Below are positions 1-64,000 of a stretch of DNA of 64,000 nt, piece after piece. The number at the start of each line of letters is the position of its first letter. Positions within the stretch are counted from its first letter, which is position 1. Made by a program: the position numbers and the translations under genes. The DNA comes from a virus. Lineage: Duplodnaviria > Heunggongvirae > Uroviricota > Caudoviricetes. The notes under the pieces are model-generated. The model was not told the DNA's origin. It did no database searches and saw nothing but the letters and a program-made list of their open reading frames with translations. The stretch lies in the IMG/VR virus record IMGVR_UViG_2671180724_000008; one strand, given 5' to 3'.

Positions 1-1
1 T

Positions 2-265
2 GGCGCAAAAATCTGGGCCGGTCCATTAATGCGAACAGGTGATGTAAGAATTTACAACGCAAAAACTGAGACGTTCGAGGATGTGTTAGGCGAATATGGG
101 ATGGGAAAAGAAACCGGCTTTTTGCCGTGGAACAGAGGATTGTTACTTGATCCAGAATTAAGCTCTTGGTTTCCAAATAAGGTGCAAGTTAACGTTGAGA
201 AATTTATCGTACTTATCATCTCCCGCAAAACAAGAACCCCAGTTGGTTTATATCTAAAAGATTAA
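2..265 (+). CDS. Hypothetical protein, C-terminal part of a gene starting upstream of the window
   Basis: Frame open from position 2 with no upstream stop; followed by hairpin plus T-run at 267-294. Confidence 0.35.
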   Translation, partial: GAKIWAGPLMRTGDVRIYNAKTETFEDVLGEYGMGKETGFLPWNRGLLLDPELSSWFPNKVQVNVEKFIVLIISRKTRTPVGLYLKD

Positions 266-266
266 C

Positions 267-294
267 AATTAGGCGACTTCTGTCGCCTTTTTTG
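267..294 (+). terminator. Rho-independent terminator (GGCGAC-ttct-GTCGCC then TTTTTT)
   Basis: GC hairpin followed by T-run directly after stop codon. Confidence 0.7.
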
Positions 295-390
295 TTAACA
301 GCCATTGATTCTCGCCTAAAAATTCTAAGGCAGCACCTACCATTTAACCTTTACACAGCAGCCGTAGGCATTTAGGCTATATCACATATA

Positions 391-409
391 AGAAAACAAG
401 TTGTTTCAG
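391..409. promoter_or_regulatory. Copy of recurring palindromic motif AGAAAACAAgTTGTTT upstream of parA
   Basis: Same motif recurs upstream of at least eight other genes in the window. Confidence 0.4.
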
Positions 410-441
410 ACAATAATAATAGACGCAAAGGGAACTCTCCA

Positions 442-1110
442 ATGACCAAGATCTTTGTGGTTGGCGGCACAAAGGGCGGGCCTGGCAAATCCACTGTTGC
501 CCAGCAAATTGCCGTTTGCCTGAAAGTCAAAAAGAAGAAGAAGGTTTATATCACTGATATAGATATTCAGCGCACGACAACAAGCTGGTGTGAAGACCGT
601 CGACAGAACGAAGACCTTGAGCTGATTCCTTTTGCCTACGTTCAGGATGACATCATTAAGCACCTAAAATCGCTTCAGGGTAGAGCTGAGTTTGTAGTGG
701 TAGATGCTGGTGGCTTTGACTCCGAAATTCAGCGACAAGCGATGCTGATGGCCGACGTTATCATTATCCCGCTGCGTCCTAAGCGTCGTGATTTGAAATC
801 TCTGCGTGACATCGATCCTATTATCGACAATGTTCGTAATGTAAACGATAAAGTGAAGGTCCGCGCGGTCATGAACCAGTGCCCGGCTTTGCCATCACAA
901 GTGTCTCGCATTCTGGCGGCTAAAGAGATTGTCGAGACGTTTGGCATCGAGTCTGCGCCAGTCAATCTATATAACCGCAACGTCTACGATGATGCGGAAG
1001 AGTCTGGTCGTTCTATCTTCGAAATGACCGGTAGCGAGCGCGACAAAAAGGCTGAAGCCGAGTTTGAAGAATTTGTAGATTATCTGTTGAGTCTGGAGGA
1101 AGAAGAATAA
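442..1110 (+). CDS. parA: ParA/MinD-family partition ATPase
   Basis: Deviant Walker A GGTKGGPGKST near N-terminus; about 220 aa; followed by overlapping small gene. Confidence 0.8.
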   Translation: MTKIFVVGGTKGGPGKSTVAQQIAVCLKVKKKKKVYITDIDIQRTTTSWCEDRRQNEDLELIPFAYVQDDIIKHLKSLQGRAEFVVVDAGGFDSEIQRQAMLMADVIIIPLRPKRRDLKSLRDIDPIIDNVRNVNDKVKVRAVMNQCPALPSQVSRILAAKEIVETFGIESAPVNLYNRNVYDDAEESGRSIFEMTGSERDKKAEAEFEEFVDYLLSLEEEE

Positions 1111-1469
1111 TGTCCATGAAAATGGGTGACCTAGCAAAGCGCAAAGAGCCTGATGCACCGGCTAAGAACACAACTCCTTTGCGCCAACCAGTCAGACCAC
1201 AGGGACGCCCGACTCGTGGCAAAGAGAAAATTAAGAGCCGCACGATGTCACTGGAGGACGAATACTTCGAACTGCTGGAGATGATGAAGTTCATCCCTCG
1301 TTTCGAGAAATTCACCCGTTCAGACGTGATTCGCGCAGCCATTTTCCATCTGGCAGAGAAGTCACCGCAGGAAATCGAGGACATCGTGAAACTTAACGAG
1401 GCGATCACAGCTGCCGATGTCACGATGCGTACCGATGAAATCAAACGAGAGTTGATGAAAAAAGGTTAA
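1110..1469 (+). CDS. Small basic protein, putative partition partner (ParB/ParG-like centromere-binding protein)
   Basis: Start overlaps parA stop (ATGA-type coupling); basic N-terminus; no motif recognised. Confidence 0.4.
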   Translation: MSMKMGDLAKRKEPDAPAKNTTPLRQPVRPQGRPTRGKEKIKSRTMSLEDEYFELLEMMKFIPRFEKFTRSDVIRAAIFHLAEKSPQEIEDIVKLNEAITAADVTMRTDEIKRELMKKG

Positions 1470-1475
1470 AAATCA

Positions 1476-1508
1476 TGCATTGGCGCAATGTACGCGCCAA
1501 TGCATGAC
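1476..1508. terminator. Strong 13-bp hairpin (CATGCATTGGCGC-aatgtac-GCGCCAATGCATG) between convergent genes; possible bidirectional terminator
   Basis: Perfect inverted repeat between the parA-operon stop and the stop of the minus-strand GIY-YIG gene. Confidence 0.55.
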
Positions 1509-1521
1509 TACAGTGTCAGCT

Positions 1522-2289
1522 TTATGCCGCGCTAACACTATGTTCAGTCCTAACCACCCCAACCTTCACAAAAGGGCTACCGTAGCTTGGTGGCTTCTTG
1601 ATTAATTTGCCTACATACAGTTTTCTAATATGCTCATCGGCTATTCTGCCAACAAATTCATAACGTTTTGTGTCGGGGCCAAGAGCTATATCCCTTGTAA
1701 AGTACTGCTGAGAACCGGCTTTGACCCAGCATTCAATCCGATAAACTTCCATTATCAGCCCACCATATGTAGCGTAGGCATATTTGAGATTCTCGTCTCT
1801 TGGAACCTTTGCCCATACGCCACGCGTAGCTTCATATAATGCCAGAGCGGACATTCCTGACTTGTAGGTGCTGTTTAGCAGGAAGGCAAGACCGGCGTGC
1901 TCAGGAGCAATTTCAGTTTCCTCTTGCAGCACTAAGTGATGGTAGGCGTCCAGTGATATTCTGCCCATCATGGAACCACTTCCTCGTACCTTATTCGTAA
2001 GCTCTCCGACCCCCATAAGGTCGATGCATGTCGCCTCAACAAGTTTGGCTGTGGTTTCATCCATACCATGACGAAGTATATCTATGCCTAATTTTTTATT
2101 AGCCAAAAGTTCTTTGATCCGCATGGATTTGGGAGAGTCATCGGGATACTTGATGTGATCGAGACAACGAGTCGATTTGCCTTTTCCTATGTAAAACGGT
2201 CTTTTCATCTTGTCTTCTGTATCATAGAGACAGTAAACATAGTATTTAGCCTTATCCAATGATCTCGCGTATACCGATAAATCGTCCAT
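1522..2289 (-). CDS. GIY-YIG nuclease-domain protein, possible free-standing homing endonuclease
   Basis: N-terminal YVYCLYD...PFYIGKGK...R...H matches the GIY-YIG signature; encoded opposite to the surrounding genes. Confidence 0.55.
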   Translation of the reverse strand: MDDLSVYARSLDKAKYYVYCLYDTEDKMKRPFYIGKGKSTRCLDHIKYPDDSPKSMRIKELLANKKLGIDILRHGMDETTAKLVEATCIDLMGVGELTNKVRGSGSMMGRISLDAYHHLVLQEETEIAPEHAGLAFLLNSTYKSGMSALALYEATRGVWAKVPRDENLKYAYATYGGLIMEVYRIECWVKAGSQQYFTRDIALGPDTKRYEFVGRIADEHIRKLYVGKLIKKPPSYGSPFVKVGVVRTEHSVSAA

Positions 2290-2400
2290 TATTGCATCTC
2301 TTAGCTACTGACTAATGCGTTCTATTTTACACATAAGTTTTTAATCAATTTAACAGGCTCAAAGTGTAGAGCTTCTGGGCGTCTAAGACGACAAGTTATG

Positions 2401-2458
2401 CCTGCTTCCGTATATATAAATAATAAGTAACTTATTAAATATATACAGAAGCAGGTCT
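2401..2458. repeat. Long hairpin element (CCTGCTTCCGTA, AT-rich loop about 35 nt, TACAGAAGCAGG) with T-run; similar copy at 49095-49153
   Basis: 12-bp stems in two related copies; loop of this copy contains the ATAAGTA..CTTAT palindrome. Confidence 0.5.
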
Positions 2459-2562
2459 TTTAAAAGACACCACCAGAACAACTCCCTTCCGTTTCCACTT
2501 CCAAAAACTGCCACCAGTCGCTATCATCCGCCCATTGTGATAAGTAAGTAACTACCTACCAG

Positions 2563-3312
2563 GTGAGCCACATGAGCCAAATCTTTTTCGACACCATCGA
2601 CAACGACCAGTACGACTTCATGACAGAGTGGAATACCGCTGTTATGGATAAGTGGGTTGCTGAAAACATTGGTTTGTCGCGTTGCAAAGACGAGGCTGAA
2701 CTCTTCGATACGAAGTGGTTTGATTACCGCGACATGCATCCTCTTATGGCCACCTGTCTGTTTACAGAGGCATACAAACGTCAGTACTCAAATATCATGC
2801 TGACGCACGGTCGAGAACACTTTGAAACAGCTCCGTTCACCACCGGGTTAAAACGCCTGCCTTATCAGGAGTTGTCGACTGCCAATAAAACGTCGCTATG
2901 GAAAGCACGCCAGTTTGCTGACCGCTATTGCTGCTCATACGACTACTTTATTTCCACCGTTCTTTCCGCAGCTGCACGACGACTGTGGGACAAGCTGCCG
3001 CGTCCGCAGCATTTGTGGCAGCCAGAACTGATTGAGATATTCGAAGATAAATTAGCCAGACGCGCAACAACCCGTCTGGATGACTCTCTGGTTAGCTTTA
3101 AGCATATGGGAGACATGCAGTTCAACCCGATTCAGGAAAGCTATTTTGAGTGGATTCTGGAGCGTTTACGCGCCATCCCCCGCAGCAAGCGCATACGCGC
3201 AATTTTCTCCGCTATCTGGCTAATGGAAATCGTTCCAGAGCGCCTTATTTCCGCCCACTTTCCAGAAGAACTGGAAGAAGCACGGCGGTTTATTGATCCC
3301 CTATCTAATTAA
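2563..3312 (+). CDS. Hypothetical protein (directly upstream of the helicase)
   Basis: 249-aa ORF; no motif recognised. Confidence 0.5.
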   Translation: MSHMSQIFFDTIDNDQYDFMTEWNTAVMDKWVAENIGLSRCKDEAELFDTKWFDYRDMHPLMATCLFTEAYKRQYSNIMLTHGREHFETAPFTTGLKRLPYQELSTANKTSLWKARQFADRYCCSYDYFISTVLSAAARRLWDKLPRPQHLWQPELIEIFEDKLARRATTRLDDSLVSFKHMGDMQFNPIQESYFEWILERLRAIPRSKRIRAIFSAIWLMEIVPERLISAHFPEELEEARRFIDPLSN

Positions 3313-3355
3313 CTAATACTAGAAAACAATTTGTTTAAAAAACAAAGGAAAGCAC

Positions 3356-4696
3356 ATGACCGAACTTTGCCATACAGGACGCGGGCTGTCCGAAGAGTTT
3401 GATGAAGATTTCCAGAACAGACTGACGGCATATTTTTGTCGTGATCACGAGTTTCTTACTCGTGCGGGAGATCTGGTTGTGCCTAGCCAATTTGCCAATG
3501 CGGCCAATGCCATATTGGTTAATATGGTTTCGGGCTATTACCGTATGTACAAGAGCGCGCCCTCTTCATCTGCAATTCTGGATATGCTTAAGCGTGCGAA
3601 ACGCGATAAGACTATCCGTGAGGAACTATTCGCCGATGTTGTTGCTGCGTTTAAGCGCATCCTTGCAGAAAAATTGTCCGATACCTCGTACATGGTTGAC
3701 CAGGTATCAACCTTCGCAAAAAGCGTAGCGTTTGATGATGCTCTGATTAAGGCTGCTGAACTGAAAGAGAAGGGCGACTTTCAGGGGGCGATGGCAATCA
3801 TGGCCAAGGTTCAGCAGATTGGATCGAATGAAGCGACCGGAATCTATGACTACTACACCTCCGCAAGTGAGCGATTGAAAGCGCGTGAATATGAGGCTTC
3901 AGAGGAGTATGTACCAAACAGTATTACAACTGGACTCCCTCTTCTCGATAGGTTGCTGTACCAAAAAGGCTGGGCAAAGCGCGAAATGGTGCTCTTCATG
4001 GGGTTCGCTAAATCCGGTAAATCGACCGCAATGGGTGAGTTTTCCATAAACGCAACGCTTGCCGGCTACAATGTTCTGTATCTCTCGCTGGAGGTTCACA
4101 CCAACATTTTGTCCGACCGCTTTGATGCAAGATTGTCGGAGACGGAAATGTCCAAGCTGGTGGAACGGCGCGATGAAGTTCATCGTAAGTTGGCAGAGTT
4201 GGGAGCCACGAAGGGGATTGGTAGTTTGTGGGTTGTTGAGCGTCCGTCAGGAAGTATGTCACCGGCCGATCTGGACCGTATGCTTAACAGTATGAAAGCC
4301 AATGGCATGGTGCCTGACATGGTTGTTGTCGACTACGCAGATTTGATGCGTGCCAGTTATGACCTTCGTGATGATCGCGCCAATATTCGTAGTATCTACA
4401 CCGATTTACGTGCTCTTTATGACAAACATAACGTTGCTGGGATCACGGCATCGCAGACAAACCGTGAAGGTGGCGCGTCAGAAGTTGCCACAATGATGCA
4501 CGCTGCCGACAACATCGAAAAAGTACGTATTGCTGACCTGGTAATAACGATCAACAAAACCGAAGAAGAAGAAGCGAAAGGAGAGGCTCGTCTCTACTTT
4601 GCTGGTTCGCGTAACCAGCAGGGAGGGATCAGCATTCGCGTTAAACAAAACCTCGAACAAATGCGCTTCATTGAGCGAATCTTAGACGTTACCTAA
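3356..4696 (+). CDS. DnaB-family replicative DNA helicase
   Basis: RecA-fold Walker A GFAKSGKST and Walker B-like MVVVDYADLM; conserved AAAGGAAAgCACATG initiation context. Confidence 0.8.
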   Translation: MTELCHTGRGLSEEFDEDFQNRLTAYFCRDHEFLTRAGDLVVPSQFANAANAILVNMVSGYYRMYKSAPSSSAILDMLKRAKRDKTIREELFADVVAAFKRILAEKLSDTSYMVDQVSTFAKSVAFDDALIKAAELKEKGDFQGAMAIMAKVQQIGSNEATGIYDYYTSASERLKAREYEASEEYVPNSITTGLPLLDRLLYQKGWAKREMVLFMGFAKSGKSTAMGEFSINATLAGYNVLYLSLEVHTNILSDRFDARLSETEMSKLVERRDEVHRKLAELGATKGIGSLWVVERPSGSMSPADLDRMLNSMKANGMVPDMVVVDYADLMRASYDLRDDRANIRSIYTDLRALYDKHNVAGITASQTNREGGASEVATMMHAADNIEKVRIADLVITINKTEEEEAKGEARLYFAGSRNQQGGISIRVKQNLEQMRFIERILDVT

Positions 4697-4701
4697 AAAA
4701 T

Positions 4702-4726
4702 AAGCGTGGAGAACACCTCCACGCTT
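4702..4726. other. Hairpin AAGCGTGGAG-aacac-CTCCACGCTT in the helicase-primase intergenic region
   Basis: Perfect 10-bp stem; T-run lies on the minus-strand side, so not a plus-strand terminator. Confidence 0.4.
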
Positions 4727-4777
4727 GATTCATTGGTGAAACAACTTTTCTTTTGCCAAACCACAAAAGAAAAACAC

Positions 4778-5959
4778 ATGAGCCTTTATGTTATATCAAC
4801 ATTTAGGTTGGTCACAATATTGCCTGTTAAAAGTGGAATTATCGTGAGCGAGCTGAAAGAGCTAATTACCGAATTAGATTTTGAACAATGGTTGGACACT
4901 GAAGGTATCGTTTATCGACGTGGAGGTGTGAGTGCTCGCGGTCGTGAAGTGAATATCAAGGAGTGTCCGGTATGCGGCAGCTCCAACTGGAAGGTATATT
5001 TCAATCTGACCAGTGGCGTCGGCAAATGCTTCGCTGGTGATCATCCCGAAGAGATTCAGTTCAATAAGCTGGTCTTCCTCAAGCACTACAGCGGTAAATC
5101 ACGACGACAGTTCGAGGAATATGTGCAGAACGCTCTTCTTTCCCAGGGGTGGGCACCAAAGAAAGAAGAGATAGTGCTTGCAAGCACAGTCGAGTTAGAG
5201 GGACCACTTGCACTCCCTCGTCATTACGAGCTTCCTATAGATGGCCGTCTTCCAGACTATCTGGTTGAACGAAACATATCACCTGAAATGGCAAAGTATT
5301 TTGACCTACGATACTGCGTCGAAGGCAAGCACGCTTATGTAGATCCGTATACAGATCAGGTAAAAGGACAGATATTCGATATGCGAGTACTGATACCGGT
5401 TTACGATCTGGATGGGGTAATGAAGACATTTCAGGGACGAGACATTACCGGTACAGCAGACCGCCGCTACCTCTTTCCTATGCAGCTTCCAGCTTCAGGT
5501 AAGTTTCTCTACAACGGCCATAATGCGGTCGGCAAACAGACTGTAGTTGTCTGTGAGGGGGCGTTCGATGTTATGGGGGTTAAACGAGCTATTTTTGATG
5601 AAGAAACATTACGTGATTACGTGGAACCGATAGGAACGTTCGGGATGCATCTATCTGGTAACACCACTCAGGATGCAGAAGATCAGTTAGGCGCGTTCCT
5701 GACGCTCAAGGCGCGTGGGTTACGTAATGTGATCATGATGTGGGATAGTGAAAAGCAAGCTATACGCAACACTATGGCCGCAGCCAGGCGACTGACCAGT
5801 ATCGGTCTTAATGTCAAAGTTGCGTGTTTGGGTGAGGAAGGACTCGACCCAGGCGGTGCAACGCCAGAACAAATTATCAAAGCCTATTATCGGGCAAAAC
5901 CGTATACCAAACAGTTGGAGTTGCAAAGCAAGGTTTTGGGCATTAAGGCTCTATCGTAA
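4778..5959 (+). CDS. DNA primase (zinc-ribbon plus TOPRIM, DnaG-like)
   Basis: CPVCGSS...GKC zinc motif and VVVCEGAFDVMG TOPRIM-like motif; start set at 4778 by the conserved AAAACACATG context. Confidence 0.75.
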   Translation: MSLYVISTFRLVTILPVKSGIIVSELKELITELDFEQWLDTEGIVYRRGGVSARGREVNIKECPVCGSSNWKVYFNLTSGVGKCFAGDHPEEIQFNKLVFLKHYSGKSRRQFEEYVQNALLSQGWAPKKEEIVLASTVELEGPLALPRHYELPIDGRLPDYLVERNISPEMAKYFDLRYCVEGKHAYVDPYTDQVKGQIFDMRVLIPVYDLDGVMKTFQGRDITGTADRRYLFPMQLPASGKFLYNGHNAVGKQTVVVCEGAFDVMGVKRAIFDEETLRDYVEPIGTFGMHLSGNTTQDAEDQLGAFLTLKARGLRNVIMMWDSEKQAIRNTMAAARRLTSIGLNVKVACLGEEGLDPGGATPEQIIKAYYRAKPYTKQLELQSKVLGIKALS

Positions 5960-5973
5960 CAAACGCCGTTAAA

Positions 5974-5994
5974 ATAAGTAGATGATTACTTATC
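5974..5994. promoter_or_regulatory. Copy of intergenic palindrome family ATAAGTA-N-TACTTATC
   Basis: One of about 15 dispersed copies, all intergenic. Confidence 0.4.
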
Positions 5995-6034
5995 TTTCTG
6001 TAAGAATACTTTCATCTGTTAGCTAGGAGTTGGT

Positions 6035-6817
6035 ATGAAAGACGAAATTCAGAAATTAGCCTGCGACATCATTGATAAAACTGGTTTAGAAATCAGCGAG
6101 AGCAATCGACTAGACATCATTGAAAAAGCGGTAAAAACAGCAATGGATCATATCGCCACTCGTTTGGTTGAGATCCCGCTACCAGGGCTACCTTATCTGA
6201 AGGTTGAGTTACACGTATGGGGTGAACCTTCTTGTGCACGGCGTTCTGCATTAGTTGTTTTTATTAGCAAAGAAAACCCGCTCAGTCTTAAAGTGCAGGT
6301 TGGTGCATGGATGGATGGAAAAGTGATCTACACAAATACCGTTTTTTGTGCGCCAAACGACAGTATTATTGAAGAGGCTATTCAGGAATCACTTCTAACT
6401 ATGCATAGCTTAGTTTTGCTGGAAGACAAGCAAAACTACGAAGAGTACTTACGGTCGATAAAAGGTGAGAGAACATTGTCACTTAAAGCCGATTTTGTTA
6501 CCCCGACAAACCTGTTGGAAGTCTTGCTTAATAAAGGGGCTAATGATGCCGTAAATGTAATCAGAGAGAGTGAGTATGCGTCTCTTTGCGACATGTGCAA
6601 AAGCCAGTTGGATCTGGTGCATATCGTTATTGATGCTGGGAAGGCATGTGATGGCGTAATGGCGGAATTTGCTGGGAAGATGGTCAGGATTGCTAACGAA
6701 TTACCGATGATAGAGCAAGAGGCTAAATCATACGCCACCAATCATGTCACAGAGCTTCTTGTCCCCTATCGCTTAGAAAGCAATCAGCGCAAGATGGTTA
6801 GCTGGGGAAGTTGGTAA
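6035..6817 (+). CDS. Hypothetical protein
   Basis: 260-aa ORF with GGAG RBS. Confidence 0.5.
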   Translation: MKDEIQKLACDIIDKTGLEISESNRLDIIEKAVKTAMDHIATRLVEIPLPGLPYLKVELHVWGEPSCARRSALVVFISKENPLSLKVQVGAWMDGKVIYTNTVFCAPNDSIIEEAIQESLLTMHSLVLLEDKQNYEEYLRSIKGERTLSLKADFVTPTNLLEVLLNKGANDAVNVIRESEYASLCDMCKSQLDLVHIVIDAGKACDGVMAEFAGKMVRIANELPMIEQEAKSYATNHVTELLVPYRLESNQRKMVSWGSW

Positions 6818-6872
6818 TCTCTCCGCGCGTCGTTTTTTACGCAAATAACGATAGGTAAGTACAAGATTATTT

Positions 6873-7355
6873 ATGGCGGTAGTTGTGAAAGCTGATTTGT
6901 CAAAAATCCCCTCTATTTCAGGAAATAATGGTTATTCACTTCGTTGTGAGGAAGTAAAGATAAACGGTGAGTCGGCATATTGCAGCTACTCCGTTTGCCA
7001 GCACACCATTCTTGCCTTCAAAGAAAACCGTCTTCCTCGAACTTCATTCCAGTCGTGCGCAACCACTATCAAAGCAGGCAAATGCAAGGCGTTAAAAATG
7101 ATGGTTGAAGAGATTCGTAAAGGAGAATCTCTGTATTTCGAAGATATGACCGCGCTCATTAAGGAGGTTGAAGAACGGAATAAACAAGCCAGAACTATAA
7201 AACGAAAACGTGACAGTGTAACGATTAATAGCATGGTTAAGAAGAGCACCACATCACAAACAGCGATCACTGACGTGTATGCGGCGTTGCTTGAAGAAAC
7301 AACAAAAGAAACACATGAGCAAATCGATCAACATATGGAGGCAAAACAACAATGA
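6873..7355 (+). CDS. Hypothetical protein
   Basis: 160-aa ORF; stop overlaps the ligase start. Confidence 0.45.
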   Translation: MAVVVKADLSKIPSISGNNGYSLRCEEVKINGESAYCSYSVCQHTILAFKENRLPRTSFQSCATTIKAGKCKALKMMVEEIRKGESLYFEDMTALIKEVEERNKQARTIKRKRDSVTINSMVKKSTTSQTAITDVYAALLEETTKETHEQIDQHMEAKQQ

Positions 7356-8674
7356 AAAAGTTGATCGCACTTAAGCATAAGCTGGACGAAATGAAAGCTA
7401 TGGGAACCAATGCAAAAAAAGAGGCATTGGCCAACATGGATGACTTCGAGCAAAGCATGGTTTCATTGATGCTCAACCCTTTCATCCGTTTTGGGGTAAA
7501 GAAATACAAAGTGGCAGAGCCGCTTAGTGAGTCCGTCCCAAGTGACGAAAAAGCCATTGATATACTGAATAAGCTGGCCTCTCGCGAGCTGACGGGGAAC
7601 GCAGCAATAGCTGCTGTTGAGTCTATCGTGGCGTCAATGTGCGCCGATGGGCAGGACGTGTTCCGTCGTTTCCTCTTAAAAGATCCGAAAGCTGGCGTTG
7701 GGATTAGCCTATGCAACAAGGTTTTTGAAAATCCCATTCCGAAATTCGAGGTGCAGCTGGCGTCACCGTATAAAGAAAAAGGCGACAAATACCCCTTCAA
7801 GCCAAATCCTAAAGCAAAATGGCCGATGATTGGCAGCCTTAAGCTCGATGGTTTGCGAGTAATTTGCGAGGTTATTGTTGACGAGGAAGAGGTGAACTTC
7901 CTTTCTCGTACTGGTAATCCAATCACGTCTCTCGATCACCTAAAGCCAGCCATGCTCGAATTAGGCAAACTTTCAGGCCACAAACACATCTTCTTCGATG
8001 GTGAAGGAACAGCCGGTTCATTTAACAAGTCCGTATCTGCATTGCGCAAAAAGAACGTGCAGGCAATTGGCGCTATTTATCATGTTTTCGACTTCTTCCT
8101 ACCGGAATGGCGGGCACAGGCTAAATCCAAAGAGTATGCAAAGACAGGTATGAAGCTGAAAGAGCGCCTGGCTATTCTCGTGGCGTTGTTCAAAAACGAT
8201 CGCAGTGAAGACTACGCGCAAGACATTCACCTACATCCGTTCTACATCATCCATAGCCACGAAGACTTCATCGAACGCTTCATGAAACGCCTGGACGATA
8301 ACGAAGAAGGGGAGATGGGCAAAGATCCGAACTCTGTTTACGAGTTTAAACGTACCCGCAGCTGGTGGAAGTTAAAAGACGAAGATTCAGAAGATGGTGA
8401 AATTATCGACTTTGAGCCGGGCGACCCGGACTCTGGTTTTGCCAACACACTTGGAAAAATTGTTATTCGTCTTGAAAACGGCGTCATCGTTCGTGCGAGC
8501 GGCATTAAGCATAAATATCTGGACGAGATCTGGAACAACAAAGAGAAGTACCGTGGTCGTATTGTCGAGGTTCATTGTCACGAGAAAACACCGGACGGCA
8601 GCTTACGCCACCCACGACTGAAATGGCCGCGTTGCTTACGCGATACAGAAGATCGAATCGGAGATAAAGAATGA
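7352..8674 (+). CDS. ATP-dependent DNA ligase
   Basis: Adenylation motif I KLDGLR and WWKLK-type motif V. Confidence 0.8.
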   Translation: MKKLIALKHKLDEMKAMGTNAKKEALANMDDFEQSMVSLMLNPFIRFGVKKYKVAEPLSESVPSDEKAIDILNKLASRELTGNAAIAAVESIVASMCADGQDVFRRFLLKDPKAGVGISLCNKVFENPIPKFEVQLASPYKEKGDKYPFKPNPKAKWPMIGSLKLDGLRVICEVIVDEEEVNFLSRTGNPITSLDHLKPAMLELGKLSGHKHIFFDGEGTAGSFNKSVSALRKKNVQAIGAIYHVFDFFLPEWRAQAKSKEYAKTGMKLKERLAILVALFKNDRSEDYAQDIHLHPFYIIHSHEDFIERFMKRLDDNEEGEMGKDPNSVYEFKRTRSWWKLKDEDSEDGEIIDFEPGDPDSGFANTLGKIVIRLENGVIVRASGIKHKYLDEIWNNKEKYRGRIVEVHCHEKTPDGSLRHPRLKWPRCLRDTEDRIGDKE

Positions 8675-8850
8675 TGCTCGGCTGGATGATTGCATTTTTA
8701 GCGGTTGGTTTTTTAATCGGTATTGTGGTGATGTCCAGTTGCATCAATGACTACATTAAAAGCGGTGTTATAGAACGACGCGGTCGTATTTATCGCATTG
8801 TAGAAATAACCCACACAGTGAAGGAGATTAAGGATGATCGTATTAAGTAA
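8671..8850 (+). CDS. Small membrane protein (59 aa; below track cutoff)
   Basis: ATG overlaps ligase stop; hydrophobic helix MLGWMIAFLAVGFLIGIVV; C-terminal RRGRIYRIVE shared with next small protein. Confidence 0.4.
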   Translation: MMLGWMIAFLAVGFLIGIVVMSSCINDYIKSGVIERRGRIYRIVEITHTVKEIKDDRIK

Positions 8851-9049
8851 GCGGGAGAAGGAAACGCTTCATGAAATCAGTAAGTGGCCGGAGTTCCCTG
8901 AGTACTGGAAGCCTAAAACGCGGGCTAAGTTAGAGCGGTTAGGGTTGGTTGCAAACGTTTCTGAAACGTGGTGTTCGGCCAACTACCAGTTAACTGATAA
9001 AGGGAAAGTATTGCTACAGCAATTAGTAGAATCAGGAGCGTTCAAATGA
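8834..9049 (+). CDS. Small hypothetical protein
   Basis: 71-aa ORF in a chain of overlapping small genes. Confidence 0.4.
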   Translation: MIVLSKREKETLHEISKWPEFPEYWKPKTRAKLERLGLVANVSETWCSANYQLTDKGKVLLQQLVESGAFK

Positions 9050-9198
9050 TTCCATACATCTCATTAGCTTTTATGGGTGGCTTCCTTATTGGCTTCGGCA
9101 TCTGTCGTGATTTAATTAAGCAGGAACTTAAAACCAAAACACTGTGCATCGGAAAGCGTGTGTATCGGGTAGTTCATGAAACAAAGGTGAAAAAATGA
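9046..9198 (+). CDS. Small membrane protein (50 aa; below track cutoff)
   Basis: Hydrophobic helix plus GKRVYRVVHE motif resembling the 8671 ORF. Confidence 0.35.
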   Translation: MIPYISLAFMGGFLIGFGICRDLIKQELKTKTLCIGKRVYRVVHETKVKK

Positions 9199-9485
9199 GC
9201 AATTTAACTTCTTGGGAATGGTGGTTGGCCACCTATTTCTTAGCGGCCGGAGTCGCATTCGCCTTTTACGTAGGTCAGTTAGTCGTAAAACTGTTGCTGA
9301 TTAAATTTGCTAGTCATAAACGTATCGATGATGGTCTGTGGCGTCTTGGCACCCTGGTGGAAACTCGCTACGGGCAACTTAAGGAGAACGAAACCATTAC
9401 TATCCAAGCGAAACGATTCACTGCCACCATCACAAGAACACCTAGTCGTAGAGTGGCATTGATCAAAAAAGTCACAACCGAATAA
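9195..9485 (+). CDS. Small membrane protein
   Basis: N-terminal TM helix WWLATYFLAAGVAFAFYVGQLVV. Confidence 0.45.
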   Translation: MSNLTSWEWWLATYFLAAGVAFAFYVGQLVVKLLLIKFASHKRIDDGLWRLGTLVETRYGQLKENETITIQAKRFTATITRTPSRRVALIKKVTTE

Positions 9486-9494
9486 AAACATATT

Positions 9495-9516
9495 GATAAG
9501 TATTTACTTACTTATC
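9495..9516. promoter_or_regulatory. Copy of palindrome family GATAAGTAtttacttaCTTATC followed by TTTT
   Basis: Perfect 8-bp AT-rich arms. Confidence 0.4.
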
Positions 9517-9875
9517 TTTTGTGTATAAGATGACTTTGTTTTCGTTGAGACGCGACTGTTTGAACTTAAATACAAGTGCAAACGAAGAAGTCTATCTGGC
9601 AGTAGCCTAATAAGCCAAACACCAGCGAGGTCAGTTTCCAGCCTCGTTACCGAAATGGGACACACTGAGCGAGTGTGATTGCAGAACGCAGGAGGGAACA
9701 TTCATGTTCCCTCCGATGAAGTAACAGAATGGGCGGTTGGTATATTTTCAACTCCATATGACTCCCGGATTCTTAGCCACTGACCGCCCATCCTGTTACG
9801 TCATTTTGTTCAATTATGTCGTTTATACTGGGTTAAAAAGCGGCGACGTAGCCCGGCTGGTATGGTTAGCCAGCA

Positions 9876-9997
9876 CACAACGTTGAGGCCATTACATTTT
9901 TATCAATTCTAAGGTTCTATTCACAGAGATACCGGCGAGCGTTGATATGTAACATGTTGGGCAAACATTCAATCGGAGTAGTGGCCTCAACGTTGTG
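9876..9997. repeat. Stem-enclosed element: 16-bp inverted repeat CACAACGTTGAGGCCA / TGGCCTCAACGTTGTG around about 90 nt
   Basis: Perfect long-range inverted repeat; stem related to elements at 10519 and 11268. Confidence 0.55.
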
Positions 9998-10263
9998 AAG
10001 ACGGGATTGTTGTGTAGGTTTAACCACTGTTGCCATTGGTGCCTGTTTTCACAACAAATGATTCCATACATCACATTGTATAAATTACAAAGTAGGTGCT
10101 GTCCTCAGAAACATCATCTACTTAAAGATTTTGCCTTCTACTATTGAGCGAAGTCGAAAGCGTCTGGCACTAACGAAAAGTGCAAGTAGCGGTGCGTTTC
10201 CTGGCAGAAACTAAACCGTCGCGATTGGCACTGTTGAGTAATAAATACTGGCAGTGCTGAATT

Positions 10264-10339
10264 GATGGTGTAGCTCAGCGGTAGAGCAGTTGGCTGTTAA
10301 CCAACTGGTCGGTGGTTCGAATCCACCCACCATCGCCAA
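10264..10339 (+). tRNA. tRNA-Asn (anticodon GUU)
   Basis: Cloverleaf by hand: acceptor GATGGTG/CACCATC, anticodon stem GTTGG/CCAAC with loop CTGTTAA, T-arm GGTGG-TTCGAAT-CCACC, 3' CCA. Confidence 0.8.
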
Positions 10340-10343
10340 TTTA

Positions 10344-10430
10344 GGGGAGTTAGTCCGTAGAGGTAGCGGTGTAGACTGTAAATCTACTGTCATTGCGACT
10401 CGGGTGGTTCGACTCCATCACTCCCCACCA
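10344..10430 (+). tRNA. tRNA-Tyr (anticodon GUA), long variable arm
   Basis: Acceptor GGGGAGT/ACTCCCC, anticodon stem GTAGA/TCTAC with loop CTGTAAA, T-loop TTCGACT, 3' CCA. Confidence 0.7.
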
Positions 10431-10434
10431 AATT

Positions 10435-10510
10435 GCCGGTTTAGCTCAGTTGGTAGAGCGCCTGCCTTGTAAGCAGGATGTCAGCGGTTCGTGTCCGTTA
10501 ACCGGCACCA
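10435..10510 (+). tRNA. tRNA-Thr (anticodon UGU)
   Basis: Acceptor GCCGGTT/AACCGGC, D-arm GCTC-AGTTGGTA-GAGC, anticodon loop CTTGTAA, T-arm AGCGG-TTCGTGT-CCGTT, 3' CCA. Confidence 0.8.
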
Positions 10511-10518
10511 ACATAATA

Positions 10519-10598
10519 TTGAGAACATTGGCGTAACGGGGTCATATCCCAATCTATGAATAAATGTTACGTTGCCGCGTGACAACCAGTGTTCTCAA
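10519..10598. repeat. Stem-enclosed element (TTGAGAACATTGG / CCAGTGTTCTCAA) with nested CGTAAC/GTTACG stem
   Basis: 13-bp inverted repeat; same CACAnnGTTGAG stem family in inverted orientation. Confidence 0.5.
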
Positions 10599-11178
10599 CA
10601 TTGTGGTGAATGCACAGGCTGATGTGCCGCAACTACAGTAGTGCGCGCTTTGCGGGGCTTGCTACAACCCTGTGTCGGAGATCAGCGCCGACCATCACAA
10701 TTTGGCTCTCTTGCAACAGCATAACGCTGAAATATGTCCAACCTGGTGCGGCCTGTTCACCCGCCGTTAGCTCCACGAAACGGAGCGCACAACAGATAAG
10801 AGAACTTCCCATATGGGGCTTGGCTTAAATGCATCGAGTTCTCTTATCGCTGTGTCACAGACAAATTTCCGACAGCCCTGTTTATCATCGGACGCAACCT
10901 AAAAGGTCGAGGCAAAGCCAGGTAATAGCGGAGGGAGTGACACAGCACACAACAGGTAAGAGCATTTGTAGAGTTCGACTCTCTACCGTGGGCTTTTTCC
11001 CGCGATGCGAGCCATAAATGCTCTTTCCGTTGTGGTGGATTCGCAGACTGATGCGATAGCTTTCTTGGATGTTAGGGAAATGCGGCCGCAAATCTTCCCT
11101 TTCGCGAGCGGTGATCGTCCGTAGTCCTAATTGGCTGCACCGTATGCCGGAGATTCAGTACCGGCCACCACAACGGCC

Positions 11179-11265
11179 GGAGAGTAGGGAGCATGGTGCT
11201 CAAGCGGTCTTGAAAACCGTCCCATTGTGCAAACGATGATGGTTCGATTCCATTACTCTCCGCCA
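11179..11265 (+). tRNA. tRNA-Ser (anticodon UGA), long variable arm
   Basis: Acceptor GGAGAGT/ACTCTCC, anticodon stem-loop GGTCTTGAAAACC as in enterobacterial tRNA-Ser(UGA), T-loop TTCGATT, 3' GCCA; D-arm atypical. Confidence 0.65.
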
Positions 11266-11267
11266 GA

Positions 11268-11345
11268 CACAGCGTTGAGCGGTTTGGCCTTTTAATCAAC
11301 TCGATTAAGACTCCGCTAACATAAACCAGACCGCTCAACGCTGTG
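11268..11345. repeat. Stem-enclosed element directly 3' of tRNA-Ser (CACAGCGTTGAGCGGT / ACCGCTCAACGCTGTG)
   Basis: 16-bp perfect inverted repeat around about 45 nt. Confidence 0.55.
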
Positions 11346-11420
11346 ATAGACAATTACGGCAGACGTTCTTAACCATAGCTTGCTAACATCCTAGCAACAC
11401 TTTTTTTCAGCGCAAAATTC

Positions 11421-11443
11421 AAAGGGGCTTCGGCCCCTTTTTT
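11421..11443. terminator. Bidirectional rho-independent terminator (GGGGC-TTCG-GCCCC flanked by A-run and T-run)
   Basis: GC stem with tetraloop; T-run on both strands; just past the stop of the minus-strand gene 11461-12795. Confidence 0.8.
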
Positions 11444-11460
11444 GAAAGCAATGGGCAAGT

Positions 11461-12795
11461 TCATGCCAAATTATCCAGATTTCTTTTCTTTTTTTCAATT
11501 ATATTTCTCGCGCCAGAAAAAATTTTACTCAAAATAATTGATTTGCTTGCTCTATTATTAAGATGTAACAACGCGCTATAAAATACATAGTTATCTATTT
11601 TACTATTTAAAGTATTCCCAAGCTTCCCGTTATATGTGCTATTAATAGTATTAAAATATACATGTTCAGGACCTATATTACAAATACCCCTATCAACTCG
11701 CTTTAAATAATGTTTAACTAAAGAAATAGCATCTTCCTTATCATTAATAACATAAAGTCCTGAGCGTTTACCTAGCTTGCTGTCCGAGAATAATTTATAA
11801 CCAACAAGTTCATTTAACGTATTATCCACTTTTGTCAACTCTTTGTTGGCAATCTCCAAATAATACTCAATCTCTTTCTCCATATTACTTATTAAAGAGT
11901 TAAATTCTGCTCGTAACAAATCACCACCAGGTGATTTATAACTCCATAAAATTGAATTGGTAATACGTACTACGTCAGATACTTCTGGTTTCTCTGAATA
12001 GTTTTTGTATCTAGTGCAAATAATGCTGTGCTTTATATATTCTCTAACTAATGATCGATAATCCCTTTCGAAAAGGTTTTTGACATCTAGTCTTCCATTG
12101 CTTGTTGTTATTAAGGTGGTGTTTAAAACTGGGTCGCCTTCAAAAAAATTATATTTATTTAGTAATCGTTTTAGCTTGTGTGAATTATGTGATGTTTCGC
12201 CATAATAATTTATCCCAAAAATAGCAATTATTAGCATAACATCAGGAGTGATGAAATGTCGTAATTGCTCGGCATAAACTTTTTTATCTTCGATTTTCGA
12301 AGATGGAGAGTAAAAACCTTTGTCTATATATTCTAATATTGAAACAATATTACTAACATAACGTATAAAAACTTGATTCATTACAACGGAATCATAAACC
12401 TGATGCAAATAATCTACTCTCAAGTTGTTTTTTATTTTTTCCCCTGTACTAGATGATAACTCTTCTTTTACCTGCCCAAGTAGCTTTTCGTGGTGCTCCA
12501 GCAATGTTTTAAACCATTGTTCAAATGATGATTTTCTTGCCTCAGTTAATGAATCTGATGTTATCTGGACAGCTTTCATAGCTGCTTTCGCACTTTTCTT
12601 TGCTTCATAAGCGTTCCATGCTGAAGCACAAAAAGCTGCCGCCGTGATGCAACTGGTAAAAATAGAAATCCTATCTGCAACATTCAAGCTCCAGAACCAA
12701 TCAGACGATGAAATCAAAACCACAGATATTACGGGAACAATGAAAATCAAAACAGGCATGTATGTACTCGCTCTAATAGTTATTAGTCGAGGCAA
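11461..12795 (-). CDS. AT-rich membrane-anchored protein of unknown function; candidate superinfection-exclusion, abortive-infection or defence gene
   Basis: Gene visibly much more AT-rich than neighbours; two N-terminal TM helices then about 380-aa soluble region; own AT-rich promoter region and terminator; opposite strand. Confidence 0.6.
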   Translation of the reverse strand: MPRLITIRASTYMPVLIFIVPVISVVLISSSDWFWSLNVADRISIFTSCITAAAFCASAWNAYEAKKSAKAAMKAVQITSDSLTEARKSSFEQWFKTLLEHHEKLLGQVKEELSSSTGEKIKNNLRVDYLHQVYDSVVMNQVFIRYVSNIVSILEYIDKGFYSPSSKIEDKKVYAEQLRHFITPDVMLIIAIFGINYYGETSHNSHKLKRLLNKYNFFEGDPVLNTTLITTSNGRLDVKNLFERDYRSLVREYIKHSIICTRYKNYSEKPEVSDVVRITNSILWSYKSPGGDLLRAEFNSLISNMEKEIEYYLEIANKELTKVDNTLNELVGYKLFSDSKLGKRSGLYVINDKEDAISLVKHYLKRVDRGICNIGPEHVYFNTINSTYNGKLGNTLNSKIDNYVFYSALLHLNNRASKSIILSKIFSGARNIIEKKKRNLDNLA

Positions 12796-12854
12796 ATATT
12801 ATATAAATCTCGTTATGATTTACAGACATGTATACGTATTGCTAATTATCACCA

Positions 12855-12888
12855 ACAAATGATAGGTGTGTACATATCTATCATTTGT
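12855..12888. promoter_or_regulatory. Palindrome ACAAATGATAG-N12-CTATCATTTGT in promoter region of the minus-strand gene
   Basis: Perfect 11-bp inverted repeat; half-site related to the GATAAGTA family. Confidence 0.45.
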
Positions 12889-12937
12889 TGTAAAATTAAT
12901 GTATACGCTATGAATACACTAATAATATGAGGTAATC

Positions 12938-13183
12938 ATGACTATCGTTATCTACGGACGAGATAACTGTTCATACTGCAAACGTGCGGTCGAGCTGGCG
13001 AAGCAACTAAAGGGACATGGCTACGGTGATTATGAGTACATCGACATCACTACTACCGGTATCGATAAGGAAAAACTTAGCGAAATTGTTGGTAAACCGG
13101 TAGAGACTATACCCCAGGTACTGATCGATGGCCAGCCGATTGGCGGATACACAGAACTGGCTGCATACGTCAGCACCCTCTGA
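12938..13183 (+). CDS. Glutaredoxin (NrdH/Grx-like redoxin)
   Basis: CSYC active-site motif near N-terminus, 81 aa. Confidence 0.75.
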   Translation: MTIVIYGRDNCSYCKRAVELAKQLKGHGYGDYEYIDITTTGIDKEKLSEIVGKPVETIPQVLIDGQPIGGYTELAAYVSTL

Positions 13184-13187
13184 TTTT

Positions 13188-13211
13188 AACGGCTCACAGG
13201 AGCCGTTTTTA
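13188..13211 (+). terminator. Rho-independent terminator (CGGCTC-acag-GAGCCG then TTTTT)
   Basis: Hairpin plus T-run after glutaredoxin stop. Confidence 0.7.
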
Positions 13212-13349
13212 TTCCCACCAAACTCACTCCCGTTTCCCTTAAAATTCAAAAAACAACGTCAAAATGATTCCATACCTACTATGTATGGAATCATTCGTGA
13301 AAATGAGTTACTTTTACTCTTGATCCTATAAGAATCTATGCCTAATATA

Positions 13350-13365
13350 CTGTTTACTTATACAG
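13350..13365. promoter_or_regulatory. LexA (SOS) box CTGTTTACTTATACAG, about 29 bp upstream of the recombinase start
   Basis: Matches CTGT-N8-ACAG with AT-rich spacer. Confidence 0.6.
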
Positions 13366-13393
13366 TGAATCGGCGTAACTCGGTGATTGTCAT

Positions 13394-14497
13394 ATGAAAA
13401 ATAGCTTTGACAGAGCACGCGCTGCGGAGAACACCTCAAAAGAGGCGATTGAGTATCTCGAAAGAGCATCTCAAATGCAGGCCGTTATGATCTCGCAGGT
13501 TAGCAATGACATGAGATTCTCGGACGCATTCATGTTATTCACTCGCTTATCTCTGCTTATAACCAGACGTCGGCCAGAGATCGCTGTTCATTGTATTTTG
13601 ATACATGTTTTGCCGCACATTGCTGATGTAAAAGTAAGTGACATTAATAGGTTCATGGTGAACCAACTGGTAAACCCACTAATACTGGATGGCAAAATTG
13701 TTATGGGCCGCCGCGTTTTCTCTCTGATGAAGCAGTTCCTTAGCTGGTGCGCCTTCCAGGGGATGATAGACGTGTCACCGTTAAACGATATGTCACTAAA
13801 CAAAGTTGCCGGTGGCGCAAAGCCCACACCTCGCGAGCGGAAGCTGACCGACGCAGAGGTATGGGTGTTCTGGAATATATGGGACTACTTCAATGTGTGC
13901 GCTGGTACAAAATGGGCGGCCAGGCTGTGTCTTGTATCAGCAAGACGACCTGACGAAGTACTGCGGGCTAAAAAAAGTGAGTTCAATCTTAAGCGTGGGG
14001 TTTGGAATCAAGGCAAGAGAAACAAGTCAGCACGTGAGCATTCGCTGCCTTTAAGCACATTAATGCGCACATGCATTGAAGAGTTGTTCGAATACGGTAA
14101 AGACAGCCAGTGGCTCGTGCCTTCGAATAAAAAAATCGGGAAAGACCTTCCTATGTCTAAAGTGGCAATAGCCCAGGCATTACGTCGTATTCTGGAACGA
14201 CCAGAACTGATGGAGCTTGAGCCATTTACACCCCGAGATTTGCGCCGTACTGCGCGTAGTTACTTCCCAGCATTAGGCATAAGCCAGGAGGTATCACGCA
14301 AAATCATGAACCACAGTCTTGAGGGGATAGATCGGGTCTACGACCGGCACGATTATATGGACGAGATGCGAGACGCCTTAGAAAGTTTCTCGACGTACAT
14401 CGCATCAATCGTAGAGCAACCGGATTTAGACGAAATTGACCACAAATTCAAGGGAGATCGTCTATCAACAGAGCTTATTCGTGTAAATTTTTCATAG
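13394..14497 (+). CDS. Tyrosine recombinase (phage integrase family); integration versus dimer-resolution role unresolved
   Basis: C-terminal motifs RDLRRTARSY and HSLEG...RVYDRHDY resembling P4-type integrase R/H-x-x-R/Y signature, recalled from memory; no obvious N-terminal arm-binding domain. Confidence 0.65.
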   Translation: MKNSFDRARAAENTSKEAIEYLERASQMQAVMISQVSNDMRFSDAFMLFTRLSLLITRRRPEIAVHCILIHVLPHIADVKVSDINRFMVNQLVNPLILDGKIVMGRRVFSLMKQFLSWCAFQGMIDVSPLNDMSLNKVAGGAKPTPRERKLTDAEVWVFWNIWDYFNVCAGTKWAARLCLVSARRPDEVLRAKKSEFNLKRGVWNQGKRNKSAREHSLPLSTLMRTCIEELFEYGKDSQWLVPSNKKIGKDLPMSKVAIAQALRRILERPELMELEPFTPRDLRRTARSYFPALGISQEVSRKIMNHSLEGIDRVYDRHDYMDEMRDALESFSTYIASIVEQPDLDEIDHKFKGDRLSTELIRVNFS

Positions 14498-14878
14498 AGA
14501 CTTTATGGCCTCAACAACCTTTTGTGATGCGCCTTTCTCTTTACCGAATCGCTCGTTATATGCAGCAAGAACCTGTTTTTCGTCCTCGTTAAGAGGAGCG
14601 GTGCCTTCTTTGTATAAAAATGCTGCGAGTTCAGGTTGGCGTTCTTCCAGCACCATCATCATAAGACGACTTGGCTCAATACCCAGCGCCAGCGCCAGCG
14701 GACGAACCTTATCGATAGGCAAAGGAATTTTGCCACTTTTAATTAAAGAAAGGTTGTTGGCATTTTTATAACCAATAAGTCTGGCTATTTGGGCCTGACT
14801 CATAGGTGAGGATTCAATCAGCCCTGCGATAAAAGCAGCATAGCGACTTTCTATAAATTCAATCTTGTTGTCAGACAT
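14492..14878 (-). CDS. XRE-family helix-turn-helix transcriptional regulator
   Basis: HTH region SQAQIARLIGYKNANNLSLIKSG; divergent from downstream plus-strand genes. Confidence 0.7.
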   Translation of the reverse strand: MSDNKIEFIESRYAAFIAGLIESSPMSQAQIARLIGYKNANNLSLIKSGKIPLPIDKVRPLALALGIEPSRLMMMVLEERQPELAAFLYKEGTAPLNEDEKQVLAAYNERFGKEKGASQKVVEAIKSL

Positions 14879-15129
14879 TGTTACAACCTTTGCGCGTTTA
14901 ATTCTCTCTGGTAAGTGCTTACCGATATTACATCAAAGGTTAGGGTTGTAAAGCTATTATCATTTTTTTCGGCAGGCACTTGTAAGACCGAGCAAAGGTC
15001 CATGCATGGAGAAAAACTAGCCCAAAATAGGTAAGAAAATTAACTTGCATCTGATATAGATGTATTCAGTATTGATACAAATTTTAGTAGTATTCCTTAC
15101 CATAGTATAAGTTAGAATGGATTGATTGA

Positions 15130-15342
15130 ATGAAAACCACTATTTCCAGCCTAATCGCTCTTGAGATCGGACACGTACAGAAATTAGCTGATGAGTGTGT
15201 AGCTGACATCCTCACCGATCTACCGAATGAGCAGATTCAGGTTGGTGTGAATGACACAACTGGCTTTATATTCGAACTTAACAACAAACGCTTCACGCTT
15301 CTCAATACCGGCTCCGGGTCTTTAGCCGTCAGAATCTGTTAA
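15130..15342 (+). CDS. Small hypothetical protein
   Basis: 70-aa ORF divergent from the XRE regulator. Confidence 0.4.
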   Translation: MKTTISSLIALEIGHVQKLADECVADILTDLPNEQIQVGVNDTTGFIFELNNKRFTLLNTGSGSLAVRIC

Positions 15343-15440
15343 CCCCTCTTCTCCCTGCGCGAATGGCTTAGTTCCCTGTTCGCGCAGTGCTACATTAAAC
15401 ACACTAGTAAATAATTTGTTTTCATAACAAAGGATTAGCC

Positions 15441-17549
15441 ATGTCTAAAAAACGTTCCATCAAAGAGGTTCAGGACTTCCGTGACAGTGTAAAACGAGTA
15501 GTCGCTCTCCTTTCAGGTAAAAACATCCCTGTTGCAGAACGAGGGGACGACGCTTATGTACGCTATAACGATGATGGAGAGCCAATTCTCGTAAACATCC
15601 CATCAATCCCGGATAACGCAACACCGGCATTGATGAATGCTGTGCGCGGATTTCTCGATCATGAGGTTGCTCACATTTTGTTTACCGATATTCGTGTGTC
15701 CAACAAAATGAGAGAAAAAGGACGCGTTCCTTCCTGGTCGCTATGGAATGCCTTAGAAGACGTGTTCATCGAGCGAAAAATGGGGCAGGTCTTTAACGGA
15801 ACAAGACGTAATCTGATGGCAACTCAGCGCCTTATAATCGAAAAAGTCTTTAAACCAAAGGCTTCAGAGGCTATTGCTTATTGTGGCAAAGATCAGCGCG
15901 CGCTTTTTCTAAACTTCTTTCTCTGTCCGGTTGTAAGAGCCTGGGATGGCCAAGCACCGTTCGTAGATTTCATGGATGAATACTGGCCTGTCATTGAGAA
16001 ACCAATTTCATTATTAAAAGAACATGGTATCGATGTGGCCGTGCGTAACATGTCTTGCACCGAGGATTGTGTAAAGGTGGCTGCGACCATAGCTAAGATC
16101 CTCAAAGACACTGAAAGTGAAAGCAAAGGTAAGGAGTCAGCTCCGGGAAAAACTTCCGATCCTTCAGACGCTGACCAGACGGATGCCTCTGGAGAAAACA
16201 ATGAAGACAACGAAGATCATGAGACACCCTCAGCGTTAGATAATCACAAATCTATCGAATCAGAATCACACAGTAAGCACAAACATGATAATAACGACAG
16301 TGATGATTCAGATAATTCTGAATCATCAGAAACAATATTCGATGATACAGAAAATGATAAAGAGGTATCAGATTCTGATGCTTCTGATAACGCGGCGTCA
16401 GAATCATTAACCGCTGGCCACGAAAAAAGAAAAACGACAGAAGACGGCTCTTCAGATATTCCAACTCCGTCAAAAATGAGTCTGGAAGAGGCTTTAGAGG
16501 AGCTGGATAGCATAGAAGATGAAGTCGGAGGCATGACAGAAGATGCTCTATCCGAAACGATTAAAAGCGAGTTAACAGAAAGCTCGAAAAGCGAATACAG
16601 GCCATACAATCGCTCATACGACTTCATCGGCTCGATTGATCAGGCAGAAGCCCATATCAAACGGCTTATTAAAACATTCTCCGATATTGATTTAGGAGGA
16701 TATCCAATCAGCCGCTATCGCATCGTTCCTGAAGGCAACCAGCTCTTCGACAAATATATTGAAAAGCATCTTTCGTCAGGTGTTTCGTCGACGCTGGCAA
16801 AAGACCTGGAGCGAGCAATAGCAAGCAGAAACAGAGTTCAGTTTATACCGGGCCAGCGTCGGGGGCGCATTCATGGTTCTAGTATCTACAGATTAGCAAT
16901 GAATGATGATCGCGTGTTTCGTAAAAAAGAAGAATCTAAAGCCGTTAACGCCTGTGTTCAACAAGTGATTGATTTATCAGGTTCAATGAGTGGCGAAACG
17001 ATAAAACTAGCTCTTGCAAGTGCATATACCATCGCCGATGCTCTTGATCGAATAAATGTTCCCAACATTATCACCGGCTTCACTACATTTGGCAGTCATC
17101 TGGCAGCGATAGAACTTAAGGCTATCAAGTATGAGTTCTCTCGCTTTGAATCTTTAATGCTACCTATCATCAAAAATTGGAATGAAAAAGCAAATTCTCG
17201 CGAAGTTCGCTCACGTATGGGGTGCGTAGGCTACACATTCCCACTTCTTAATAACGTGGATGGTGAAAGCATAGCCAGCCTTGCATCGTTATTTTCCGGT
17301 CGCATGGAGGACAGGAAGATCATGCTTGTTCTGAGCGATGGCGAGCCGCTGGCTGTTGGGAGAGGTTTTGACGCTCATTTGCGTTCGGTTGCGAAGCAAA
17401 TTGAAACGCAGACTGACATTGATTTGATGGCAATTGGCATCATGACTGACGCACCGGAGAGATTTTACGCAAATCATGCCCTGGTAACGAGCGTTGATAG
17501 TCTTGGTTCATCTGTAGTTACTGAACTATCTCGTATCATTTTGAAGTGA
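15441..17549 (+). CDS. CobT-like protein with C-terminal vWA domain and acidic Ser/Asp-rich linker
   Basis: MIDAS-like DLSGSMSG motif in C-terminal third; long low-complexity acidic insert; adjacent to AAA ATPase. Confidence 0.6.
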   Translation: MSKKRSIKEVQDFRDSVKRVVALLSGKNIPVAERGDDAYVRYNDDGEPILVNIPSIPDNATPALMNAVRGFLDHEVAHILFTDIRVSNKMREKGRVPSWSLWNALEDVFIERKMGQVFNGTRRNLMATQRLIIEKVFKPKASEAIAYCGKDQRALFLNFFLCPVVRAWDGQAPFVDFMDEYWPVIEKPISLLKEHGIDVAVRNMSCTEDCVKVAATIAKILKDTESESKGKESAPGKTSDPSDADQTDASGENNEDNEDHETPSALDNHKSIESESHSKHKHDNNDSDDSDNSESSETIFDDTENDKEVSDSDASDNAASESLTAGHEKRKTTEDGSSDIPTPSKMSLEEALEELDSIEDEVGGMTEDALSETIKSELTESSKSEYRPYNRSYDFIGSIDQAEAHIKRLIKTFSDIDLGGYPISRYRIVPEGNQLFDKYIEKHLSSGVSSTLAKDLERAIASRNRVQFIPGQRRGRIHGSSIYRLAMNDDRVFRKKEESKAVNACVQQVIDLSGSMSGETIKLALASAYTIADALDRINVPNIITGFTTFGSHLAAIELKAIKYEFSRFESLMLPIIKNWNEKANSREVRSRMGCVGYTFPLLNNVDGESIASLASLFSGRMEDRKIMLVLSDGEPLAVGRGFDAHLRSVAKQIETQTDIDLMAIGIMTDAPERFYANHALVTSVDSLGSSVVTELSRIILK

Positions 17550-17565
17550 TTAAAACAGCCTTAAC

Positions 17566-17587
17566 GATAAGTAACTACTTATGATAG
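17566..17587. promoter_or_regulatory. Copy of palindrome family GATAAGTAACTACTTAT
   Basis: Intergenic. Confidence 0.4.
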
Positions 17588-17644
17588 TTAATGATATATT
17601 TATATAAGAAGTTGAACGCTCATTAGAGAACAAAGGAAAAACGC

Positions 17645-18880
17645 ATGACTACTACTGCACTGCAAAATGAAAAAAATCCTTCTGATTACCTTGTTTGCAA
17701 GTGGTGCGGAAAATCATTTCACTATTTTAAGTCCCATGTAGCCTATGGTAATTGCGAGGGCATTCCTGAGTCGGTAAAAGATGCCGATCCTGACACCGTA
17801 CTGAAAATGTACACAACGCAGTTTCCAGATGAACCAACGCTATCGAAAAAGGCACTTGATGCAATTCAAGCTAAACGTGCCGAGCAAAAAAGCGAAATGG
17901 CCAAATCTTCTGGTGTGACCAGTAGCCCAGGCTACATAGGCACAGTTGAGTACAAGACAGATCTGGTCGCAGCTCACGAACTGCTAGACGTAACGGTGGA
18001 AGAACTCGGAACAAAACGTGGGACGCCGCTCATGGTTAGCGTCAACGTCAATACGCCGTTTCCAGAGTTCGTTCCTGAAGTGAAGAAGGGCTACGTATAT
18101 GGCGACTTCGAACTGATCAAAGACATTTTCATGATGCTTGAACTTGGCATACCAGGCTATTTGTGGGGACATGCAGGAACAGGCAAATCGTCATTGCCTA
18201 CACAGCTATGTGCTTTGCTCAATCGTCCGTTGATCCGTGCCCAACATACAGCATCAATGGAAGAAGCTCATGTTACGGGTCAAATTCTGGCGCGTGATGG
18301 CTCTACGTATTTCGAGCCAGGCTTGCTTGCGCTCGCAATGAAGCATGGCTGGGTTTACCTCGCGGATGAATACGACTTTGCGTTTCCACAAATTCTTGGC
18401 GTGTATCAGCCAGTGCTGGAAGGTGAAGCGTTGGTCATCAAAGAGGCGACACCAGAATGGCGTCGCATTACTCCGCATAAACGGTTTGCTTTTATTGGCA
18501 CTGGCAACACGAACGGATCTGGTGATGAAACCGGCTTGTACCAGGGTACAAACATCCAGAACGCCGCGAACTTTTCGCGTTTTGGCATCGTTTCGAATGT
18601 GAAATACATGAGCAAAGAGGCAGAGATCAACATGTTGATAAATGCCGGCATTGTGGATGAGTACGCTGAAAAGATGGTTAAGTTTGCCGGTATCGTTCGC
18701 GATGGTTACGAAGAACACAATATCAGCCAACCGATTGGGCCTCGTGAGCTTTTGTTGTCGGCCAAGATTGGAATGATGCGAGGCGACTTTGTGACAGGTA
18801 TTGAGCGTTCTTTCATTAACAAACTCCCTTCAGCTTCTGCACAAGCGGCTCGTGAAGTTGTTCAAAAAATATTTGGTTGA
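17645..18880 (+). CDS. CobS/MoxR-like AAA+ ATPase with N-terminal zinc-ribbon
   Basis: Walker A GHAGTGKSS; N-terminal CxxC...C motif; paired with vWA protein. Confidence 0.65.
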   Translation: MTTTALQNEKNPSDYLVCKWCGKSFHYFKSHVAYGNCEGIPESVKDADPDTVLKMYTTQFPDEPTLSKKALDAIQAKRAEQKSEMAKSSGVTSSPGYIGTVEYKTDLVAAHELLDVTVEELGTKRGTPLMVSVNVNTPFPEFVPEVKKGYVYGDFELIKDIFMMLELGIPGYLWGHAGTGKSSLPTQLCALLNRPLIRAQHTASMEEAHVTGQILARDGSTYFEPGLLALAMKHGWVYLADEYDFAFPQILGVYQPVLEGEALVIKEATPEWRRITPHKRFAFIGTGNTNGSGDETGLYQGTNIQNAANFSRFGIVSNVKYMSKEAEINMLINAGIVDEYAEKMVKFAGIVRDGYEEHNISQPIGPRELLLSAKIGMMRGDFVTGIERSFINKLPSASAQAAREVVQKIFG

Positions 18881-19060
18881 TCGTGCGTAAAGGATGTTTC
18901 GGCTCTCTTATCGCTGCTTCTGAAACTGGTAAGGCTTGTCTGGTGTGTCCAGACAAGCCCGATTGTCACCAATCAGCAAAAGAAGTTGCGATTTCGATGC
19001 ACGGGAAGTTCGTAGGCTTCCCAAATGACAAAATCAAAAAAACCAGAAAGGTAAAAACAC

Positions 19061-22000
19061 ATGAAGGCACTGATGGTTCGAACTGACTTCTCACTTGGGG
19101 AGTCGGCTTTAAAAGCGGAAAACGCGGTGAAGATTGCCAGAGAAGCTGGCTACACCGCTGTAATTTCAGCAGATAGCATGAATATTGCGAGTGTTATTCC
19201 ACTACAACGTGCCGCTGGTGACGACATGGCGGTTATTTGTGGTGTGAAACTAAATATCGTTGATGATCCCACATACGAGTACCGGGCTAAACTTGCTAAA
19301 GAGTCTAAGGGATGTATGGAATCATTAGAGCGAGGACGTAACTACTCGTTTACCGCTCTAATTAAAAATGAGCAAGGATATCGCGACATCTGCGAACTAA
19401 TGACGGTGGCCAACACACGAGAACAGTTCTACTTTGTACCGCGTCTCTCGCTCGAACAGTTGGTTTCTACATATGCCAAAGGCAACATCATCCTGCTCAC
19501 TTCCGACATCGGTAGCGTGTTCCAACGCAACGATTTTGCAAAAATCATAAGCACACTGATTACAGCGGGTGGAAAAGACAACTTCTATAGTGTGGTTTAT
19601 CCGCACCCTACCCCATTCTACGACCAGATTAACGTCCGGGCGATGAAAGTCGCCAGCGCATTGAAAATAGAGCCAGTGGCGTTCTATCCCGCTTATTACG
19701 AATCGATCGACGATGCAGACATTAAAGACATTGCGCACATGGTTACGAACAACATCAAAATCGACCAGCCGCATCGTCTGCGTATCCCCCACCAGCGAGA
19801 TAACGCCGTCAATGGTCGCCGCCATCTCCTTGAGGCTCTTAAAGCCTTCTCCGTTCGCATGGATGTGCCGGTAACAGCTGCAATGGCCTCAACAACGCAG
19901 GATACCATTATCGATGCCTGCACATGGCGCTGGCATGAATTGCCGCCAGCACTGCCAAAGATGGCAGACGACGAGCCTGCAACGCTTATGAAACTGGCTG
20001 TTGCAGGGCTGCGTAAACGTCTTACCACAAAAGAGTTTGGCTACACACCACCTGCTTCTGAGAACAGGGTTTATGTTGAGCGGCTAAAGTACGAAATGGA
20101 CACGCTGACTCGCCTGGGATTTTGTGGTTACTTCCTGATGGTACGCGATCTGATGAATCACAGCCGTGAAACTGGCATTCCTGTCGGGCCTGGTCGTGGT
20201 TCCTCCGCTGGATCTCTGGTGGCATGGTGCATAGGCATAACCAACGTCGACCCAATCCGTCACGGTCTTCTGTTTGAACGTTTCATCAACCCTGAGCGTC
20301 TCGACTTGCCGGATGCGGATTTGGACTTCAGCCAGGCACGTCGCCATGAAGTGATCGAGTATTTGAATGAACGCTACGGCGAAGATTACGTTGCGGGTAT
20401 TCCGAACTTCACATATCTGGGCGCAGCCTCTGCACTACGTGACACCGCTCGTATTTATGGTGTGGAGTCCGCAGATATGGCGGTATCAAAAGAACTGAAG
20501 AACGTCGAGGATGATAGCCTTCCATTGGAAGAACTGCGCGAACAACTGGCAAGTCTCGACAAATACGCAACAAAATATCCTGATGCATTCAATGCAGCCT
20601 GCAAGTTACAAAGCCTTATGCGTGGCTTTGGTAGACATGCGGCAGGGATGATCGTAGCAGGTGTTCCTCTGACAGAACGTACACCGGTTGAGCGCCGTGG
20701 TGACGCGCGTTGTATCGCATTTGACAAGCGTTACTGCGAGGCTATGGGCCTAATTAAGCTGGACGTGCTTGGCCTGGCAACTCTCGATTTGCTCGATAGT
20801 GCAAAACGCTACATAAAAGAGAACACAGGTGAAGATATCAATCTTGATGCCATTTCTCTTGAGGATCGCAAGGTGCTGGATGGTTTTGCTGCTGGGTACA
20901 CTCAAGGTGTTTTCCAGCTTGAATCAGGCCCAATGCGCAAGCTGCTTAAAGATTTAGGTGGTGGAATTGAGCCAATGAGCTTTAAAACGGTTGTTGCTAC
21001 GACTGCGCTCTTCCGGCCGGGGCCAATTCAGTCAGGCATGTTGGATGATTATGTTTCTGTCGCCAAAGGCTTTATGACGCCGGAATCATTACACCCCGTT
21101 CTTGATGAACTTACCGCAGAAACAAATGGCGTGATTCTCTATCAGGAACAGACGATGAACGCGACTCGATTGCTTGCTGGCTTCACAATGGCTGAAGCTG
21201 ACGGTGTTCGTAAAGCGATCGGCAAAAAAGACATGGAAAAAATGAAGAGCATGGGCGAGAAGTTCATCGTTCAGGCTCAAGCTGGCTGGATAGACGTTGA
21301 GCTGGAAGATGGCACTACACAGCGCATTCACCGTGCGGAACATTTTAAATGCGAAGACGGAACTCTGAAAACTGTCGAAGAGGCACTTGAGTACGGCGCA
21401 AAACTACCTATAAACGCAGTACGCGTTACAGCGTCACATCCAGGGCTATCAGAGATGAAAGCGAAGGAGATCTGGACCGCATTCGAAAAGAATGGTGCCT
21501 ACCAGTTCAACAAATCACACTCTGTTGCTTACTCCTTAATCAGTTATCAATCTATGTGGTTGAAAACTCATTATCCCGCAGAGTTTTTCGCTGCTGCTCT
21601 CACTATTCTTGGCGAAGATAAACACCAGGGGCTGGTTAAAGATGCGCTGACCTATGGTATTCGCGTATTGCCACCAGACGTTAACGTGTCATCTAACCGA
21701 ATCGAGATCCGCACGCTTGAAGATGGCAGCCAGGTGCTGTATGCGCCCTTCTCTGCTGTGAAAGGTTGTTCTGAGAATGGCTGCCAGGCCATCATGAGAG
21801 CGCGAGAAAAAGTTGGCGGCAAATTCGAGTCACTGGCGCAATTCGAAGAAGCTGTCGAGAAACGTGCCTGTAATAGTCGAGTGCGCGAATCACTGCAAAA
21901 AGTAGGGGCGTTTGCATCCATCGAGCCAGGTAGTCTGCCAGCAACTGATCCAGAGCGTCTCCGCGACCAAGCTGAATTGATGGGAAACCTTGTCATAGAC

Positions 22001-22579
22001 GCAGTTAAAGCCTCACGTCCGTTTGAGATGAACCCCAAACGTTCGGCTGAGATTAACGTGCTCATGACACGGATGGCGGCTGAAATGGGATTAGGTGATG
22101 AACTAATCCGCCCTAGCATTGGCATTAAGCCGAAAATCATGATCATTCTGGACAATGCAAACGGCAATGATGCTCGAACCGGTTACTTTATGGAGAACGG
22201 ATACGACGATTTTAAGGCCAAGCTGTTGACGGCTGGGGATTTGCGCATGGGCGATCTCTATGTCACAGGCGTTTGCAAAAAGGTGAAAGACAAAGAAAAG
22301 GACTACACCAAAGACGAGATCGGCCAGTTCACCGACTTTATGCGTGAAGAGATCAATCTGGTGCGCCCGACCTATGTGCTGACGTGTGGCAGCCGGGCAA
22401 CGGCATTGTTTAACAACAAAAACAAGCCATCCGATTTGGTCGGCAGGAAGGAGTACCTTCCAGACCTTGACGTTACTGTCTTTTACGGGTTTAACCCCAA
22501 CATTCTTTACTTCAGACCTGAAGAGGGAGAACGACTAGAAGCGATATTAGCCGACGTAGCAGAAACCATTAAGACGTGA
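19061..22579 (+). CDS. dnaE: DNA polymerase III alpha subunit (DnaE-like replicative polymerase)
   Basis: 1172 aa; core motifs GPGRGSSAGSLVAWCIGIT and NPERLDLPDADLDF typical of DnaE. Confidence 0.9.
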   Translation: MKALMVRTDFSLGESALKAENAVKIAREAGYTAVISADSMNIASVIPLQRAAGDDMAVICGVKLNIVDDPTYEYRAKLAKESKGCMESLERGRNYSFTALIKNEQGYRDICELMTVANTREQFYFVPRLSLEQLVSTYAKGNIILLTSDIGSVFQRNDFAKIISTLITAGGKDNFYSVVYPHPTPFYDQINVRAMKVASALKIEPVAFYPAYYESIDDADIKDIAHMVTNNIKIDQPHRLRIPHQRDNAVNGRRHLLEALKAFSVRMDVPVTAAMASTTQDTIIDACTWRWHELPPALPKMADDEPATLMKLAVAGLRKRLTTKEFGYTPPASENRVYVERLKYEMDTLTRLGFCGYFLMVRDLMNHSRETGIPVGPGRGSSAGSLVAWCIGITNVDPIRHGLLFERFINPERLDLPDADLDFSQARRHEVIEYLNERYGEDYVAGIPNFTYLGAASALRDTARIYGVESADMAVSKELKNVEDDSLPLEELREQLASLDKYATKYPDAFNAACKLQSLMRGFGRHAAGMIVAGVPLTERTPVERRGDARCIAFDKRYCEAMGLIKLDVLGLATLDLLDSAKRYIKENTGEDINLDAISLEDRKVLDGFAAGYTQGVFQLESGPMRKLLKDLGGGIEPMSFKTVVATTALFRPGPIQSGMLDDYVSVAKGFMTPESLHPVLDELTAETNGVILYQEQTMNATRLLAGFTMAEADGVRKAIGKKDMEKMKSMGEKFIVQAQAGWIDVELEDGTTQRIHRAEHFKCEDGTLKTVEEALEYGAKLPINAVRVTASHPGLSEMKAKEIWTAFEKNGAYQFNKSHSVAYSLISYQSMWLKTHYPAEFFAAALTILGEDKHQGLVKDALTYGIRVLPPDVNVSSNRIEIRTLEDGSQVLYAPFSAVKGCSENGCQAIMRAREKVGGKFESLAQFEEAVEKRACNSRVRESLQKVGAFASIEPGSLPATDPERLRDQAELMGNLVIDAVKASRPFEMNPKRSAEINVLMTRMAAEMGLGDELIRPSIGIKPKIMIILDNANGNDARTGYFMENGYDDFKAKLLTAGDLRMGDLYVTGVCKKVKDKEKDYTKDEIGQFTDFMREEINLVRPTYVLTCGSRATALFNNKNKPSDLVGRKEYLPDLDVTVFYGFNPNILYFRPEEGERLEAILADVAETIKT

Positions 22580-22586
22580 TCCCATA

Positions 22587-22612
22587 AACATGGCCTCTAT
22601 GGCCATGTTTTC
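22587..22612 (+). terminator. Rho-independent terminator (AACATGGCC-tcta-TGGCCATGTT then T-rich)
   Basis: Hairpin after dnaE stop. Confidence 0.6.
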
Positions 22613-22704
22613 CCTTATCCCCTCATATCCCCTATCCTCGAACTCCTTGCCTTATCATCACAATGATATAATCAATATAAAATGATAAGTAAAAAGGAAA
22701 GCAC

Positions 22705-23136
22705 ATGATCACCGATATTTACGAGAAAATAATGTCTGATCTCGAGTTTGACCGAGACAATCTGGAGGAAGTCTGGCGTAGACAACCCCGCCTTTTAATG
22801 GAGTATGGCTCAAAACTCGCTCATGCAGAAAGAAGTGTCGCAGAGGCAAAACTTAACCTTGAAGCTGTTGAAGCAAAGCTATACGACACAGAGCGTAAGA
22901 ACTTGAGTATGAACGGCATTAAGTTCAACGAGTCTGTACTGGACGCTAAGGTTAAAACAAACCCACAGTATCTGTCTAAACGGCAGAAGTTGGATGAAGC
23001 ACGGCACATCGCAGACATATACAAACATGCTGTCGCCGCCTTTTCGCATCGCCGAGACATGATCGTTCAGGCGTCGAAGATGGCCATCGTTGAGTTAGAT
23101 CGATTAGGCTCTGAACGCTTTATTACTCCCCGTTGA
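22705..23136 (+). CDS. Hypothetical coiled-coil protein
   Basis: 143-aa ORF with conserved AAAGGAAAGCACATG context. Confidence 0.5.
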   Translation: MITDIYEKIMSDLEFDRDNLEEVWRRQPRLLMEYGSKLAHAERSVAEAKLNLEAVEAKLYDTERKNLSMNGIKFNESVLDAKVKTNPQYLSKRQKLDEARHIADIYKHAVAAFSHRRDMIVQASKMAIVELDRLGSERFITPR

Positions 23137-23253
23137 TTTTTGATAGATAATAAGTAAGTACTGATCTATCATTTAACAGCTCGAAAGAGCCACGAATGAA
23201 CGAAAGCCCAACGCGCATAGCGCCATCGGCCAAATCACAACAAGGAGAAACAC

Positions 23254-24276
23254 ATGTCTAAGACATTACTTGATTTGCTTAACAAAACTCGTGAAGACAT
23301 TGCCGCCAAACGTGGCAAAAACACTGATTTGACCCGCTTAAAAGACGGCATCAACTATATCCGCATCTTCCCTAATAAAGACGACCCGAATGGTAAGTTC
23401 TTCCAGACTTTTGGTATGCACTACATTAAGTATCAGAACGAGGAAGGTAAAGAAGCAACCAATGCTTATATTTGTGAGCAACATACTCACGGTCGCGCTT
23501 GTCAGCTATGCGAAATGGTGATGGAAGGTCGCGCTCGTCACAAGGGTAACAAAGCAATGGAAGAGCGCATCGGTCAAATGCGTGCAACCCCTCGCTACCT
23601 GGTAAACGGCATTCTTTCAACTCGTGAGGATTTCTCCGATGCAGAGAAATGTCAGTTAATCGAACTGCCTTCCACTGTGTTCGATGATATCTGCAAAGCA
23701 ATCACCGAAGACATCGCTGACGATATCGGCAATCCATTAAGCAAAGAGGAAGGTTACGCATTTCAAATTAAGCGCACAGGCTCTGGTCGCGATACAGAAT
23801 ATGACGTTTCACCAAAACGTAAAGTCTTCAAAGGTGATATCGAAGATAAATTCTGGAACAACCAACATGACCTGATTGCTTATGTGAATCAGGCCGATGA
23901 AACTCGCCTTCTTGCGACAGTTCGCACTATGGGTCGTCTGATTGGCATCGCTGCACCAACTGCCACTGCATCGGCACCAGCAATTTCCTCAACAGCGAAA
24001 ACATCGGCCTCTGCACTGCCTGGATTTGGCTCGATCACTGGTCATACGGAAGGAGCGACGGCTGTAGCAACCGCCCACACTCCAGCTTCTGAACCAACCA
24101 GTCTGGTTGATGAAGAAGTCCTGCGAGCAATGGAATCTGAATTTAAATCAGAAACAAGTTCTGCTGCCACATCAGCCAAAGAGTCTGAAGCAGACGCAAC
24201 GACATCTGTAGCAGCCGCATCTGCGGCGGAAGATGAAGGTATTGATGACCTGCTGAAAGAACTGGAGTCTCTGTAA
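23254..24276 (+). CDS. Putative single-stranded DNA-binding protein (gp32-like)
   Basis: Cys/His cluster CEQHTHGRACQLCE and acidic Ala/Ser-rich C-terminal tail; position between polymerase and recombination genes. Confidence 0.4.
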   Translation: MSKTLLDLLNKTREDIAAKRGKNTDLTRLKDGINYIRIFPNKDDPNGKFFQTFGMHYIKYQNEEGKEATNAYICEQHTHGRACQLCEMVMEGRARHKGNKAMEERIGQMRATPRYLVNGILSTREDFSDAEKCQLIELPSTVFDDICKAITEDIADDIGNPLSKEEGYAFQIKRTGSGRDTEYDVSPKRKVFKGDIEDKFWNNQHDLIAYVNQADETRLLATVRTMGRLIGIAAPTATASAPAISSTAKTSASALPGFGSITGHTEGATAVATAHTPASEPTSLVDEEVLRAMESEFKSETSSAATSAKESEADATTSVAAASAAEDEGIDDLLKELESL

Positions 24277-24292
24277 TCCCATTACGTGACCA

Positions 24293-24321
24293 GTAAGGCG
24301 TCTACGGACGCCTTACTTTTT
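24293..24321 (+). terminator. Rho-independent terminator (AAGGCGTC-tacg-GACGCCTT then TTTTT); member of AGGCGTCC hairpin family
   Basis: Hairpin plus T-run; lies inside the 5' end of track ORF 24286. Confidence 0.7.
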
Positions 24322-24336
24322 GGAAGGAATGTACCG

Positions 24337-25281
24337 GTGAATTATCTCTTCGTAGATGGCAATAGCCTGGGTTATTACCACCAACAATCTGACAAATTGC
24401 ACAACGGCGAAATGGAAGTACAGGCTGCTTTCGGCTTTGTTAAGAACGTCCGTCGTTATGCCTCCATCCTCCATGCCCGACCTATGATTCTTTGGGATGG
24501 ATTTAGTGACAAGCGTCGCGACTTTTACCCGGACTACAAAGCAAATCGCGACGACGATCCTGATATGAAAAAGATGAAGGAAGGCTTTGCTGTCCAGAAG
24601 CCATACATCCTCAAAATGATGACCGCGCTTGGTGTTAACCAAATCATTGCAAAAGATGCAGAAGCGGATGATCTGGCCGGGCTGCTGGTATCCCGCATGG
24701 CACCGCAGCCAACCGTTGAACACATCTATCTGTTAACAGGCGATAGCGACTGGCTTCAGTTAGTTCGCGAAAACGTAAGCTGGGTAAGCCTGCGTGAAGA
24801 CGCCAAAAACAAGCAGGTTAATTTTGAGCAATTTGCGGAGCTGACAGGATTCGCCACGCCTCGCGCATTTTTGGAAGCAAAAGCATTACAAGGCGATAAC
24901 TCGGACAACATTAGCGGTGTTGGTGGCATTGGTGCTGGCGGCGCGAAAGAGCTGCTGCATGAATGGGGAAGTGTCGCAACGATGGTACGCGGCATCAACG
25001 ACGGCTCAATCGTGGTTAATAAAGGGCGTCATAAGACCGCCTTCAACAAACTAGCGAAGAATGCCTTCAACGAGAAAACAGGCTGTCGAATGCTCGAAGC
25101 GTTCAAGAGAAACATCACGCTAATGAACCTGATTGAGACGAAGTTTCCGCCTACCGAAATCGAAACAATCAAAGGCAATCGTGACGTGAAAGCATTCGAG
25201 CAACTGTGCTACGAGCTGAATTTCCGTTCGTTCCTTGAAGACCTTGAAGTGTTTGTTCTTCCATTCGAAAGGTATTGCTAA
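24337..25281 (+). CDS. 5'-3' exonuclease / flap endonuclease (FEN family)
   Basis: H3TH-type motif GDNSDNISGVGGIG; start reassigned to in-frame GTG at 24337 after the terminator with GGAAGG RBS. Confidence 0.8.
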   Translation: MNYLFVDGNSLGYYHQQSDKLHNGEMEVQAAFGFVKNVRRYASILHARPMILWDGFSDKRRDFYPDYKANRDDDPDMKKMKEGFAVQKPYILKMMTALGVNQIIAKDAEADDLAGLLVSRMAPQPTVEHIYLLTGDSDWLQLVRENVSWVSLREDAKNKQVNFEQFAELTGFATPRAFLEAKALQGDNSDNISGVGGIGAGGAKELLHEWGSVATMVRGINDGSIVVNKGRHKTAFNKLAKNAFNEKTGCRMLEAFKRNITLMNLIETKFPPTEIETIKGNRDVKAFEQLCYELNFRSFLEDLEVFVLPFERYC

Positions 25282-25547
25282 TGCTTAAATCGATTATTAA
25301 TGGCGCTACCACCACCCCTACCCAACTGGCAAAAGAGATTGTCTTTTATCACGGTGAGTACGCTGTCATCGCACTGCCGTCAATTCTAGGCGCTGCCGGA
25401 ATGAAAGCGACAGATCGCGAGTTTGGATTAGTCAGCGAGCAGGTCGTAAAAATCCTCGCTCGTGTATCCAAACACCTTAACCACGATGCGATTGTATTCG
25501 ACGAATCCGCCGCTTTAAAACGAATCAACAAAACAAAAGGAGCCTGA
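25275..25547 (+). CDS. Hypothetical protein
   Basis: 90-aa ORF coupled to flanking genes. Confidence 0.4.
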   Translation: MLMLKSIINGATTTPTQLAKEIVFYHGEYAVIALPSILGAAGMKATDREFGLVSEQVVKILARVSKHLNHDAIVFDESAALKRINKTKGA

Positions 25548-25549
25548 TC

Positions 25550-26623
25550 ATGGCAAAAGGAAAATCCGCACTGGCACTTGCTCTGAAAAAGAAAATCGGT
25601 AGCAACGACGAAATTCAGAAAGTAACCCATTGGATTGACACAGGCTTTCCTCCGTTAAACAAAGCTATTTCAGGTCGTTACGATGGCGGTTTCCCATGTG
25701 GTCGTATCGTAGAAGTATTCGGGCCGCCAAGCGCGGGGAAAACCTTTTTGGCAACAGCAGCAATGATCTCCGCTCAGAAACAAGATGGTCTGGCGGTATT
25801 CCTCGATCATGAGAACAGTTTTGACGTTGGCCTGGCGGTAGCCAATGGCCTGAATGCAGATGAGGATGACGGCCAGTGGGTATACAAGCAGCCTGATACC
25901 TTCGAAGACTCTGTAGAGTTGATCGGCACAATACTTAAATTGGTACGTGATGAAGAGCTTATCCCTGAATCAGCACCTATCTGTATCGTGGCTGACTCAC
26001 TTGCGTCTATGGTTCCGAACTCCAAAGCCGAGAAGTTCGAAAAGATGGCTGAAGGCACTGCCAAAGACAAAGATCAGCTAAACATGAACGACAATACGGC
26101 GCTTGCTCGTGCGACGAGCGCGAACTTCCCCACTCTGGCTTTGTGGGCACGCAAATATAACGCCTGCATCATCTTCTTGAATCAGGTTCGCACAAAAATC
26201 GGTGTAATGTTTGGCGACCCTACGACGTCACCAGGCGGCGATTCACCGAAGTTTTACGCTTCTGTGCGCATCCGTCTCGGTGCATCGGTGATGAAGGATG
26301 GTAAAGAGAAGATCGGTCAGGACGTAGGCGCAGAGTGCATCAAAAACAAAGTTGCACCACCGTATGGCAAATGCACCTGGAAATTCTACTTCGATCCTAC
26401 TCGTGGCCTCGACGTTATCGAGTCGCTCGTCGAGTACATGCTGGAAGAAGGATACCTGCCAAAGAACGCCAGCGGGCGCGTAGAAATTGGTGACAAGAAA
26501 TACACCAAATCACAGATCGTCGAGATGTATCGGGAGAAGCCACTAGCTGAAATCATTGCGGCTTTACAGGCAATCGACGACCGGAGATCAAAAGACAATC
26601 CCACCGAGTCAGTAGAAGAGTAA
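25550..26623 (+). CDS. RecA/UvsX-family recombinase
   Basis: GRIVEVFGPPSAGKTFLA closely resembles the RecA Walker A region. Confidence 0.85.
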   Translation: MAKGKSALALALKKKIGSNDEIQKVTHWIDTGFPPLNKAISGRYDGGFPCGRIVEVFGPPSAGKTFLATAAMISAQKQDGLAVFLDHENSFDVGLAVANGLNADEDDGQWVYKQPDTFEDSVELIGTILKLVRDEELIPESAPICIVADSLASMVPNSKAEKFEKMAEGTAKDKDQLNMNDNTALARATSANFPTLALWARKYNACIIFLNQVRTKIGVMFGDPTTSPGGDSPKFYASVRIRLGASVMKDGKEKIGQDVGAECIKNKVAPPYGKCTWKFYFDPTRGLDVIESLVEYMLEEGYLPKNASGRVEIGDKKYTKSQIVEMYREKPLAEIIAALQAIDDRRSKDNPTESVEE

Positions 26624-26628
26624 ACACA

Positions 26629-26652
26629 AGGCGTCCACAGGACGCCTTTTTT
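26629..26652 (+). terminator. Rho-independent terminator (AGGCGTCC-acag-GACGCC then TTTTTT)
   Basis: Hairpin plus T-run. Confidence 0.75.
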
Positions 26653-26665
26653 ATCTCTTGAAAAT

Positions 26666-26686
26666 ATATAAGTACTTACTTATCAT
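26666..26686. promoter_or_regulatory. Copy of palindrome family ATAAGTACTTACTTATC
   Basis: Between terminator and next start. Confidence 0.4.
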
Positions 26687-26715
26687 TTTCACATAACAAC
26701 CACATAGGAAAACAC

Positions 26716-26916
26716 ATGATCAAAATCTATCTATTGGCAGTAGCCACAGGCCTTTCAGTGGCTCTCATCTACGGATTACTGGTTCCGTCGCTGATTTCTG
26801 CAAAGAGTGATTTGGCCGTCATGCTTGGAGTTCTCGTTGGTTTTGGTACTCCTGTAATCGGTCTTATTGCTGGTCGTAAGTTTATTAACTCATTAATCAA
26901 AGCAAAGGGGAAATAA
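26716..26916 (+). CDS. Small two-TM membrane protein (possible NfeD-like partner of the SPFH protein)
   Basis: 66 aa, two hydrophobic helices; stop 4 bp before SPFH gene. Confidence 0.5.
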   Translation: MIKIYLLAVATGLSVALIYGLLVPSLISAKSDLAVMLGVLVGFGTPVIGLIAGRKFINSLIKAKGK

Positions 26917-26919
26917 GTA

Positions 26920-27750
26920 ATGAAGAAACGTTTACCTGTAATTGCTCTGGCGGCTATTTGCACAATGGGTATTATTGGCTATGACCGCGTAGAACCTGGA
27001 TTTGTTGGCATCAAAGTAAACAAAGTAGGTGAAGATAAAGGGATTGGTGAAGTTGTTGGTGTTGGCCACCAATGGGTAGGCATTAACACTGAACTTTATG
27101 TATTCCCGACCTTCAAACAAATGAAGATCTACGACGAGCCGTTCACATTCCAGATGAGTGACGGTACTGCTATCGGTCACAAAATTGGCGTTACGTATCT
27201 GGTTAATCGTGACAAGGTAACGACAGTGTTCCAGACCTATCGCAAAGGCGTAGACGATATCACCGAATCAGATCTGCGTCAGAAAATTGCCGACTCTCTA
27301 AACCGTTTGGCCAGCCGTATGACCACTGACTCATTTATCGACGGTGGTAAGGCACAATTGCTGGACAACGCACTGAAAGATATTCAGAAAGAGATGTCTC
27401 CGGTTGGTATTGAGGTACTGAGCCTGTCATGGGTTGGAAAACCTGATTACCCAAAAACCGTCATTGAATCCATCAACGCCAAAGTAACGGCTAACCAGCG
27501 TACTCTGCAACGTCAGCAGGAAGTCGAACAACGTAAAGCTGAGGCGAATATGCTGCGTGAACAGGCTAATGGTGAAGCTGATGCTATCCGTGCTCGTGCG
27601 CAAGCAGAAGCAGACGCCATTCGTCTGCGCGGTGAAGCTCTGCGTCAAAACCCGAACGTTATGGAACTGGAAGCCATCAATAAATGGAATGGCCAGTTAC
27701 CGCAGTACATGACTCAAGGGGCTAACACTCCTTTCATTACCGTGAAATAA
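26920..27750 (+). CDS. SPFH/band-7 (prohibitin-like) membrane protein
   Basis: N-terminal TM helix, SPFH core and C-terminal Ala/Glu-rich coiled coil. Confidence 0.75.
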   Translation: MKKRLPVIALAAICTMGIIGYDRVEPGFVGIKVNKVGEDKGIGEVVGVGHQWVGINTELYVFPTFKQMKIYDEPFTFQMSDGTAIGHKIGVTYLVNRDKVTTVFQTYRKGVDDITESDLRQKIADSLNRLASRMTTDSFIDGGKAQLLDNALKDIQKEMSPVGIEVLSLSWVGKPDYPKTVIESINAKVTANQRTLQRQQEVEQRKAEANMLREQANGEADAIRARAQAEADAIRLRGEALRQNPNVMELEAINKWNGQLPQYMTQGANTPFITVK

Positions 27751-27767
27751 CTCTCTTTGAGAAGTTC

Positions 27768-27791
27768 AGGCGTCCAGTTGGACGCCGTTTT
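27768..27791 (+). terminator. Rho-independent terminator (AGGCGTCC-agtt-GGACGCC then GTTTT)
   Basis: Hairpin plus T-run. Confidence 0.7.
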
Positions 27792-27845
27792 ATTCTCGTT
27801 ATTATCACATACAAGAAAACAATTTGTTAAAAGGTTAAGTTAATT

Positions 27846-28670
27846 ATGCCCAACCACATTACAAACGAAATCCGAGTCATAGGTGGCACAAATAAACAAC
27901 GCTTAGATTTCATACGTGCCATAACTAACAAAAAAGGTCTAATTGACTTTAATACCATTTGCAGACGTCCGAAAAGTATAGAAATGGAAGAAAACAATCA
28001 TATCAGGCGCATGGCCTCTGCAATGGCGGGCGAAACAGTTTACGACTACATGTTCGGTGAATTAAAGACTCCAGAACAGCTCGAATTAGCTATGCGTGAA
28101 TCAGGAATGACACGCAAGGAAATTCGCAAAATCAAAGAGCAGGCTCTTATGCGGCTTGAGAATTATCGTCGCTATGGCTATTACTCATGGTTTGACTGGT
28201 CGCGAGCTAATTGGGGAACAAAATGGAATGCCTACAACATCGAAATGCCCGTAAAACGTATCCCTACACGTATTAAGTACGGCCATAATTTCCGCCATAC
28301 ACACGTTCGAGCATATGCAAAACGAATCTATAAAAAACGTCTTGCAAGACATGCCGCAACTGGTGGTGAGTTGGTGATTCGCTTTGAAACAGCCTGGTCT
28401 ATGCCAAAACCAATTTATCAAGCGATGGCTAGAAAGTTCCCGCACCTTGAGTTTGTAATACGTTATGCAGACGAAGACTTCGGCAATAACTGCGGATTCA
28501 TTTTACTTCGCAACGGCAAATGGGAATATGACTACATTGCACCGGCGAATAACGAACAATCGTCAGAAGAAAAAATCAAATGGCGCAAGTTCGCCTTTGA
28601 GTTATGTTGTCCTGGTATCACTCCACAAGAATACGGTCTAAATGAAGAATACGAATACGCCGGATATTAA
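27846..28670 (+). CDS. Hypothetical protein
   Basis: 274-aa ORF preceded by the AGAAAACAATTTGTT motif. Confidence 0.5.
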   Translation: MPNHITNEIRVIGGTNKQRLDFIRAITNKKGLIDFNTICRRPKSIEMEENNHIRRMASAMAGETVYDYMFGELKTPEQLELAMRESGMTRKEIRKIKEQALMRLENYRRYGYYSWFDWSRANWGTKWNAYNIEMPVKRIPTRIKYGHNFRHTHVRAYAKRIYKKRLARHAATGGELVIRFETAWSMPKPIYQAMARKFPHLEFVIRYADEDFGNNCGFILLRNGKWEYDYIAPANNEQSSEEKIKWRKFAFELCCPGITPQEYGLNEEYEYAGY

Positions 28671-28716
28671 AAAAATTGTCATTTAGCTTTACGCATGAAG
28701 CATAGAGGTTAATAAG

Positions 28717-29457
28717 ATGAAAAGAAAAATTGAAGAACCAAAAACGACCCTTAATAAACATGGGGAAAAAATTCAAACACATCCAGCGTTCGGTCTTGTG
28801 AAAACAAGCCGTGTTAGCACAACTGGCATTCGCCTATTTGATTCAGAACTGGAACATAGAGACTATATTGAAATAGGCGTTTACGAGGCGGAACTGTCCT
28901 TAGACAATGAACGAACCCGGCCACAAAGAAGTAGCAATAGACGGCCTTTAGTTGAAATCAGACTTAGTCAGGCACAATGGGCTGCTATGGTTAGCAGTTT
29001 TGGTGTGGGCGAAGGTGTGCCATGCACTATTTCATATAAAACCATTGGCGACTCAATTAGAGTTCATGATATTGCCGAGCAAAAAAGTATTCGGCAAAAA
29101 TTCAACGATCAAATAAAGGCAGCTACGAATAGTGAGATTGATCGACTTAATCAGCAAGTTTCAGAGCTAGGTGAGCTTGTGAAAAAAGGAAGAGCTGGAA
29201 AACGTGACCTTGAAGAACTATATAGAAAACTTGCATCTGCTGTAGCTAACCTTCCTGAAAATCTGTGCTTTGCTACCGAATTAATGCAGGAGCAAATGGA
29301 TGAAATTGTCTCATCTGGAAAGGCGGAGATTGAGGCGTATGTTGCGGGCACGGTTATGCGTAAAGGGTTAGCAGCATTAGGCACAGAATCATGCATTAAC
29401 GATGATCCTACTGTCTCTATCACCAAAATGGAAAGCGGTAAAGAATTACTGCCATAA
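28717..29457 (+). CDS. Hypothetical protein
   Basis: 246-aa ORF. Confidence 0.5.
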   Translation: MKRKIEEPKTTLNKHGEKIQTHPAFGLVKTSRVSTTGIRLFDSELEHRDYIEIGVYEAELSLDNERTRPQRSSNRRPLVEIRLSQAQWAAMVSSFGVGEGVPCTISYKTIGDSIRVHDIAEQKSIRQKFNDQIKAATNSEIDRLNQQVSELGELVKKGRAGKRDLEELYRKLASAVANLPENLCFATELMQEQMDEIVSSGKAEIEAYVAGTVMRKGLAALGTESCINDDPTVSITKMESGKELLP

Positions 29458-29477
29458 ATGCATCTGAGGTACTGACA

Positions 29478-29867
29478 ATGCTTTTAATTCAACCTGGGTT
29501 CGGTTTAAAGATAAAAAAAGGGCATATGTTTGGTGAGCGAGATTCCAAACGAAAAATTCTGTCTATTCGATTACCATTTATCACCATTCATTGGTTAAAC
29601 AGAGAGTCAACCGATTATTGGTATAAATGCGCAAGAGCAGCATTTAACGACCCTGACTGGTTTGTAGAAAATCACCACGCGGTTCGTCAGGCAAAAAGAA
29701 AGGCTAATACGACATATATGAAGGCATATCAGGATGCCTGGGAAGAACATCGTGGCCGATACCAAAAAAACATTGAAAAACTTGAATCAGAAAATATGGA
29801 CCTAAGAAGAAAACTTGGTGAAGCACGTCGAGACATCGAAGCATATAAACGTCTTGTATCGGAGTGA
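29478..29867 (+). CDS. Hypothetical protein (basic, coiled-coil C-terminus)
   Basis: 129-aa ORF; start uncertain. Confidence 0.4.
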   Translation: MLLIQPGFGLKIKKGHMFGERDSKRKILSIRLPFITIHWLNRESTDYWYKCARAAFNDPDWFVENHHAVRQAKRKANTTYMKAYQDAWEEHRGRYQKNIEKLESENMDLRRKLGEARRDIEAYKRLVSE

Positions 29868-29929
29868 ATATATCTTTGCTTTATTTTTTCAAAGGTGATT
29901 ATTTTCCTATTTATAAGGAGAAGTAAAAC

Positions 29930-30355
29930 ATGGCAGCAATTAAGAAACTCTACGATGCCGCAAACGCGGCTCTGGATGTTATTGATGATGAAGTATCAAA
30001 AGGCTTTCCTGAACCTGATTGGGCGCATCAGCTACGAAACGCTATCGCCGAAATGAATCCACCAGATCCGACCACCGACGAGACAGACTGGCAGCGATTT
30101 ATCCGTATGTACGCTCAGGAAATAGGTCCAACGCCAACGGCAGAGCAAGCAATGCTGCTGAAATACTTCAAAGAGGCGGGAGAGGATTTACCAATTGATG
30201 ACTCAGCATATTGGTTCCACTGCGCATGGCGTAAGTATGACGTGATATTCACACAAGGCATGGGGAGCAAAGATATGGTTGTGTGGCATCTACTCCATAT
30301 AGACACAGCCGTTGACAGAGTTATTGAACAGTTTTTCCCTAAACAAGAAGATTGA
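29930..30355 (+). CDS. Hypothetical protein
   Basis: 141-aa ORF. Confidence 0.5.
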   Translation: MAAIKKLYDAANAALDVIDDEVSKGFPEPDWAHQLRNAIAEMNPPDPTTDETDWQRFIRMYAQEIGPTPTAEQAMLLKYFKEAGEDLPIDDSAYWFHCAWRKYDVIFTQGMGSKDMVVWHLLHIDTAVDRVIEQFFPKQED

Positions 30356-30410
30356 TCGCCTATTCATAACTAACAAAATAAGTAAACACTAACCACAAAA
30401 GGAAAAACAC

Positions 30411-30686
30411 ATGAGAGTTTTAGTTCGAATCGTTACCAGCACTGTCTATGACGTGTTTCCGCTTTTTATGGTCAAAGCCGATGGTCTTAACGACGAAGAA
30501 ACTGACGCGCTGATCCAGCGTATTCTCGTTGAATATACAGGTCATGACGCTGATTCAGTGATGGTTGATGATGATGGTGTTTGTTGGCATAACGGCAACT
30601 GTTGGTACGTAGAAGAGACTCAACAAATCAGTGATGAAGATGCCGCACATCTTGAGCGTATTTTAAGCATCAGCACTTTTGAGTGA
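30411..30686 (+). CDS. Hypothetical acidic protein
   Basis: 91-aa ORF with conserved initiation context. Confidence 0.5.
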   Translation: MRVLVRIVTSTVYDVFPLFMVKADGLNDEETDALIQRILVEYTGHDADSVMVDDDGVCWHNGNCWYVEETQQISDEDAAHLERILSISTFE

Positions 30687-30725
30687 GTTTACAGTAAAAT
30701 TTATATAAGTTAGTATCTACCTATC

Positions 30726-30905
30726 ATGAAGATTTTTATTGAATACTTGTTACTCATCGTGTCAATAGCTTTTGTCATCGACTGCATTTTCACTGGTGTC
30801 ATTCGTAAAGTCTTTTCCCCGGTGAACGACGTAGTAATAAACGCTTTGGCTATCGTGCTCGTATTTAATTCAGCATTTGATGTAATCAAAGAGGTGGCAG
30901 CATGA
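30726..30905 (+). CDS. Small membrane protein (59 aa; below track cutoff)
   Basis: Two hydrophobic segments; stop overlaps next ATG. Confidence 0.35.
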   Translation: MKIFIEYLLLIVSIAFVIDCIFTGVIRKVFSPVNDVVINALAIVLVFNSAFDVIKEVAA

Positions 30906-31237
30906 AGGCCATCCCATTCGCGCTGTTGTTCCTTTCTTCGATCGTTGTGGCCGACACCACTGTTTATCAGTGTGAAATGTCTGTAGCCGACGTTAAGAAT
31001 GGCGCTCTTACCGACGTCATAAAAGCACCATATGGAGCGATGGTCGTAGACAGCGGCGACCAGTTCTATGTTGTGCGTGACGATCGAGTATTGTCATCCC
31101 CATATCTCACAAACCGTAATGGCAAATTAACCGGCGTTGGAGAAGACCACTTCGTATACAACAAATACAAGGGCTTCTATGGCGTTCACGCTTCTCAGCA
31201 AAGCTACCTTTTCGATGACTGCAAGGAGGTTGGATAA
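30902..31237 (+). CDS. Secreted/periplasmic protein with N-terminal signal peptide
   Basis: N-terminus MKAIPFALLFLSSIVVADTT resembles a Sec signal peptide. Confidence 0.5.
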   Translation: MKAIPFALLFLSSIVVADTTVYQCEMSVADVKNGALTDVIKAPYGAMVVDSGDQFYVVRDDRVLSSPYLTNRNGKLTGVGEDHFVYNKYKGFYGVHASQQSYLFDDCKEVG

Positions 31238-31449
31238 TGGCATTAACACTGGCAGGTCTGGAAATCGAGAAAACAAGCGGCTACTGGCGTGCTAAGGGTT
31301 TCAAGCAGCCAGGCATTCTTGAGCGTCTGGAACGTGAAGATGGGTATATCGTCCACCAGCGGCGTGAATGGCGTATGTACGATCCAGAAACAGGAAAACT
31401 GACTACAAAAGCCGGAACACTCTGGGGTCTGTTGAAGAAAATACACTAA
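31237..31449 (+). CDS. Small hypothetical protein
   Basis: 70-aa ORF coupled to upstream gene. Confidence 0.45.
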   Translation: MALTLAGLEIEKTSGYWRAKGFKQPGILERLEREDGYIVHQRREWRMYDPETGKLTTKAGTLWGLLKKIH

Positions 31450-31496
31450 ATGCAAACTGACTGCGGCTCGTTCCGCAGTCATATTTCATAGTCGTC

Positions 31497-32029
31497 ACCG
31501 CTGACAGCATACACAATCAACTACCGCTGATAGCATATCGAGAGTCTATCTTACCGCTCACAGCATACTTTACTCGATTTTTTACCGCTGACAGCATACT
31601 TAAGACATTGCATGAATAATGTGTACCGGTATGGGTATAACCAGAACAAAATTACCGCTGGCAGCATACGAAGGTCTGACATATACCATTAATTACCGCT
31701 GATAGCATATCCAAACAAAAATTCCTCAATAAAACACCGCTGACAGCATACGTTCTATCAGGGAGCAGCAGGCAATAAATGCCTTTCACTACAAGCAATC
31801 AGCGCAATAGCAATAGAATGTTAGTGAGCGCAAACCTATATGGAATGCACTCTTCGAGGTTAGTAACCACTGGGGAGGTATGACAGAGCATTGAGTGGTG
31901 ATAGATGATTTACCGCTCACAGCATACGTTCATCTCACTATACCGCTGGTAGCATATCTTTAACCGTTCACAGCATACTTTTCAGAAAAATAGCCGCTGA
32001 TAGCATACATTTCACCGCTGACAGCATAT
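31497..32029. repeat. Iteron array downstream of repA (incA-like): about 12 copies of 17-bp TACCGCTGACAGCATAC in two clusters
   Basis: Direct imperfect repeats at roughly 31497, 31522, 31553, 31583, 31653, 31694, 31735, 31911, 31941, 31962, 31991, 32013; irregular spacing. Confidence 0.85.
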
Positions 32030-33123
32030 CAAAGCAGTTTGAGACTATTGGAAAGGATCTCAATCATCTTGATATTTTCAGGCGTCAAATTCTGCGAAAG
32101 TTCGGTTATCTTGTTGATAATGTTCTGTTTAGCATCAATTTCCCCGGCTTTCTCATCTGGTTTTTTGGGTTCGATGTCTTCAGGTTTTGGCGGTGCGACT
32201 TTAAGTTTTGGATTACGGCTGTGAATCTGGATATAGATCGACCGCCCTCGCTTAATCTCGCTGTATTCGAGATAGCCCAAATCTTGGAGAGCTTTTAAGC
32301 CGTTACGTATAGTCTGATTCTGCGAGCTGACATTCCTGCTACTCAAATTGAGTCGCGCACGCAATCGAGCAAGCGATACCGGCGCAGGCTTGGTTGGAAG
32401 ACTTTCGATGAAGGTGTACAGAGCCTGTGCTGTTTCTTTGCGTGGTAGCTTATTGATAACCTTTAACTGCAAAAGAACCTTATGGTCAAAGCGATATAGT
32501 TCGGCCAGCTTCGGTTCTGCATAGAACACCACCGTATCTTTCTGCTCGTTGTAGTCCACGCTATTGATGAGGTGCACCATCAGAAGCGAGATCTTGTTAG
32601 AGCCGTCGACGTTCTTTTCTTCATACGTTCTCTGGAAAGACAGAGTTGTACGCATGATCTTCAAAAGACTGTTTGTAAGCCGGTCGCGGAGTGTTTTGCG
32701 GATCTGTGACGATGGATAGCCACAAAACTTCGCAAATTTCGTGATGCTTAACTCGACACGACCGTTAGGTTCGCCGTATTCTGCCAGCGAACGCACAACG
32801 CCCACCCACGTTTTGAAATCATGATCCATGTCGAGACGAGGACCGGTTATCTTGATGTCGGAATAGCCTTCAGAACGGGCTACTTCGAGCTGAACAAGCT
32901 CCTTTGAAGCATCGATTTCATTTGGCTTGTTACGCTTGCTGTATTTTGTCCCCTTGAGCGTGGGCACGAACAACCCCAGCCGCATCAACGCAATTGGTTG
33001 GACTGTATTGTTGCTATTAGGGACAAGTTCCCCTGTGTACAATTCAAGGGAACCTTCTTCAAAGTTGTCGAGATTATCTTCTACTTCTTTGTTATTTTTA
33101 CCTTTTTTATTTTTTGTGGACAT
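32029..33123 (-). CDS. repA: Plasmid replication initiator RepA (P1/RepFIB-type)
   Basis: Iteron arrays on both sides; motifs NSNNTVQPIALMRLG, ITGPRLDMD, ALYTFIESLP, HSRNPKLK resemble P1 RepA as recalled; start placed at 33123 so the gene does not overlap upstream iterons. Confidence 0.85.
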   Translation of the reverse strand: MSTKNKKGKNNKEVEDNLDNFEEGSLELYTGELVPNSNNTVQPIALMRLGLFVPTLKGTKYSKRNKPNEIDASKELVQLEVARSEGYSDIKITGPRLDMDHDFKTWVGVVRSLAEYGEPNGRVELSITKFAKFCGYPSSQIRKTLRDRLTNSLLKIMRTTLSFQRTYEEKNVDGSNKISLLMVHLINSVDYNEQKDTVVFYAEPKLAELYRFDHKVLLQLKVINKLPRKETAQALYTFIESLPTKPAPVSLARLRARLNLSSRNVSSQNQTIRNGLKALQDLGYLEYSEIKRGRSIYIQIHSRNPKLKVAPPKPEDIEPKKPDEKAGEIDAKQNIINKITELSQNLTPENIKMIEILSNSLKLL

Positions 33124-33141
33124 GTGGACACCTTTGTCATT

Positions 33142-33245
33142 CAACCGCTGACAGCATACTTGATTTGCCGCTGGCAGCATACAAAAAACAGTTGGCAGCA
33201 TACGGCGAACCGTTGACAGACTATCAATTACCGCTGACAGCATAC
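33142..33245. repeat. Iteron array upstream of repA (origin/incC-like): about 5 copies
   Basis: Copies at about 33142, 33166, 33190, 33209, 33229, between repA start and GATC cluster. Confidence 0.8.
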
Positions 33246-33279
33246 ATGAACATGGCTTCAGACCAGTCGTGGCGCGGCT

Positions 33280-33361
33280 TACAGCGATCGGGGATCTTAT
33301 TTGATCTATACAAGGATCTATCTATGGATCTCTTTATTAGGATCTATCCTGTGGATATGTG
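33280..33361. promoter_or_regulatory. Putative plasmid origin core: six GATC sites in GGATCTA-like repeats plus DnaA-box-like TGTGGATAT
   Basis: GATC at 33286, 33293, 33303, 33315, 33327, 33341; DnaA-box-like 9-mer at 33351-33359; layout matches P1 oriR as recalled. Confidence 0.6.
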
Positions 33362-33444
33362 AATAATTAAAACAGGCATTTACTACCTTCGGCGCACCTG
33401 GTGGGTTATCGTTGCCTCGGCTAACAATCACAGAAAAATGACAT

Positions 33445-34089
33445 ATGGATCTAAAACGCACGCGCTGGGTTCGTCGTCTTGAAGACGGCTCATACACTAT
33501 CGAATCAAATTCCAACCTGAATAAGCAGAAGTTGCTTTGTGACATCTGCGGTATAGCGGCGAAGTGCCCGATCTACGAAACCAGAATAAAACTTGATAAG
33601 GCTGGTGTGAATTTTCATTTAAACAGTTGCATCAGGTACGTTCCATTGCTCGCATTTCGTAAACCGATCATCGGATTGGATGCCCCCTACTTCAACACAC
33701 TCCGTTCAGGTGTGACGTGGCGAGATCGTTTATCACCAGACAAGCTGATTTGCCTTGTATCCGCAGACACAGGGAAAATCATCCGTTTTGGGAAAGTAGA
33801 CAAGGTTTACTCAGGTCCAGTAGACGAAATGTTGCGGAAACACAGCCGGTTTAATCATCTCTGTATGGGTGGTGAGAAAATCGAAAAGGTGGAAGAAGTG
33901 ATCCGTAAATCCTACGGACACTTTCTGACCAAAGATAGCCTGCTCACCGCAATCTACATCAGACATGTAAAACGTGAGTTCGACCTCGAATACCACAGCG
34001 AAGAAGAGCTTAACCTTGTTGACCCACGTCCAAAAGCTGGCGTCATAAGCATAAACGCAGCGCGTAAAAAGCCCACTGACGCGCTGTAA
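33445..34089 (+). CDS. Hypothetical protein
   Basis: 214-aa ORF. Confidence 0.5.
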   Translation: MDLKRTRWVRRLEDGSYTIESNSNLNKQKLLCDICGIAAKCPIYETRIKLDKAGVNFHLNSCIRYVPLLAFRKPIIGLDAPYFNTLRSGVTWRDRLSPDKLICLVSADTGKIIRFGKVDKVYSGPVDEMLRKHSRFNHLCMGGEKIEKVEEVIRKSYGHFLTKDSLLTAIYIRHVKREFDLEYHSEEELNLVDPRPKAGVISINAARKKPTDAL

Positions 34090-34343
34090 CCCTCCAGATC
34101 GTATATTGGCGTAGATAGAATCTACGCCCCCTCAAAATAGCTCTCATAGCGTTCTACAGTGATCCTGTCTTATTTTTAGTCATACAGGCAAGCAAAGTTG
34201 CGCCACAACAAATAGGTATATACTTACTTATAAATTTTGTATATTAAGACGCTCGTTTCATTCCTAACATACCGTTATGCATAGTTGTTTACCTTCTCAT
34301 TGCTCTTAAAATTTGTATCAAAATAACCACAAAGGAAAAACAC

Positions 34344-35429
34344 ATGACTTTGCCATACGGCGTCATTTCTGACTGCCACTACCACAAATGGGATGCGTTC
34401 TCCACGACGAACGCTGAGGGGCTTAACTCCAGACTTGAAATACAGTTGGAAGCAACGAAAGAAGCAGCCATCGCCATGAAGAAGGCCGGTTGTAAGTACA
34501 TGTTGGTTGCCGGTGATACATTTCACGTCCGAGGAACTGTGTCCCCTTCTGTTTTGCATTACGTAACTGAAACGTACAAGTGGATTATCAACGAGCTTGA
34601 TCTGACAGTAGTAATGCTGGCCGGTAATCACGATCTTGAAACCAACGATTCAGTATATAGCGCCAACGCAGCAGCATCGCTGAGTTCTATCGGCGTGGTA
34701 ATCGTATGTGGCAAGCGCCCACACTCAATAAAAATTGGTGATGTGACTGTCCACCTGATTAGCTGGCGTAACAATCATGCGGAGCTTATCAGCGATCTGA
34801 AAGCATTACGTAAGAGCGTAGAAGGTGATAATCATGACGTTGTTATCCATACATCCATTAACAAAGCCATTCCAACAATGCCTGACGTCGGTATCGATGC
34901 GCAGGAGTTAAAGGATATCGGCTTTCGTCTCGTGCTTAGTGGGCATTACCACAACCACAAAGAGGTCATTCCTGGTGTTATCAGTGTCGGTGCGCTGACC
35001 CATCAAAATTGGGGAGATGTTGGATCTCTGGCTGGTTACATGATCGTAAACCCGGACGGCAGTTTCAGTCACTACGAAACCAGTGCGCCTAAATTCATTA
35101 ACCTGGAAGATTATGTTGCCGATGACCAAATTCGCGGCAACTACGTGCGTTTCCGCGCCGTAATTGAGAACGATGAAGAAGGCATTAAGTACCAGAATAT
35201 CCTCAAAACAATGGGCGCAAAAGGTGTCGTGTGCAACTTCATCCGTAAGTCATCAATGATGGAAGGGACAGCAAGCACAACGGAAACCAGCAAAATCGAT
35301 AGCTTGGGAGAGTCGGTATCTGCTTATTGCAAGATTGTCCACGATACTGACGGCGGATTTGATCTGAGCAAGTTGGATATTTTGTGTCAGGAAATCCTCA
35401 CCGAAGCGGAGAGTTCGGAGGCTGTGTGA
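34344..35429 (+). CDS. SbcD/Mre11-family nuclease (calcineurin-like phosphoesterase)
   Basis: Metallophosphatase motifs SDCHYH, VAGDTFH, LAGNHD, SGHYH. Confidence 0.8.
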   Translation: MTLPYGVISDCHYHKWDAFSTTNAEGLNSRLEIQLEATKEAAIAMKKAGCKYMLVAGDTFHVRGTVSPSVLHYVTETYKWIINELDLTVVMLAGNHDLETNDSVYSANAAASLSSIGVVIVCGKRPHSIKIGDVTVHLISWRNNHAELISDLKALRKSVEGDNHDVVIHTSINKAIPTMPDVGIDAQELKDIGFRLVLSGHYHNHKEVIPGVISVGALTHQNWGDVGSLAGYMIVNPDGSFSHYETSAPKFINLEDYVADDQIRGNYVRFRAVIENDEEGIKYQNILKTMGAKGVVCNFIRKSSMMEGTASTTETSKIDSLGESVSAYCKIVHDTDGGFDLSKLDILCQEILTEAESSEAV

Positions 35430-35658
35430 GGCAAAGTCGTTATGGGAGCTTTCGAGACTTTGCCATCACGATGAAAAGACTTGAACGAGGCCAGACGGTG
35501 ATGTTTCACAAGCCCTACCCGCCACAAGGAAATCCCGTAGCGTTTTATCTTGGAAGGTTAACAAGAAAAGGCGTATTGAGACGCAGATCCTTCCCGGCGC
35601 ATACGGAGTTCAGATTGAAAGAAGGTCAAAAGCTAACACACGGTATCAAAGGTGTTAT

Positions 35659-37575
35659 ATGAAGTTTTTAAAGCTCCAGGTTGAGAATTTTATGGCTATC
35701 GCCAGCGCGGAGGTCGAGTTAGATCAGCGTGGTTTAGTGCTAATTCAGGGCGTTAATAGTGATGATAGTTCCGCATCAAGTAATGGCTCTGGAAAGTCAA
35801 CTCTAATGAATAGCCTGATGTGGTGTCTTTATGGCGAAACAGCTCATGGTGTGAAGGGTGACGATGTGTTGTCTACCGACCATGAAAAGAACTGTCGTGT
35901 TGCAGTAACCATCGAGGATGAAGGCAAGAGATATGCGATCATTCGTCACCGTAAACACAAAGAGTTCAAAAATCGTCTTATCGTTCGTGGTGAAGATGGC
36001 GATATGACGAAAGGCAAAGATGCGCTGACGCAGGAGTTCGTCGAGCGTCTGATCGGTGCATCTAAAGAGGTTTTCATGGCTTCCATCTATGCGAGCCAAG
36101 AAGCTATGCCAGATTTACCTGGAATGTCCGACAAAAACCTCAAAACCATCGTAGAAGAAGCCGCTGGCGTTGACAGACTGACACGCGCCTACGCTATTGC
36201 TCGTGAGCGAGCTAATGCAGCTGCCGCACGTATGGATGTGGTTAAAACCAAATTGGAGTCGACAATCTCGACCATTGAGGCAACACAGTCAGAAATTGAG
36301 TCCGCGAAAGCCTCCTCTGAATCATGGGAACAAGAGCGTTCTAAACGTTATGACGATGCCTTGGCTGGGCTGGCAAGTGCCGAAGTTGAGTTAACGGAAG
36401 TTGAACTTGAGATCCGCACTCTTCCCGAACAGATCCGTGATACCGAGAAGGCAATCGAAAGTGAGCGCAAAAAGTTAGCCTCAAAAGAAGAACATGACGC
36501 CAAGTTGCTCAAAGTGCGTGGTGCGATAACTGATATTCGGGCAAGCATCAAAGCTACAGAAAATAGTCAGGCTGATGCAATGAGCCGCGCGCGCAATTTT
36601 AAGACTAAAGCAGAAGAGGTTGGTACTAAAGTGGGATCGCCATGCCCTACTTGTGGCAAAGCCTACTGCGAAGAAGATCTATCAACGGTGAAGGAGAATT
36701 TCATTGAACAAGCACGTCAGGAAATTGGTCAGGCGAAGACACTTGCAGAGGCAATGGCTAAACACAAAACGAATCTTGAGAAAGCGTTAAGCATTGAGTC
36801 TGCCCTTGTTAAAACGACACCTGATGTAACGGCTATCATTGCACGGATTGAAGAGCTTACTAAACAACTCTCATCTTTGCGTCATCGTGAGAAGGAGGTT
36901 GTTGCTATTGAGTCTCTTGTTACTCGTGCTCGTGCAGAGGTAGATCGTATCTCAAAAGAGGTTAATCCGTTTATTGCACTTATCGCCAGACACGAAGATA
37001 ACCTGGCATCCAGTAAGTCTACCTTCAAGTCCTTAAAAGATGAGTTGAAGGCTATTCAGGAACAAACGTTGCTATTGGAAAAAGCTCGTCAGGTCTACTC
37101 TCCTGCCGGGGTGCGTTCTCATATTTTGACGTCTGTTACGCCTTTCCTGAATACACGTACAGCTGAGTATCTCAATACGTTGTCTGACGGGAATATTACT
37201 GCTGAGTGGTCGACGATGGATGTCACTAAAAAAGGTGAGTATCGCGACAAATTCAACATTAGTGTGCAGAAGAAAGGTTCAAGTAAGTCGTTCCAGACCC
37301 TCTCTGGTGGTGAGAAGCGGAAGGTTCGCATTGCGTGTTCTTTGGCATTGCAGGATCTGGTTAGTAACCGGGCGAGTAAAAACATCGATTTGTTTATCGG
37401 CGACGAAATTGACGATGCACTCGATACAGCCGGTCTTGAACGCCTCATGGGTATTCTGGAGTCCAAAGCTCGCGAGCGAGGTACTGTGCTGATTATCTCC
37501 CATAAAGAGATGAAGTCATGGTTCCGGGAAACTATTACGCTGGAAGTTAAAGAGGGGCGCAGCTATGTCGTTTAA
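35659..37575 (+). CDS. SbcC/Rad50-family ATPase
   Basis: N-terminal Walker A GSGKST, long coiled-coil middle with CxxC hook-like motif, C-terminal signature LSGGEKRK and Walker B. Confidence 0.8.
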   Translation: MKFLKLQVENFMAIASAEVELDQRGLVLIQGVNSDDSSASSNGSGKSTLMNSLMWCLYGETAHGVKGDDVLSTDHEKNCRVAVTIEDEGKRYAIIRHRKHKEFKNRLIVRGEDGDMTKGKDALTQEFVERLIGASKEVFMASIYASQEAMPDLPGMSDKNLKTIVEEAAGVDRLTRAYAIARERANAAAARMDVVKTKLESTISTIEATQSEIESAKASSESWEQERSKRYDDALAGLASAEVELTEVELEIRTLPEQIRDTEKAIESERKKLASKEEHDAKLLKVRGAITDIRASIKATENSQADAMSRARNFKTKAEEVGTKVGSPCPTCGKAYCEEDLSTVKENFIEQARQEIGQAKTLAEAMAKHKTNLEKALSIESALVKTTPDVTAIIARIEELTKQLSSLRHREKEVVAIESLVTRARAEVDRISKEVNPFIALIARHEDNLASSKSTFKSLKDELKAIQEQTLLLEKARQVYSPAGVRSHILTSVTPFLNTRTAEYLNTLSDGNITAEWSTMDVTKKGEYRDKFNISVQKKGSSKSFQTLSGGEKRKVRIACSLALQDLVSNRASKNIDLFIGDEIDDALDTAGLERLMGILESKARERGTVLIISHKEMKSWFRETITLEVKEGRSYVV

Positions 37576-38308
37576 ATTAAGCCGCTCGCAGTTTTTGCAG
37601 GTATTTGCAGTGATGCAGTCGATAAAACTGATCAATGGGCATACTTCCAATAGTGCGGCTCCACGTATTCTGTGGGGCAGCAATAATATTGACAAAGCAC
37701 AATTCGCCCCGTTGCTTGGTCTAATATCCGAGACACCATTGATGCAAAGTTTGGAATCACTACCGTCTGGATGTATTGCGCCGATCTTGATTAATCCTTT
37801 TGTTGAGGGGGGATATCTTCCCAACGTCGGACCTGGGTTTATCGCAACCCATGAAACTGAAGATCTTAACATTAATAGCGAAGGGTTCTTTGGGGCAATG
37901 GATGCGCATCTCTGTATGGCTTTCACGAACCTTATTCGACTTGCCAATAAGCGGGCGGATAGTTTGGCATCGCCAGGTGATGCTTTTACTGGTTTCCTTA
38001 TCCAAAGGAGGGATAAAAAGTACAGTGCGGACAAACTACAGTTTGTTGGTAAGTATGGAGAAATGGTAGAAATCGAACTTCAGCTCCCTCATGTTTTAGC
38101 AAACGATAGTGCAGACAGTCGGAGGCTGTTGGGCATCATGCGTCATTTCATAGCAAGTGGCGTTAAACATGCCGTAGATAAACGTGTCACGCAGGAAAAT
38201 GAGTATTCAGACTTTGCAAGCTATCCCCAACCAACGTTGCAAACGGCAATAGTAGCCAATTCGTTGGAGGCGAGATTATTGGAAAACCCTATATGGGGAA
38301 CATGGTAA
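37565..38308 (+). CDS. Hypothetical protein
   Basis: 247-aa ORF overlapping SbcC-like stop. Confidence 0.5.
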   Translation: MSFKLSRSQFLQVFAVMQSIKLINGHTSNSAAPRILWGSNNIDKAQFAPLLGLISETPLMQSLESLPSGCIAPILINPFVEGGYLPNVGPGFIATHETEDLNINSEGFFGAMDAHLCMAFTNLIRLANKRADSLASPGDAFTGFLIQRRDKKYSADKLQFVGKYGEMVEIELQLPHVLANDSADSRRLLGIMRHFIASGVKHAVDKRVTQENEYSDFASYPQPTLQTAIVANSLEARLLENPIWGTW

Positions 38309-38317
38309 GGAGACTAT

Positions 38318-38887
38318 ATGAGTAAAAAAATCAGCGTAGTTGGTGTTGATCCCTCAATGAGCAACTTTGGGCTTGCTGTGGGCACTTTAGACCTTGAAAC
38401 GGACGAACTTGAGATTCACGGCCTTACTCTTGTTGAGACTAAAGCGGGGAGTAACAAAAAGACAGTTCGTGTGAACAGTGACGATCTGCGCCGTGCCAGT
38501 GAAATATGGCGTGTTGCGAAGCCAATCATTGATAAGGCAAATATGGTTTTTTGTGAGCTACCGGTTGGGAGCCAAAACTCTCGTTCGCAGACGTCTTACG
38601 GTATTTGTATCGGTGTACTTGCGTGTGTGGATAAGCCATTGATCCAGGTCACTCCAAACGAAATTAAGCATTTTGTCGGCAATAAACTTACTACATCGAA
38701 AGAAGAGATTATCCAGTGGGCTACGAAAAAACACCCTAAAGCACCGTGGCTGCGTCGTAAGCAATCTGGACAGGATGTTCTCGTGAACAAAAACGAACAT
38801 TTGGCTGATGCGGTGGCTGCCATCCATACCGGTATGCAAACGGATCAGTTCCGCCAGGTGCGCGATGTTCTTAAGTCTCTCATTTGA
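38318..38887 (+). CDS. RuvC-family Holliday-junction resolvase
   Basis: N-terminal VVGVDPS and C-terminal EHLADAVAAIHTG resemble RuvC catalytic regions. Confidence 0.6.
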   Translation: MSKKISVVGVDPSMSNFGLAVGTLDLETDELEIHGLTLVETKAGSNKKTVRVNSDDLRRASEIWRVAKPIIDKANMVFCELPVGSQNSRSQTSYGICIGVLACVDKPLIQVTPNEIKHFVGNKLTTSKEEIIQWATKKHPKAPWLRRKQSGQDVLVNKNEHLADAVAAIHTGMQTDQFRQVRDVLKSLI

Positions 38888-38893
38888 TTTCAT

Positions 38894-38917
38894 TGATAGG
38901 TAAGTGCTTATCTATTA
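38894..38917. promoter_or_regulatory. Copy of palindrome family TGATAGGTAAGTGCTTATCTA
   Basis: Intergenic upstream of nrdA. Confidence 0.4.
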
Positions 38918-38960
38918 ACATGGGCCACTATATTTAGTGGCCCTCTTTATTTGGTGATAC

Positions 38961-41276
38961 ATGATAAGCATCGTAAAACGTAACGGCCAAACAGAGCCGT
39001 TATCCGAAGAAAAATACAACCGCGTCGTAATGTATGGCGTAGAAGGCATTCGTGGTGTAAGCGCATCCGCTGTAGCAATGGGAGCTGCGGCCAGCATTTT
39101 TGATGGGATTACCACCAGCCAGTTGCATGAGGCTTTGGTTAAATCTGCCGCTGATTTGATCTCACCAGATGCACCAAATTACTCGCAGGTGGCTGCCCGC
39201 CTGAACATTTTTAAAATCCGCAAAGATGCCTTCGGTCGTTACGACTATCCGAACTTCTACCAACACATTGTCAAGAACGTTAACAAGGGCGTCTATGACA
39301 AGGATTTGCTGACACATTATTCATTTGAAGAGATCGAAGAACTCGGCAATTACATTAAGCCTAAACGTGACGATCTTTTTGGCTATGCAGCTACGGTGCA
39401 ATTGCAAAGCAAATATCTCGTTCAAAACCGTGTTACTGGTGAGATTCATGAGGGGCCGCAACATATCTATATGCTGGTAGGCATGTGTCTGTTCCAGAAT
39501 TGGGAAGACGACTGCGCTGGCAAAACACGTATGGAGATGGTCAAAGGTTTCTATGACGTTACAAGTACGTTCAAACTGTCTCTGCCCACACCAATCATGG
39601 CCGGCGTCCGTACTCCAACCCGTCAGTTCTCCAGTTGTGTGCTGATTGAGTCTGGCGATAGTCTGAAAGGTATTAGTGCAGCTTCAGCCGCAATTATCGA
39701 CTACGTTTCACGTCGTGCTGGAATTGGTATTGGTTTTGGCCGTATCCGTGCGCTGGGCAGCGAGATCCGCAATGGTGAAGCCACCCATACCGGAGTTATT
39801 CCATTCCTGAAGCATTTCCAGACGGCTGTTAAATCTTGTTCGCAAGGTGGTGTTCGTGGTGGCGCAGCAACAGCGTTTTACCCGATCTGGCATCTTGAAG
39901 TTGAAAGTCTGCTGGTGGTGAAAAATAACCGTGGTATTGATGAAAACCGCGTTCGCCATCTTGATTACGGCGTCATGAGTAACCGTCTAATGTACCGTCG
40001 ACTCGTCAGAAGCGAGAACATCACTCTGTTCAGCCCGCATGATGTGCCTGATATGTACGAAGCCTTCTTCACAGACCAGGATCTGTTTGAAAAGCTGTAC
40101 CATAAATACGAAGCCGATGATTCAATTCGCAAGAAGTCAGTACCTGCCATTGAGCTGTTCTCATCTCTGATGCAGGAACGAGCGTCCACGGGCCGAATTT
40201 ATATTGCGAACGTCGATCATATTAATGAGCATGGCGCTTTCATTCCTGCTCTTGCACCTGTCCGCCAGTCAAACCTGTGCATGGAGATCACTCTACCCAC
40301 TCGTCCACTGGCATTTACCGACGACCCGAACGGTGAGATCGCGCTATGCACTTTATCCGCTTTTAACCTCGGAGCCATCCGTTCACTGGAGTCTCTTAAA
40401 GAGGTGGCGTTCTATGCCGTTGCTGCACTGGATTCGTTACTGGATTATCAAGACTATCCGATGGAGGCAGCCGAAGTGCCTGCCAAAGCTCGTCGTAGCC
40501 TGGGAATCGGTGTAACCAACTTTGCTTATTACCTGGCAAAGAATGGCGTTCGTTATTCTGATACCGCTGGCAATAAACTGGTGCATGAAACGTTCGAAGC
40601 TATCCAGTATTACCTTCTTGATGCCAGCTGCCGACTTGCTGAAGCAAAAGGTGAGTGTGACTGGTTTGAGCAGACCAAGTACGCAATTGGTCAGTTGCCG
40701 ATCGACCATTACCGTTCTTCATTAGACGAAAGTGACGAAACCAACTTTGAGTTAAAGATGCCGTGGGAAGAACTGCGTGAACGTATTGCGAAATACGGCC
40801 TTCGCAACTCCACACTGACGGCACAAATGCCATGTGAGACTTCCAGCCAGATCACTAATTCCACCAACGGCATCGAACCGCCTCGTGGCCCGGTGTCGGT
40901 GAAATCTTCTAAGGACGGCATCGTTAAGATGGTCGTGCCTGAGTTTGAAAAACTGAAGGAACAGTATGAATACCTGTGGGATATGCCGGACAACCGCGGC
41001 TATCTGACAAAGGTGGCGATCATCCAGAAGTTCTTCGACCAGGCTATTTCAGCCAATACCAACTATGACCCTTCTCGCTTTGAAGGCGATAAAGTCCCAA
41101 TGATGACGCTACTGTCAGATTTGCTTCTCGCCTACAAGATGGGAGTTAAAACGCTTTACTACCACAACACCAGAGATGGGGCAGGAAAGCGTGATGACGA
41201 CGAACCGCAGAATCCACTGACGCAAGCTGTAGCCGTCGAGCCAGAAGATGAGTGCGACGGAGCCTGCAAAATCTGA
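38961..41276 (+). CDS. nrdA: Ribonucleotide reductase large subunit (class Ia, NrdA)
   Basis: 771 aa with N-terminal ATP-cone-like segment; followed by NrdB. Confidence 0.9.
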   Translation: MISIVKRNGQTEPLSEEKYNRVVMYGVEGIRGVSASAVAMGAAASIFDGITTSQLHEALVKSAADLISPDAPNYSQVAARLNIFKIRKDAFGRYDYPNFYQHIVKNVNKGVYDKDLLTHYSFEEIEELGNYIKPKRDDLFGYAATVQLQSKYLVQNRVTGEIHEGPQHIYMLVGMCLFQNWEDDCAGKTRMEMVKGFYDVTSTFKLSLPTPIMAGVRTPTRQFSSCVLIESGDSLKGISAASAAIIDYVSRRAGIGIGFGRIRALGSEIRNGEATHTGVIPFLKHFQTAVKSCSQGGVRGGAATAFYPIWHLEVESLLVVKNNRGIDENRVRHLDYGVMSNRLMYRRLVRSENITLFSPHDVPDMYEAFFTDQDLFEKLYHKYEADDSIRKKSVPAIELFSSLMQERASTGRIYIANVDHINEHGAFIPALAPVRQSNLCMEITLPTRPLAFTDDPNGEIALCTLSAFNLGAIRSLESLKEVAFYAVAALDSLLDYQDYPMEAAEVPAKARRSLGIGVTNFAYYLAKNGVRYSDTAGNKLVHETFEAIQYYLLDASCRLAEAKGECDWFEQTKYAIGQLPIDHYRSSLDESDETNFELKMPWEELRERIAKYGLRNSTLTAQMPCETSSQITNSTNGIEPPRGPVSVKSSKDGIVKMVVPEFEKLKEQYEYLWDMPDNRGYLTKVAIIQKFFDQAISANTNYDPSRFEGDKVPMMTLLSDLLLAYKMGVKTLYYHNTRDGAGKRDDDEPQNPLTQAVAVEPEDECDGACKI

Positions 41277-41281
41277 CATAT

Positions 41282-41308
41282 GGTGGGGGGTATCCCCACC
41301 TTCTCTTT
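41282..41308 (+). terminator. Rho-independent terminator (GGTGGGG-ggtat-CCCCACC then T-rich)
   Basis: Hairpin after nrdA stop. Confidence 0.65.
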
Positions 41309-41381
41309 GATTTGTAAGCCTTGTTTAAACAAATAAGATAACAACTTGTTTAAACACATCAAAAAGCAAAAGGAAAAACAC

Positions 41382-42524
41382 ATGTCATATTCAACGTTCC
41401 GTTTGGGTGCTAATGATGCAACCAAAGAGCCTATGTTCCTCGGACAATCTGTCAACGTGGCACGTTACGATCAGCAAAAATACCGTGATTTTGAAAAGTT
41501 GATTGAACGTCAATTGTCTTTCTTCTGGCGGCCGGAAGAAGTTGATATTTCGAGCGATCGCATCGACTTCAATACGAAGCTGCGGGACCACGAACGCCAC
41601 ATTTTCCTGAGTAATCTCCGTTATCAAACGTTGCTCGATTCAGTTCAGGGACGTAGCCCAAATGCAACGCTGCTGCCGCTTATCTCTATTCCTGAACTGG
41701 AAACGTGGGTTGAAACGTGGTCTTTCTCTGAGACTATCCATAGCCGTAGCTACACCCACATTATTCGTGGCATGGTGGACGATCCGAGCATTGTTTTTGA
41801 CGGTATTGTTACGGATGAAGAAATCATCAACCGAGCGATCAGTATCTCTGCTGAATATGACAGGCTTTATGGGATGACATGCGAGCGCCAGTCGTTAGGT
41901 GAGAAGGAGTTTGAACGTCTGTACGTAAATGAATATGGCTGGGAGCCATACCCTTTGCACCGTCAGCTTTTCCGCACGTTGGTGTCCATTAATGCGCTTG
42001 AGGCGATCCGTTTCTATGTAAGTTTTGCATGTACGTTTGCCTTTGGCGAACGGAAGTTGCTTGAGGGTAACACCAAAATTATGCGCTTTATTGCCCGTGA
42101 TGAAGCTCTGCATTGCGAAGGAACTGAACGCATGATCCGCTTCATGCGTACCGGTCGAGAAGGTTTATTGTGGAAAGAGATTGCTGCTGATGAAGAAAAC
42201 GTCATTTACGACACCATGAAATCAGTCGCCGAACAAGAAATGAACTGGGCAGACTATCTCTTCAAAGACGGTTCGATGATTGGTTTAAACGCGGATATTC
42301 TCAAAACCTATGTAAAATACCGCACCAATCTGGCTATGAATCGTCTTGGCCTGAAGGCTTTATTTCCAGAAGTTACCACTGATCCGCTGGTCTGGATGAA
42401 CAAGTGGTTGTTAACCGACACACTGCAAATTGCACCACAAGAGGCAGAGCAAAGCACATATCTGGTAGGTCAGATCGATTCTACCGTGGATAAGGCTTCT
42501 CTAAGCCAGTTTGCAGACCTGTAA
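41382..42524 (+). CDS. nrdB: Ribonucleotide reductase small subunit (NrdB)
   Basis: Ferritin-like di-iron protein directly after nrdA; start set at 41382 by AAAAGGAAAAACACATG context. Confidence 0.85.
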
Positions 42525-42601
42525 ACCGATACAAAGCATTATGTGGCCTGGCAACGCTGGGCCACAATGGATCACAAGAATTAAGAAGGAACAAAACTAG
42601 C

Positions 42602-43471
42602 ATGAACTTTACCAAACTGACTGACCACCTGAAACTTGCCACCGATCGACTCATTGGATTTAAGCCAGAACCATATGAGTTGCATGAAGGTCATGGTGTA
42701 GCTACTGAAAGTATTTACAAGATGGTCGATCAGTTTCATGAACTCTTCCAGCATCCGAGACGCGTTATGCCGACACCAGAGCTGCTTCGTCTCCGTGCAA
42801 GCCTGATTCATGAAGAAGCTGTAGTGGAAGGTATTCCAGCCGCAATGAATGGGGATATTGAGCAACTGCTGGATGCAATGGCCGACTTTTTATACGTTGG
42901 TGTTGGTACGATGGTCGCCATCAAAGGTGGTATTTCTACCGGCATGACCTATTACACGCAGGAACAGAGCATTGATCGCTTTATGCAGACAATTTTTGTG
43001 CCTGGTAACACTGTTTTCGATGATATGGCAATGCCATTTCAGGAAGCTCGTGAGGCGTCATGTATGCTCGAAGAGCTGGCAGATAAACTTGAGAACAAGA
43101 CTGTTAAGGATTCTGAGCTGATTCAGGAACTGCGCCGTGTAATGAACAAAATCTATGTGGCGTGCATGATGACCTATCGACTGGCTGATTTCCTCGGTAT
43201 CAATGTCGTCGAGCTGGTTGGCGAAATTCATCGGTCCAACATGACAAAATTATGGCCTGCAGATGCCGAAGAGCGTCGCCATGCTGTGGCCAACTGCAAA
43301 TACGACTCTTCTGACCTGGGATTTCGCCATGCTGATGGCACCGATAAGATGATCGGTTTTCGAATTTCCGATGGAAAGATTCTGAAGTCTCCAACCTATA
43401 GTGATGTCGATTTATCCTCCTTTGTTGAGCAAGCTAAAGCCTCAGCAATGTACGGAATGATCAAAAAATAA
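42602..43471 (+). CDS. Hypothetical protein, possibly MazG-like nucleotide pyrophosphohydrolase
   Basis: Weak match to MazG EExxE...D pattern (LIHEEAVVEG ... DAMADFLYVGVG). Confidence 0.3.
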   Translation: MNFTKLTDHLKLATDRLIGFKPEPYELHEGHGVATESIYKMVDQFHELFQHPRRVMPTPELLRLRASLIHEEAVVEGIPAAMNGDIEQLLDAMADFLYVGVGTMVAIKGGISTGMTYYTQEQSIDRFMQTIFVPGNTVFDDMAMPFQEAREASCMLEELADKLENKTVKDSELIQELRRVMNKIYVACMMTYRLADFLGINVVELVGEIHRSNMTKLWPADAEERRHAVANCKYDSSDLGFRHADGTDKMIGFRISDGKILKSPTYSDVDLSSFVEQAKASAMYGMIKK

Positions 43472-43540
43472 TTGTAGGTAGTTATCTATCTGTGTATATT
43501 GCATTGGCGCGTTAAATTTCTGAAACAACTATTCGTTTTT

Positions 43541-43566
43541 GGTGGCCTATGGCCACCATTTTTTTA
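43541..43566 (+). terminator. Rho-independent terminator (GGTGGCC-tat-GGCCACC then TTTTTTT)
   Basis: Hairpin plus T-run. Confidence 0.75.
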
Positions 43567-43642
43567 TCTATCTGGTCTTGTTCGCTCAATAAATGTAAAC
43601 TCACATAATGAATAAGTAGTTACTTATCTTTGTGAGGTTTTT

Positions 43643-44746
43643 GTGTCACTCCTTTTGAATCGTGAGCATACGAACGGTCAGGTAACAAACGCATCGTATG
43701 CAAAAGTTATTGAGACGGTGCTTAAAAGCGGCGTGCAGGCTGATGATCGCACAGGCACTGGTACTTTAAGCACCTGCTACGTTCCCTCTTACTACATGCT
43801 TACTGGTGGGACTGTGCCGCTTATTTCTGGAAAGGCGGTAAATCTTAAGCCACTACTTGTCGAACTTGAGTGGTATCTGAAAGGCACGGGCAACATCCAA
43901 TTTCTCAAGGATAACGGCGTTAAGATTTGGGATGCATGGGCCGATGAGAATGGCGATTTGGGGCCGGTTTACGGTAAGCAGTGGCGTCGCTGGGAAGATA
44001 CCCGCATCGTGAGCCATAGTGAGTATCTGAGCAAGATCGATACGTTCCGTGAACGCGGGTACAAAGTCGAGGGATACCTGGGTATCAGTGAAGATCGCGT
44101 AGTGCTGTCCCGTGAAATCGATCAGCTACAGCGTATTGTCGATACACTGCGCACGAACCCTACCGATCGTCGCATCATGCTTAACGCATGGAACGTAGGC
44201 GAGCTTGAGGATATGAAACTGCCACCTTGCCACTTTGTCTTCTCTTTGTGGAGTCGTGAGCTTGATTTTGAAACCCGTTTAACGATGGCAACTGACATTG
44301 GTCTTCAACACAGTCGCCTCGGTTACGAGTCTATCTACACCAAGATGCTATACGATCTGGAGATGGTCGGCAGTGTTACTGAAACTGAACTGGATGAACT
44401 TGGAATCCCCAAACGCATCCTCAACTCCTGCCTCGTACAGCGTAGCGTAGACACTTTTGTTGGTATGCCATTCAATATTGCTGGTTATGGCATTCTCACT
44501 CATTTTCTCGCGAAGATTACGGGTCACATGGCCGGTGCCTTTGTGCATTTTGGCTTTGACGTGCATTTGTACAATAACCACATGGAAAGTGTGTGTGAGC
44601 TAATGAAACGACAGGCTCCAGAGCATTCAGATCCGGTCGTTATTTTCCCTCATGAATGGTCTGAGCTGGATGATTTCAAATGGGACGATATTCTGATTCT
44701 TGGCTATGACCCTCTACCGTGGATCAAGGTTCCAGTGGCGGTGTGA
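43643..44746 (+). CDS. thyA: Thymidylate synthase (ThyA) with two insertions
   Basis: Motifs DRTGTGTLS, LPPCHF, QRSVDTFVGMPFNIAGYGILT; about 100 aa longer than E. coli ThyA. Confidence 0.9.
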   Translation: MSLLLNREHTNGQVTNASYAKVIETVLKSGVQADDRTGTGTLSTCYVPSYYMLTGGTVPLISGKAVNLKPLLVELEWYLKGTGNIQFLKDNGVKIWDAWADENGDLGPVYGKQWRRWEDTRIVSHSEYLSKIDTFRERGYKVEGYLGISEDRVVLSREIDQLQRIVDTLRTNPTDRRIMLNAWNVGELEDMKLPPCHFVFSLWSRELDFETRLTMATDIGLQHSRLGYESIYTKMLYDLEMVGSVTETELDELGIPKRILNSCLVQRSVDTFVGMPFNIAGYGILTHFLAKITGHMAGAFVHFGFDVHLYNNHMESVCELMKRQAPEHSDPVVIFPHEWSELDDFKWDDILILGYDPLPWIKVPVAV

Positions 44747-44747
44747 T

Positions 44748-45161
44748 ATGGCAAGAGGTATGTATGTCTTATGCGAAATTGAAGGTGTGCTGGCAAATAC
44801 CAGCCATCGTAAATCTGTATCTGACGCGGATGCAGGCCAGCTCATTGCCGGTGATGAACTCATTTTCCCTACCAGCCGTATGTTGCGTGGTTTTGCTCGC
44901 TCAGGGGCTGAAGTGGTGCTTATCAGTAGCCGCTCTGAAACCCTTGAAGCGCCCACTAAACGATGGCTGAAAGATTTTGGTGTTGATTACGACTGGCTTC
45001 ATCTCGTACCGAATGGCATCAGTTATGAGAAGCATATTAAGCGCACATTAGCGGAGCATAAAGGCGATCTGCTTATCGCTGCGCTGGTGCACGATCCTCG
45101 ACTCCGTGCCGCTTTAGCTGACTCTCATCATAGACCGGTCATCTATGAGGTGGGCAAATGA
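44748..45161 (+). CDS. Hypothetical protein
   Basis: In-frame ATG at 44748 just after thyA stop; stop overlaps DHFR start. Confidence 0.45.
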   Translation: MARGMYVLCEIEGVLANTSHRKSVSDADAGQLIAGDELIFPTSRMLRGFARSGAEVVLISSRSETLEAPTKRWLKDFGVDYDWLHLVPNGISYEKHIKRTLAEHKGDLLIAALVHDPRLRAALADSHHRPVIYEVGK

Positions 45162-45634
45162 AGATGATAGCTGCTGTTGGCCGTAATTATGAGATCGGTA
45201 GAGCGAACGAACTGCCCTGGCGTTGCTCTACCGATCTGAAGCTATTTAAGAGACTCACCAAAAACGCCACTGTCGTTATGGGACGTAAAACGATGGAAAG
45301 TCTCAAACGCCCTCTTCCAGAGCGTCATAATCTCGTTTTGACGCGCTCTCATGGCTTTGTACCAAATGGATTCTACCCTGCTGGTGTGGATGATGTGTTG
45401 CGATTACCAGAGCCTGTGTGGGTGATTGGCGGGGAACAAATTTACTCGCTATTCATGCCGCATGTTGAAGAGATTTGGCTCTCCCACATCGGCGTTGATG
45501 TACCAAACGCTGATGCATTCTTCCCGGCAAGCATGATGCGTAACTTAGGCTTTGTGCCTGTTGAAACAGCTTATACCCAACGAGCCAGCGAGGAAGAGCC
45601 TGGCTTTTCGCAGATCGTATACAGAAGGTCGTAA
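45158..45634 (+). CDS. folA: Dihydrofolate reductase
   Basis: N-terminus MIAAVGRNYEIG...LPW and VVMGRKTMESL resemble FolA. Confidence 0.85.
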   Translation: MKMIAAVGRNYEIGRANELPWRCSTDLKLFKRLTKNATVVMGRKTMESLKRPLPERHNLVLTRSHGFVPNGFYPAGVDDVLRLPEPVWVIGGEQIYSLFMPHVEEIWLSHIGVDVPNADAFFPASMMRNLGFVPVETAYTQRASEEEPGFSQIVYRRS

Positions 45635-46278
45635 TGGATTACCGGATTGGGATCACTGGTGCTCAGGGCAGTGGGAAAACAACCCTGGCTAAATATATCG
45701 ACAAACATTACGGAATCCCTTACGTGGATGCTGGTGTCGGAAGTTTGATGAGCCGCCTCGGTGTTCGAGTAGGTGAGTCTATGCCTCTATATGAGCGGCT
45801 TCAGATTCAAATGGAAATAGCAAAGCATATAGAGCTACTTACGCGTGGTGTTGAAGGCTTTGTTATCGATCGTACACCTGCTGATGTTATGGCCTACACG
45901 TTGGATTTGGTCGGCCATACAAATGAAGAGCGGTGTATTGAGTTAGCCCTCGATATCGAAAAGTTTTGCCACAAAACTGCCATTTCAAACTTTAACGCCA
46001 TTGCTGGCTTACGCCCGGGAGTCGCTCTCTCAGAGCGAGATTACTTGCGATCACAACGAGCATCATTAGACCGTCTGTATGTTGCTCGTATTGATGCGTT
46101 GATGTGCGGGGAACTGACAAAAATTCACCTGCATCCGCAAAGGGGAGATCTGCAAACCTTCGTCGTTTCCAACCGATATCGCACGGTTGAAGCAAGAGCC
46201 AGATCAGTGATGAGAATGCTAGATAACGCTGTAGAAAAGATAGAAAACCGGTTCTGTGGCCGAGTGACCGTTCATTAG
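45634..46278 (+). CDS. P-loop NTPase, putative (deoxy)nucleoside monophosphate kinase
   Basis: Walker A GITGAQGSGKTT at N-terminus; context among nucleotide-metabolism genes. Confidence 0.5.
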   Translation: MDYRIGITGAQGSGKTTLAKYIDKHYGIPYVDAGVGSLMSRLGVRVGESMPLYERLQIQMEIAKHIELLTRGVEGFVIDRTPADVMAYTLDLVGHTNEERCIELALDIEKFCHKTAISNFNAIAGLRPGVALSERDYLRSQRASLDRLYVARIDALMCGELTKIHLHPQRGDLQTFVVSNRYRTVEARARSVMRMLDNAVEKIENRFCGRVTVH

Positions 46279-46339
46279 AAATTGTTCGCCTCTTCTACAT
46301 TGCGACAATAAAACTCTCAAAATGGGTTAAGGATAAAAA

Positions 46340-46759
46340 ATGTTTAGTGAAATGTTGCTTGAAGATGAACTGGATCGGAAAACAACAGAGGCTTTGATTC
46401 GTGTGGCGGACGAACATTCTCGGTCGTTTATGAGCGATCGAGAGGCTCGTCTGGCTATTCGTGCCATATTCGAAACTGCGCAAGGGCTTGTTGGCGCACA
46501 AGTAGGTGAAGCCATTAACATCGCCATGTCTCAGTTCAGTGAAGGCAGTAAAAAGCCTCTGTTTCCTATGCATTTGATGCTGGCTGGTGGCACGGTGCTT
46601 TATATCTCTGTTTGTCTGGATAGCAACCAAATCAATATTCTCAACACTGCGTCAGGTAAGTGGAAAGATCCGATTGTCTGTGAAACCAGTGAAGAAACTT
46701 TGAAAAAAGCGGCTCAATTTGTACGTAGCGCACTACTTAAGGGCGCTAAGAAGTTGTAA
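46340..46759 (+). CDS. Hypothetical protein
   Basis: 139-aa ORF. Confidence 0.45.
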   Translation: MFSEMLLEDELDRKTTEALIRVADEHSRSFMSDREARLAIRAIFETAQGLVGAQVGEAINIAMSQFSEGSKKPLFPMHLMLAGGTVLYISVCLDSNQINILNTASGKWKDPIVCETSEETLKKAAQFVRSALLKGAKKL

Positions 46760-46768
46760 GGAGTTCTG

Positions 46769-47326
46769 ATGACAACGATTGTTGCAGGCATCGATATCGA
46801 GTCTACGGGACTGGATTTCCTTGCTGGTCATAAAATTATTGAAATCGCAATTACCCGCTATGAACTGGAGACACAGAGACATATTGATAGTCTGGAGATG
46901 CGTTTTAACCCTCGCAGAAACATAGATCCGAAAGCTCAAGCCGTTCATGGCATTTCATTGGAACAGCTCGCAGCTGAACCTTTGTTGTCAAATCATGCCA
47001 GCGAAATTGGCGCTTATATGGGGGCATGTAGTGCGTGGATTGCTCATAACGGCGAAGCGTTTGATATACCATTTATTCGGCACGAGTTTTCAGGGTATGG
47101 AGTAAGACTGCCAGACGTTCCTGTTATAGATACTATGTTATCGGGATTGTGGGCCACAGAAGACGGTAAACGCCCCCGCCTTGAAGAGTTGGCCTTCTCT
47201 CTTGGCTTTATATACGATCATGCCAAAGCACATAGTGCCTTATATGACACAAACTTAATGATGCAATGCTTCTTTAAGGCACGTAATAAGTACGGATTTT
47301 TTAAATTACCCTCTGAAATTGTGTAA
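46769..47326 (+). CDS. DnaQ-like 3'-5' exonuclease (DEDD), candidate proofreading subunit
   Basis: Exo motifs DIESTGLD, HNGEAFDIPF, HSALYD. Confidence 0.8.
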   Translation: MTTIVAGIDIESTGLDFLAGHKIIEIAITRYELETQRHIDSLEMRFNPRRNIDPKAQAVHGISLEQLAAEPLLSNHASEIGAYMGACSAWIAHNGEAFDIPFIRHEFSGYGVRLPDVPVIDTMLSGLWATEDGKRPRLEELAFSLGFIYDHAKAHSALYDTNLMMQCFFKARNKYGFFKLPSEIV

Positions 47327-47330
47327 AACA

Positions 47331-47368
47331 AAAGCCTACTTTAAAAAGTTTAAAGTAGGCTTTCTTTT
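47331..47368. terminator. Bidirectional terminator (AGCCTACTTT ... AAAGTAGGCT flanked by A-run and T-run)
   Basis: 10-bp stem with T-runs on both strands. Confidence 0.7.
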
Positions 47369-47484
47369 AAAGAACAGTCGCCTTTCAATCATTTCCTGCC
47401 TGTATTTAATACTTTTCCGCCTGATAGGTTTAGTCAAAATGTAGCCATCGAAACGCAAATGTAACCAAACAGAAGGAGACTTAC

Positions 47485-48294
47485 ATGAGTTCGGTTGAAA
47501 ATGTAATGACAAATGATGATCTGGACGAGCTGACAGCCATGTTGCAATCACTTGATGAACCAGTAAAAAAAGCTGCACAGGTTGAAAATACTGATGATAT
47601 TGACGATCTGCTGCTCGGCCTCGATGCTGGCGTAGCCATGAGTTCTGATGATGTTGCCGAAGAACTGTTCAATGAAGAAAAAGCAGGTGATTTCAGCTCT
47701 GCTTTAAATGAGTTGGAGTTAGCGCATGAGCCTATAAACGTAATTAACGCTGAAAGTGGTGAAGCTGCCGAAAATGAGCCAGAACAGTTGGGGATCATTG
47801 AGGTTGAAGAGTGTGTTGAGGTTAATGATGAATTAAAAGTTCAACAGTCAAATGATAGCAATACAAATAAAAAAACTCGTGCTGCAAGAGGTCCTCGTTT
47901 TACTTTAAGTGATAAAGATGATTCGTTTTTCAATAAAGCAGGCTTAGAAAAAGATATTTTCTTAGACGCTTACGAAAACGCGCCTGTCAAAGCGAAGGAT
48001 AAGATATTAAACCTTCTTAATTGGTTTAGCGGAGGTCCAGATATTAGTGTTTACACGGTAATTTCCATGAGACACCTTCTTACAGAAAAGAAGGCTACAA
48101 GTAATAGTATTAAGATTGCTTTAATGAGCAATCCAGAAAAACCGTATCCGCTTAACACTGCGTCAACTCAGGCTGGGCAAATGATGGCTGTATTTCCAGC
48201 TACAGGAATTGCCGTTAGAGACGGTGGAAATCTAACATTGAACGAAGAATCACCGATCGTTAAGAAGTTTGTCGCGGAGTACACTATTGGATGA
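47485..48294 (+). CDS. Highly acidic protein of unknown function
   Basis: N-terminal about 110 aa very rich in D/E; C-terminal half AT-rich; sits upstream of the Dam-type methyltransferase. Confidence 0.5.
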   Translation: MSSVENVMTNDDLDELTAMLQSLDEPVKKAAQVENTDDIDDLLLGLDAGVAMSSDDVAEELFNEEKAGDFSSALNELELAHEPINVINAESGEAAENEPEQLGIIEVEECVEVNDELKVQQSNDSNTNKKTRAARGPRFTLSDKDDSFFNKAGLEKDIFLDAYENAPVKAKDKILNLLNWFSGGPDISVYTVISMRHLLTEKKATSNSIKIALMSNPEKPYPLNTASTQAGQMMAVFPATGIAVRDGGNLTLNEESPIVKKFVAEYTIG

Positions 48295-48370
48295 CGTTCC
48301 CCTACTGAAAATAAAGCCCATAGAGAGCTTTATAGTGCTGGGTAAGCTAATCACATACCCAGCACCATAA

Positions 48371-48418
48371 AAACGCGCCAGAGAGCTTCTTGTTCGCATT
48401 TCTGGCGCGTTTTATTTG
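48371..48418. terminator. Bidirectional rho-independent terminator (ACGCGCCAGA ... TCTGGCGCGT then TTTTATTT)
   Basis: 10-bp GC-rich stem plus T-run. Confidence 0.75.
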
Positions 48419-48477
48419 ATTGCCATACATAAAATCAAATGCAAAAATAGGTAATCACTTACCTATCGAGAAAGAAG

Positions 48478-49071
48478 ATGATTGCAGCCGAAAAAATCAA
48501 ACAGCGAAAGCGCGACAACTCTCTTCGTGACCTCTGGAGAACACCTGATTGGCTGTTTTCTGCCATTCAACGTTATCTTGGAGTGACATTTGATGTTGAC
48601 GTTGCCTGCAACAAGGACAATGCAAAGCTGCCTAATTTCATAGGCATTGAGCGTGATGCTTTGAAATCTGAATGGGGACAGCCAGGTACAATTGCCTTCC
48701 TCAATCCACCCTACTCCAAAATCTCCCCCTGGATTGATGCGGCTATACGTGAGCAGGCTCGCGGAGTTACAACAGTGATGCTAATTCCTCAATCCCTCGA
48801 TACAAAGTGGTATGAGCGTGCAACAGAGTATGCGAATGAGACGATTATTCTGTCTGGTGGCCGCGTAGCGTTTGTCGAGCCTGACGTCAATTTGGGTCAG
48901 GTAGAAGTAAACATCAACCCCGGTGGCAGTATGCTCGTTGTTTTTCGAGGATTCTGTCAGGACGCTGGGCACTCTATAAGCAAGATCCCTTTGGACGTCA
49001 TGAAAAGTCTGGGAGGGTATGATCCTGCGAATGTGGTCAGGAAAAAAAGACCATCAAAGAAGGCTGCTTAG
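48478..49071 (+). CDS. Phage-type DNA N6-adenine methyltransferase (Dam family)
   Basis: WRTPDWLF, FDVDVA and NPPYS motifs. Confidence 0.8.
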   Translation: MIAAEKIKQRKRDNSLRDLWRTPDWLFSAIQRYLGVTFDVDVACNKDNAKLPNFIGIERDALKSEWGQPGTIAFLNPPYSKISPWIDAAIREQARGVTTVMLIPQSLDTKWYERATEYANETIILSGGRVAFVEPDVNLGQVEVNINPGGSMLVVFRGFCQDAGHSISKIPLDVMKSLGGYDPANVVRKKRPSKKAA

Positions 49072-49094
49072 TTTGTTCTGGCGAGTGTAATTAA

Positions 49095-49153
49095 CCTGCT
49101 TCTGTAAATAAATAACTACATATTAATTATTAATATACGGAAGCAGGCTGTTT
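49095..49153. repeat. Long hairpin element (CCTGCTTCTGTA, AT-rich loop, TACGGAAGCAGG); second copy of the 2401-2458 element
   Basis: Near-identical 12-bp stems. Confidence 0.5.
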
Positions 49154-49256
49154 TGTATCAGAGACTCCCAGACCTGAACACCACTACAGAATCCACTAGA
49201 ACCCCTTCTCAGACGCTTTAAAATCGATTTTATGAACCACTTTAAGGAAAACTAAC

Positions 49257-49487
49257 ATGTCATACCCGACCAATGTTGTTGCGCTCGTAGAGAGCGATTT
49301 TCTGGCTAAGGCTCGTGAAATGATGAAAGATCGCGAGCAGGCTTTCAACTTGTACGAATGGGCAATTAAGTGCTTGCATCTTGGGGAGCATCGCGAACTT
49401 GTTGAACAGCTTTTAGGTGAGTTGATCAACGAGGTGTTTGCCTTGAATGTTCAACTACATGGTCGAGAAAATAATCAATCGAAATGA
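49257..49487 (+). CDS. Small hypothetical protein
   Basis: 76-aa ORF. Confidence 0.4.
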   Translation: MSYPTNVVALVESDFLAKAREMMKDREQAFNLYEWAIKCLHLGEHRELVEQLLGELINEVFALNVQLHGRENNQSK

Positions 49488-50069
49488 TAGATAAGTACAA
49501 ACTATTCATAAGATGAATTGTAAGTGCTAAGATCTGATAGTTTCCAGTCATAGACTGGAGACTCGACCTGATGGGTGGGGGTAAGCGTCACTGGCGTCAG
49601 GTTTAAAAAAGCTCACTACCAGCGTAGAACCGGTGCCGTTTAGGTGTCGGGGAAGGGGGAACCAAAGTGAGCAGAGACAAGGGTCACTTTATGATTGTCG
49701 AGTCTGGGGTGTTTCGAGAGGTTGAATCCAGTACTCCCCTTCATAAAGTGTGGGAAGATCTCGGTTCTGGGGTGCTGTCATCCATAACTTCCCAAGTCTA
49801 AGCTGGCAGTAGACTTAGACCATAGCTTTTCAGGTTATGAAACGACCAGGTTGGTGAGGAATTTTATACTCACCTCCCTGGGAGAGTATTACCTGAAAAG
49901 ACAACCTCTCACTTCGTTCGAGGTGAACTTCACTCACTTCGTTCGTTCAGTTCAGGTTTATAAAAACCTGTACTGGGAAGTAATTTGTTTATTTTAATAA
50001 TTATTACACGCACGCGTGTGCGCACGCGCGAGGAAAAAAATAGGCGCGGCGCTTGATTCAGGAGTTTAT
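49488..50069. other. ORF-free structured region (about 0.57 kb) upstream of rnhA with hairpins, short direct repeats and a 25-nt alternating purine-pyrimidine tract
   Basis: No plus-strand ORF of 60 aa or more; hairpin CCAGTC-ata-GACTGG; repeats CACTTCGTTCG x2 and TCTGGGGTG x2; tract ACACGCACGCGTGTGCGCACGCGCG at about 50008-50032. Confidence 0.5.
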
Positions 50070-50660
50070 ATGACGTCGAAGACACCAGCCCGGTCGCAAG
50101 CAAAAACTCGCAAAAAAGACAAAAACAAAAATTCTCCCCGCACCAATCCCACAACGCCTGTCGTAGAGTTCAATCCCCAGCTTAAAACCGTGAAAATCTT
50201 CAGTGATGGCTCTTGCCTTAAAAATCCGGGTGGCCCGGGCGGTTACGGTATAGTTCTCCAGTATCGTGGTGAGGAACGCGAGTTCTCAGATGGTTTTCAT
50301 AGCACCACCAATAACCGCATGGAGATGATGGGGGCACTTATCGGGCTGGAGCGTTTGAAATATCCATGCAACGTTATTTTGCACTCTGATAGCCAGTATC
50401 TGAAAAACGGCATGACACAGTGGATGAAATGGTGGAAACGCAATGGATGGATGACTTCTGACAAAAAACCGGTAAAGAATGTTGATCTGTGGAAGCGTCT
50501 GGATGAGGCCGCAAGTCGACATAATGTTCGCTGGAAGTGGGTTAAAGGTCACGCCGGGCATCGTGAAAATGAAATATGTGATCGACTCGCGAAGATCGCA
50601 GCTTTTTCAGCAGCAGATATGCCTCACAAGAAAGATATTGGTTTTGTTTATAACAATTAG
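50070..50660 (+). CDS. rnhA: Ribonuclease HI with basic N-terminal extension
   Basis: Near-colinear match to E. coli RnhA motifs [35 protein letters not shown]; start set at 50070 (AGGAG RBS). Confidence 0.9.
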
Positions 50661-50808
50661 TAAGTAAGTATTTACCTATTATTTTAAATCATGTATCTTA
50701 TCGGCGTCAGGATGACAATGTGTCGGTAAGACACAGTTCCAGGATGGAACGAGAAAGGCGGCTGGCAATCGCCAGCCGCAACTCTTTCTGACACTGGATG
50801 GAGTCCAC

Positions 50809-51303
50809 ATGGCACGTCAAACCTATTTCACTTCTGCAACTAAACGTCCTCGTTCTTTACGTCAAATTTTGGCCGAATTATTTAGCGGTCGTGTTATGTC
50901 ACGTCTTGATGAACTAGAGACTACCGTTCGGTTGCTGAATGAACGTTTAGATAATCAAGCGTCAGTTGTTGCGAACGTGGGGGCGATTGTTGCCTCTGGT
51001 TCTTCACGCGAAGCGAAAAATGCACGGCCTTTAGTGAAGGAGAAAAACAACAAGGACAGTTCGAATGGAAAATTTTCAAAGAAAGAGGCTGAAACCAATG
51101 GCCTACGTTCTCATTATAGTTTCACTGGCGACGGTAGCAGTTCCAGCCGGTCAGAGCCTTTTGATGCCGGATTCATCCATCACCACACCTTCGTCGACGA
51201 CAATTACCACCACTCCAGTGGAGCGTCCTGTCACTCTGGATGGGATGGCGGTGGATGCGATACCTCAAGTTCATCCAGTTACTCAGGATCATGCTGTGAC
51301 TAA
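50809..51303 (+). CDS. Hypothetical protein; C-terminal half overlaps an alternative-frame TM ORF, so gene model uncertain
   Basis: Coiled-coil N-terminus then Ser/Gly/His/Cys-rich tail; alternative frame 51098-51316 encodes TM helix plus Thr/Pro-rich tail. Confidence 0.3.
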   Translation: MARQTYFTSATKRPRSLRQILAELFSGRVMSRLDELETTVRLLNERLDNQASVVANVGAIVASGSSREAKNARPLVKEKNNKDSSNGKFSKKEAETNGLRSHYSFTGDGSSSSRSEPFDAGFIHHHTFVDDNYHHSSGASCHSGWDGGGCDTSSSSSYSGSCCD

Positions 51304-51312
51304 GGCGGTTGT

Positions 51313-51501
51313 ATGAACTGGTTTTCAAATCACTTTGGAAAAATTTGGCTGGCAATTCTGGCCCTCATGGCCGCCGGTTGGGTATCGAACATTATAAAAC
51401 TTGTTTGCTCTGGCGATCTCCAGTTTCAGGCTGGCATGACCTTGGCTCGTGTAGTTGGGATTTTTATTTTTCCAGTCGGTTCGGTACTTGGTTACTTCTG
51501 A
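51313..51501 (+). CDS. Small membrane protein
   Basis: 62 aa with two hydrophobic helices. Confidence 0.4.
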   Translation: MNWFSNHFGKIWLAILALMAAGWVSNIIKLVCSGDLQFQAGMTLARVVGIFIFPVGSVLGYF

Positions 51502-51594
51502 CGGTTGTTAGTGCATATGCATTGACCGTCTTTGCGTAAGCAATTTATTTAACTAGAAAACAACTTGTTTTGACAAATAACAAAAGGAAAACAC

Positions 51595-52020
51595 ATGTTA
51601 GGTTTCTTCAAAAAGAAAACTCGTAAAGCAGTTATCGAAGTCAAAAAAATGGAGAACCGTGATGCGGTTGAGGCCACCGTGTGGGGCGCGTACATGATCT
51701 CCTATGCCGACGGCACATGTGACGCAAAAGAAATTGCCATTCTTGAGAAGACAATTGCAGCTCTGCCTGCGTTTTCTCCGTTTGCTGGTGAGATTGCCCA
51801 AATGAGCGCCAATATCCGTGCTCGTTACGAAGCGTCCCCTCGTTCCGCTAATGCACAGGCTATGCGTGAGCTGGCTGATATTGCGGGCACTCCAGAGGCG
51901 GTCGATGTTCTGTGTCTGTGCCTTGATATTGCCGACCAGGACGGCATTGGTGAACAAGAAGAGCAGGCACTGAAAAAGATCGCCCAGGCGCTTCAGTTGT
52001 CACTGGATGCTTATCTCTAA
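51595..52020 (+). CDS. TerB-like domain protein (tentative)
   Basis: Pattern YADGTCDAKEIAILEK ... ALQLSLDAYL reminiscent of TerB/DjlA-N family; conserved promoter and RBS motifs upstream. Confidence 0.4.
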   Translation: MLGFFKKKTRKAVIEVKKMENRDAVEATVWGAYMISYADGTCDAKEIAILEKTIAALPAFSPFAGEIAQMSANIRARYEASPRSANAQAMRELADIAGTPEAVDVLCLCLDIADQDGIGEQEEQALKKIAQALQLSLDAYL

Positions 52021-52178
52021 TGCTTGAGAGATTCCGGCTTGTGACCGTCATTGCTCTTCTGGTGATGGCGGTGTTGGTGGATTTTACGGGAAAGATGATG
52101 TCTGTCATTTCTGATGGCGTCCTCATTGGTCTGGCGATCTACTTCGCTTACCCGCTAGTCCGTAAAGCAACGTGTTAA
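52020..52178 (+). CDS. Small membrane protein (52 aa; below track cutoff)
   Basis: ATG overlaps TerB-like stop (TAATG); two hydrophobic segments; terminator follows. Confidence 0.35.
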   Translation: MLERFRLVTVIALLVMAVLVDFTGKMMSVISDGVLIGLAIYFAYPLVRKATC

Positions 52179-52181
52179 TGA

Positions 52182-52208
52182 CAAGGGCCAAATGGCCCTT
52201 GTGTTTCG
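52182..52208 (+). terminator. Rho-independent terminator (CAAGGGCC-aaat-GGCCCTTG then T-rich)
   Basis: Hairpin plus T-rich tail. Confidence 0.65.
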
Positions 52209-52317
52209 TTGACCGAAATAGAGAGTTTGCACCTTTACGTTTAGCTTGCTCCCCTTTTATGCCACATCACAATAAAGCCAATAAGAAAACAACTTGTTTA
52301 AGCATTAAGGAAAACAC

Positions 52318-52884
52318 ATGTGCGAGAAATGCAAAGCAATAGCTGATGAACAAAACGCCCTATTCGAAGAAATGGATGCTAATGAACTTGTCAAAATGTT
52401 AGGCATTGTTCGGGGAACAGAAGACGTTTCCATATTTGAGAGACTGTTTACAGTACTTAATTTTAATTCCACCTTTGAAGAACCAACTCAGGTTGTAGCT
52501 TTAGCACATCATTTCGGCGTTCATTACCTTGCTGAAAAAGAGAGAGCTGATAAGTTGCAAGCGACTTTGGATATGGTGAGCGAGACTCAAGGAACTCATG
52601 ACGGTAACAAAAGTGAGACGATTATTGCCAGCAAAGATCGTGAAATTGCCGGACTTAAGTCTTCTCTAACGATGTTGATGTCTGCATTCAATCTGATGTC
52701 TTCTAAGGCGGGTTATAAAATGCCGTCACTAAACAGTGACGATCCAATGGCCGTTCGTCAGCTTTTGGGAGCAATGGCCGACCAGCTCGACGACACAAAG
52801 AGTCGCCTTGAAGACATGATGCGGGAGCTCACGCATCGCCATGACTTGAATAAGCAGCCGCACAAAACGCAATACGCACTCTAA
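52318..52884 (+). CDS. Hypothetical protein
   Basis: 188-aa ORF with conserved promoter and RBS motifs. Confidence 0.5.
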   Translation: MCEKCKAIADEQNALFEEMDANELVKMLGIVRGTEDVSIFERLFTVLNFNSTFEEPTQVVALAHHFGVHYLAEKERADKLQATLDMVSETQGTHDGNKSETIIASKDREIAGLKSSLTMLMSAFNLMSSKAGYKMPSLNSDDPMAVRQLLGAMADQLDDTKSRLEDMMRELTHRHDLNKQPHKTQYAL

Positions 52885-52902
52885 TACTGCACCAGTCGAC
52901 AG

Positions 52903-52926
52903 GGGGCGAAAGCCCCCATTTTTACG
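52903..52926 (+). terminator. Rho-independent terminator (GGGGGC-gaaa-GCCCCC then ATTTTT)
   Basis: GC stem with GNRA-like loop plus T-run. Confidence 0.75.
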
Positions 52927-53025
52927 CCTTAAATCTGCTGTAACGCCTATGAATGCAGCTTTTATGCCTTTTCAAGTTTGCGATAATTACACCAATAAGA
53001 AAACAAATTATTTAATGGTGTAATT

Positions 53026-54711
53026 ATGAATACAGCCCTTTCCATCATCGACGATGCCAGCTCAAACACGGCTATCGACTATCGTCAGGAAATGAATGTC
53101 ATCCACGAAATCGTGGCCGAGTGCGAGAAAGAGATCGCCTTCATGTATCAGGTACACGACTTCGTTTATGGCGACGAACGCCACAACATGATTAATCGCC
53201 TGCTGCGACTAAACCATCGACCAGATGAAGATCGCTCGCGTTTAAATCGAGGTTGGTTGGATAAAGTCGATCTGGAATGGGTGAAACAGAATATTTGGGC
53301 CGAGTACTGGAGGAAGGTCACGGACATGACTAACGTTTTGCTGATCATGCCAGCTTCCCGTCGAGATGAGTGGCGCGAGCAGTTTATAGAGGGCAAACAG
53401 GAAGTCATCAAAACTGACAGAACCGGCTACCAGATGAAAGTTAAAGAGTTCGTTGGTGTACCGGAGTTCAAAGCAGAAACGGTCATACCCACGATGCTTA
53501 ATTTGCTGAATGACAGGCACAAATATCTCTCTGAGCGCGTGTATGGCTTGTTTAAGGCGCTGAGTCCTGCGCACAAGACAAATAAGACAAACGGTTTCAG
53601 CGAGCGGCTGATAATCGCTGACTGCATTTCTGATTTCTGGCGGGACAGCGTTAGCGTGAACTATCGCAAAGAGGACTACATCGACGATCTGCGTGTCTTG
53701 CTTCATTTCTTCGCGCACAAAGAATTTATTACCATCAACCGCACTGCTGAGGTGCTATCAGCTGCGTATAGGGCAAACGACTGCCAGACCGGTGACTGGA
53801 TGAACGTCGATGGAAATCTGATGCGCGTGAAGATGTTCAAGAACGGCAACGTTCACTTTGAAATACATCCTGACGTGGCCTGGAAGTTGAATGAGGTGCT
53901 GGCTTACAGTATGCCTGCTGCAATCCCCGCGCCATGCCGCACTGCGCCAAAAACACGGGCACCAAAGCAGTTCGGGTTAATCCAGAAGACGATCTCCGTG
54001 CCGGTTCGCACTGCGCTTCGTGACGGGCGATTGAGCAAAGACAAAGGCGTATGGTACTTCTCTGATTCAGCTCTCCAGAAGTCGCAGGTGGAAGAGCTTG
54101 AGCGCACACTGAGCTTCATTGGCGGCGTGCAGGAGAAAAAGCACTGGCAGTTCCCGTATGACATCGGCCATACGCTAAATACGATTGTGGCTACCGGTTT
54201 AATACCGGATACAAAATCACACCAGTTCTACCCTACCCCACGCTTGATTGCTGAGTACGTTGCCAGAGCCACTGAATTGAAGCCTGGTGAGAAGCTGCTG
54301 GAGCCTCAAGCCGGACGTGGGGATCTTCTGGCCTATATTAACGCCGATCTGGAAGATGTTACCTGCATAGAAATCGCACCTCTCTTCGCTGATATCCTGC
54401 GTGGAAAAGGGTATACGAACACGATTTGCTGCGACTTCATAAAGTGGTCTGAGGACAACGCAGGTTATCAGTTCGACAAAATCGTTATGAACCCGCCGTA
54501 CTCGCTTGGTCGTCATAGAGAGCACACGATGGCTGCGCTGGGGCATCTGAAAGTCGGCGGGCGTCTTGTAGCAGTATTGCCGGGCACTGCGCCAATACTG
54601 GACTGGATGACGATGGATAATTACGTTTATGCCAGAGGGAAGTCGTTTACCAACGAGTTTGAAGACACAGGGATCACAGTCAGCGTATACGTTTTCAAAC
54701 GCGTTAAATGA
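53026..54711 (+). CDS. Two-domain protein: about 400-aa N-terminal region of unknown function fused to C-terminal N6-adenine/N4-cytosine-type DNA methyltransferase domain
   Basis: C-terminal motifs FYPTP, EPQAGRGDL (AdoMet binding) and NPPYS (catalytic). Confidence 0.7.
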   Translation: MNTALSIIDDASSNTAIDYRQEMNVIHEIVAECEKEIAFMYQVHDFVYGDERHNMINRLLRLNHRPDEDRSRLNRGWLDKVDLEWVKQNIWAEYWRKVTDMTNVLLIMPASRRDEWREQFIEGKQEVIKTDRTGYQMKVKEFVGVPEFKAETVIPTMLNLLNDRHKYLSERVYGLFKALSPAHKTNKTNGFSERLIIADCISDFWRDSVSVNYRKEDYIDDLRVLLHFFAHKEFITINRTAEVLSAAYRANDCQTGDWMNVDGNLMRVKMFKNGNVHFEIHPDVAWKLNEVLAYSMPAAIPAPCRTAPKTRAPKQFGLIQKTISVPVRTALRDGRLSKDKGVWYFSDSALQKSQVEELERTLSFIGGVQEKKHWQFPYDIGHTLNTIVATGLIPDTKSHQFYPTPRLIAEYVARATELKPGEKLLEPQAGRGDLLAYINADLEDVTCIEIAPLFADILRGKGYTNTICCDFIKWSEDNAGYQFDKIVMNPPYSLGRHREHTMAALGHLKVGGRLVAVLPGTAPILDWMTMDNYVYARGKSFTNEFEDTGITVSVYVFKRVK

Positions 54712-54772
54712 TAGGTAAATACTTACTTAATTTGTGTAAGAATGTAGTAACTAAACGATAAGAGAAAAACAC

Positions 54773-55477
54773 ATGAACAACCTCCAGTTAGAGCATTTTA
54801 ACGTCACAGGCCATTCTGATTTTCCTTTCAAGTTTACATTGAAAGGTTATGCAGAGGATGCGGTAGGCCAGATCATTATTGATAAAGGCATCGTTAAGTT
54901 TGAGGGGAATTTTGATGAATCCGCGAAAACATTCATAGACTTCGTTGCCAAACGTTGGAGCGAGCAATGGAAAGACCTGGAAAAGCGCGCCAATGAGTTT
55001 GATCGGTTCATGGATGCAATGGATACAGCAAAAGAGGCTCTGGCTGCCGGGACTCCGTTAGATCTGGAGTCACTTTTCAACGGCGAAGTGGCCTCTGCAA
55101 TGTTCGCCACCATGTTCGCGGGTGAGTTCGTCCGCAGCGGTGCCAAAAACTACCTTGAGCTGGATTACAACGTCCCTGCAATTGGCGATTTCGTCGTTAC
55201 CATCCAACGCAAAGAAGGTAAGACGCCAGGTGAACGCGTCGCAGAGCTTGAGGCCGTTGTGGATCAGCGTAACGGAGAGTGTGACCGTTTGATCAACGAG
55301 CTTCATGCACTTCGGGAAGAAAGAATATGCGCGGGTAGCAATACACGTAATGCAGCGGATATCTACTTCCAGTTAGTTGAGGAATGCCAGATTCCACCAG
55401 GTGGCTCTCTTGTCGATTACGTAAGACATTTAATGGCGGAAGTTAGCTCCAGCCATAAAGATGGTGAGGTGCGCTGA
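54773..55477 (+). CDS. Hypothetical protein
   Basis: 234-aa ORF. Confidence 0.5.
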   Translation: MNNLQLEHFNVTGHSDFPFKFTLKGYAEDAVGQIIIDKGIVKFEGNFDESAKTFIDFVAKRWSEQWKDLEKRANEFDRFMDAMDTAKEALAAGTPLDLESLFNGEVASAMFATMFAGEFVRSGAKNYLELDYNVPAIGDFVVTIQRKEGKTPGERVAELEAVVDQRNGECDRLINELHALREERICAGSNTRNAADIYFQLVEECQIPPGGSLVDYVRHLMAEVSSSHKDGEVR

Positions 55478-55857
55478 TGTTTGGCATTGACGCACAGCGT
55501 ATAGCCGCTTTTGCAAAAAGCCCTCTTGATAATCCCTTGTCTCGTAGTGAGCAAATGGAGCTGGCAAGGCTTTTTCTTCATATTCAAAAACAGTCAGACG
55601 TTTTCAATAACATGCCTGATCAACCTATTCTGGATGGTCACATCCAGATGGTCATTAACAGTCATGAGAAAGGCTGGGCTGCAATCGTCCCCAGCACAAT
55701 TACATACAAGTTGGCGAAAGAGGTTCAAGAGTTTCGAAAAGCCAGTGTCGAATCGGAGTCTACCAAAGCCGCAATAAACACTCTTATTCGCATGGGATTC
55801 ACATGGAACGGTGGAGCCTACTGGCAAGCACCTCACCCCATTTTATCCGGCAATTAG
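55477..55857 (+). CDS. Hypothetical protein
   Basis: 126-aa ORF coupled to upstream gene. Confidence 0.45.
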   Translation: MFGIDAQRIAAFAKSPLDNPLSRSEQMELARLFLHIQKQSDVFNNMPDQPILDGHIQMVINSHEKGWAAIVPSTITYKLAKEVQEFRKASVESESTKAAINTLIRMGFTWNGGAYWQAPHPILSGN

Positions 55858-55976
55858 ACGCTACAAATCCTTCTGCGTGAATAAATAAAGGCCATAAGTT
55901 GTGGCCTTAAATAAATTGTTTTCTGCCTTTTCTTATTTGTGAAAATAACCACAACTAGAAAACAACGGAGTTAAGA

Positions 55977-56618
55977 ATGTCTAGTATTTCCGAAGCTCAT
56001 ATGTTCGCCGCTGGCGCTCATGGTGGCGTTGGTCAGAAAAGAAAATATACCGGCGAAGACTACATCAACCACCCGGTTGCTGTCCGAGAGATTGTTGCAT
56101 TGCATGACGGAACCGTGGAGATGCAAATCGCGGCGCTTCTGCATGATGTGGTCGAAGACACCCATGTAACCATAGAGATGGTTCGTGATCACTTCGGTGA
56201 GCGCGTAGCTGAAATGGTTCAGGCTCTGACCAACATTGCAAGGCCAGAAGACGGCAATCGAATACAGCGTTTCATCATCAATGTCCGGGAGCTGGAGCAA
56301 AATCTCGACATGCAGACGCGCATGATCAAGCTGGCTGACCTGCTCGACAATACCTCTTCTATCGTGAGTCGCGATCCCGAGTTTTCAGCTGTCTACCTCG
56401 CAGAGAAAGAACTGATGCTGGACGTACTCTTTCACGGCAAAGAGATTGGTGCCAACGCTGATGTTGTCGAGTACATGGAGAGGAAAGGTATAGAACACCC
56501 GTTGCTATTAAGTGCAATGGCGAAAGTCACTGAAGGTATTGCGCTTCTGAAACCGGTACACATCAAACGTTATGAAAAACACAAATCGCTGATCTGGAGC
56601 GCGTGGGAGGCTGCATGA
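55977..56618 (+). CDS. HD-domain protein resembling the (p)ppGpp hydrolase domain of SpoT/RelA (small alarmone hydrolase-like)
   Basis: AHGGVGQKRKYTGEDYINHPVAV and AALLHDVVEDT match the SpoT/Mesh1 HD motifs as recalled. Confidence 0.6.
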   Translation: MSSISEAHMFAAGAHGGVGQKRKYTGEDYINHPVAVREIVALHDGTVEMQIAALLHDVVEDTHVTIEMVRDHFGERVAEMVQALTNIARPEDGNRIQRFIINVRELEQNLDMQTRMIKLADLLDNTSSIVSRDPEFSAVYLAEKELMLDVLFHGKEIGANADVVEYMERKGIEHPLLLSAMAKVTEGIALLKPVHIKRYEKHKSLIWSAWEAA

Positions 56619-57157
56619 AGGTCGAAAAAATAGATGTTCTTTCCTTTGTGCTGACGGATCTGGAACGCCTCGATCCGGTTCGAGTGATGATTGAAAACTA
56701 CGAACCTGGTAAGGGAAGAATCACCATCACCTGCTACGGAAAAGCCTGGACAGCGGCTTGGTTTGCTATGGGCGGTGATGATGTGCAGACGTTCATTAAG
56801 CGAGTTAGCAACGACTATCTAATCGACAATTTCGACCCTCAACTGCTAAGCACGGTCGACGATGACAACGATGCAAATCTGCTTTTCGTGAAGTCAGAAA
56901 TCATAAAGTTACGAAGAGAGAGAGAAATCGACGCCGTACAGGCTCGCGAAATGTGGGACGAGGCGGAAAACGCTGATGACGTAAAAGAAAGCTGCTGTTG
57001 TTTCGGCGTCGGTAACAAACTGCTGAATCTCTTTGGTGATGATCCGTGGTATGCCGACTGGCCAACTGTACCAAACCCGAAATACCAGTATCTGGAACGC
57101 ATTGTGAACGCGGTACGTGAAGGGCTGAAAGAGTTAGACAAGTTAGAGGCATTGTAA
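56603..57157 (+). CDS. Hypothetical protein
   Basis: 184-aa ORF. Confidence 0.45.
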   Translation: MGGCMKVEKIDVLSFVLTDLERLDPVRVMIENYEPGKGRITITCYGKAWTAAWFAMGGDDVQTFIKRVSNDYLIDNFDPQLLSTVDDDNDANLLFVKSEIIKLRREREIDAVQAREMWDEAENADDVKESCCCFGVGNKLLNLFGDDPWYADWPTVPNPKYQYLERIVNAVREGLKELDKLEAL

Positions 57158-57612
57158 TGAGAGAGAAAATCAAGAACCCGGTCGTCGTATTGTATAAACG
57201 GGAAACCAGCGATTCTTATGCGGTATCCATCACTGATGGAAGCCAGAACATGCACGATGGCCTGCTAATGGCTTCAGTGTCTCCCGATGAGGCAGACAAC
57301 TCTTTTGCCGTTTTCGCTATGGTTGGTTACTACATGGCTGCCGAAATTGAGAAGTTGCGGGCGCAGAGAGATGCATTAGCGGCGGAGAATGCAGCCCTGA
57401 AAGAATCTGAGCGAGCATTCGATGAGATGTGTGCCGAGGAACACGGAGATAATTGGGTTAGCGAATTAACGGAGACTCCAGCCACCGATGCTTTTCTGGC
57501 TGAAGTACGTGCGCAGGGCGTGGAGATGTTTGCTGAGTGCGCATACACATTTGAACATCATGATCACGCAGTAGCTTTTGCCGCTGAGCTTCGTAAAGGA
57601 AATAAACAGTGA
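57157..57612 (+). CDS. Hypothetical protein
   Basis: 151-aa ORF. Confidence 0.45.
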   Translation: MREKIKNPVVVLYKRETSDSYAVSITDGSQNMHDGLLMASVSPDEADNSFAVFAMVGYYMAAEIEKLRAQRDALAAENAALKESERAFDEMCAEEHGDNWVSELTETPATDAFLAEVRAQGVEMFAECAYTFEHHDHAVAFAAELRKGNKQ

Positions 57613-58145
57613 ATGAGATTTACTACCTGACGTTACGTGAACGTTATTTACCAAAACCAGCGCCTAAATGCTCTGTTTGTGGCGAGGAAATGTCAATACA
57701 GCGCATATCTGGTGCACATGTTGTTTATGCCTGTTCCGGTGAGGGTGATGACGGATATTTTAAGATAGGGCGTACTTTTGCAGACGAACATTATGAAAAA
57801 TCACGCGTAACAGTAGTTGATGATTGTGATCCCGATGTGATTGCACTGCTGGACGAACTGGATAAAAGACAGCAACACATCCGACGTCTTGAGCAGGAGA
57901 ACGTAGAGATGGCCCTAACGCTTGAGAAACTGCGTGTTGAGCTGGAGACCGTTAAACAGCGGGAAAAGGATCTGTTTATGGAAAATGTTCGACTTAAGTC
58001 AGGTATAGCAGGTCTGATACACCTCGGTATTCGATATGCGGATGTCGAAGTCATGAAAATAGCTGGAGATGCCCAGCTTTCTACTCCATGCACTGACAGC
58101 ATCATAAACAGCATTGCAGCAGGCATTCGCATTACAGCAGAGTGA
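57609..58145 (+). CDS. Hypothetical protein with N-terminal zinc-ribbon and coiled coil
   Basis: CSVCGEE...YACSGEG motif. Confidence 0.45.
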   Translation: MNEIYYLTLRERYLPKPAPKCSVCGEEMSIQRISGAHVVYACSGEGDDGYFKIGRTFADEHYEKSRVTVVDDCDPDVIALLDELDKRQQHIRRLEQENVEMALTLEKLRVELETVKQREKDLFMENVRLKSGIAGLIHLGIRYADVEVMKIAGDAQLSTPCTDSIINSIAAGIRITAE

Positions 58146-58348
58146 GTGATATGGATAAAAATACCCCTGCTTACTGGAGTTTATCACTTGATACCGAATG
58201 CCCAAAATGCGGTCACAATTTCGATCTGCTTTGTGATGCTGATTTTTGGGAGTTTTCGGGAGCAAAACAGGCGTGTGAAGAAATAGAAGGTTACGAAACA
58301 TGCTGTCCAGAATGCAACCATGAATTTAAAACTGATTTTGTGTATTGA
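58142..58348 (+). CDS. Small zinc-ribbon protein
   Basis: CPKCGH ... CCPECNH four-Cys pattern. Confidence 0.4.
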   Translation: MSDMDKNTPAYWSLSLDTECPKCGHNFDLLCDADFWEFSGAKQACEEIEGYETCCPECNHEFKTDFVY

Positions 58349-58358
58349 AGCATAGCAC

Positions 58359-58880
58359 ATGACCGCCTTTACCAAAGAACAACTAATTGATCATATTAAT
58401 GATCGCAAAGATGTCCGTCAGAGAATGTTGGATACCGCGACGGTTTCTTCTGGATTCCGAGAATATCTTGAAAGAGAACTTGCCACCGATCAGATTGCTC
58501 TGGCGTCGCTGGAAGCTGAACCTGTCCTGTATCAGTCCTGCACTCGCCCCACCTGGAATAGCGGTGTTCCGTGGACGGAATGGAAAGAACGTAGTCGTGA
58601 GGGCTACGAAGACGATTTGCGCTTTACAGACACGCCTGATCATGCCGGTTGGATAAACAAATGTCGAAAACTATATACCACTCCGCCAGCGCCACTGCTA
58701 CCTGATGGACTGGTTAAAGCAGTGCGCTTCTATGAACAGGTTAAGCGTGAAAATCCGCCAGTCGAAACCGGAGCATGGAAAGACGCGGTTGACTGGGTGC
58801 TTAAAGAGGCTTTCCAGGCTGTATCAGTGTTGGAAAGCAGCAGAGAACACGAAGTTATTAGCCAGCAGGAGAAGGCATGA
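58359..58880 (+). CDS. Hypothetical protein, paralog family member A
   Basis: N-terminus MTAFTKEQLIDH shared with the 59075 ORF. Confidence 0.45.
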   Translation: MTAFTKEQLIDHINDRKDVRQRMLDTATVSSGFREYLERELATDQIALASLEAEPVLYQSCTRPTWNSGVPWTEWKERSREGYEDDLRFTDTPDHAGWINKCRKLYTTPPAPLLPDGLVKAVRFYEQVKRENPPVETGAWKDAVDWVLKEAFQAVSVLESSREHEVISQQEKA

Positions 58881-59065
58881 GACAACTTTACACCATTGTT
58901 ATCGCATTTGTTTTTGGTTTTGGCGGCATTTGCGTCGGTGAGAGTGCTGGCTATAACCGTGGATTAAGTGAAGGAGTTGCTATCAGCAAGGGGGATAAGT
59001 GGGATTGTGCTTACTCATACGTGACTGGATTCCTTATGTGTGATCGAACCCCAAAATATAAGTAG
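58877..59065 (+). CDS. Small membrane protein
   Basis: 62 aa with N-terminal hydrophobic helix. Confidence 0.3.
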   Translation: MRQLYTIVIAFVFGFGGICVGESAGYNRGLSEGVAISKGDKWDCAYSYVTGFLMCDRTPKYK

Positions 59066-59074
59066 AGGCTATCA

Positions 59075-59656
59075 ATGACCACCTTTACCAAAGAACAGTT
59101 AATCTCCCATGCACGCGAAAGCGTTAGTTATCTGGAAAACTTGAAAGGACGTGTTAGCAAAGAAGGTGCGGACTGCAAAGTTGTTCTTGAGATGGTTGAA
59201 CAAGATCTAAAACTGGCACGAATTGCACTGTCCTCGCTTGAGGCAAAACCAATAGGTGCATTCCACATTGCAGAACAGCAAGTTGACGGTACAAGTGACT
59301 ACCTCAAGGATGGAGAATGGCCTATTGATAATGGAATTATTGAGGTCTACGCCGCTCCACCCGTTCCAGTAGTACCGGAAGAAAAACTAATGCCGAACCC
59401 TCTTAGCAGATATGCGGTTGATGCGGTTGCAGCTATTGCAGAGGTGAGAGGCTGGAACGCCTGTCGTGCTGCTATGCTTCAGAAGAATGCTAATAACACA
59501 CCAGAATGCGACAACCTAGTTACAGAGTTAGCAATGTGGGTTAAACGGTTAGTCAGCCAATTGAAGAAAGCGAAGCCGGACTGTGACTTACCAGATAAGG
59601 CAATGAACTACCTAGAGCAGCACAGATTGGTGGGCGTGGAGGATGCCCTACGATGA
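59075..59656 (+). CDS. Hypothetical protein, paralog family member B
   Basis: MTTFTKEQLISH and LSSLEAKP motifs parallel member A. Confidence 0.45.
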   Translation: MTTFTKEQLISHARESVSYLENLKGRVSKEGADCKVVLEMVEQDLKLARIALSSLEAKPIGAFHIAEQQVDGTSDYLKDGEWPIDNGIIEVYAAPPVPVVPEEKLMPNPLSRYAVDAVAAIAEVRGWNACRAAMLQKNANNTPECDNLVTELAMWVKRLVSQLKKAKPDCDLPDKAMNYLEQHRLVGVEDALR

Positions 59657-60240
59657 TTGAAATAACAAAAGAAGAACTAACACAGGCAACAAAGGAGTAC
59701 GGGAAAAAGCACATCGCGCATCGTATGGCGAATGTGTTACTGGCCTTGTCTGAACAAAAGCCATCTGCGTTTGTAATGAAAGATGATTTGGCCGATCCGG
59801 CAATTGTTTCGACTCCGGCATATTTAGATATTGAGGATGCGGAACAAAAAACGATTGGGGATATTGTCGCGCTTTATGCCGATCCCTTTCCTGTCATCGG
59901 TGACACTACTGCTCTTGTGGACGATATTTTAAACATTCTCGCGCTTCTTGAGGCTGGCGATTGGTCAGAACATTGCACTAAAACGGAGTTAGGCGGTCGG
60001 CTTGAAAGAGAGATTACACAACTTATTGGTGATGCCCAAAATGATTTGTCACCTGAGCATCTCCCCTGCGATGTAGTCCTTGTGCCAGGGATGAGGATAC
60101 ACGAAGGCGTCAGAACGAAAACATTATTAACCGCATTACAGAGAAGAGCCGAACTAAGCTCGCGGATAAAGTTGATGCCATCCAAAATATTTGATGTCGT
60201 CAAATTTACGCCATCACAACATACTGAGAGAGATAAATGA
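59653..60240 (+). CDS. Hypothetical protein, possibly a distant third paralog
   Basis: N-terminal IEITKEELTQA weakly resembles members A and B. Confidence 0.45.
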   Translation: MIEITKEELTQATKEYGKKHIAHRMANVLLALSEQKPSAFVMKDDLADPAIVSTPAYLDIEDAEQKTIGDIVALYADPFPVIGDTTALVDDILNILALLEAGDWSEHCTKTELGGRLEREITQLIGDAQNDLSPEHLPCDVVLVPGMRIHEGVRTKTLLTALQRRAELSSRIKLMPSKIFDVVKFTPSQHTERDK

Positions 60241-60863
60241 GCACGGTAGCGAAAGATCTCACAGAAGATATTCTCAATGAAATTATTGCTGGTGCGAATA
60301 CCTCGCTTGAGCAACTTCTTGCGTTAGCACTGAGAGCCGAACGTCGAGACAGAAATCGTTTTTATGAGCGATTACCAGGGAAACGACCAGATAGATCAGA
60401 TGAAGATGGTTGCGATATAGACTACATGGAGCCTTCAGAGATTTATCAACTTGGTAAAGATGACGGCTGGAACGCTTATCACGATGCTGTGATGAAGTTG
60501 GATGAAAAAGTTAAACCTCTTTCTCGACCGGTAGATCACGGTTTCCGCGATAACTGCGAATGCTCTAGTTGCCAGACCACGGCCCGTATTTGTTCCGAAT
60601 TGACAGATAAATCCAGCCTAATCTACGAAGTTAATGTAGGCGGTAATACATGGGTCGAATGCACAAGAGCTGCATACGTAAGAGCAAAAGACAAGGGTGA
60701 ATTAACCAGAGTTGTTGCCCATCACCCAAATAATGAGCTTAAAGATCACCAAATTCGAGAACTGGTGAACGAGTTGAGGGATATTGCGGTTCAGTACCAC
60801 GGAACGCAGCAATTGCGGGAGAAGATTGCCAGAGCAGTGAACAACTCAGTCCGTAAAAAATAA
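60237..60863 (+). CDS. Hypothetical protein
   Basis: 208-aa ORF; last phage-like gene before the non-coding junction region. Confidence 0.45.
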   Translation: MSTVAKDLTEDILNEIIAGANTSLEQLLALALRAERRDRNRFYERLPGKRPDRSDEDGCDIDYMEPSEIYQLGKDDGWNAYHDAVMKLDEKVKPLSRPVDHGFRDNCECSSCQTTARICSELTDKSSLIYEVNVGGNTWVECTRAAYVRAKDKGELTRVVAHHPNNELKDHQIRELVNELRDIAVQYHGTQQLREKIARAVNNSVRKK

Positions 60864-61076
60864 GCAATAGTACGATAAAGAGGCCCCATGCTCTTGATGG
60901 GGCCTGTAGCAACTAGCGTTATGGACGCTGGTTTACGTACTCAATGATCGCTTTGATAATCGCGAACATCGGCGGCACGATTTTGAACAGTAAGTTAACC
61001 ATAACAGGCCTCACTTAGTTTTATCGCGCCTAGCTGCAAATACCTTTGGGCTTGCCTTTGCAGTTGCAATATCTGT

Positions 61077-61096
61077 AGTCGCCAGATACTTACGGC
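61077..61096. repeat. 20-bp direct repeat AGTCGCCAGATACTTACGGC (copy 1)
   Basis: 19/20 identical copy at 61250-61269; each copy next to a short hairpin. Confidence 0.6.
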
Positions 61097-61249
61097 ACGA
61101 TTTCGAGTTAAGGTAAGGTTTTAGAGTCACCAAAAACCTGGACTTAAATCTTCTTTGAGAACAACGATGTTTAGTAAATGGTCATTATTACCTGGTATGA
61201 CCACTCAACGTTTCTTGATGAATCCAGTACATTCGGTTAATCTTAATTC

Positions 61250-61269
61250 AGTCGCCAGATACTTATGGC
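61250..61269. repeat. 20-bp direct repeat AGTCGCCAGATACTTATGGC (copy 2)
   Basis: See copy 1. Confidence 0.6.
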
Positions 61270-61302
61270 TCAGGAACAGAGCCGCAAACTCTGTTTCCTT
61301 TT

Positions 61303-61333
61303 AAAAAGCCCAGCCTAGTCAACTGGGCTTTTT
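61303..61333. terminator. Bidirectional rho-independent terminator (AAAAAGCCCAG ... CTGGGCTTTTT)
   Basis: 8-bp GC stem flanked by A-run and T-run. Confidence 0.75.
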
Positions 61334-61631
61334 AATGTCTATTTTTAACCCAATGAACCTTCAATACCGCAACATCAGTGTCTTGCGAATTAAGATAGTG
61401 TGTATAGGTTATACATGCAAGTGCATAACTCTGTGGATAACTCAGGAAGGAAAAAGTAGCTTCCGCGCAATTTAGGCCAGACAAGGCTTTCGCAAAAATC
61501 AACGGAGAGAAAAAAATTTGTTAAAAATAACGTTTGTTGGAATTGTATATATTTATGCCTTTCAATAGTTAGCATCTTATTAACATCTTTTTTAAGAGAT
61601 AGAGTTCAAAAATATATAGCTTCAACATATA

Positions 61632-61647
61632 CTGTATGCATATACAG
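61632..61647. promoter_or_regulatory. LexA (SOS) box CTGTATGCATATACAG upstream of the UmuD'-like gene
   Basis: Perfect CTGT-N8-ACAG within TACTGTATGCATATACAGTA, about 20 bp upstream of ATG 61666. Confidence 0.8.
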
Positions 61648-61665
61648 TATTAAGAGGCGAGTATT

Positions 61666-62055
61666 ATGGGCTTCCCTTCTCCTGCGGCGGATTATGCTGA
61701 GAGCCGTATTTCTCTTGATCAGCAGATAATTAGACATCCTTCAGCGACCTACTTCTTGAGGGCAGCTGATAGCCATCATCGTGAGGGAATATTGCAGGGT
61801 GCATTGCTGGTGGTCGATTCCTCACTCACTCCTGTTGATGGATCTCTTCTTGTATGTGCTCTGGATGGGGAATATCGCGTAAAAAGATACCGGAAGTATC
61901 CACGTCAGCATCTGGAGGATTTAAGAACTGGTAAGAAGGAAGCATTGCCAAAGGATGATGATGGATGCACGGGCAGCAATGCCGTGTTTGGTGTGATCAC
62001 TCACATTATCAACGACGCAAGAAGTGGCGAGTTTGATGATTGTCCTGTGATGTAG
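61666..62055 (+). CDS. UmuD'-like protein: UmuD homolog encoded without the N-terminal pro-peptide, starting at the residues that follow the UmuD self-cleavage site
   Basis: Begins MGFPSPAADY, colinear with UmuD after Cys24-Gly25; retains DS and VKR catalytic-region residues; comparable to P1 HumD as recalled. Confidence 0.8.
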   Translation: MGFPSPAADYAESRISLDQQIIRHPSATYFLRAADSHHREGILQGALLVVDSSLTPVDGSLLVCALDGEYRVKRYRKYPRQHLEDLRTGKKEALPKDDDGCTGSNAVFGVITHIINDARSGEFDDCPVM

Positions 62056-62092
62056 GAGAACTGTTTAGGTGGTGCATTGCACCACCTTTTTA

Positions 62093-63193
62093 TCACACTG
62101 CGCGGAATGCGATTTCGCCAGGTATTACTTCACCTTGCCAATACATTTGGGCAGCAACGCGATCTGCGAGGTCACGATAAATAGCCGTAAATTCGCTATC
62201 TGGACGACTAATAACGGTTGGTGTTCCGTTATCCAGATCCTCACGAAGAGAGATATGAAGTGGCATTTGGCCTAACAACTGCGTGTTGTATTTCTCGGCC
62301 AGTTTCTGTGCGCCACCGGTGCCAAAAATTGGCTCGTGATGACCGCAGTTACTGCAAATATGCACACTCATGTTTTCGACGATACCTAGTACCGGCACTT
62401 CGACTTTTTCGAACATCACAATGCCTTTCTTCGCATCGATCAGCGCGATGTCTTGCGGCGTAGTTACCACAACCGCACCAGTTACAGGAATGTTCTGCGC
62501 CAGCGTCAATTGAATATCACCAGTGCCCGGCGGCATATCGAGAACGAGATAGTCCAGATCAGGCCACAGTGTTTCCTGCAACATCTGCATCAGCGCCTTG
62601 CTGGCCATCGGTCCACGCCACACCATTGCATTGTCGTCGGTGACCAGATAACCAATAGAGTTGGTTGCCAGGCCATGAGACATGATAGGTGCCATGTGAG
62701 TACCGTCCGGTGAGGTTGGACGTTGGTTTTCCGCACCCAGCATGGTTGGAATTGATGGACCGTAGATATCGGCATCCAAAATACCAACTTTCGCACCTTC
62801 AGCAGCCAACGCCAGTGCCAAGTTTACTGCTGTGGACGATTTGCCTACACCGCCCTTGCCTGAGCTGACGGCGATGATGTTCTTAACGCCATTAATGCCT
62901 GGTTGGTTTTTGACGCGCTTAAGCGTGGCAATGTTGTACGACAGCTTCCAGTCGATAGCCTTTGCGCCAGTGATACGGAGCAGATCACCACTACATTGCT
63001 CTTTCAGGTCTTCAAAAGGCTTATTCCACACGAAAGGCATGATTAGTTCGACATGCAGTGTGTCATCCATCAACGCAACATGGTGTAACGCTTTAAGCGT
63101 AGTCAGGTTGTGCTTCAGGGTTGGGTGCTGAAAATTAGCCAGCGTACCGGCTACCATTGCTCTCAGGGCATCCGGCGATTTGGACTCGCTCAT
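62093..63193 (-). CDS. apbC: Fe-S cluster carrier ATPase Mrp/ApbC (host chromosomal)
   Basis: Near-identical over most of its length to enterobacterial Mrp as recalled (SGKGGVGKSSTAVNLA, CxxC motif); divergent from metG as in E. coli. Confidence 0.95.
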   Translation of the reverse strand: MSESKSPDALRAMVAGTLANFQHPTLKHNLTTLKALHHVALMDDTLHVELIMPFVWNKPFEDLKEQCSGDLLRITGAKAIDWKLSYNIATLKRVKNQPGINGVKNIIAVSSGKGGVGKSSTAVNLALALAAEGAKVGILDADIYGPSIPTMLGAENQRPTSPDGTHMAPIMSHGLATNSIGYLVTDDNAMVWRGPMASKALMQMLQETLWPDLDYLVLDMPPGTGDIQLTLAQNIPVTGAVVVTTPQDIALIDAKKGIVMFEKVEVPVLGIVENMSVHICSNCGHHEPIFGTGGAQKLAEKYNTQLLGQMPLHISLREDLDNGTPTVISRPDSEFTAIYRDLADRVAAQMYWQGEVIPGEIAFRAV

Positions 63194-63350
63194 CCCGTCT
63201 CCTTTATTTTAATTTGCGCAATTGTCGCCTTGTAGTGTACTCCAGCTACGACATTTAATCATTTATGAGAAATGCTGTTATCACATGGCAGACATAAGGC
63301 CATTTTGTTACTATCAAGCCCCTTTTCACTACAAAGAAGTAATGCCTACT

Positions 63351-64000
63351 ATGACCCAAGTCGCGAAGAAAATTCTGGTGACGTGCGCGCTGCCGTACGC
63401 TAACGGCTCAATCCACCTCGGCCATATGCTGGAGCACATCCAGGCTGATGTCTGGGTTCGTTACCAGCGAATGCGCGGCCACGAGGTTAATTTCATCTGT
63501 GCCGACGATGCCCACGGTACGCCGATCATGCTGAAAGCACAGCAGCTTGGTATCACACCGGAACAGATGATTGGCGAAATGAGCCAGGAACACCAGACTG
63601 ATTTCGCAGGCTTTAACATCAGCTATGACAACTATCACTCGACGCACAGCGAAGAGAACCGCCAGCTGTCTGAGCTTATCTATACTCGCCTGAAAGAGAA
63701 CGGTTTTATTAAAAACCGCACTATCTCTCAGTTGTACGACCCGGAAAAAGGCATGTTCCTGCCGGATCGTTTTGTGAAAGGCACCTGTCCGAAATGTAAA
63801 GCGCCAGATCAATACGGCGATAACTGTGAAGTTTGCGGCGCGACCTACAGCCCGACTGAACTGATTGAGCCGAAATCGGTAGTTTCTGGCGCTACGCCGG
63901 TAATGCGTGATTCTGAACACTTCTTCTTTGATCTGCCCTCTTTCAGCGAAATGTTGCAGGCATGGACCCGCAGCGGTGCGTTGCAGGAGCAGGTGGCAAA
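63351..64000 (+). CDS. metG: Methionyl-tRNA synthetase, 5' partial (runs off window end)
   Basis: N-terminus [35 protein letters not shown] with HIGH-type motif and zinc knuckle CPKC...CEVC, matching E. coli MetG. Confidence 0.95.

Follow-up and report, generated by a model that had tools for sequence, protein, structure and literature searches.

An SSU5-type phage-plasmid of Escherichia coli with apbC-metG as its probable cargo

The DNA analyzed here is a 64,000-nt stretch (hereafter, the window) of IMG/VR record IMGVR_UViG_2671180724_000008, in which a phage-plasmid-like gene set lies next to apbC (mrp) and metG, a divergent gene pair also found on Escherichia chromosomes. This adjacency raises the question of whether the element is integrated in a chromosome, joined to another replicon, misassembled, or carries the two genes as its own. 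We consider it highly probable that the window represents ~58% of an extrachromosomal phage-plasmid of the SSU5 supergroup, in its Escherichia/Shigella branch, and that apbC-metG is cargo of this element. The gene content listed in a preliminary description (DnaE, NrdAB, ThyA, DHFR, ligase, RNase H, CobS/CobT, tRNAs, RepA with iterons, and ParA) was recovered in full by Pfam, ARAGORN, and repeat searches, together with the recombinase that it had mentioned, and both this content and its adjacency to mrp-metG are confirmed (Table 1).

Table 1. Annotated features of the window with their coordinates, strand, and supporting evidence.
Feature	Position	Strand	Evidence
Small ParA-type partition ATPase, 222 aa	442-1110	+	Pfam MipZ/AAA_31/CbiA
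119-aa ORF 3' of small ParA, possible partition partner	1110-1469		No family match
PD-T4-3 type anti-phage defence gene (GIY-YIG), variable slot	1522-2289	-	PADLOC PD-T4-3 1.6e-23; Pfam LEM-3 GIY-YIG
DnaB-like helicase	3356-4696	+	Pfam DnaB_C; pG749_2 PGAP name agrees
DnaG-like primase	4706-5959	+	Weak Pfam DNAG_N/Toprim_2; pG749_2 PGAP name agrees
ATP-dependent DNA ligase	7352-8674	+	Pfam DNA_ligase_A_M
tRNA cluster: Asn, Tyr, Thr (10264-10510) and Ser (11179-11265)	10264-11265	+	ARAGORN
Variable low-GC ORF, 444 aa	11461-12795	-	GC 0.365
Glutaredoxin	12938-13183	+	Pfam Glutaredoxin
Tyrosine recombinase	13394-14497	+	Pfam Phage_integrase
HTH regulator	14492-14878	-	Pfam HTH_19
CobT-like VWA protein	15441-17549	+	Pfam CobT, CobT_C
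CobS-like AAA ATPase	17645-18880	+	Pfam AAA_5
DnaE-type DNA polymerase III alpha subunit	19061-22579	+	Pfam PHP, DNA_pol3_alpha, finger, HHH_6
gp32-like ssDNA-binding protein, 5'-3' exonuclease, RecA	23254-26623	+	Pfam gp32, 5_3_exonuc_N, RecA
Eleven iterons 3' of repA, incA-like array	31495-32032	.	Repeat search, family D1
RepA initiator, P1/RepFIB family	32029-33243	-	Pfam Rep3_N
P1-oriR-like putative origin	33115-33366	-	Sequence reading and repeats
SbcD-like phosphoesterase	34344-35429	+	Pfam Metallophos
SbcC/Rad50-like ATPase	35659-37575	+	Pfam AAA_23, SMC_N
Nucleotide-metabolism block: NrdA, NrdB, MazG-like, ThyA, DHFR (DfrA51)	38961-45634	+	Pfam
NrdA	38961-41276	+	Pfam
NrdB	41346-42524	+	Pfam
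ThyA	43643-44746	+	Pfam
DHFR (DfrA51)	45158-45634	+	Pfam and NCBIfam
Dam-type methyltransferase	48478-49071	+	Pfam Dam
RNase H	50016-50660	+	Pfam RNase_H
HumD, UmuD'-like S24 peptidase; last phage-plasmid gene ahead of cassette	61666-62055	+	NCBIfam HumD equivalog
Hairpin terminator between convergent humD and apbC	62067-62087	.	Terminator scan: 9-bp stem, then T-run
apbC/mrp cargo gene, intact, 366 aa	62093-63193	-	NCBIfam ApbC equivalog
Divergent apbC/metG intergenic region	63194-63350	.	Comparison with Escherichia chromosomes
metG cargo gene, 5' part, 216 codons, cut by window end	63351-64000	+	Pfam tRNA-synt_1g; NCBIfam metG

Comparison with SSU5, P1, and their relatives bore out the assignment to the SSU5 type made in the preliminary description. 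Within positions 1-25000, Salmonella phage SSU5 matched at 80.6% nucleotide identity across 62% of the segment, and Cyrano, PhiR41_1, and CMS-2020a matched at 96-97%. SSU5/pHCM2 (PMC12217456; the sequence compared was SSU5) have the helicase, primase, ligase, CobT/CobS-like pair, DnaE, RepA family, and dfrA51 in common with the window, but SSU5 was not among the phage records matching positions 60800-64000 and appears to lack the apbC-metG cassette. The E. coli/Shigella SSU5-like elements pECOH89 (NC_023916.1), Cyrano/pLF82 (OV696614.1), PhiR41_1 (PV340561.1), pG749_2 (NZ_CP014490.1), and pWPMR2-like elements were collinear with ~90% of the window at 96-98% nucleotide identity, with the humD-apbC-metG cassette, dfrA51, and the tRNA block in common, and the window differed from them in small variable slots. 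Its close relatives were pECOH89, Cyrano/pLF82, PhiR41_1, and the pWPMR2-like elements. Overall, the E. coli relatives (Cyrano, PhiR41_1, and ~200 plasmids of ~110 kb) showed 96-98% identity to the window, with ~200 plasmid records matching at 95-99%, and close relatives were typed as rep_cluster_488 and non-mobilizable. No structural or packaging genes were found within the 64-kb window; in the collinear sister plasmid pG749_2, genes for terminase, portal, capsid, tape measure, and tail fibre occupy the remaining 46 kb. Virion production by Cyrano has been reported from qPCR and electron microscopy (PMC9928086), and the database entry for PhiR41_1 is that of a phage whose host is given as E. 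coli K-12. Judged from these collinear relatives, the window is an ordinary stretch of a known ~110-kb SSU5-type phage-plasmid of E. coli.

RepA was 43.5% identical to P1 RepA over residues 72-349 (69% of the protein; tblastn, E=6e-64), 48% identical to the RepA of both SSU5 and Cyrano, and 98% identical to that of PhiR41_1; the true repA start may be M41 at 33123. Repeat search identified 21-nt iterons with the core ACCGCTGACAGCATA in two arrays, one on either side of repA. Along the minus strand, the putative origin has two DnaA-box-like sites (33366-33350), followed by six GATC sites at 33344-33283, then five iterons of 21 nt (33248-33142), and finally a pair of TGTCCACA sites (33130-33115). 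In the P1 replicon, DnaA boxes and a GATC cluster are followed by five iterons, then by repA, and then by a second iteron array. The RepA homology and the common order of elements with P1 oriR-repA-incA (DnaA boxes, GATC cluster, iterons, repA, and downstream array) support a P1-like replicon in the window, although its repeats differ in sequence from the P1 iterons and the downstream copies number eleven rather than nine. The element would be maintained by a P1/RepFIB-type iteron replicon, in which RepA acts on the five origin iterons beside the DnaA boxes and the Dam (GATC) cluster. The eleven-copy array downstream of repA may control copy number, as its counterpart does in P1.

The P1-type replicon proposed earlier stands, but the partition system is not of the P1 type. 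P1 ParA is large, bears an HTH domain, and adjoins incA, whereas the ParA of the window has the ATPase domain only, and its length of 222 aa, its distance of 31 kb from repA, and the lack of a ParB domain in the possible partner do not fit a type Ia ParA-ParB-parS system adjoining the replicon. This small ParA, which scored 115.7 bits against NCBIfam ParA_partition (cut-off 180), is likely a partition protein; Pfam searches of the 119-aa ORF next to it gave no match, including no ParB domain. The humD gene and tRNA block were 82-93% identical to P1-group phages, and beyond these and the replicon the genome was unrelated to P1.

The window harbored various genes for replication, repair, and nucleotide metabolism, and the element would thereby bring its own genes for the replisome and for dNTP supply. 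At 334.5 bits, the DHFR passed the NCBIfam DfrA51 cut-off of 322, and it was 100% identical to the pG749_2 protein. The CobS-like ATPase reached 87 bits against TIGR01650 CobS, under the cut-off, and a PADLOC LmuB-like match in the region of the SbcD-like and SbcC/Rad50-like genes probably reflects the common SMC fold. The tyrosine recombinase would more likely act in the resolution of plasmid multimers than in integration of the element. Three of the four tRNAs predicted by ARAGORN were backed by Rfam, and the tRNA block was 90-93% identical to those of the P1-like phages D6 and RCS47. The window differed from pG749_2 in small slots, namely that of the PD-T4-3 gene, which in pG749_2 and other sister plasmids is occupied by a gene for a KAP P-loop NTPase, and positions 10512-12925, 27840-29909, and 57360-59904. 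The 444-aa ORF, whose allele is present in pEC00678_4 and missing from pG749_2, gave only a sub-threshold putAbiC match in Pfam and no match in PADLOC or NCBIfam.

Comparison with complete relatives indicates that apbC-metG is a known cargo cassette of the plasmid and not a chromosome junction. In pG749_2 (complete, circular, 109,910 bp), humD is followed by apbC and a 2,034-nt metG, after which come some small genes for hypothetical proteins and, beyond them, the genes for packaging and the tail. The cassette is also internal to the complete circular ~110-kb pECOH89, with relatives matching at 96-98%, and its order is identical in phages Cyrano and PhiR41_1 and in plasmids of E. albertii and E. 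fergusonii. The window covers the first 650 nt of metG, the sequence beyond 64000 in the source record lying outside its view, and each of the five relatives examined had the complete 677-aa metG. Positions 60800-64000 matched 223 E. coli records at 95% identity or more and, among the matches listed in that range, all were ~110-kb plasmids. The match to E. coli chromosomes was no better than ~87% here and began at the apbC stop codon; the homology ends at the metG stop codon, as seen in sister plasmids. The window has the divergent pair in common with the Escherichia locus, but neither of the genes that adjoin it there, yehE and the DUF4132 gene, was present beside the cassette. HumD (217.7 bits against the NCBIfam equivalog, cut-off 120) is encoded by a gene 82-85% identical in nucleotide sequence to P1 humD, and the terminator between humD and apbC recurs in pG749_2, whereas the E. 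coli chromosome lacks it. While the reported adjacency of a phage module and mrp-metG holds, the label "chromosomal" does not fit a plasmid apbC allele lying inside closed circular plasmids. The integration, cointegrate, or assembly artefact that had been suggested is not supported, given the presence of apbC-metG inside closed plasmids and phage records, where phage-plasmid genes continue after metG.

Both cargo genes look functional on the basis of their substitution patterns (dN/dS ~0.02). With 759 bits, ApbC cleared the NCBIfam equivalog cut-off of 348, and it was 95% identical in amino acid sequence to E. coli ApbC, and MetRS was 99% identical to Escherichia chromosomal MetRS, with one MetRS protein (WP_001755492.1) identical on plasmids of three host species. 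The dN/dS was 0.022 for apbC compared with the chromosome (dS ~1.6) and 0.016-0.020 for metG. A reading of the cassette as a functionless passenger in decay is very unlikely. The apbC-proximal side of the intergenic region, including its promoter region, is not conserved with Escherichia chromosomes (~55%, vs ~85-93% on the metG-proximal side), as decay would predict, but both ORFs were intact in all copies examined, the cassette is retained in nearly all family members, a phenotype is reported for phage-plasmid metG (PMC12452169), and a dN/dS of ~0.02 at an apbC dS of ~1.6 points to long-acting purifying selection. Set against eight Escherichia chromosomes, apbC showed 81 fixed nucleotide differences and metG only 3; the distance of apbC is like that of a gene of another genus, and metG resembles an Escherichia allele.

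Still less likely is integration of the phage-plasmid in the host chromosome beside mrp-metG, e.g., by Campbell-type recombination through metG homology. Plasmid metG, 93-95% identical to chromosomal metG over 2 kb, offers a substrate for RecA-dependent recombination, the far side of metG is out of view in the window, and 2 of the 251 places matching the backbone segment 52300-56500 were on records labelled chromosome (the other 249 on plasmids). However, the window apbC was 97-98% identical to plasmid copies vs 82-84% to any chromosome; this plasmid allele argues against integration, as does the 5' part of metG, nearest to phage-plasmid alleles (96-98.6%, vs 93-95.5% for Escherichia chromosomes). 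Homology to the chromosome stops exactly at the apbC stop codon, beyond which lies the plasmid-specific terminator, and no chromosomal flank, such as the yehE side, was found beyond apbC on the visible side of the window. Moreover, of 5,426 complete E. coli genomes, 240 had the portal and terminase genes of the family, at 248 places in total, all on plasmids and none on a chromosome, and chromosomal matches to segment 53000-61600 covered at most 9% of it, corresponding to lambdoid ead/Ea22 and DUF551 fragments. For the window itself, the extrachromosomal state is suggested by the plasmid-type alleles.

Least likely of all is that the adjacency reflects a cointegrate formed with a second replicon or an assembly error that fused plasmid and chromosomal contigs: larger-than-usual relatives (records of 155,864, 213,958, and 240,150 bp) suggest that cointegrates probably exist in the SSU5-type family, but ~100 independent records covering at least 80% of positions 60800-64000, which are closed ~110-kb plasmids from many laboratories, have the identical junction at 96-98% identity, phage genome records have it too, and an artefact would be expected to show the host's own allele (~100% to a chromosome), unlike the apbC observed.

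Under the favored reading of apbC-metG as phage-plasmid cargo, the pair would have been acquired from a chromosome of an enterobacterium and cut down to its two coding sequences and their divergent promoter region, the plasmid-specific terminator would insulate it from humD, and the cassette would since have been passed on with the phage-plasmid, strong purifying selection acting on it. The occurrence of metG on a phage-plasmid is already described rather than new, having been reported for pWPMR2 (Tam et al. 2024; see also PMC12452169 and bioRxiv 10.1101/2025.09.12.675607), and the window, whose relatives carry the gene at full length, has cargo of this type. Cyrano has a measured copy number of ~5.5 per cell (PMC9928086), and because the element is multicopy, the cassette would raise the dosage of MetRS and ApbC. 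Expression of metG from a phage-plasmid is reported by Tam et al. 2024 (quoted in PMC12452169) to lead to a bacterial sub-population with enhanced antimicrobial survival.

The window fell within the Escherichia/Shigella branch of the SSU5 supergroup of phage-plasmids, in agreement with the family assignment made in the preliminary description. Approximately 200 records of non-mobilizable plasmids of about 110 kb, including pECOH89, matched it at 95-99% identity, with E. coli, E. albertii, and E. fergusonii as hosts, and the phage records Cyrano, PhiR41_1, and CMS-2020a showed 96-97% identity, while SSU5 had about 81% identity over 62% of the first 25 kb. A sister plasmid that is complete and circular, pG749_2 (NZ_CP014490.1), was collinear with the window; its genes for terminase, portal, capsid, and tail lie on the portion beyond the window. 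Siphovirus virions and about 5.5 copies per cell have been reported for Cyrano (PMC9928086), and the relative pWPMR2 has been placed in the SSU5 supergroup by a large survey that detected it in S. sonnei and in several lineages of E. coli (bioRxiv 10.1101/2025.09.12.675607).

The humD-adjoining divergent pair of apbC (mrp) and metG at the right end had been read as chromosomal, implying integration, a cointegrate, or an assembly artefact. In pG749_2, humD is followed by apbC, a full metG of 2,034 nt, and then more small phage-plasmid genes, and the same humD-apbC-metG order was found in Cyrano, PhiR41_1, pEA26_1 (E. albertii), and pRHB19-C05_2 (E. fergusonii). The segment 60800-64000 was covered to at least 80% in 100 E. 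coli records and matched 223 records at an identity of at least 95%; among the matches listed at that identity, all were plasmids of about 110 kb. Chromosomal matches to this segment reached approximately 87% and began only at the apbC stop codon; in the alignments, chromosome homology extended exactly from the apbC stop to the metG stop, and the chromosomal neighbors, yehE on one side and a DUF4132 gene on the other, were absent around the cassette. The stop codons of humD and apbC are separated by a hairpin terminator that the plasmids have and the chromosome lacks. A promoter scan around the cassette gave no more matches than expected by chance. On these sequence comparisons, the window carries the plasmid copy of the cassette, and the pair lies within the element. 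Integration, cointegration, and mis-assembly are all very unlikely as explanations of an already known arrangement that is repeated across hundreds of independent closed plasmids and also occurs in phage genomes.

Among 5,426 complete E. coli genomes, the portal-plus-terminase segment of pG749_2 was located at 248 places in 240 genomes, all on plasmids. For the backbone segment 52300-56500, 249 of the 251 places were on plasmids, and the two on chromosome-labelled records are probably partial homologies, since the independent portal/terminase query gave zero chromosomal matches. Chromosome coverage of 53000-61600 was at most 9%, the matching parts being small ead/Ea22-type and DUF551-type lambdoid genes. 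Variability within the family is greatest at 57360-59904, a run of small genes of lambdoid type (in relatives, Ead/Ea22-like and DUF551-like); this segment is also the sole part matching E. coli chromosomal prophages (coverage of at most 9%). Additionally, four oversized records bearing sequence of the family, NZ_JBWQDP010000003.1 and NZ_JBWGHW010000003.1 (155,864 bp), NZ_AP027577.1 (213,958 bp), and NZ_CP182204.1 (240,150 bp), may be cointegrates with other plasmids.

Every gene named in the preliminary description was recovered by ORF listing and by Pfam, NCBIfam, ARAGORN, and repeat searches, and an Rfam search of the window detected tRNAs only.

Features of the window (strand as recorded)
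Feature	Position	Strand
Small ParA (partition)	442-1110	
PD-T4-3 (GIY-YIG) slot	1468-2397	
DnaB-like helicase and primase	3356-5959	
ATP-dependent ligase	7352-8674	
Four tRNAs	10264-11265	
444-aa ORF	11461-12795	minus
Tyrosine recombinase	13394-14497	
CobT/CobS-like pair	15441-18880	
DnaE	19061-22579	
gp32-like single-strand-binding protein, 5'-3' exonuclease, RecA	23254-26623	
RepA, 21-nt iterons on both sides	32029-33243	minus
SbcCD-like pair (replication group)	34344-37575	
NrdAB, ThyA, DHFR (nucleotide metabolism)	38961-45634	
DHFR	45158-45634	
Dam	48478-49071	
RNase H	50016-50660	
DUF4942 protein	53026-54711	
Hairpin terminator	62067-62087	
HumD	61666-62055	
ApbC/Mrp	62093-63193	minus
metG, initial 216 codons	63351 to window end	

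The DHFR scored above the cut-off of the NCBIfam model for DfrA51, which confers trimethoprim resistance and was characterized from SSU5 (PMC12217456), and its gene adjoins thyA in the conserved nucleotide-metabolism block, not in an integron. The RNase H was intact in the window, with 214 aa and an N-terminal extension of about 55 aa before the Pfam domain; that of pG749_2 is frameshifted according to PGAP. The DUF4942 protein had a C-terminal methyltransferase-like region (residues 394-523) with PADLOC mad2 and MTase_II matches, and is labelled a DNA modification methylase in the annotation of some relatives. PADLOC LmuB/PbeC matches to the SbcC-like ATPase were considered as a defence system and dropped, because this gene sits with an SbcD-like nuclease in a conserved replication/recombination block.

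The designation of the replicon as P1-type was confirmed by the identity of RepA to P1 RepA (43.5%, E=6e-64) and by a P1-like origin. On the minus strand, two DnaA-box-like sites are followed by six GATC sites in about 65 bp and then by a tandem set of five 21-nt iterons; two more TGTCCACA sites precede repA, and eleven further iterons lie downstream of it. This is the oriR-repA-incA layout of P1. The P1 analogy did not extend to partition, for which the window has a ParA of 222 aa with the ATPase domain only, encoded 31 kb away from repA. Both the five origin iterons and the two TGTCCACA DnaA-box-like sites (33115-33248) fall within codons 1-40 of the RepA ORF as annotated (404 aa), so the true start is probably M41 (ATG at 33123); RepA starts at the equivalent residue in two phage records. 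The RepA of the window shared 98% identity with its PhiR41_1 counterpart, 84% with those of SSU5-like elements from Klebsiella, and only 48% with that of SSU5. Likewise, it was only 48% identical to that of Cyrano despite a backbone identity of about 97%, which indicates that replicons have been swapped within the family. Additionally, the tRNA block (10260-11288) and the humD block (61416-62055) had 90-93% and 82-85% identity, respectively, to phage-plasmids of the P1 group (D6, RCS47, P1, and P7), which points to an exchange of modules between SSU5-type and P1-group phage-plasmids.

The slot after the parA pair and before the helicase block harbored a PD-T4-3 defence gene in the window, whereas pG749_2 and pEC00678_4 had a 1,695-nt gene for a KAP-family P-loop NTPase there. 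Further segments differing from relatives were 10512-12925, 27840-29909, and 57360-59904. The 444-aa ORF beside the tRNA cluster has low GC (about 0.37) and differing alleles in sister plasmids; it gave only a sub-threshold Pfam match to putative AbiC and no PADLOC or NCBIfam match, and may be an uncharacterized defence or exclusion gene.

The ApbC protein showed 95% identity to E. coli ApbC, and the full MetRS of pG749_2 showed 99% identity to the E. coli protein. The dN/dS of about 0.02 for both apbC and metG, and a single MetRS protein accession common to plasmids from three host species, argue that the two genes are kept by selection as part of the phage-plasmid. This cargo is already in the literature through Tam et al., as cited in PMC12452169; according to that citation, phage-plasmid metG expression produces a sub-population predisposed to acquire cephalosporin resistance, and the metG cassette has been linked to antimicrobial survival in epidemic Shigella sonnei. 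Extra MetRS dosage from a multicopy replicon would be the likely mechanism of this effect.

The two cargo genes differed in their divergence when five phage-plasmid copies were compared with eight Escherichia chromosomes. The apbC gene (1,101 nt) had 82-84% identity and 81 fixed differences, comparable to the distance from Escherichia to Citrobacter, whereas metG had 93-94.5% identity and three fixed differences, comparable to that between Escherichia species; dS against the chromosomes was about 1.6 and 0.25, respectively. The discordant region spans 62093-64000 in the window and 27815-31106 in L001. Among the phage-plasmids, metG was more polymorphic than apbC, and the apbC-proximal half of the intergenic region showed no conservation with the chromosome. 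Taken together, the divergence, the metG polymorphism, and the non-conserved intergenic half suggest that the cassette is of mosaic origin or that metG and Escherichia chromosomes exchanged sequence in the past. One reading gives the two halves of the cassette different histories, with an old, non-Escherichia allele for apbC and membership of the Escherichia allele pool for metG. In a search for the donor by an ApbC scan of one genome per GTDB species and by nucleotide comparison, the best apbC match was 84%, with none closer. Shared polymorphism was similar in both genes (30 of 54 sites in apbC and 98 of 164 in metG), a measure that is uninformative on recombination.

Stretches of 99-100% identity in a sliding-window profile led to the consideration that the host chromosome had recently converted metG. 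Tracking of the host by metG was rejected, because runs of perfect identity shared by phage-plasmid and chromosome were at most 143-188 nt, within the chromosome-versus-chromosome control range (83-257 nt), and the metG allele of the E. albertii plasmid was no closer to the E. albertii chromosome. A reading that seems unlikely is that phage-plasmid metG repeatedly exchanges sequence with host chromosomal metG by homologous recombination; the cassette would then serve as a portable 2-kb homology patch that could occasionally mediate Campbell-type integration or chromosome mobilization.

Population-scale recombination analysis might be worthwhile for one point only, the discordance between apbC and metG. 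These results remove a false lead, as host-looking genes at the edge of a mobile element are not evidence of integration when they are the element's own cargo. The element is already described and is medically relevant through the trimethoprim-resistance DHFR gene dfrA51, a defence gene, and the metG cassette, as well as blaCTX-M-15 on its relatives.

Follow-up and report, generated by a model that had tools for sequence, protein, structure and literature searches.

A putative operator palindrome phased to promoters across many transcription units of an SSU5-type phage-plasmid

A 19-base near-palindrome, AGAAAACAAnTTGTTTAA, built on a 13-bp core palindrome, appears to be an operator-like element that is phased to promoters and common to many transcription units of an E. 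coli phage-plasmid of the SSU5/pHCM2 type. We analyzed a stretch of 64,000 nucleotides of this element (the window; 97% identity to phages CMS-2020a and Cyrano, 88% coding and 12% noncoding) together with its relatives. On balance, we lean toward interpreting the palindrome as a dispersed DNA operator common to a set of σ70 promoters; most likely, one regulator that binds the 19-base palindrome switches at least nine genes together.

Distribution of the palindrome in the window

The window contains eight full copies of the palindrome, one half-site, one inverted copy, and one weak copy. A search with AAACAANTTGTTT at no more than one mismatch gave nine matches (positions 394, 3324, 15409, 27817, 41339, 51558, 52287, 53001, and 55909) against 0.38 expected, and nine were reached in 0 of 100 shuffles. 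With a 29-nt weight matrix, eight sites score 27 to 36, and the next best scores 15. A cassette matrix trained on relatives only and then run over the window recovers centers at 400, 3330, 15415, 27823, 41345, 51564, 52293, 53007, and 55966 (scores of 24 to 50) and adds the inverted copy at 55915 (35.5) and a weak site at 61517 (19.2), the shuffle maximum being 11.9. These counts and matrices bear out the preliminary description, which had placed the palindrome ahead of at least nine genes. That description had also stated that copies equally frequent inside coding sequence would speak against it; the coding sequence of the window contains none. All sites are intergenic, and each forward copy faces the next gene on the + strand, with 11 to 42 nt between the palindrome center and the ATG.

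Motif count, matrices, and placement locate AGAAAACAAGTTGTTTCAG (391 to 409, + strand) ahead of parA (ATG 442) and AGAAAACAATTTGTTTAAA (3321 to 3339, + strand) ahead of a dnaB-like helicase gene (ATG 3356), where SSU5 and Klebsiella relatives also carry the palindrome. The parA site is preceded by a canonical promoter, TTTACA-17 nt-TAGGCT at 350 to 378, and promoter and palindrome are both conserved in Klebsiella and other lineages. The remaining full copies, all on the + strand, were identified by motif count, matrix, and placement. AGTAAATAATTTGTTTTCA (15406 to 15424) precedes a cobT-like gene (ATG 15441) and follows a hairpin (15355 to 15387) and an extended -10, TGcTACATT; AGAAAACAATTTGTTAAAA (27814 to 27832) precedes an open reading frame (27846 to 28670) and has a terminator hairpin before it (27767 to 27786). 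Ahead of nrdB (ATG 41382), AGATAACAACTTGTTTAAA (41336 to 41354) lies downstream of a hairpin (41285 to 41297) and an everted TTGTTTAAACAA (41321 to 41332); what had been taken for a double copy at 41320 is this everted sequence beside one true site. AGAAAACAACTTGTTTTGA (51555 to 51573) precedes a tciA-like gene (ATG 51595), and AGAAAACAACTTGTTTAAG (52284 to 52302) precedes the open reading frame at 52318 to 52884, with CACAAT as its -10 and a terminator-like hairpin at 52181 to 52202. Finally, AGAAAACAAATTATTTAAT (52998 to 53016) stands ahead of a DUF4942/methylase-like gene (ATG 53026), with an extended -10, TGCGATAAT, at 52979 to 52987 and a terminator-like hairpin at 52902 to 52917.

Of the copies listed previously, that at 55956 has only the left half-site, AGAAAACAAcggag. 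It belongs to AGAAAACAAcggagttaag (55957 to 55975, + strand), which was recognized by the relatives-trained matrix and by placement ahead of ATG 55977; a Shine-Dalgarno sequence stands in place of the right half, and an extended -10, TGTGAAAAT, occupies 55938 to 55946. Its full partner, not recognized as such in the preliminary description, is inverted (AGAAAACAATTTATTTAAG on the - strand, 55906 to 55924; motif count, matrices, and placement), exactly 51 bp 5' of the half-site centered at 55966 and directly after a hairpin (55888 to 55908), making 55915/55966 the window's sole pair in the 51-bp arrangement described below. The weak candidate copy, AGAAAAAAATTTGTTAAAA (61508 to 61526, + strand), which the matrix places above the shuffle maximum, lies in a long noncoding stretch 5' of a umuD-like gene. 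A distinct palindrome class, TAGGTA-N6-TACCTA, is also present in the same genome.

Promoter context and proposed mode of action

Exact copies of the palindrome on more than 120 viral contigs yielded 82 nonredundant cassettes, from which conservation was counted. In these relatives, the palindrome lies 10 nt downstream of a phased extended -10 (TGnGATAAT) followed by a C/A start context, which would place its center at about +13 of the predicted transcript. Of the 82 cassettes, 37 show the A(-11)...T(-7) pattern at a single offset, other offsets typically having about 4 and none more than 18; 29 have TG at the place expected for an extended -10, the most frequent hexamer is GATAAT, and the cassette consensus is ttg.gatAATaAcaCcAAtAAGAAAACAAnTTGTTTAAg. 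A mirror palindrome (two mismatches or fewer), its flanks likewise inverted, covers the -35 region in 13 of 82 cassettes, exactly 51 bp 5' of the main copy. A scan found a terminator-like hairpin directly upstream of three cassettes, and visual inspection added three more upstream hairpins; in many cassettes, TTGTTTAAGGAG fuses with the Shine-Dalgarno sequence. A generic -35/-10 scan called zero promoters at the palindrome sites, so it is the conserved extended -10, and it alone, from which promoter function is argued. An operator-like class tied to promoters, as previously proposed, is supported, but nothing points to a phage-specific polymerase or promoter type: the conserved upstream element is an ordinary σ70 extended -10, with the palindrome beyond the predicted start rather than in the promoter core. 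Nor is an "early" class established, as parA also has the element in front of it and so, in relatives, does the small terminase gene.

Cyrano and SSU5 carry the palindrome at orthologous genes and at additional genes, and a search of their structural gene block found zero copies within it. In Cyrano and SSU5, a weak copy stands ahead of the small terminase gene, with which the structural genes begin; two other relatives have a stronger one at this place. Each genome has about 12 strong copies, and the palindrome bases are kept across genera despite diverged flanks.

We propose that a cassette of about 90 bp often begins with the terminator hairpin of the previous gene and continues with an extended -10 (TGnGATAAT) lacking a usable -35; 7 nt past this -10 comes a C/A start context, followed by the palindrome, a Shine-Dalgarno sequence, and the ATG. 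The palindrome would span about +5 to +23 of the predicted transcript (centered near +19 at parA), and its occupation by an element-encoded, dimeric, sequence-specific DNA-binding protein would prevent either initiation or escape from the promoter. In each genome, about a dozen transcription units at scattered places may thereby be jointly held off or tuned. They include helicase, cobT, nrdB, tciA, the methylase gene, numerous small accessory genes, and, in relatives, also the small terminase gene. In the subset with a mirror operator, which overlaps the -35, a dimer on each copy would flank the -10 from both sides, possibly acting cooperatively.

Recognition of DNA or RNA

Both halves of the palindrome are 90 to 100% conserved in the 82 cassettes, a figure inflated by the exact-match seed with which the sites were gathered, and the center base is evenly spread (T 23, G 23, C 20, and A 16). 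Compensated deviations number 0 of 29, an RNA hairpin would be worth only -0.7 kcal/mol, and Rfam has no family at the palindrome. Equal halves, a free center, zero compensation, and a negligible hairpin fit a dimer recognizing DNA rather than an RNA structure. The position inside the predicted transcript would also suit an RNA-level element in the 5' leader, bound by a protein that controls translation or stability, and in short-leader cassettes the right half abuts the Shine-Dalgarno sequence. An FljA-like protein could play this part: Cyrano CYRAN_114 and SSU5_121 match Pfam Flag1_repress (FljA) with E = 1e-80, the FljA-like protein of close relatives has a weak Hfq/Sm-like hit, and FljA-type proteins have been reported to stop fliC mRNA translation (PMC2652032). 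Yet the mirror copy over the -35 falls outside the sense transcript, and the gene for the FljA homolog lies outside the window. Moreover, the cassette does not resemble the sequence that FljA is known to target, the 5'UTR of fliC in Salmonella, Citrobacter, and E. coli; nhmmer finds nothing in that UTR, and the best matrix score there is -7.7, ranking about 40 to 50 of 16,000 positions. We therefore consider RNA-level control unlikely.

The parA operon and the sense of regulation

The parA gene (442 to 1110, + strand), whose orthologs carry CbiA/MipZ/ParA-type Pfam hits, is overlapped at its end by a gene for a 119-aa protein (1110 to 1469, + strand). In public RNA-seq data for a Cyrano lysogen (PMC9928086, S1 Table), genes behind the operator have values of 5.7 to 25, near the floor and noisy, against a prophage median of 9.8, and the parA operon reaches 50, 89, and 55. 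No other unit with the operator is clearly expressed in the lysogen, and the parA operator sits on a full-strength promoter, the pattern expected of negative autoregulation. Low expression of operator-preceded genes would also be expected if their promoters were merely weak or activator-dependent.

An alternative is a positive role: activation would depend on the initially transcribed region, perhaps together with the upstream copy near -38, as a site for an element-encoded activator or a modified host polymerase serving a temporal class of lytic promoters rather than a repressed one. Cassettes without a usable -35 are typical of activator-dependent promoters, the upstream copy sits about where class II activators bind, and the genes concerned are low in the lysogen. 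However, an extended -10 normally makes a -35 dispensable, and it is the downstream copy, near +13, that is invariant; repressors typically bind at such a position, activators rarely. At parA, the palindrome is present even though the promoter has a good -35 and -10, and Pfam searches of about 40 proteins gave no sigma factor, polymerase, or activator. Activation thus seems improbable, and repression is the sense of regulation that we infer.

If the palindrome is an operator, its binder is possibly the 119-aa protein, the best candidate, which we put forward tentatively. This protein is 93% identical in SSU5 and 48% identical in Klebsiella relatives, where the operator is unchanged. Protein and motif are both present in all sampled relatives, and their co-occurrence therefore does not discriminate. 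Pfam and PDB sequence searches revealed no DNA-binding fold, nor did Foldseek with a model of low confidence (pLDDT 63) or a comparison with five ribbon-helix-helix proteins by hhalign. Known small ParA partner proteins usually bind repeat arrays rather than single palindromes. An HTH repressor gene (14492 to 14878) has a different palindrome upstream (GGTAAGTGCTTACC), and no SSU5 homolog of it was found in the 100 kb searched.

The parA site, conserved across lineages, and the 12 or so strong copies per genome, together with the dispersed centromere sites of plasmid prophage N15, might suggest that the palindromes chiefly assemble the ParA partner for segregation, their association with promoters being secondary. 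Segregation would not call for so strict a placement and orientation with respect to the -10 and start codons, though, and the sites are single rather than in arrays, with none in the structural gene block; binding of the partner protein to the palindrome is, moreover, itself presumed. We regard this explanation as quite improbable. Least plausible is a site for a host factor such as IHF or a purely recombinational junction repeat, where gene modules would be swapped, with no regulatory role: the core agrees at 7 of 9 positions with the IHF consensus, WATCAANNNNTTR, and Cyrano/SSU5 homology breakpoints lie within 75 bp of cassettes at 27839 and 27826 (where Cyrano and SSU5 homology, respectively, stops at the 27814 site), 55951, 52967, and 15343, but the symmetric conservation is unlike that of IHF sites, the enrichment vanishes if breakpoints are taken as intergenic (8 of 45 versus about 12% expected), and the palindrome bases persist across genera where flanks diverged.

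A separate start-region motif

The stereotyped start context, AAGGAAAACACATG, was confirmed at all 11 starts listed previously, and 19061 and 23254 bring the family to 13 members. CAC occupies -3 to -1 in 15 of 84 starts versus 1.35% expected (P = 5e-13), and AAAGGAAAACACATG with at most two mismatches gives 10 matches versus 0.26 expected, every one of them at a start on the + strand. The helicase start region, AAAGGAAAGCACATG (3344 to 3358, + strand), was assigned by motif count, the CAC statistic, and placement; the other regions end at 4780, 17647, 19063, 22707, 23256, 26718, 30413, 34346, 41384, 51597, 52320, and 54775. Of the start reassignments that this motif and the palindrome together had been said to support, that at 4778 is doubtful. 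Its region, AAAGAAAAACACATG (4766 to 4780, + strand; motif count and comparison with relatives), follows the helicase terminator (4704 to 4724), and the leader reading frame that begins there either continues into the primase gene or is coupled to it. At this conserved start, SSU5 and one further relative have a short, nonconserved leader frame, and its TGA overlaps the real primase ATG. Three annotated starts of Cyrano overlap the palindrome and look too far upstream. Only 4 of the 13 start-motif genes have the palindrome, indicating that the two are independent. We regard AAGGAAAA(A/G)CACATG as a layer of its own, most likely an A/C-rich, unstructured context for ribosome loading that selection has favored and that has spread from gene to gene.

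Comparison with known systems

PeSL cassettes of T4-type phages supply each small accessory gene with a promoter and a stem-loop, as here, and their repeats coincide with module junctions; they have no operator, however, and the junction association in the window is only suggestive. The stoperators of mycobacteriophage L5 are asymmetric 13-bp sites that are not promoter-linked and act on elongation. They resemble our palindrome in being many 13-bp copies in short intergenic spaces, in one orientation to transcription, whereas the window's motif is palindromic and phased to the -10. They are mentioned in a study of Cluster K mycobacteriophages, whose SAS and extended SAS lie at the translation starts of 11 to 19 genes in the nonstructural half of the genome, about half of the SAS having inverted repeats just upstream; their function is not known (PMC3203893). 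Our start motif is similarly short, conserved, and found at many translation starts, in part with inverted repeats upstream, but the sequences and host phyla are unrelated, and the window's palindrome is fixed to the -10 and occurs independently of the start motif.

Omega of pSM19035, ParG of TP228, and KorB of RK2 are ParA partners that repress their own operon; omega and KorB repress other promoters as well, KorB through a 13-bp palindrome at many promoters. They offer precedents for a ParA partner as regulator and, in KorB, for a palindrome of the same 13 bp, although the 119-aa protein is a candidate only and the window's sites are single and downstream of the start rather than repeat arrays. 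The main lac operator, O1, is centered at about +11 to +13 and cooperates with auxiliary operators, much as a cassette's main operator is centered downstream of the start and could cooperate with its upstream copy. The lac system concerns one promoter, whereas the cassette spacing is fixed at 51 bp, mirror-symmetric about the -10, and found at many promoters. In plasmid prophage P1, dispersed C1 operators, asymmetric 17-mers, overlap the promoters of replication and accessory operons. These are unrelated to the 13-bp core palindrome after the start site, for which we have a candidate binder, and in the window's genome a second palindrome class coexists. As with P1 C1, the sites of one regulator would be spread over a plasmid prophage of about 100 kb, each at the promoter of a separate operon.

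Identity and distribution of the phage-plasmid

We compared a 6-kb piece of the window with sequence databases and found ~97% identity to the Escherichia phages CMS-2020a, Cyrano, and PhiR41_1 and 80 to 88% identity to Salmonella phage SSU5 and Klebsiella phage-plasmids. Cyrano is the pLF82 phage-plasmid of E. coli LF82, and according to its annotation, the gene order of the window runs from parA partition genes through replication, recombination, and nucleotide metabolism to a umuD-like gene, with nearly all genes on the + strand. A 1.6-kb piece of the region matched 436 plasmid records, mostly from Klebsiella (239) and Escherichia (172) but also from Enterobacter, Shigella, Citrobacter, and Cronobacter. 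The SSU5-type element family is widespread, and clinical Enterobacteriaceae commonly harbor SSU5/pHCM2-type phage-plasmids; the searchable literature yielded no account of their regulatory circuits.

Three features of gene content were recorded along the way. Directly after the parA module lies a segment missing in Cyrano, with an open reading frame on the − strand (1522-2289) for a protein with a GIY-YIG nuclease domain (Pfam E = 6e-7), possibly a mobile nuclease that inserted here. The counterpart of the Cyrano “septum site-determining protein MinD” (62093-63193, − strand) matches the family of Mrp/NUBPL iron-sulfur P-loop ATPases (PF10609, E = 2e-102). A cluster of three tRNAs occupies positions 10264-10507, with Rfam scores of 75, 42, and 71 bits.

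The palindrome is nonrandom and intergenic

The preliminary description had reported a palindromic element upstream of at least nine genes. Allowing up to one mismatch, AAACAANTTGTTT occurs nine times in the window against 0.38 expected, a count reached by no shuffle. With a 29-nt weight matrix, eight sites scored between 27 and 36 and everything else at or below 15. A matrix built from other genomes only recovered window sites centered at 400, 3330, 15415, 27823, 41345, 51564, 52293, 53007, and 55966, and added two sites, an inverted copy at 55915 and a weak one at 61517 (shuffle maximum, 11.9). Chance is ruled out as the source of this palindrome, as it is for the motif at translation starts described below, by the shuffles and by the matrix trained on other genomes. 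All copies are intergenic, although the window is ~88% coding, and each forward copy is centered 11 to 42 nt before the ATG of a gene that is always on the + strand. The element is thus confirmed, and the reported positions hold to within a few bases except for two. The site at 55956 is only a half-site whose right half is the Shine-Dalgarno sequence, and what was listed as a “double copy” at 41320 consists of one true site with an everted TTGTTTAAACAA next to it. The wider proposal, an early promoter or operator class with coevolved translation signals, lending support to start reassignments, is partly supported.

A fixed position downstream of extended −10 promoters

Whole-genome scans of Cyrano and SSU5 showed the element recurring at orthologous genes, with a dense run before small genes immediately past the right end of the window. 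Within the structural block, these scans detected only one weak palindrome, located ahead of the small terminase gene; two other relatives have a stronger copy at that place. When viral contigs were scanned for the exact pattern, more than 120 loci emerged, nearly all of them SSU5-like, and 236 sites were reduced to 82 nonredundant cassettes, that is, ~90-bp units comprising an extended −10 element, the palindrome, a Shine-Dalgarno sequence, and the ATG, with the consensus ttg.gatAATaAcaCcAAtAAGAAAACAAnTTGTTTAAg.

In 37 of the 82 cassettes, the −10 signature A(−11)...T(−7) falls at one single offset from the palindrome; other offsets typically give ~4 and never more than 18. TG stands one base 5′ of the −10 hexamer in 29 cassettes, the commonest hexamer is GATAAT, and the sites in the window have GATAAT, GAAAAT, CACAAT, or TACATT at this place, while matches to a −35 element are poor. 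Such a combination of TG, a phased −10 hexamer, and a poor −35 match characterizes extended −10 sigma70 promoters. The position of the palindrome is therefore fixed relative to core promoter elements, as in a repressor operator on a sigma70 promoter. Since a generic −35/−10 scan calls a promoter at none of the cassettes, the assignment as promoters is based on the phased −10 element. A conserved C-A seven bases past the hexamer is the predicted transcription start; from there, the palindrome would span approximately +5 to +23, with its center at about +13. The parA promoter has a canonical form (TTTACA-17 nt-TAGGCT, 350-378) that is kept in three lineages, and its palindrome is centered near +19. 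Terminator-like hairpins lie immediately upstream of three cassettes according to a scan and of three more as read by eye, which fits autonomous transcription units.

A second palindrome with up to two mismatches is found exactly 51 bp upstream, center to center, in 13 of the 82 cassettes, and no other spacing is enriched. The flanks of this mirror copy are inverted as well (CCTTAAACAAnTTGTTTTCT is the reverse complement of AGAAAACAAnTTGTTTAAGG), so that the AGAAAAC halves both face the −10 element and the entire cassette has two-fold symmetry around this element. The mirror copy is located past the preceding terminator, over the −35 region; the single pair in the window consists of 55906-55924 and the half-site at 55957-75. 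Overall, the reading that we favor for the palindrome is that of a dispersed operator immediately 3′ of extended −10 sigma70 promoters, accompanied in some cassettes by a mirror copy 51 bp upstream.

The lytic Pseudomonas phage nickie (NC_042091; ~112 kb) is, over its own positions 22436-63734, syntenic with the window, sharing the helicase, primase, ligase, cobT, cobS, dnaE, SSB, exonuclease, and recA genes. Both parA and the palindrome are missing from such syntenic lytic Pseudomonas relatives, in weak agreement with a connection of the palindrome to a plasmid or temperate lifestyle. Phage nickie has a repeated promoter-like cassette of its own, with a TAnAAT hexamer between GC-rich inverted repeats (e.g., GCGCGCTTGTACAATGCAAGCGCG).

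DNA rather than RNA is the likely target

Conservation reaches 90 to 100% at positions ±1 to ±6 in both halves of the palindrome, percentages that are inflated because sites were gathered with an exact seed, and the center base is evenly distributed. The site is thus dyad symmetric with both halves conserved, as in repressor operators. None of the 29 deviations is matched by a compensating change at the mirrored position. This lack of compensation, together with the location of the mirror copy outside the sense transcript, points to recognition of the palindrome as duplex DNA, presumably by a symmetric dimer.

An alternative is that the cassette mimics the target of FljA, the repressor of phase-1 flagellin, and acts as a translational operator. 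Proteins of the FljA type reportedly prevent the translation of fliC (PMC2652032), and relatives encode a close FljA homologue beyond the stretch studied here (Cyrano OV696614, 100780-101301; SSU5, 96897-97343), with a Pfam E value of 1e-80 and a weak Hfq-like match. By eye, the Salmonella fliC leader shares CAAGTTGT...TAAGGAAAA with the cassette. However, an nhmmer profile of the cassette did not match real fliC leaders, whose best matrix scores (−7.7 to −16) are unremarkable within 8-kb loci. Both searches fail to support mimicry, and with the resemblance to fliC gone, the idea of an RNA operator finds no positive support. The homologue itself may act on host flagellin; we found no mention of it in phage-plasmids in the searchable literature.

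A structured RNA leader, or a hairpin formed in RNA or as a cruciform, is rejected: the best palindrome hairpin has a negligible energy of −0.7 kcal/mol, covariation is absent, and an Rfam scan matched the palindrome to no family, returning only the three tRNAs. A role at module junctions was suggested by homology breakpoints with Cyrano and SSU5 at cassettes (27839, 27826, 55951, 52967, and 15343), but these are no more frequent than expected for intergenic DNA.

A candidate binder encoded in the parA operon

In small-ParA systems, the partner protein usually represses its own operon. The partner gene of the small ParA in the window (1110-1469, + strand) overlaps the 3′ end of parA and encodes a 119-amino-acid (119-aa) protein. 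The palindrome at the parA promoter is present in every lineage compared, namely, the window, SSU5, the Klebsiella type, and one further lineage.

A study of the LF82 prophages gives per-gene transcriptome sequencing (RNA-seq) values for the Cyrano lysogen (PMC9928086, S1 Table), with a median of 9.8 over the prophage. The genes that the palindrome directly precedes are at or near background, with values of 21 (helicase), 7.8 (cobT), 5.7, 12.9 (nrdB), 7.0, 7.1, 6.3, 7.5, 12.8, 12.2, 6.7, and 25.5. The exception is the parA operon (50, 89, and 55), the sole operator-bearing unit that is clearly on. These low, noisy values fit repression in the lysogen, yet weak or activator-dependent promoters would look alike.

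Its place beside the small ParA, the activity of its operon in the lysogen, and the retention of the operator across lineages make the 119-aa protein a candidate for binding the palindrome. It is 93% identical in SSU5 and 48 to 64% identical in other lineages, and reading by eye showed its invariant residues concentrated in a strand-helix-helix-like segment and a basic tail. Pfam, a PDB sequence search, and AlphaFold2 with Foldseek gave no support for a DNA-binding fold, nor did hhalign against ParG, omega, CopG, Arc, and Mnt. The operator, including the parA-promoter copy, is unchanged in lineages where the protein has diverged; since the 48% identical homologue of Klebsiella elements goes with the same operator, protein-operator covariation is uninformative. 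So is co-occurrence, because the candidate protein is encoded in each of the 11 enterobacterial phage records that have the helicase.

Other regulators were sought with Pfam (~40 proteins) and PHROGs (10 proteins), which revealed none beyond the FljA-like proteins and weak helix-turn-helix (HTH) matches in Pfam (the repressor at 14492-14878 and SSU5_116) and no RegA homologue. The HTH repressor is an unlikely binder because its own gene is preceded by a different palindrome, GGTAAGTGCTTACC (14910-14923), and SSU5 retains the motif with no homologue of the repressor in the 100 kb searched. The ParB-like CYRAN_119 is likewise unlikely to act in the lysogen, where it is silent (5.0, the floor value).

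A fuller scheme, which we consider improbable as a whole, would make the 119-aa protein both a segregation adaptor and a global silencer. It would occupy at least about a dozen palindromes at +13 of extended −10 promoters, some of them paired 51 bp apart around the −10 element, and would thereby link plasmid partition with keeping accessory and lytic genes silent throughout the SSU5/pHCM2 family, with the separate start motif possibly adding a translational layer.

An independent motif at translation starts

The stereotyped context noted before at least a dozen starts is also real: AAAGGAAAACACATG with up to two mismatches occurs 10 times against 0.26 expected. CAC fills positions −3 to −1 at 15 of 84 starts, whereas base composition predicts 1.35% (P = 5e-13). 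We count 13 family members (ATGs at 3356, 4778, 17645, 19061, 22705, 23254, 26716, 30411, 34344, 41382, 51595, 52318, and 54773), several of which have 22 nt in common, AACCACAAAAGGAAAAACACATG. In the AAGGAAAACACATG context, the conserved bases exceed those that 16S rRNA pairing accounts for, and they do so at a subset of starts, as in the start-associated sequences (SAS) of mycobacteriophages. The palindrome precedes only four of the 13 members, and most others follow a different palindrome class; the two signals are therefore independent. The window holds no reverse-strand copy that could give an RNA antisense to the start motif, and the simplest reading is an intrinsic, unstructured A/C-rich enhancer.

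Moving the start of the primase to 4778, as had been proposed, is not favored. Upstream of this gene, the start motif is kept in four lineages, but the following 16 to 25 codons are not conserved; in two of the lineages, SSU5 and another relative, these codons terminate in a TGA that overlaps with the ATG of the primase. These observations argue against simply moving the start and suggest a ribosome-loading leader with translational coupling. In the window, the short leader frame (4778-4846) follows the helicase terminator (4704-4724) and is in frame with primase. For three annotated Cyrano starts overlapping the palindrome, the family profiles set in at residues 8, 13, and 24, so these starts appear to have been placed too far upstream.

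A second palindrome class and other repeats

TA(A/G)GTA-N6-TAC(T/C)TA sites, probably the first motif of the preliminary description, outnumber the palindrome studied here. They lie at 2541, 5975, 6856, 9497, 30706, 34213, 38897, 48448, 50661, and 54712 and also at 14910-14923, and SSU5 and Cyrano have 19 copies each, compared with ~3 in shuffles of the window. This class can occupy the −35/−10 spacer of canonical promoters, such as TTGAAA-17 nt-TATCAT before the open reading frame at 26716, and is also found between structural genes in SSU5 and Cyrano. The two classes alternate, with TA(A/G)GTA sites at nrdA and the studied palindrome at nrdB.

A LexA-box-like palindrome, TACTGTATGCATATACAGTA (61630-61649), stands 17 nt upstream of the umuD-like S24 peptidase gene (61666-62055), which is well expressed in the Cyrano lysogen (148 versus the median of 9.8). 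Two similar long AT-rich inverted repeats in noncoding DNA (2401-2455 and 49095-49147), closed by CCTGCTTC...GAAGCAGG, may serve as bidirectional terminators or bind proteins. An 800-bp noncoding stretch (60864-61665) contains the direct repeat AGTCGCCAGATACTTA(C/T)GGC, with copies at 61077-61096 and 61250-61269, 173 bp apart.

Implications and comparison with known systems

One 19-bp site at about a dozen transcription units per genome offers a direct handle on the regulatory circuitry of these elements. The palindrome defines a regulon, predicts transcription starts, corrects some annotated gene starts, and provides a simple bait for the regulator controlling the on-off state of accessory and lytic genes; the 51-bp mirror pairing and the start-associated motif are testable design features.

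We found neither the palindrome nor the start motif described in the searchable literature. Among described systems, the start motif comes closest to the SAS/ESAS pair of Cluster K mycobacteriophages, the function of which was not known to its authors (PMC3203893). Small-ParA centromeres are usually arrays of repeated units, whereas parA here is preceded by one palindrome only. Finally, L5-type stoperators are asymmetric and unlinked to promoters; in contrast, the palindrome of the SSU5-type elements is symmetric and phased to the −10 element.

Follow-up and report, generated by a model that had tools for sequence, protein, structure and literature searches.

The GIY-YIG gene of the window, a 64,000-nucleotide stretch of DNA from a Caudoviricetes record (IMGVR_UViG_2671180724_000008), very probably encodes a modification-dependent restriction endonuclease, a divergent member of the PD-T4-3/CMoRE family with a short loop, and is the only gene of a cassette that occupies a defence hotspot of a phage-plasmid. 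A gene that RefSeq calls 'LEM-3-like GIY-YIG domain-containing protein' or 'hypothetical' would thereby gain a probable function, the modification-dependent restriction of incoming phages.

PD-T4-3 (Vassallo et al. 2022, as cited in PMC12923530) is a single-gene GIY-YIG system protecting E. coli from T-even phages (10.1101/2024.12.20.629700). Liu et al. 2026 renamed it CMoRE, presented the structures 9U7U and 9U75, and showed it to be a type IV modification-dependent endonuclease (PMC12923530); the single-gene enzyme degrades DNA containing 5hmC or 5ghmC (PMC12923530; PMC12366544; 10.1101/2024.12.20.629700). Restriction by CMoRE is efficient against T4, which carries ghmC, and against T4 mutants with hmC only, whereas T4-GT7 escapes it. 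A PD-T4-3 homologue degrades modified T4 DNA and not T4-GT7 DNA; it also degrades Mu DNA, and one family member cuts mom-modified DNA of Mu (PMC12366544). Enzymes of the family have come from E. coli ECOR68, APEC O1 and O157:H7, and a homotetramer (a dimer of dimers) is required for their function.

The replicon carrying the gene is an SSU5-like phage-plasmid of E. coli. Within the first 6 kb, bases 335–6000 show 98% identity to Escherichia phages PhiR41_1 and CMS-2020a, against 82% to Salmonella phage SSU5, and the region matches about 700 PLSDB plasmids from Klebsiella, Escherichia, Enterobacter, Salmonella and other genera, most of them typed as non-mobilizable; it is these phage identities combined with the plasmid matches that point to an SSU5-like phage-plasmid. 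The coordinates of all features are collected in Table 1. To the left of the gene lie the partition genes, which form the left conserved flank. The right conserved flank is the phrog_2500 gene, the first of a helicase/primase replication module, which was kept 3' of the slot in the relatives that we fetched. All neighbours of the GIY-YIG gene are on the plus strand and it alone is on the minus strand, just as had been read from the letters at the outset.

Table 1. Features around the GIY-YIG gene in the window, and states of the corresponding slot in related replicons.
Feature	Position in the window, or carrier	Strand	Description
Left conserved flank (parA and parB-like gene)	442–1469	plus	partition genes of the phage-plasmid
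parA	442–1110	plus	Pfam MipZ/ParA/CbiA matches
parB-like small gene	1110–1469	plus	phrog_5111
Putative defence cassette	1468–2400	minus	933 bp: predicted terminator hairpin, nuclease gene, upstream region
Left hairpin	arms 1473–1486 and 1494–1507	minus	perfect 14-nt arms, 7-nt loop
GIY-YIG ORF	1522–2289	minus	255 aa
Domains of the GIY-YIG protein	~aa 12–92; aa 93–105; ~aa 106–245		GIY-YIG; disordered linker; predicted C-terminal sensor
Upstream region of the GIY-YIG gene	2290–2400	minus	within the cassette; presumed own promoter and ribosome-binding site
Right palindrome	2401–2462	plus	CCTGYTTCYGTATAT...ATATACRGAAGCAGG then TCTTTT; terminator-like; right border of the slot
phrog_2500 gene	2563–3312	plus	function not known; phrog_2500, E = 1.5e-112
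DnaB-like helicase	3356–4696	plus	
Primase	4706–5959	plus	
Slot, empty	NZ_CP027369.1; pSAN1-1735		~33 bp from parB-like stop to palindrome; no cargo
Slot, single gene	Cyrano; SSU5		DUF2971 protein matching PDC-S31
Slot, single gene	pG749_2		KAP-family NTPase matching PDC-S49
Slot, two genes	pHXH-2		PDC-S31 and PD-T7-5 (E = 1.8e-139)
Slot, single gene	pERB3f3 and a Shigella sonnei plasmid	minus	357-aa protein, phrog_22329, no known function
Slot, two genes	SSU5, Citrobacter, Cronobacter		phrog_22270 and phrog_17322

The protein is homologous to PD-T4-3/CMoRE over both of its domains. Pfam placed LEM-3_GIY-YIG at residues 32–104 (E = 5.6e-7, with a score above gathering), and the PADLOC model for PD-T4-3 (PDLC04031) aligned residues 11–231 with profile positions 11–238 of 256 (E = 1.6e-23), so that the gene encodes a two-domain protein of about 250 residues, on its own, which matches the PD-T4-3 model over most of its length. 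Searches with phmmer against the crystal structures 9U7U and 9U75 recovered both chains over residues 12–230 (E~2e-15), and a family profile of 38 homologues matched 9u7u_A with its positions 10–232 against positions 15–244, again spanning both domains (E = 6.6e-23). The only PHROGs match was phrog_5356, an unannotated family, and an NCBIfam search returned no match for the GIY-YIG protein or for the alternative cargo of the slot. When the AlphaFold2 model of the protein (pLDDT 81.9) was searched with Foldseek, the four best matches were PD-T4-3 entries (E 5e-11 to 3e-10, probability 1.00). The global TM-score of this model to 9U75 was low (0.37), which we put down to the two domains being oriented differently to one another, across a linker modelled with low confidence.

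Conservation of the catalytic motif extends to individual residues. Y17-V-Y19, Y33-I-G35, R41, E85 and N99 are invariant in the 38 homologues; of these, Y17-V-Y19 aligns with Y17/Y19 of CMoRE, Y33-I-G35 with its Y31, and R41 and E85 with its catalytic Arg and Glu. The protein thus contains the GIYxY-YIG motif with the third tyrosine and the catalytic Arg/Glu pair of PD-T4-3/CMoRE. Many residues of the C-terminal domain are likewise invariant across the 38 homologues, and together with the invariant catalytic residues this indicates purifying selection on what would be an active enzyme.

The protein also departs from the characterised enzymes. Its identity to them is only ~24–29%, and its substrate specificity may therefore differ from theirs. 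An acidic autoinhibitory loop between alpha2 and alpha3 is found in 'most' family members (PMC12923530). In our alignment this loop is 5–6 residues shorter than that of CMoRE (HIK-YPDDSPKS vs RGEVAAVDDDELLNNK), and it has a DD pair only, compared with four consecutive acidic residues in CMoRE; the ~15-residue acidic loop of PD-T4-3/CMoRE is hence not seen in the window protein. The short loop runs throughout the subfamily, whose members carry 2–5 scattered acidic residues, and our literature search found no experimental work on this subfamily. A look at the 5hmC contact, made by Y127 in CMoRE, was uninformative, as the contact is to the main chain and the linker is poorly aligned; because the 5-hydroxymethyl group is contacted through a main-chain atom (PMC12923530), the same specificity is compatible with the sequence. 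We infer the DNA modification that the window protein would recognise from its characterised relatives.

More widely, 411 proteins were found as distant homologues at E ≤ 1e-5, nearly all of them about 246 residues long. In Salmonella and in a second enterobacterial genome, homologues at 75–76% identity stand alone on the chromosome amid housekeeping genes, adjoining guaA in the former and lying near mutS in the latter; the protein of the second genome is named from Providencia heimbachae.

The C-terminal domain is homologous to the modification-sensing domain of the CMoRE crystal structures, identifying it as a predicted modified-base sensor rather than a NUMOD, zinc-finger or HTH module. Pfam and NCBIfam searches of the protein found no homing-type module, whether NUMOD, IENR1, zinc-finger or HTH. 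The CMoRE sensor has been described as a distinct fold without structural homologues, with the ligand bound at an edge and not in a pocket (PMC12923530), and modification-dependent restriction enzymes usually combine a PUA-superfamily sensor with a nuclease (PMC7897488, PMC6765204). In our searches, structural matches of the C-terminal domain included the N-terminal domains of McrB, Lon and ATP-sulfurylase. These matches point to a PUA-like (ASCH/YTH/EVE) barrel, highly diverged, as the fold of the CMoRE sensor; their scores are modest and their identities ≤12%, making the assignment a lead and not a proof. If the sensor is PUA-like, the family's architecture would be the mainstream one for type IV restriction enzymes.

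Inverted repeats lie on both sides of the gene. Both are real, as the sequence-only reading had it, and far beyond chance; its picture of the two as bracketing the gene is misleading, since the left one belongs to the cassette and the right one to the backbone. On the left, the perfect hairpin that it placed at 1476–1508 with a 13-bp stem is present with longer arms (Table 1). Minus-strand RNA of this hairpin folds at −28.5 kcal/mol (z = −5.6) and plus-strand RNA at −25.4 kcal/mol (z = −4.3), and in neither case was any of 200 shuffled sequences as stable. The stem runs into UUUUUAACCUUUUUU on the minus strand, whereas the plus strand has no U-tract, and this favours intrinsic termination of the nuclease transcript as the role of the hairpin. 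The stem has also been kept in evolution: two plasmids show a compensatory change of C1474/G1506 to T/A, and in PhiR41_1, where the loop is inverted, one changed base leaves a G·U pair in the minus-strand RNA. Its 14-bp stem, U-tract and preserved pairing make the left hairpin a probable intrinsic terminator for the minus-strand gene, and it meets the end of the parAB operon head-on. Relatives with other cargo lack it; in them, a different hairpin, specific to each cassette, follows the parB-like stop directly.

For expression, the gene's upstream region contains a -10-like TAAAAT at 2327–2322 and AAGAG 9–13 nt ahead of the ATG, so that a promoter and ribosome-binding site of its own are presumed there. 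A consensus terminator scan listed neither hairpin and a consensus sigma-70 scan found no promoter site; the terminator calls thus rest on reading of the sequence and on folding, and the expression signals are putative. An Rfam E-value search of bases 1–6000 assigned no RNA family to either hairpin. The only Rfam match in those bases was IS009, at chance level, inside the helicase gene.

On the right, the element that had been proposed at 2401–2458 with a 12-bp stem exists, and its stem is longer: bases 2401–2455 form a near-perfect 55-nt palindrome, whose outer arms of 17 nt are 94% complementary and are followed inwards by further AT-rich pairing. It folds at −26.2 kcal/mol (z = −7.05), with 0 of 200 shuffles as stable. 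We considered the palindrome as part of the mobile unit and rejected this, as it was kept in all eight other slot states or backbones that we examined, including both empty sites. A role as a cassette-recombination site was weakened by a second copy at 49095–49147, directly 3' of another plus-strand gene, around which the region is collinear in all relatives sampled. Its presence in every slot state, together with this collinear second copy, marks the palindrome as a repeated backbone element outside the insertion, which we read as plus-strand and terminator-like, and not obviously as a recombination site.

The boundaries of the cassette are sharp. Compared with phage Cyrano, which carries different cargo, homology stops at ~1467, just past the parB-like stop, and resumes exactly at 2401. 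The plasmid pEc1675 carries the cassette at 98.8% identity on a backbone with 87% identity in parAB and 85–88% in the right flank, showing that the cassette moved as a unit between diverged backbones. In this alignment mismatches resume at 2405 on the right, giving a sharp breakpoint at 2400/2401, and the left flank contains a 120-bp fully identical tract at 1341–1459. Transfer could have proceeded via recombination in the homologous flanks or by something more precise. Among 5426 complete E. coli genomes, the cassette was present in 107, on plasmids in every case and never on a chromosome, and the parAB flank in 264, again always on plasmids; about 40% of E. coli SSU5-like phage-plasmids therefore carry the cassette. 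One 158-bp remnant of the cassette adjoins IS26.

The position that the cassette occupies is a slot with alternative contents. As a query, we built an artificial empty site by joining bases 335–1467 to 2401–4400, which matched 704 plasmids in PLSDB. Slot lengths were taken from a spread sample of 60 rows; both flanks matched in 31 plasmids, where the lengths fell into classes of ~33, ~820–830, ~919–935, ~1125–1290, ~1756 and ~2031–2039 bp. Besides empty alleles, the slot carries at least five unrelated types of cargo (Table 1). Conserved flanks thus enclose mutually exclusive cargo enriched in known defence genes, and we identify the slot as a putative defence hotspot between the partition and replication modules. 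Because unrelated cargo, none of it a known nuclease, fills the same position, the polymorphism belongs to the slot and not to this nuclease. The behaviour of the slot agrees with published DefenseFinder results (10.1101/2025.09.12.675607), in which clade-J SSU5-group phage-plasmids of E. coli and Shigella carry PD-T4-3 and PD-T7-5. Our literature search for this particular slot yielded no description of it, only the general occurrence of PD-T4-3 in clade-J SSU5 phage-plasmids. The slot may be likened to an integron, in that the cassettes, each with a hairpin of its own, all adjoin one and the same palindrome; no integrase is in view.

These observations bear on whether the gene is a homing endonuclease, the reading preferred from the sequence alone. 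A free-standing GIY-YIG homing endonuclease would cut the empty parB–palindrome junction and be copied in by recombinational repair, and several features are those expected of one: the gene stands free on the opposite strand between conserved genes, empty-site alleles exist, and the cassette has spread between diverged backbones with an identical left tract that could reflect co-conversion. The right breakpoint, however, has no such tract, and the whole protein, including its sensor domain, is homologous to a type IV restriction enzyme and lacks any homing module. Moreover, unrelated cargo occupies this slot in other replicons, the homologues at 75–76% identity stand alone in chromosomes in different surroundings, and only one of the two hairpins lies in the insertion. 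Homing is thus an extremely improbable explanation. What stands of the original proposal is an insertion with presence/absence polymorphism, confirmed by comparison with relatives: as empty alleles occur in NZ_CP027369.1 and pSAN1-1735, the gene is not a universal occupant of this position. The caveat attached to that proposal, that the C-terminal domain might just as well make the protein some other sort of effector, has also proved right. A nuclease serving the lytic cycle of the phage-plasmid, by degrading host DNA as T4 EndoII does or by acting in replication or recombination, would suit a gene adjoining the replication module; we regard it as very unlikely, because the gene is dispensable and replaceable (~60% of E. 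coli backbones are without the cassette, and empty slots exist), is transcribed against the flanking operons, belongs to a family that also occurs as lone genes in bacterial chromosomes, and has the sensor-domain architecture of modification-dependent restriction enzymes (PMC7897488).

Within the PD-T4-3 family, the protein might instead have a different target, either another modification or a part in plasmid–phage competition instead of action on T-even phages, or might be inactive. Its low identity to characterised members, the short loop across the subfamily, which would imply different control, and the known plasticity of substrates in the family, with Mu besides T4 (PMC12366544), would all allow a different target. 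Invariance of the catalytic and many C-terminal residues in the 38 homologues argues against this and against inactivity, and the main-chain contact of CMoRE to the 5-hydroxymethyl group (PMC12923530) makes the same specificity possible by sequence; we judge such a departure to be decidedly unlikely. A linked proposal, that the parB–palindrome slot is a precise site of cassette exchange and that the short-loop subfamily answers to another modification or another control, is in our estimation unlikely.

According to our preferred model of a modification-dependent restriction enzyme, the lysogen would express the nuclease from a promoter belonging to the gene, in convergent orientation to parAB, and the transcript would end at the hairpin terminator of the cassette. 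The enzyme would then bind incoming phage DNA with modified bases, which in characterised relatives are 5-hydroxymethyl- or glucosyl-hydroxymethyl-cytosine, and cut it, sparing the unmodified DNA of the host and the phage-plasmid. The carrier cell, and hence the phage-plasmid, would be protected from T-even-like phages. In therapy with T-even-like phages, carriage of such cassettes could make a difference to the result. The analysis further defines a compact, sharply bounded putative defence hotspot in clinically common phage-plasmids, in which the unannotated occupants, namely the 357-aa phrog_22329 protein and the phrog_22270/phrog_17322 module, are candidate anti-phage genes.

Among known systems, PD-T4-3/CMoRE is the closest in kind, sharing with the window protein a single-gene organisation of ~250 residues, an N-terminal GIY-YIG domain with YVY...YIG and the conserved Arg/Glu, and the PADLOC match; the window protein differs in its low identity (~24–29%), in its shorter loop with DD, and in being carried on a phage-plasmid cassette. 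Compared with the EVE-HNH enzyme VcaM4I (PMC7897488), the PUA/DUF3427 fusions (PMC6765204) and McrB, its nuclease is of the GIY-YIG type and not HNH or PD-(D/E)XK, and, unlike in other enzymes that combine a PUA-superfamily sensor with a nuclease, the nuclease domain is N-terminal. I-TevI and the Seg proteins of T4 resemble it in their GIY-YIG catalytic domain and in presence/absence polymorphism; in contrast to them, the window protein has no homing modules, its C-terminal domain is a predicted sensor of base modification, its slot is shared with unrelated cargo, and its close homologues are lone chromosomal genes.

The slot, in turn, can be set beside the P2/P4-type defence hotspots of temperate phages and satellites, reportedly described by Rousset et al. 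in 2022. Both have a fixed position between core genes and mutually exclusive defence genes, often single ones. The present slot differs from them in belonging to a phage-plasmid, in lying between partition and replication modules, and in its borders, with a separate hairpin for each cassette on the left and a conserved palindrome on the right.

The hotspot between the parB-like stop codon and the backbone palindrome also accommodates other genes in relatives of the window. In pERB3f3 it holds a gene for a 357-aa protein, and the slot of Shigella sonnei NZ_CP053753.1 (H84) is equal in length to that of pERB3f3. The 357-aa protein belongs to phrog_22329, a family of unknown function, and searches of Pfam and PADLOC gave no match; the sole further signal was a weak sequence match of aa 310-345 to a PDB chain named MITSUBA-1 (E=2e-4). 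We regard this gene as a candidate unrecognised defence gene. Recurrent in the same slot, in SSU5, Citrobacter and Cronobacter, is a pair of overlapping genes of the families phrog_22270 (214-259 aa) and phrog_17322 (136 aa), both without a match to Pfam, PADLOC or NCBIfam, which may constitute a two-gene defence or toxin-antitoxin module.

Features of the hotspot in relatives, and the second palindrome of the window.
Feature	Sequence	Coordinates	Strand	Remark
357-aa protein gene	pERB3f3 (L007)	1196-2269	minus	inside the same hotspot
phrog_22270/phrog_17322 module	SSU5 (L003)	2637-3681		
phrog_22270/phrog_17322 module	Citrobacter (L018)	1133-2177		
phrog_22270/phrog_17322 module	Cronobacter (L019)	1203-2385		
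Palindrome, copy 2	window	49095-49147		83% identical to the 55-nt backbone palindrome

The nuclease cassettes of the window and PhiR41_1 are 99% identical, except that the left hairpin has its 7-nt loop inverted: the loop reads AATGTAC in the window (1487-1493) and GTACATT in PhiR41_1 (L001 2653-2659). Such a flip is typical of recombination between inverted-repeat arms. In the hairpin stem, a C-G pair is replaced by T-A in two further plasmids (L016 and L017), a compensatory change. A 158-bp piece of the hairpin end of the cassette, 93% identical, was also found in NZ_CP107722.1, a 142-kb E. coli plasmid (L015 3001-3158), where it adjoins IS26 and other IS fragments and the usual phage-plasmid context is absent; this remnant looks like the debris of an IS-mediated rearrangement.

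The second palindrome of the window reads CCTGCTTCTGTAAAT...ATATACGGAAGCAGG, then CTGTTTTG, and lies directly 3' of a plus-strand gene ending at 49071, with the next gene beginning at 49258. Its neighbourhood is collinear in every sampled relative, which suggests that this palindrome is an inter-operon terminator occurring repeatedly in SSU5-like phage-plasmids.

On the left flank, the small gene 3' of parA (window 1110-1469; phrog_5111, no Pfam match) is, by its position, the partner of the ParA partition ATPase. Its equivalent in Cyrano, CYRAN_29 (L002 2276-2635), is annotated as a 'RelE/ParE putative toxin', a label that may be wrong. Upstream of parA, where a terminator-like hairpin lies at window ~270-295, homology to the window begins only at base 332-335 in E. 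coli and Salmonella relatives and already at base 2 in a Klebsiella phage-plasmid. The corresponding site holds a KacT toxin/antitoxin pair in Cyrano and two hypothetical genes in PhiR41_1; together, the differing start of homology and the differing genes suggest that another variable slot for cargo lies immediately 5' of parA.
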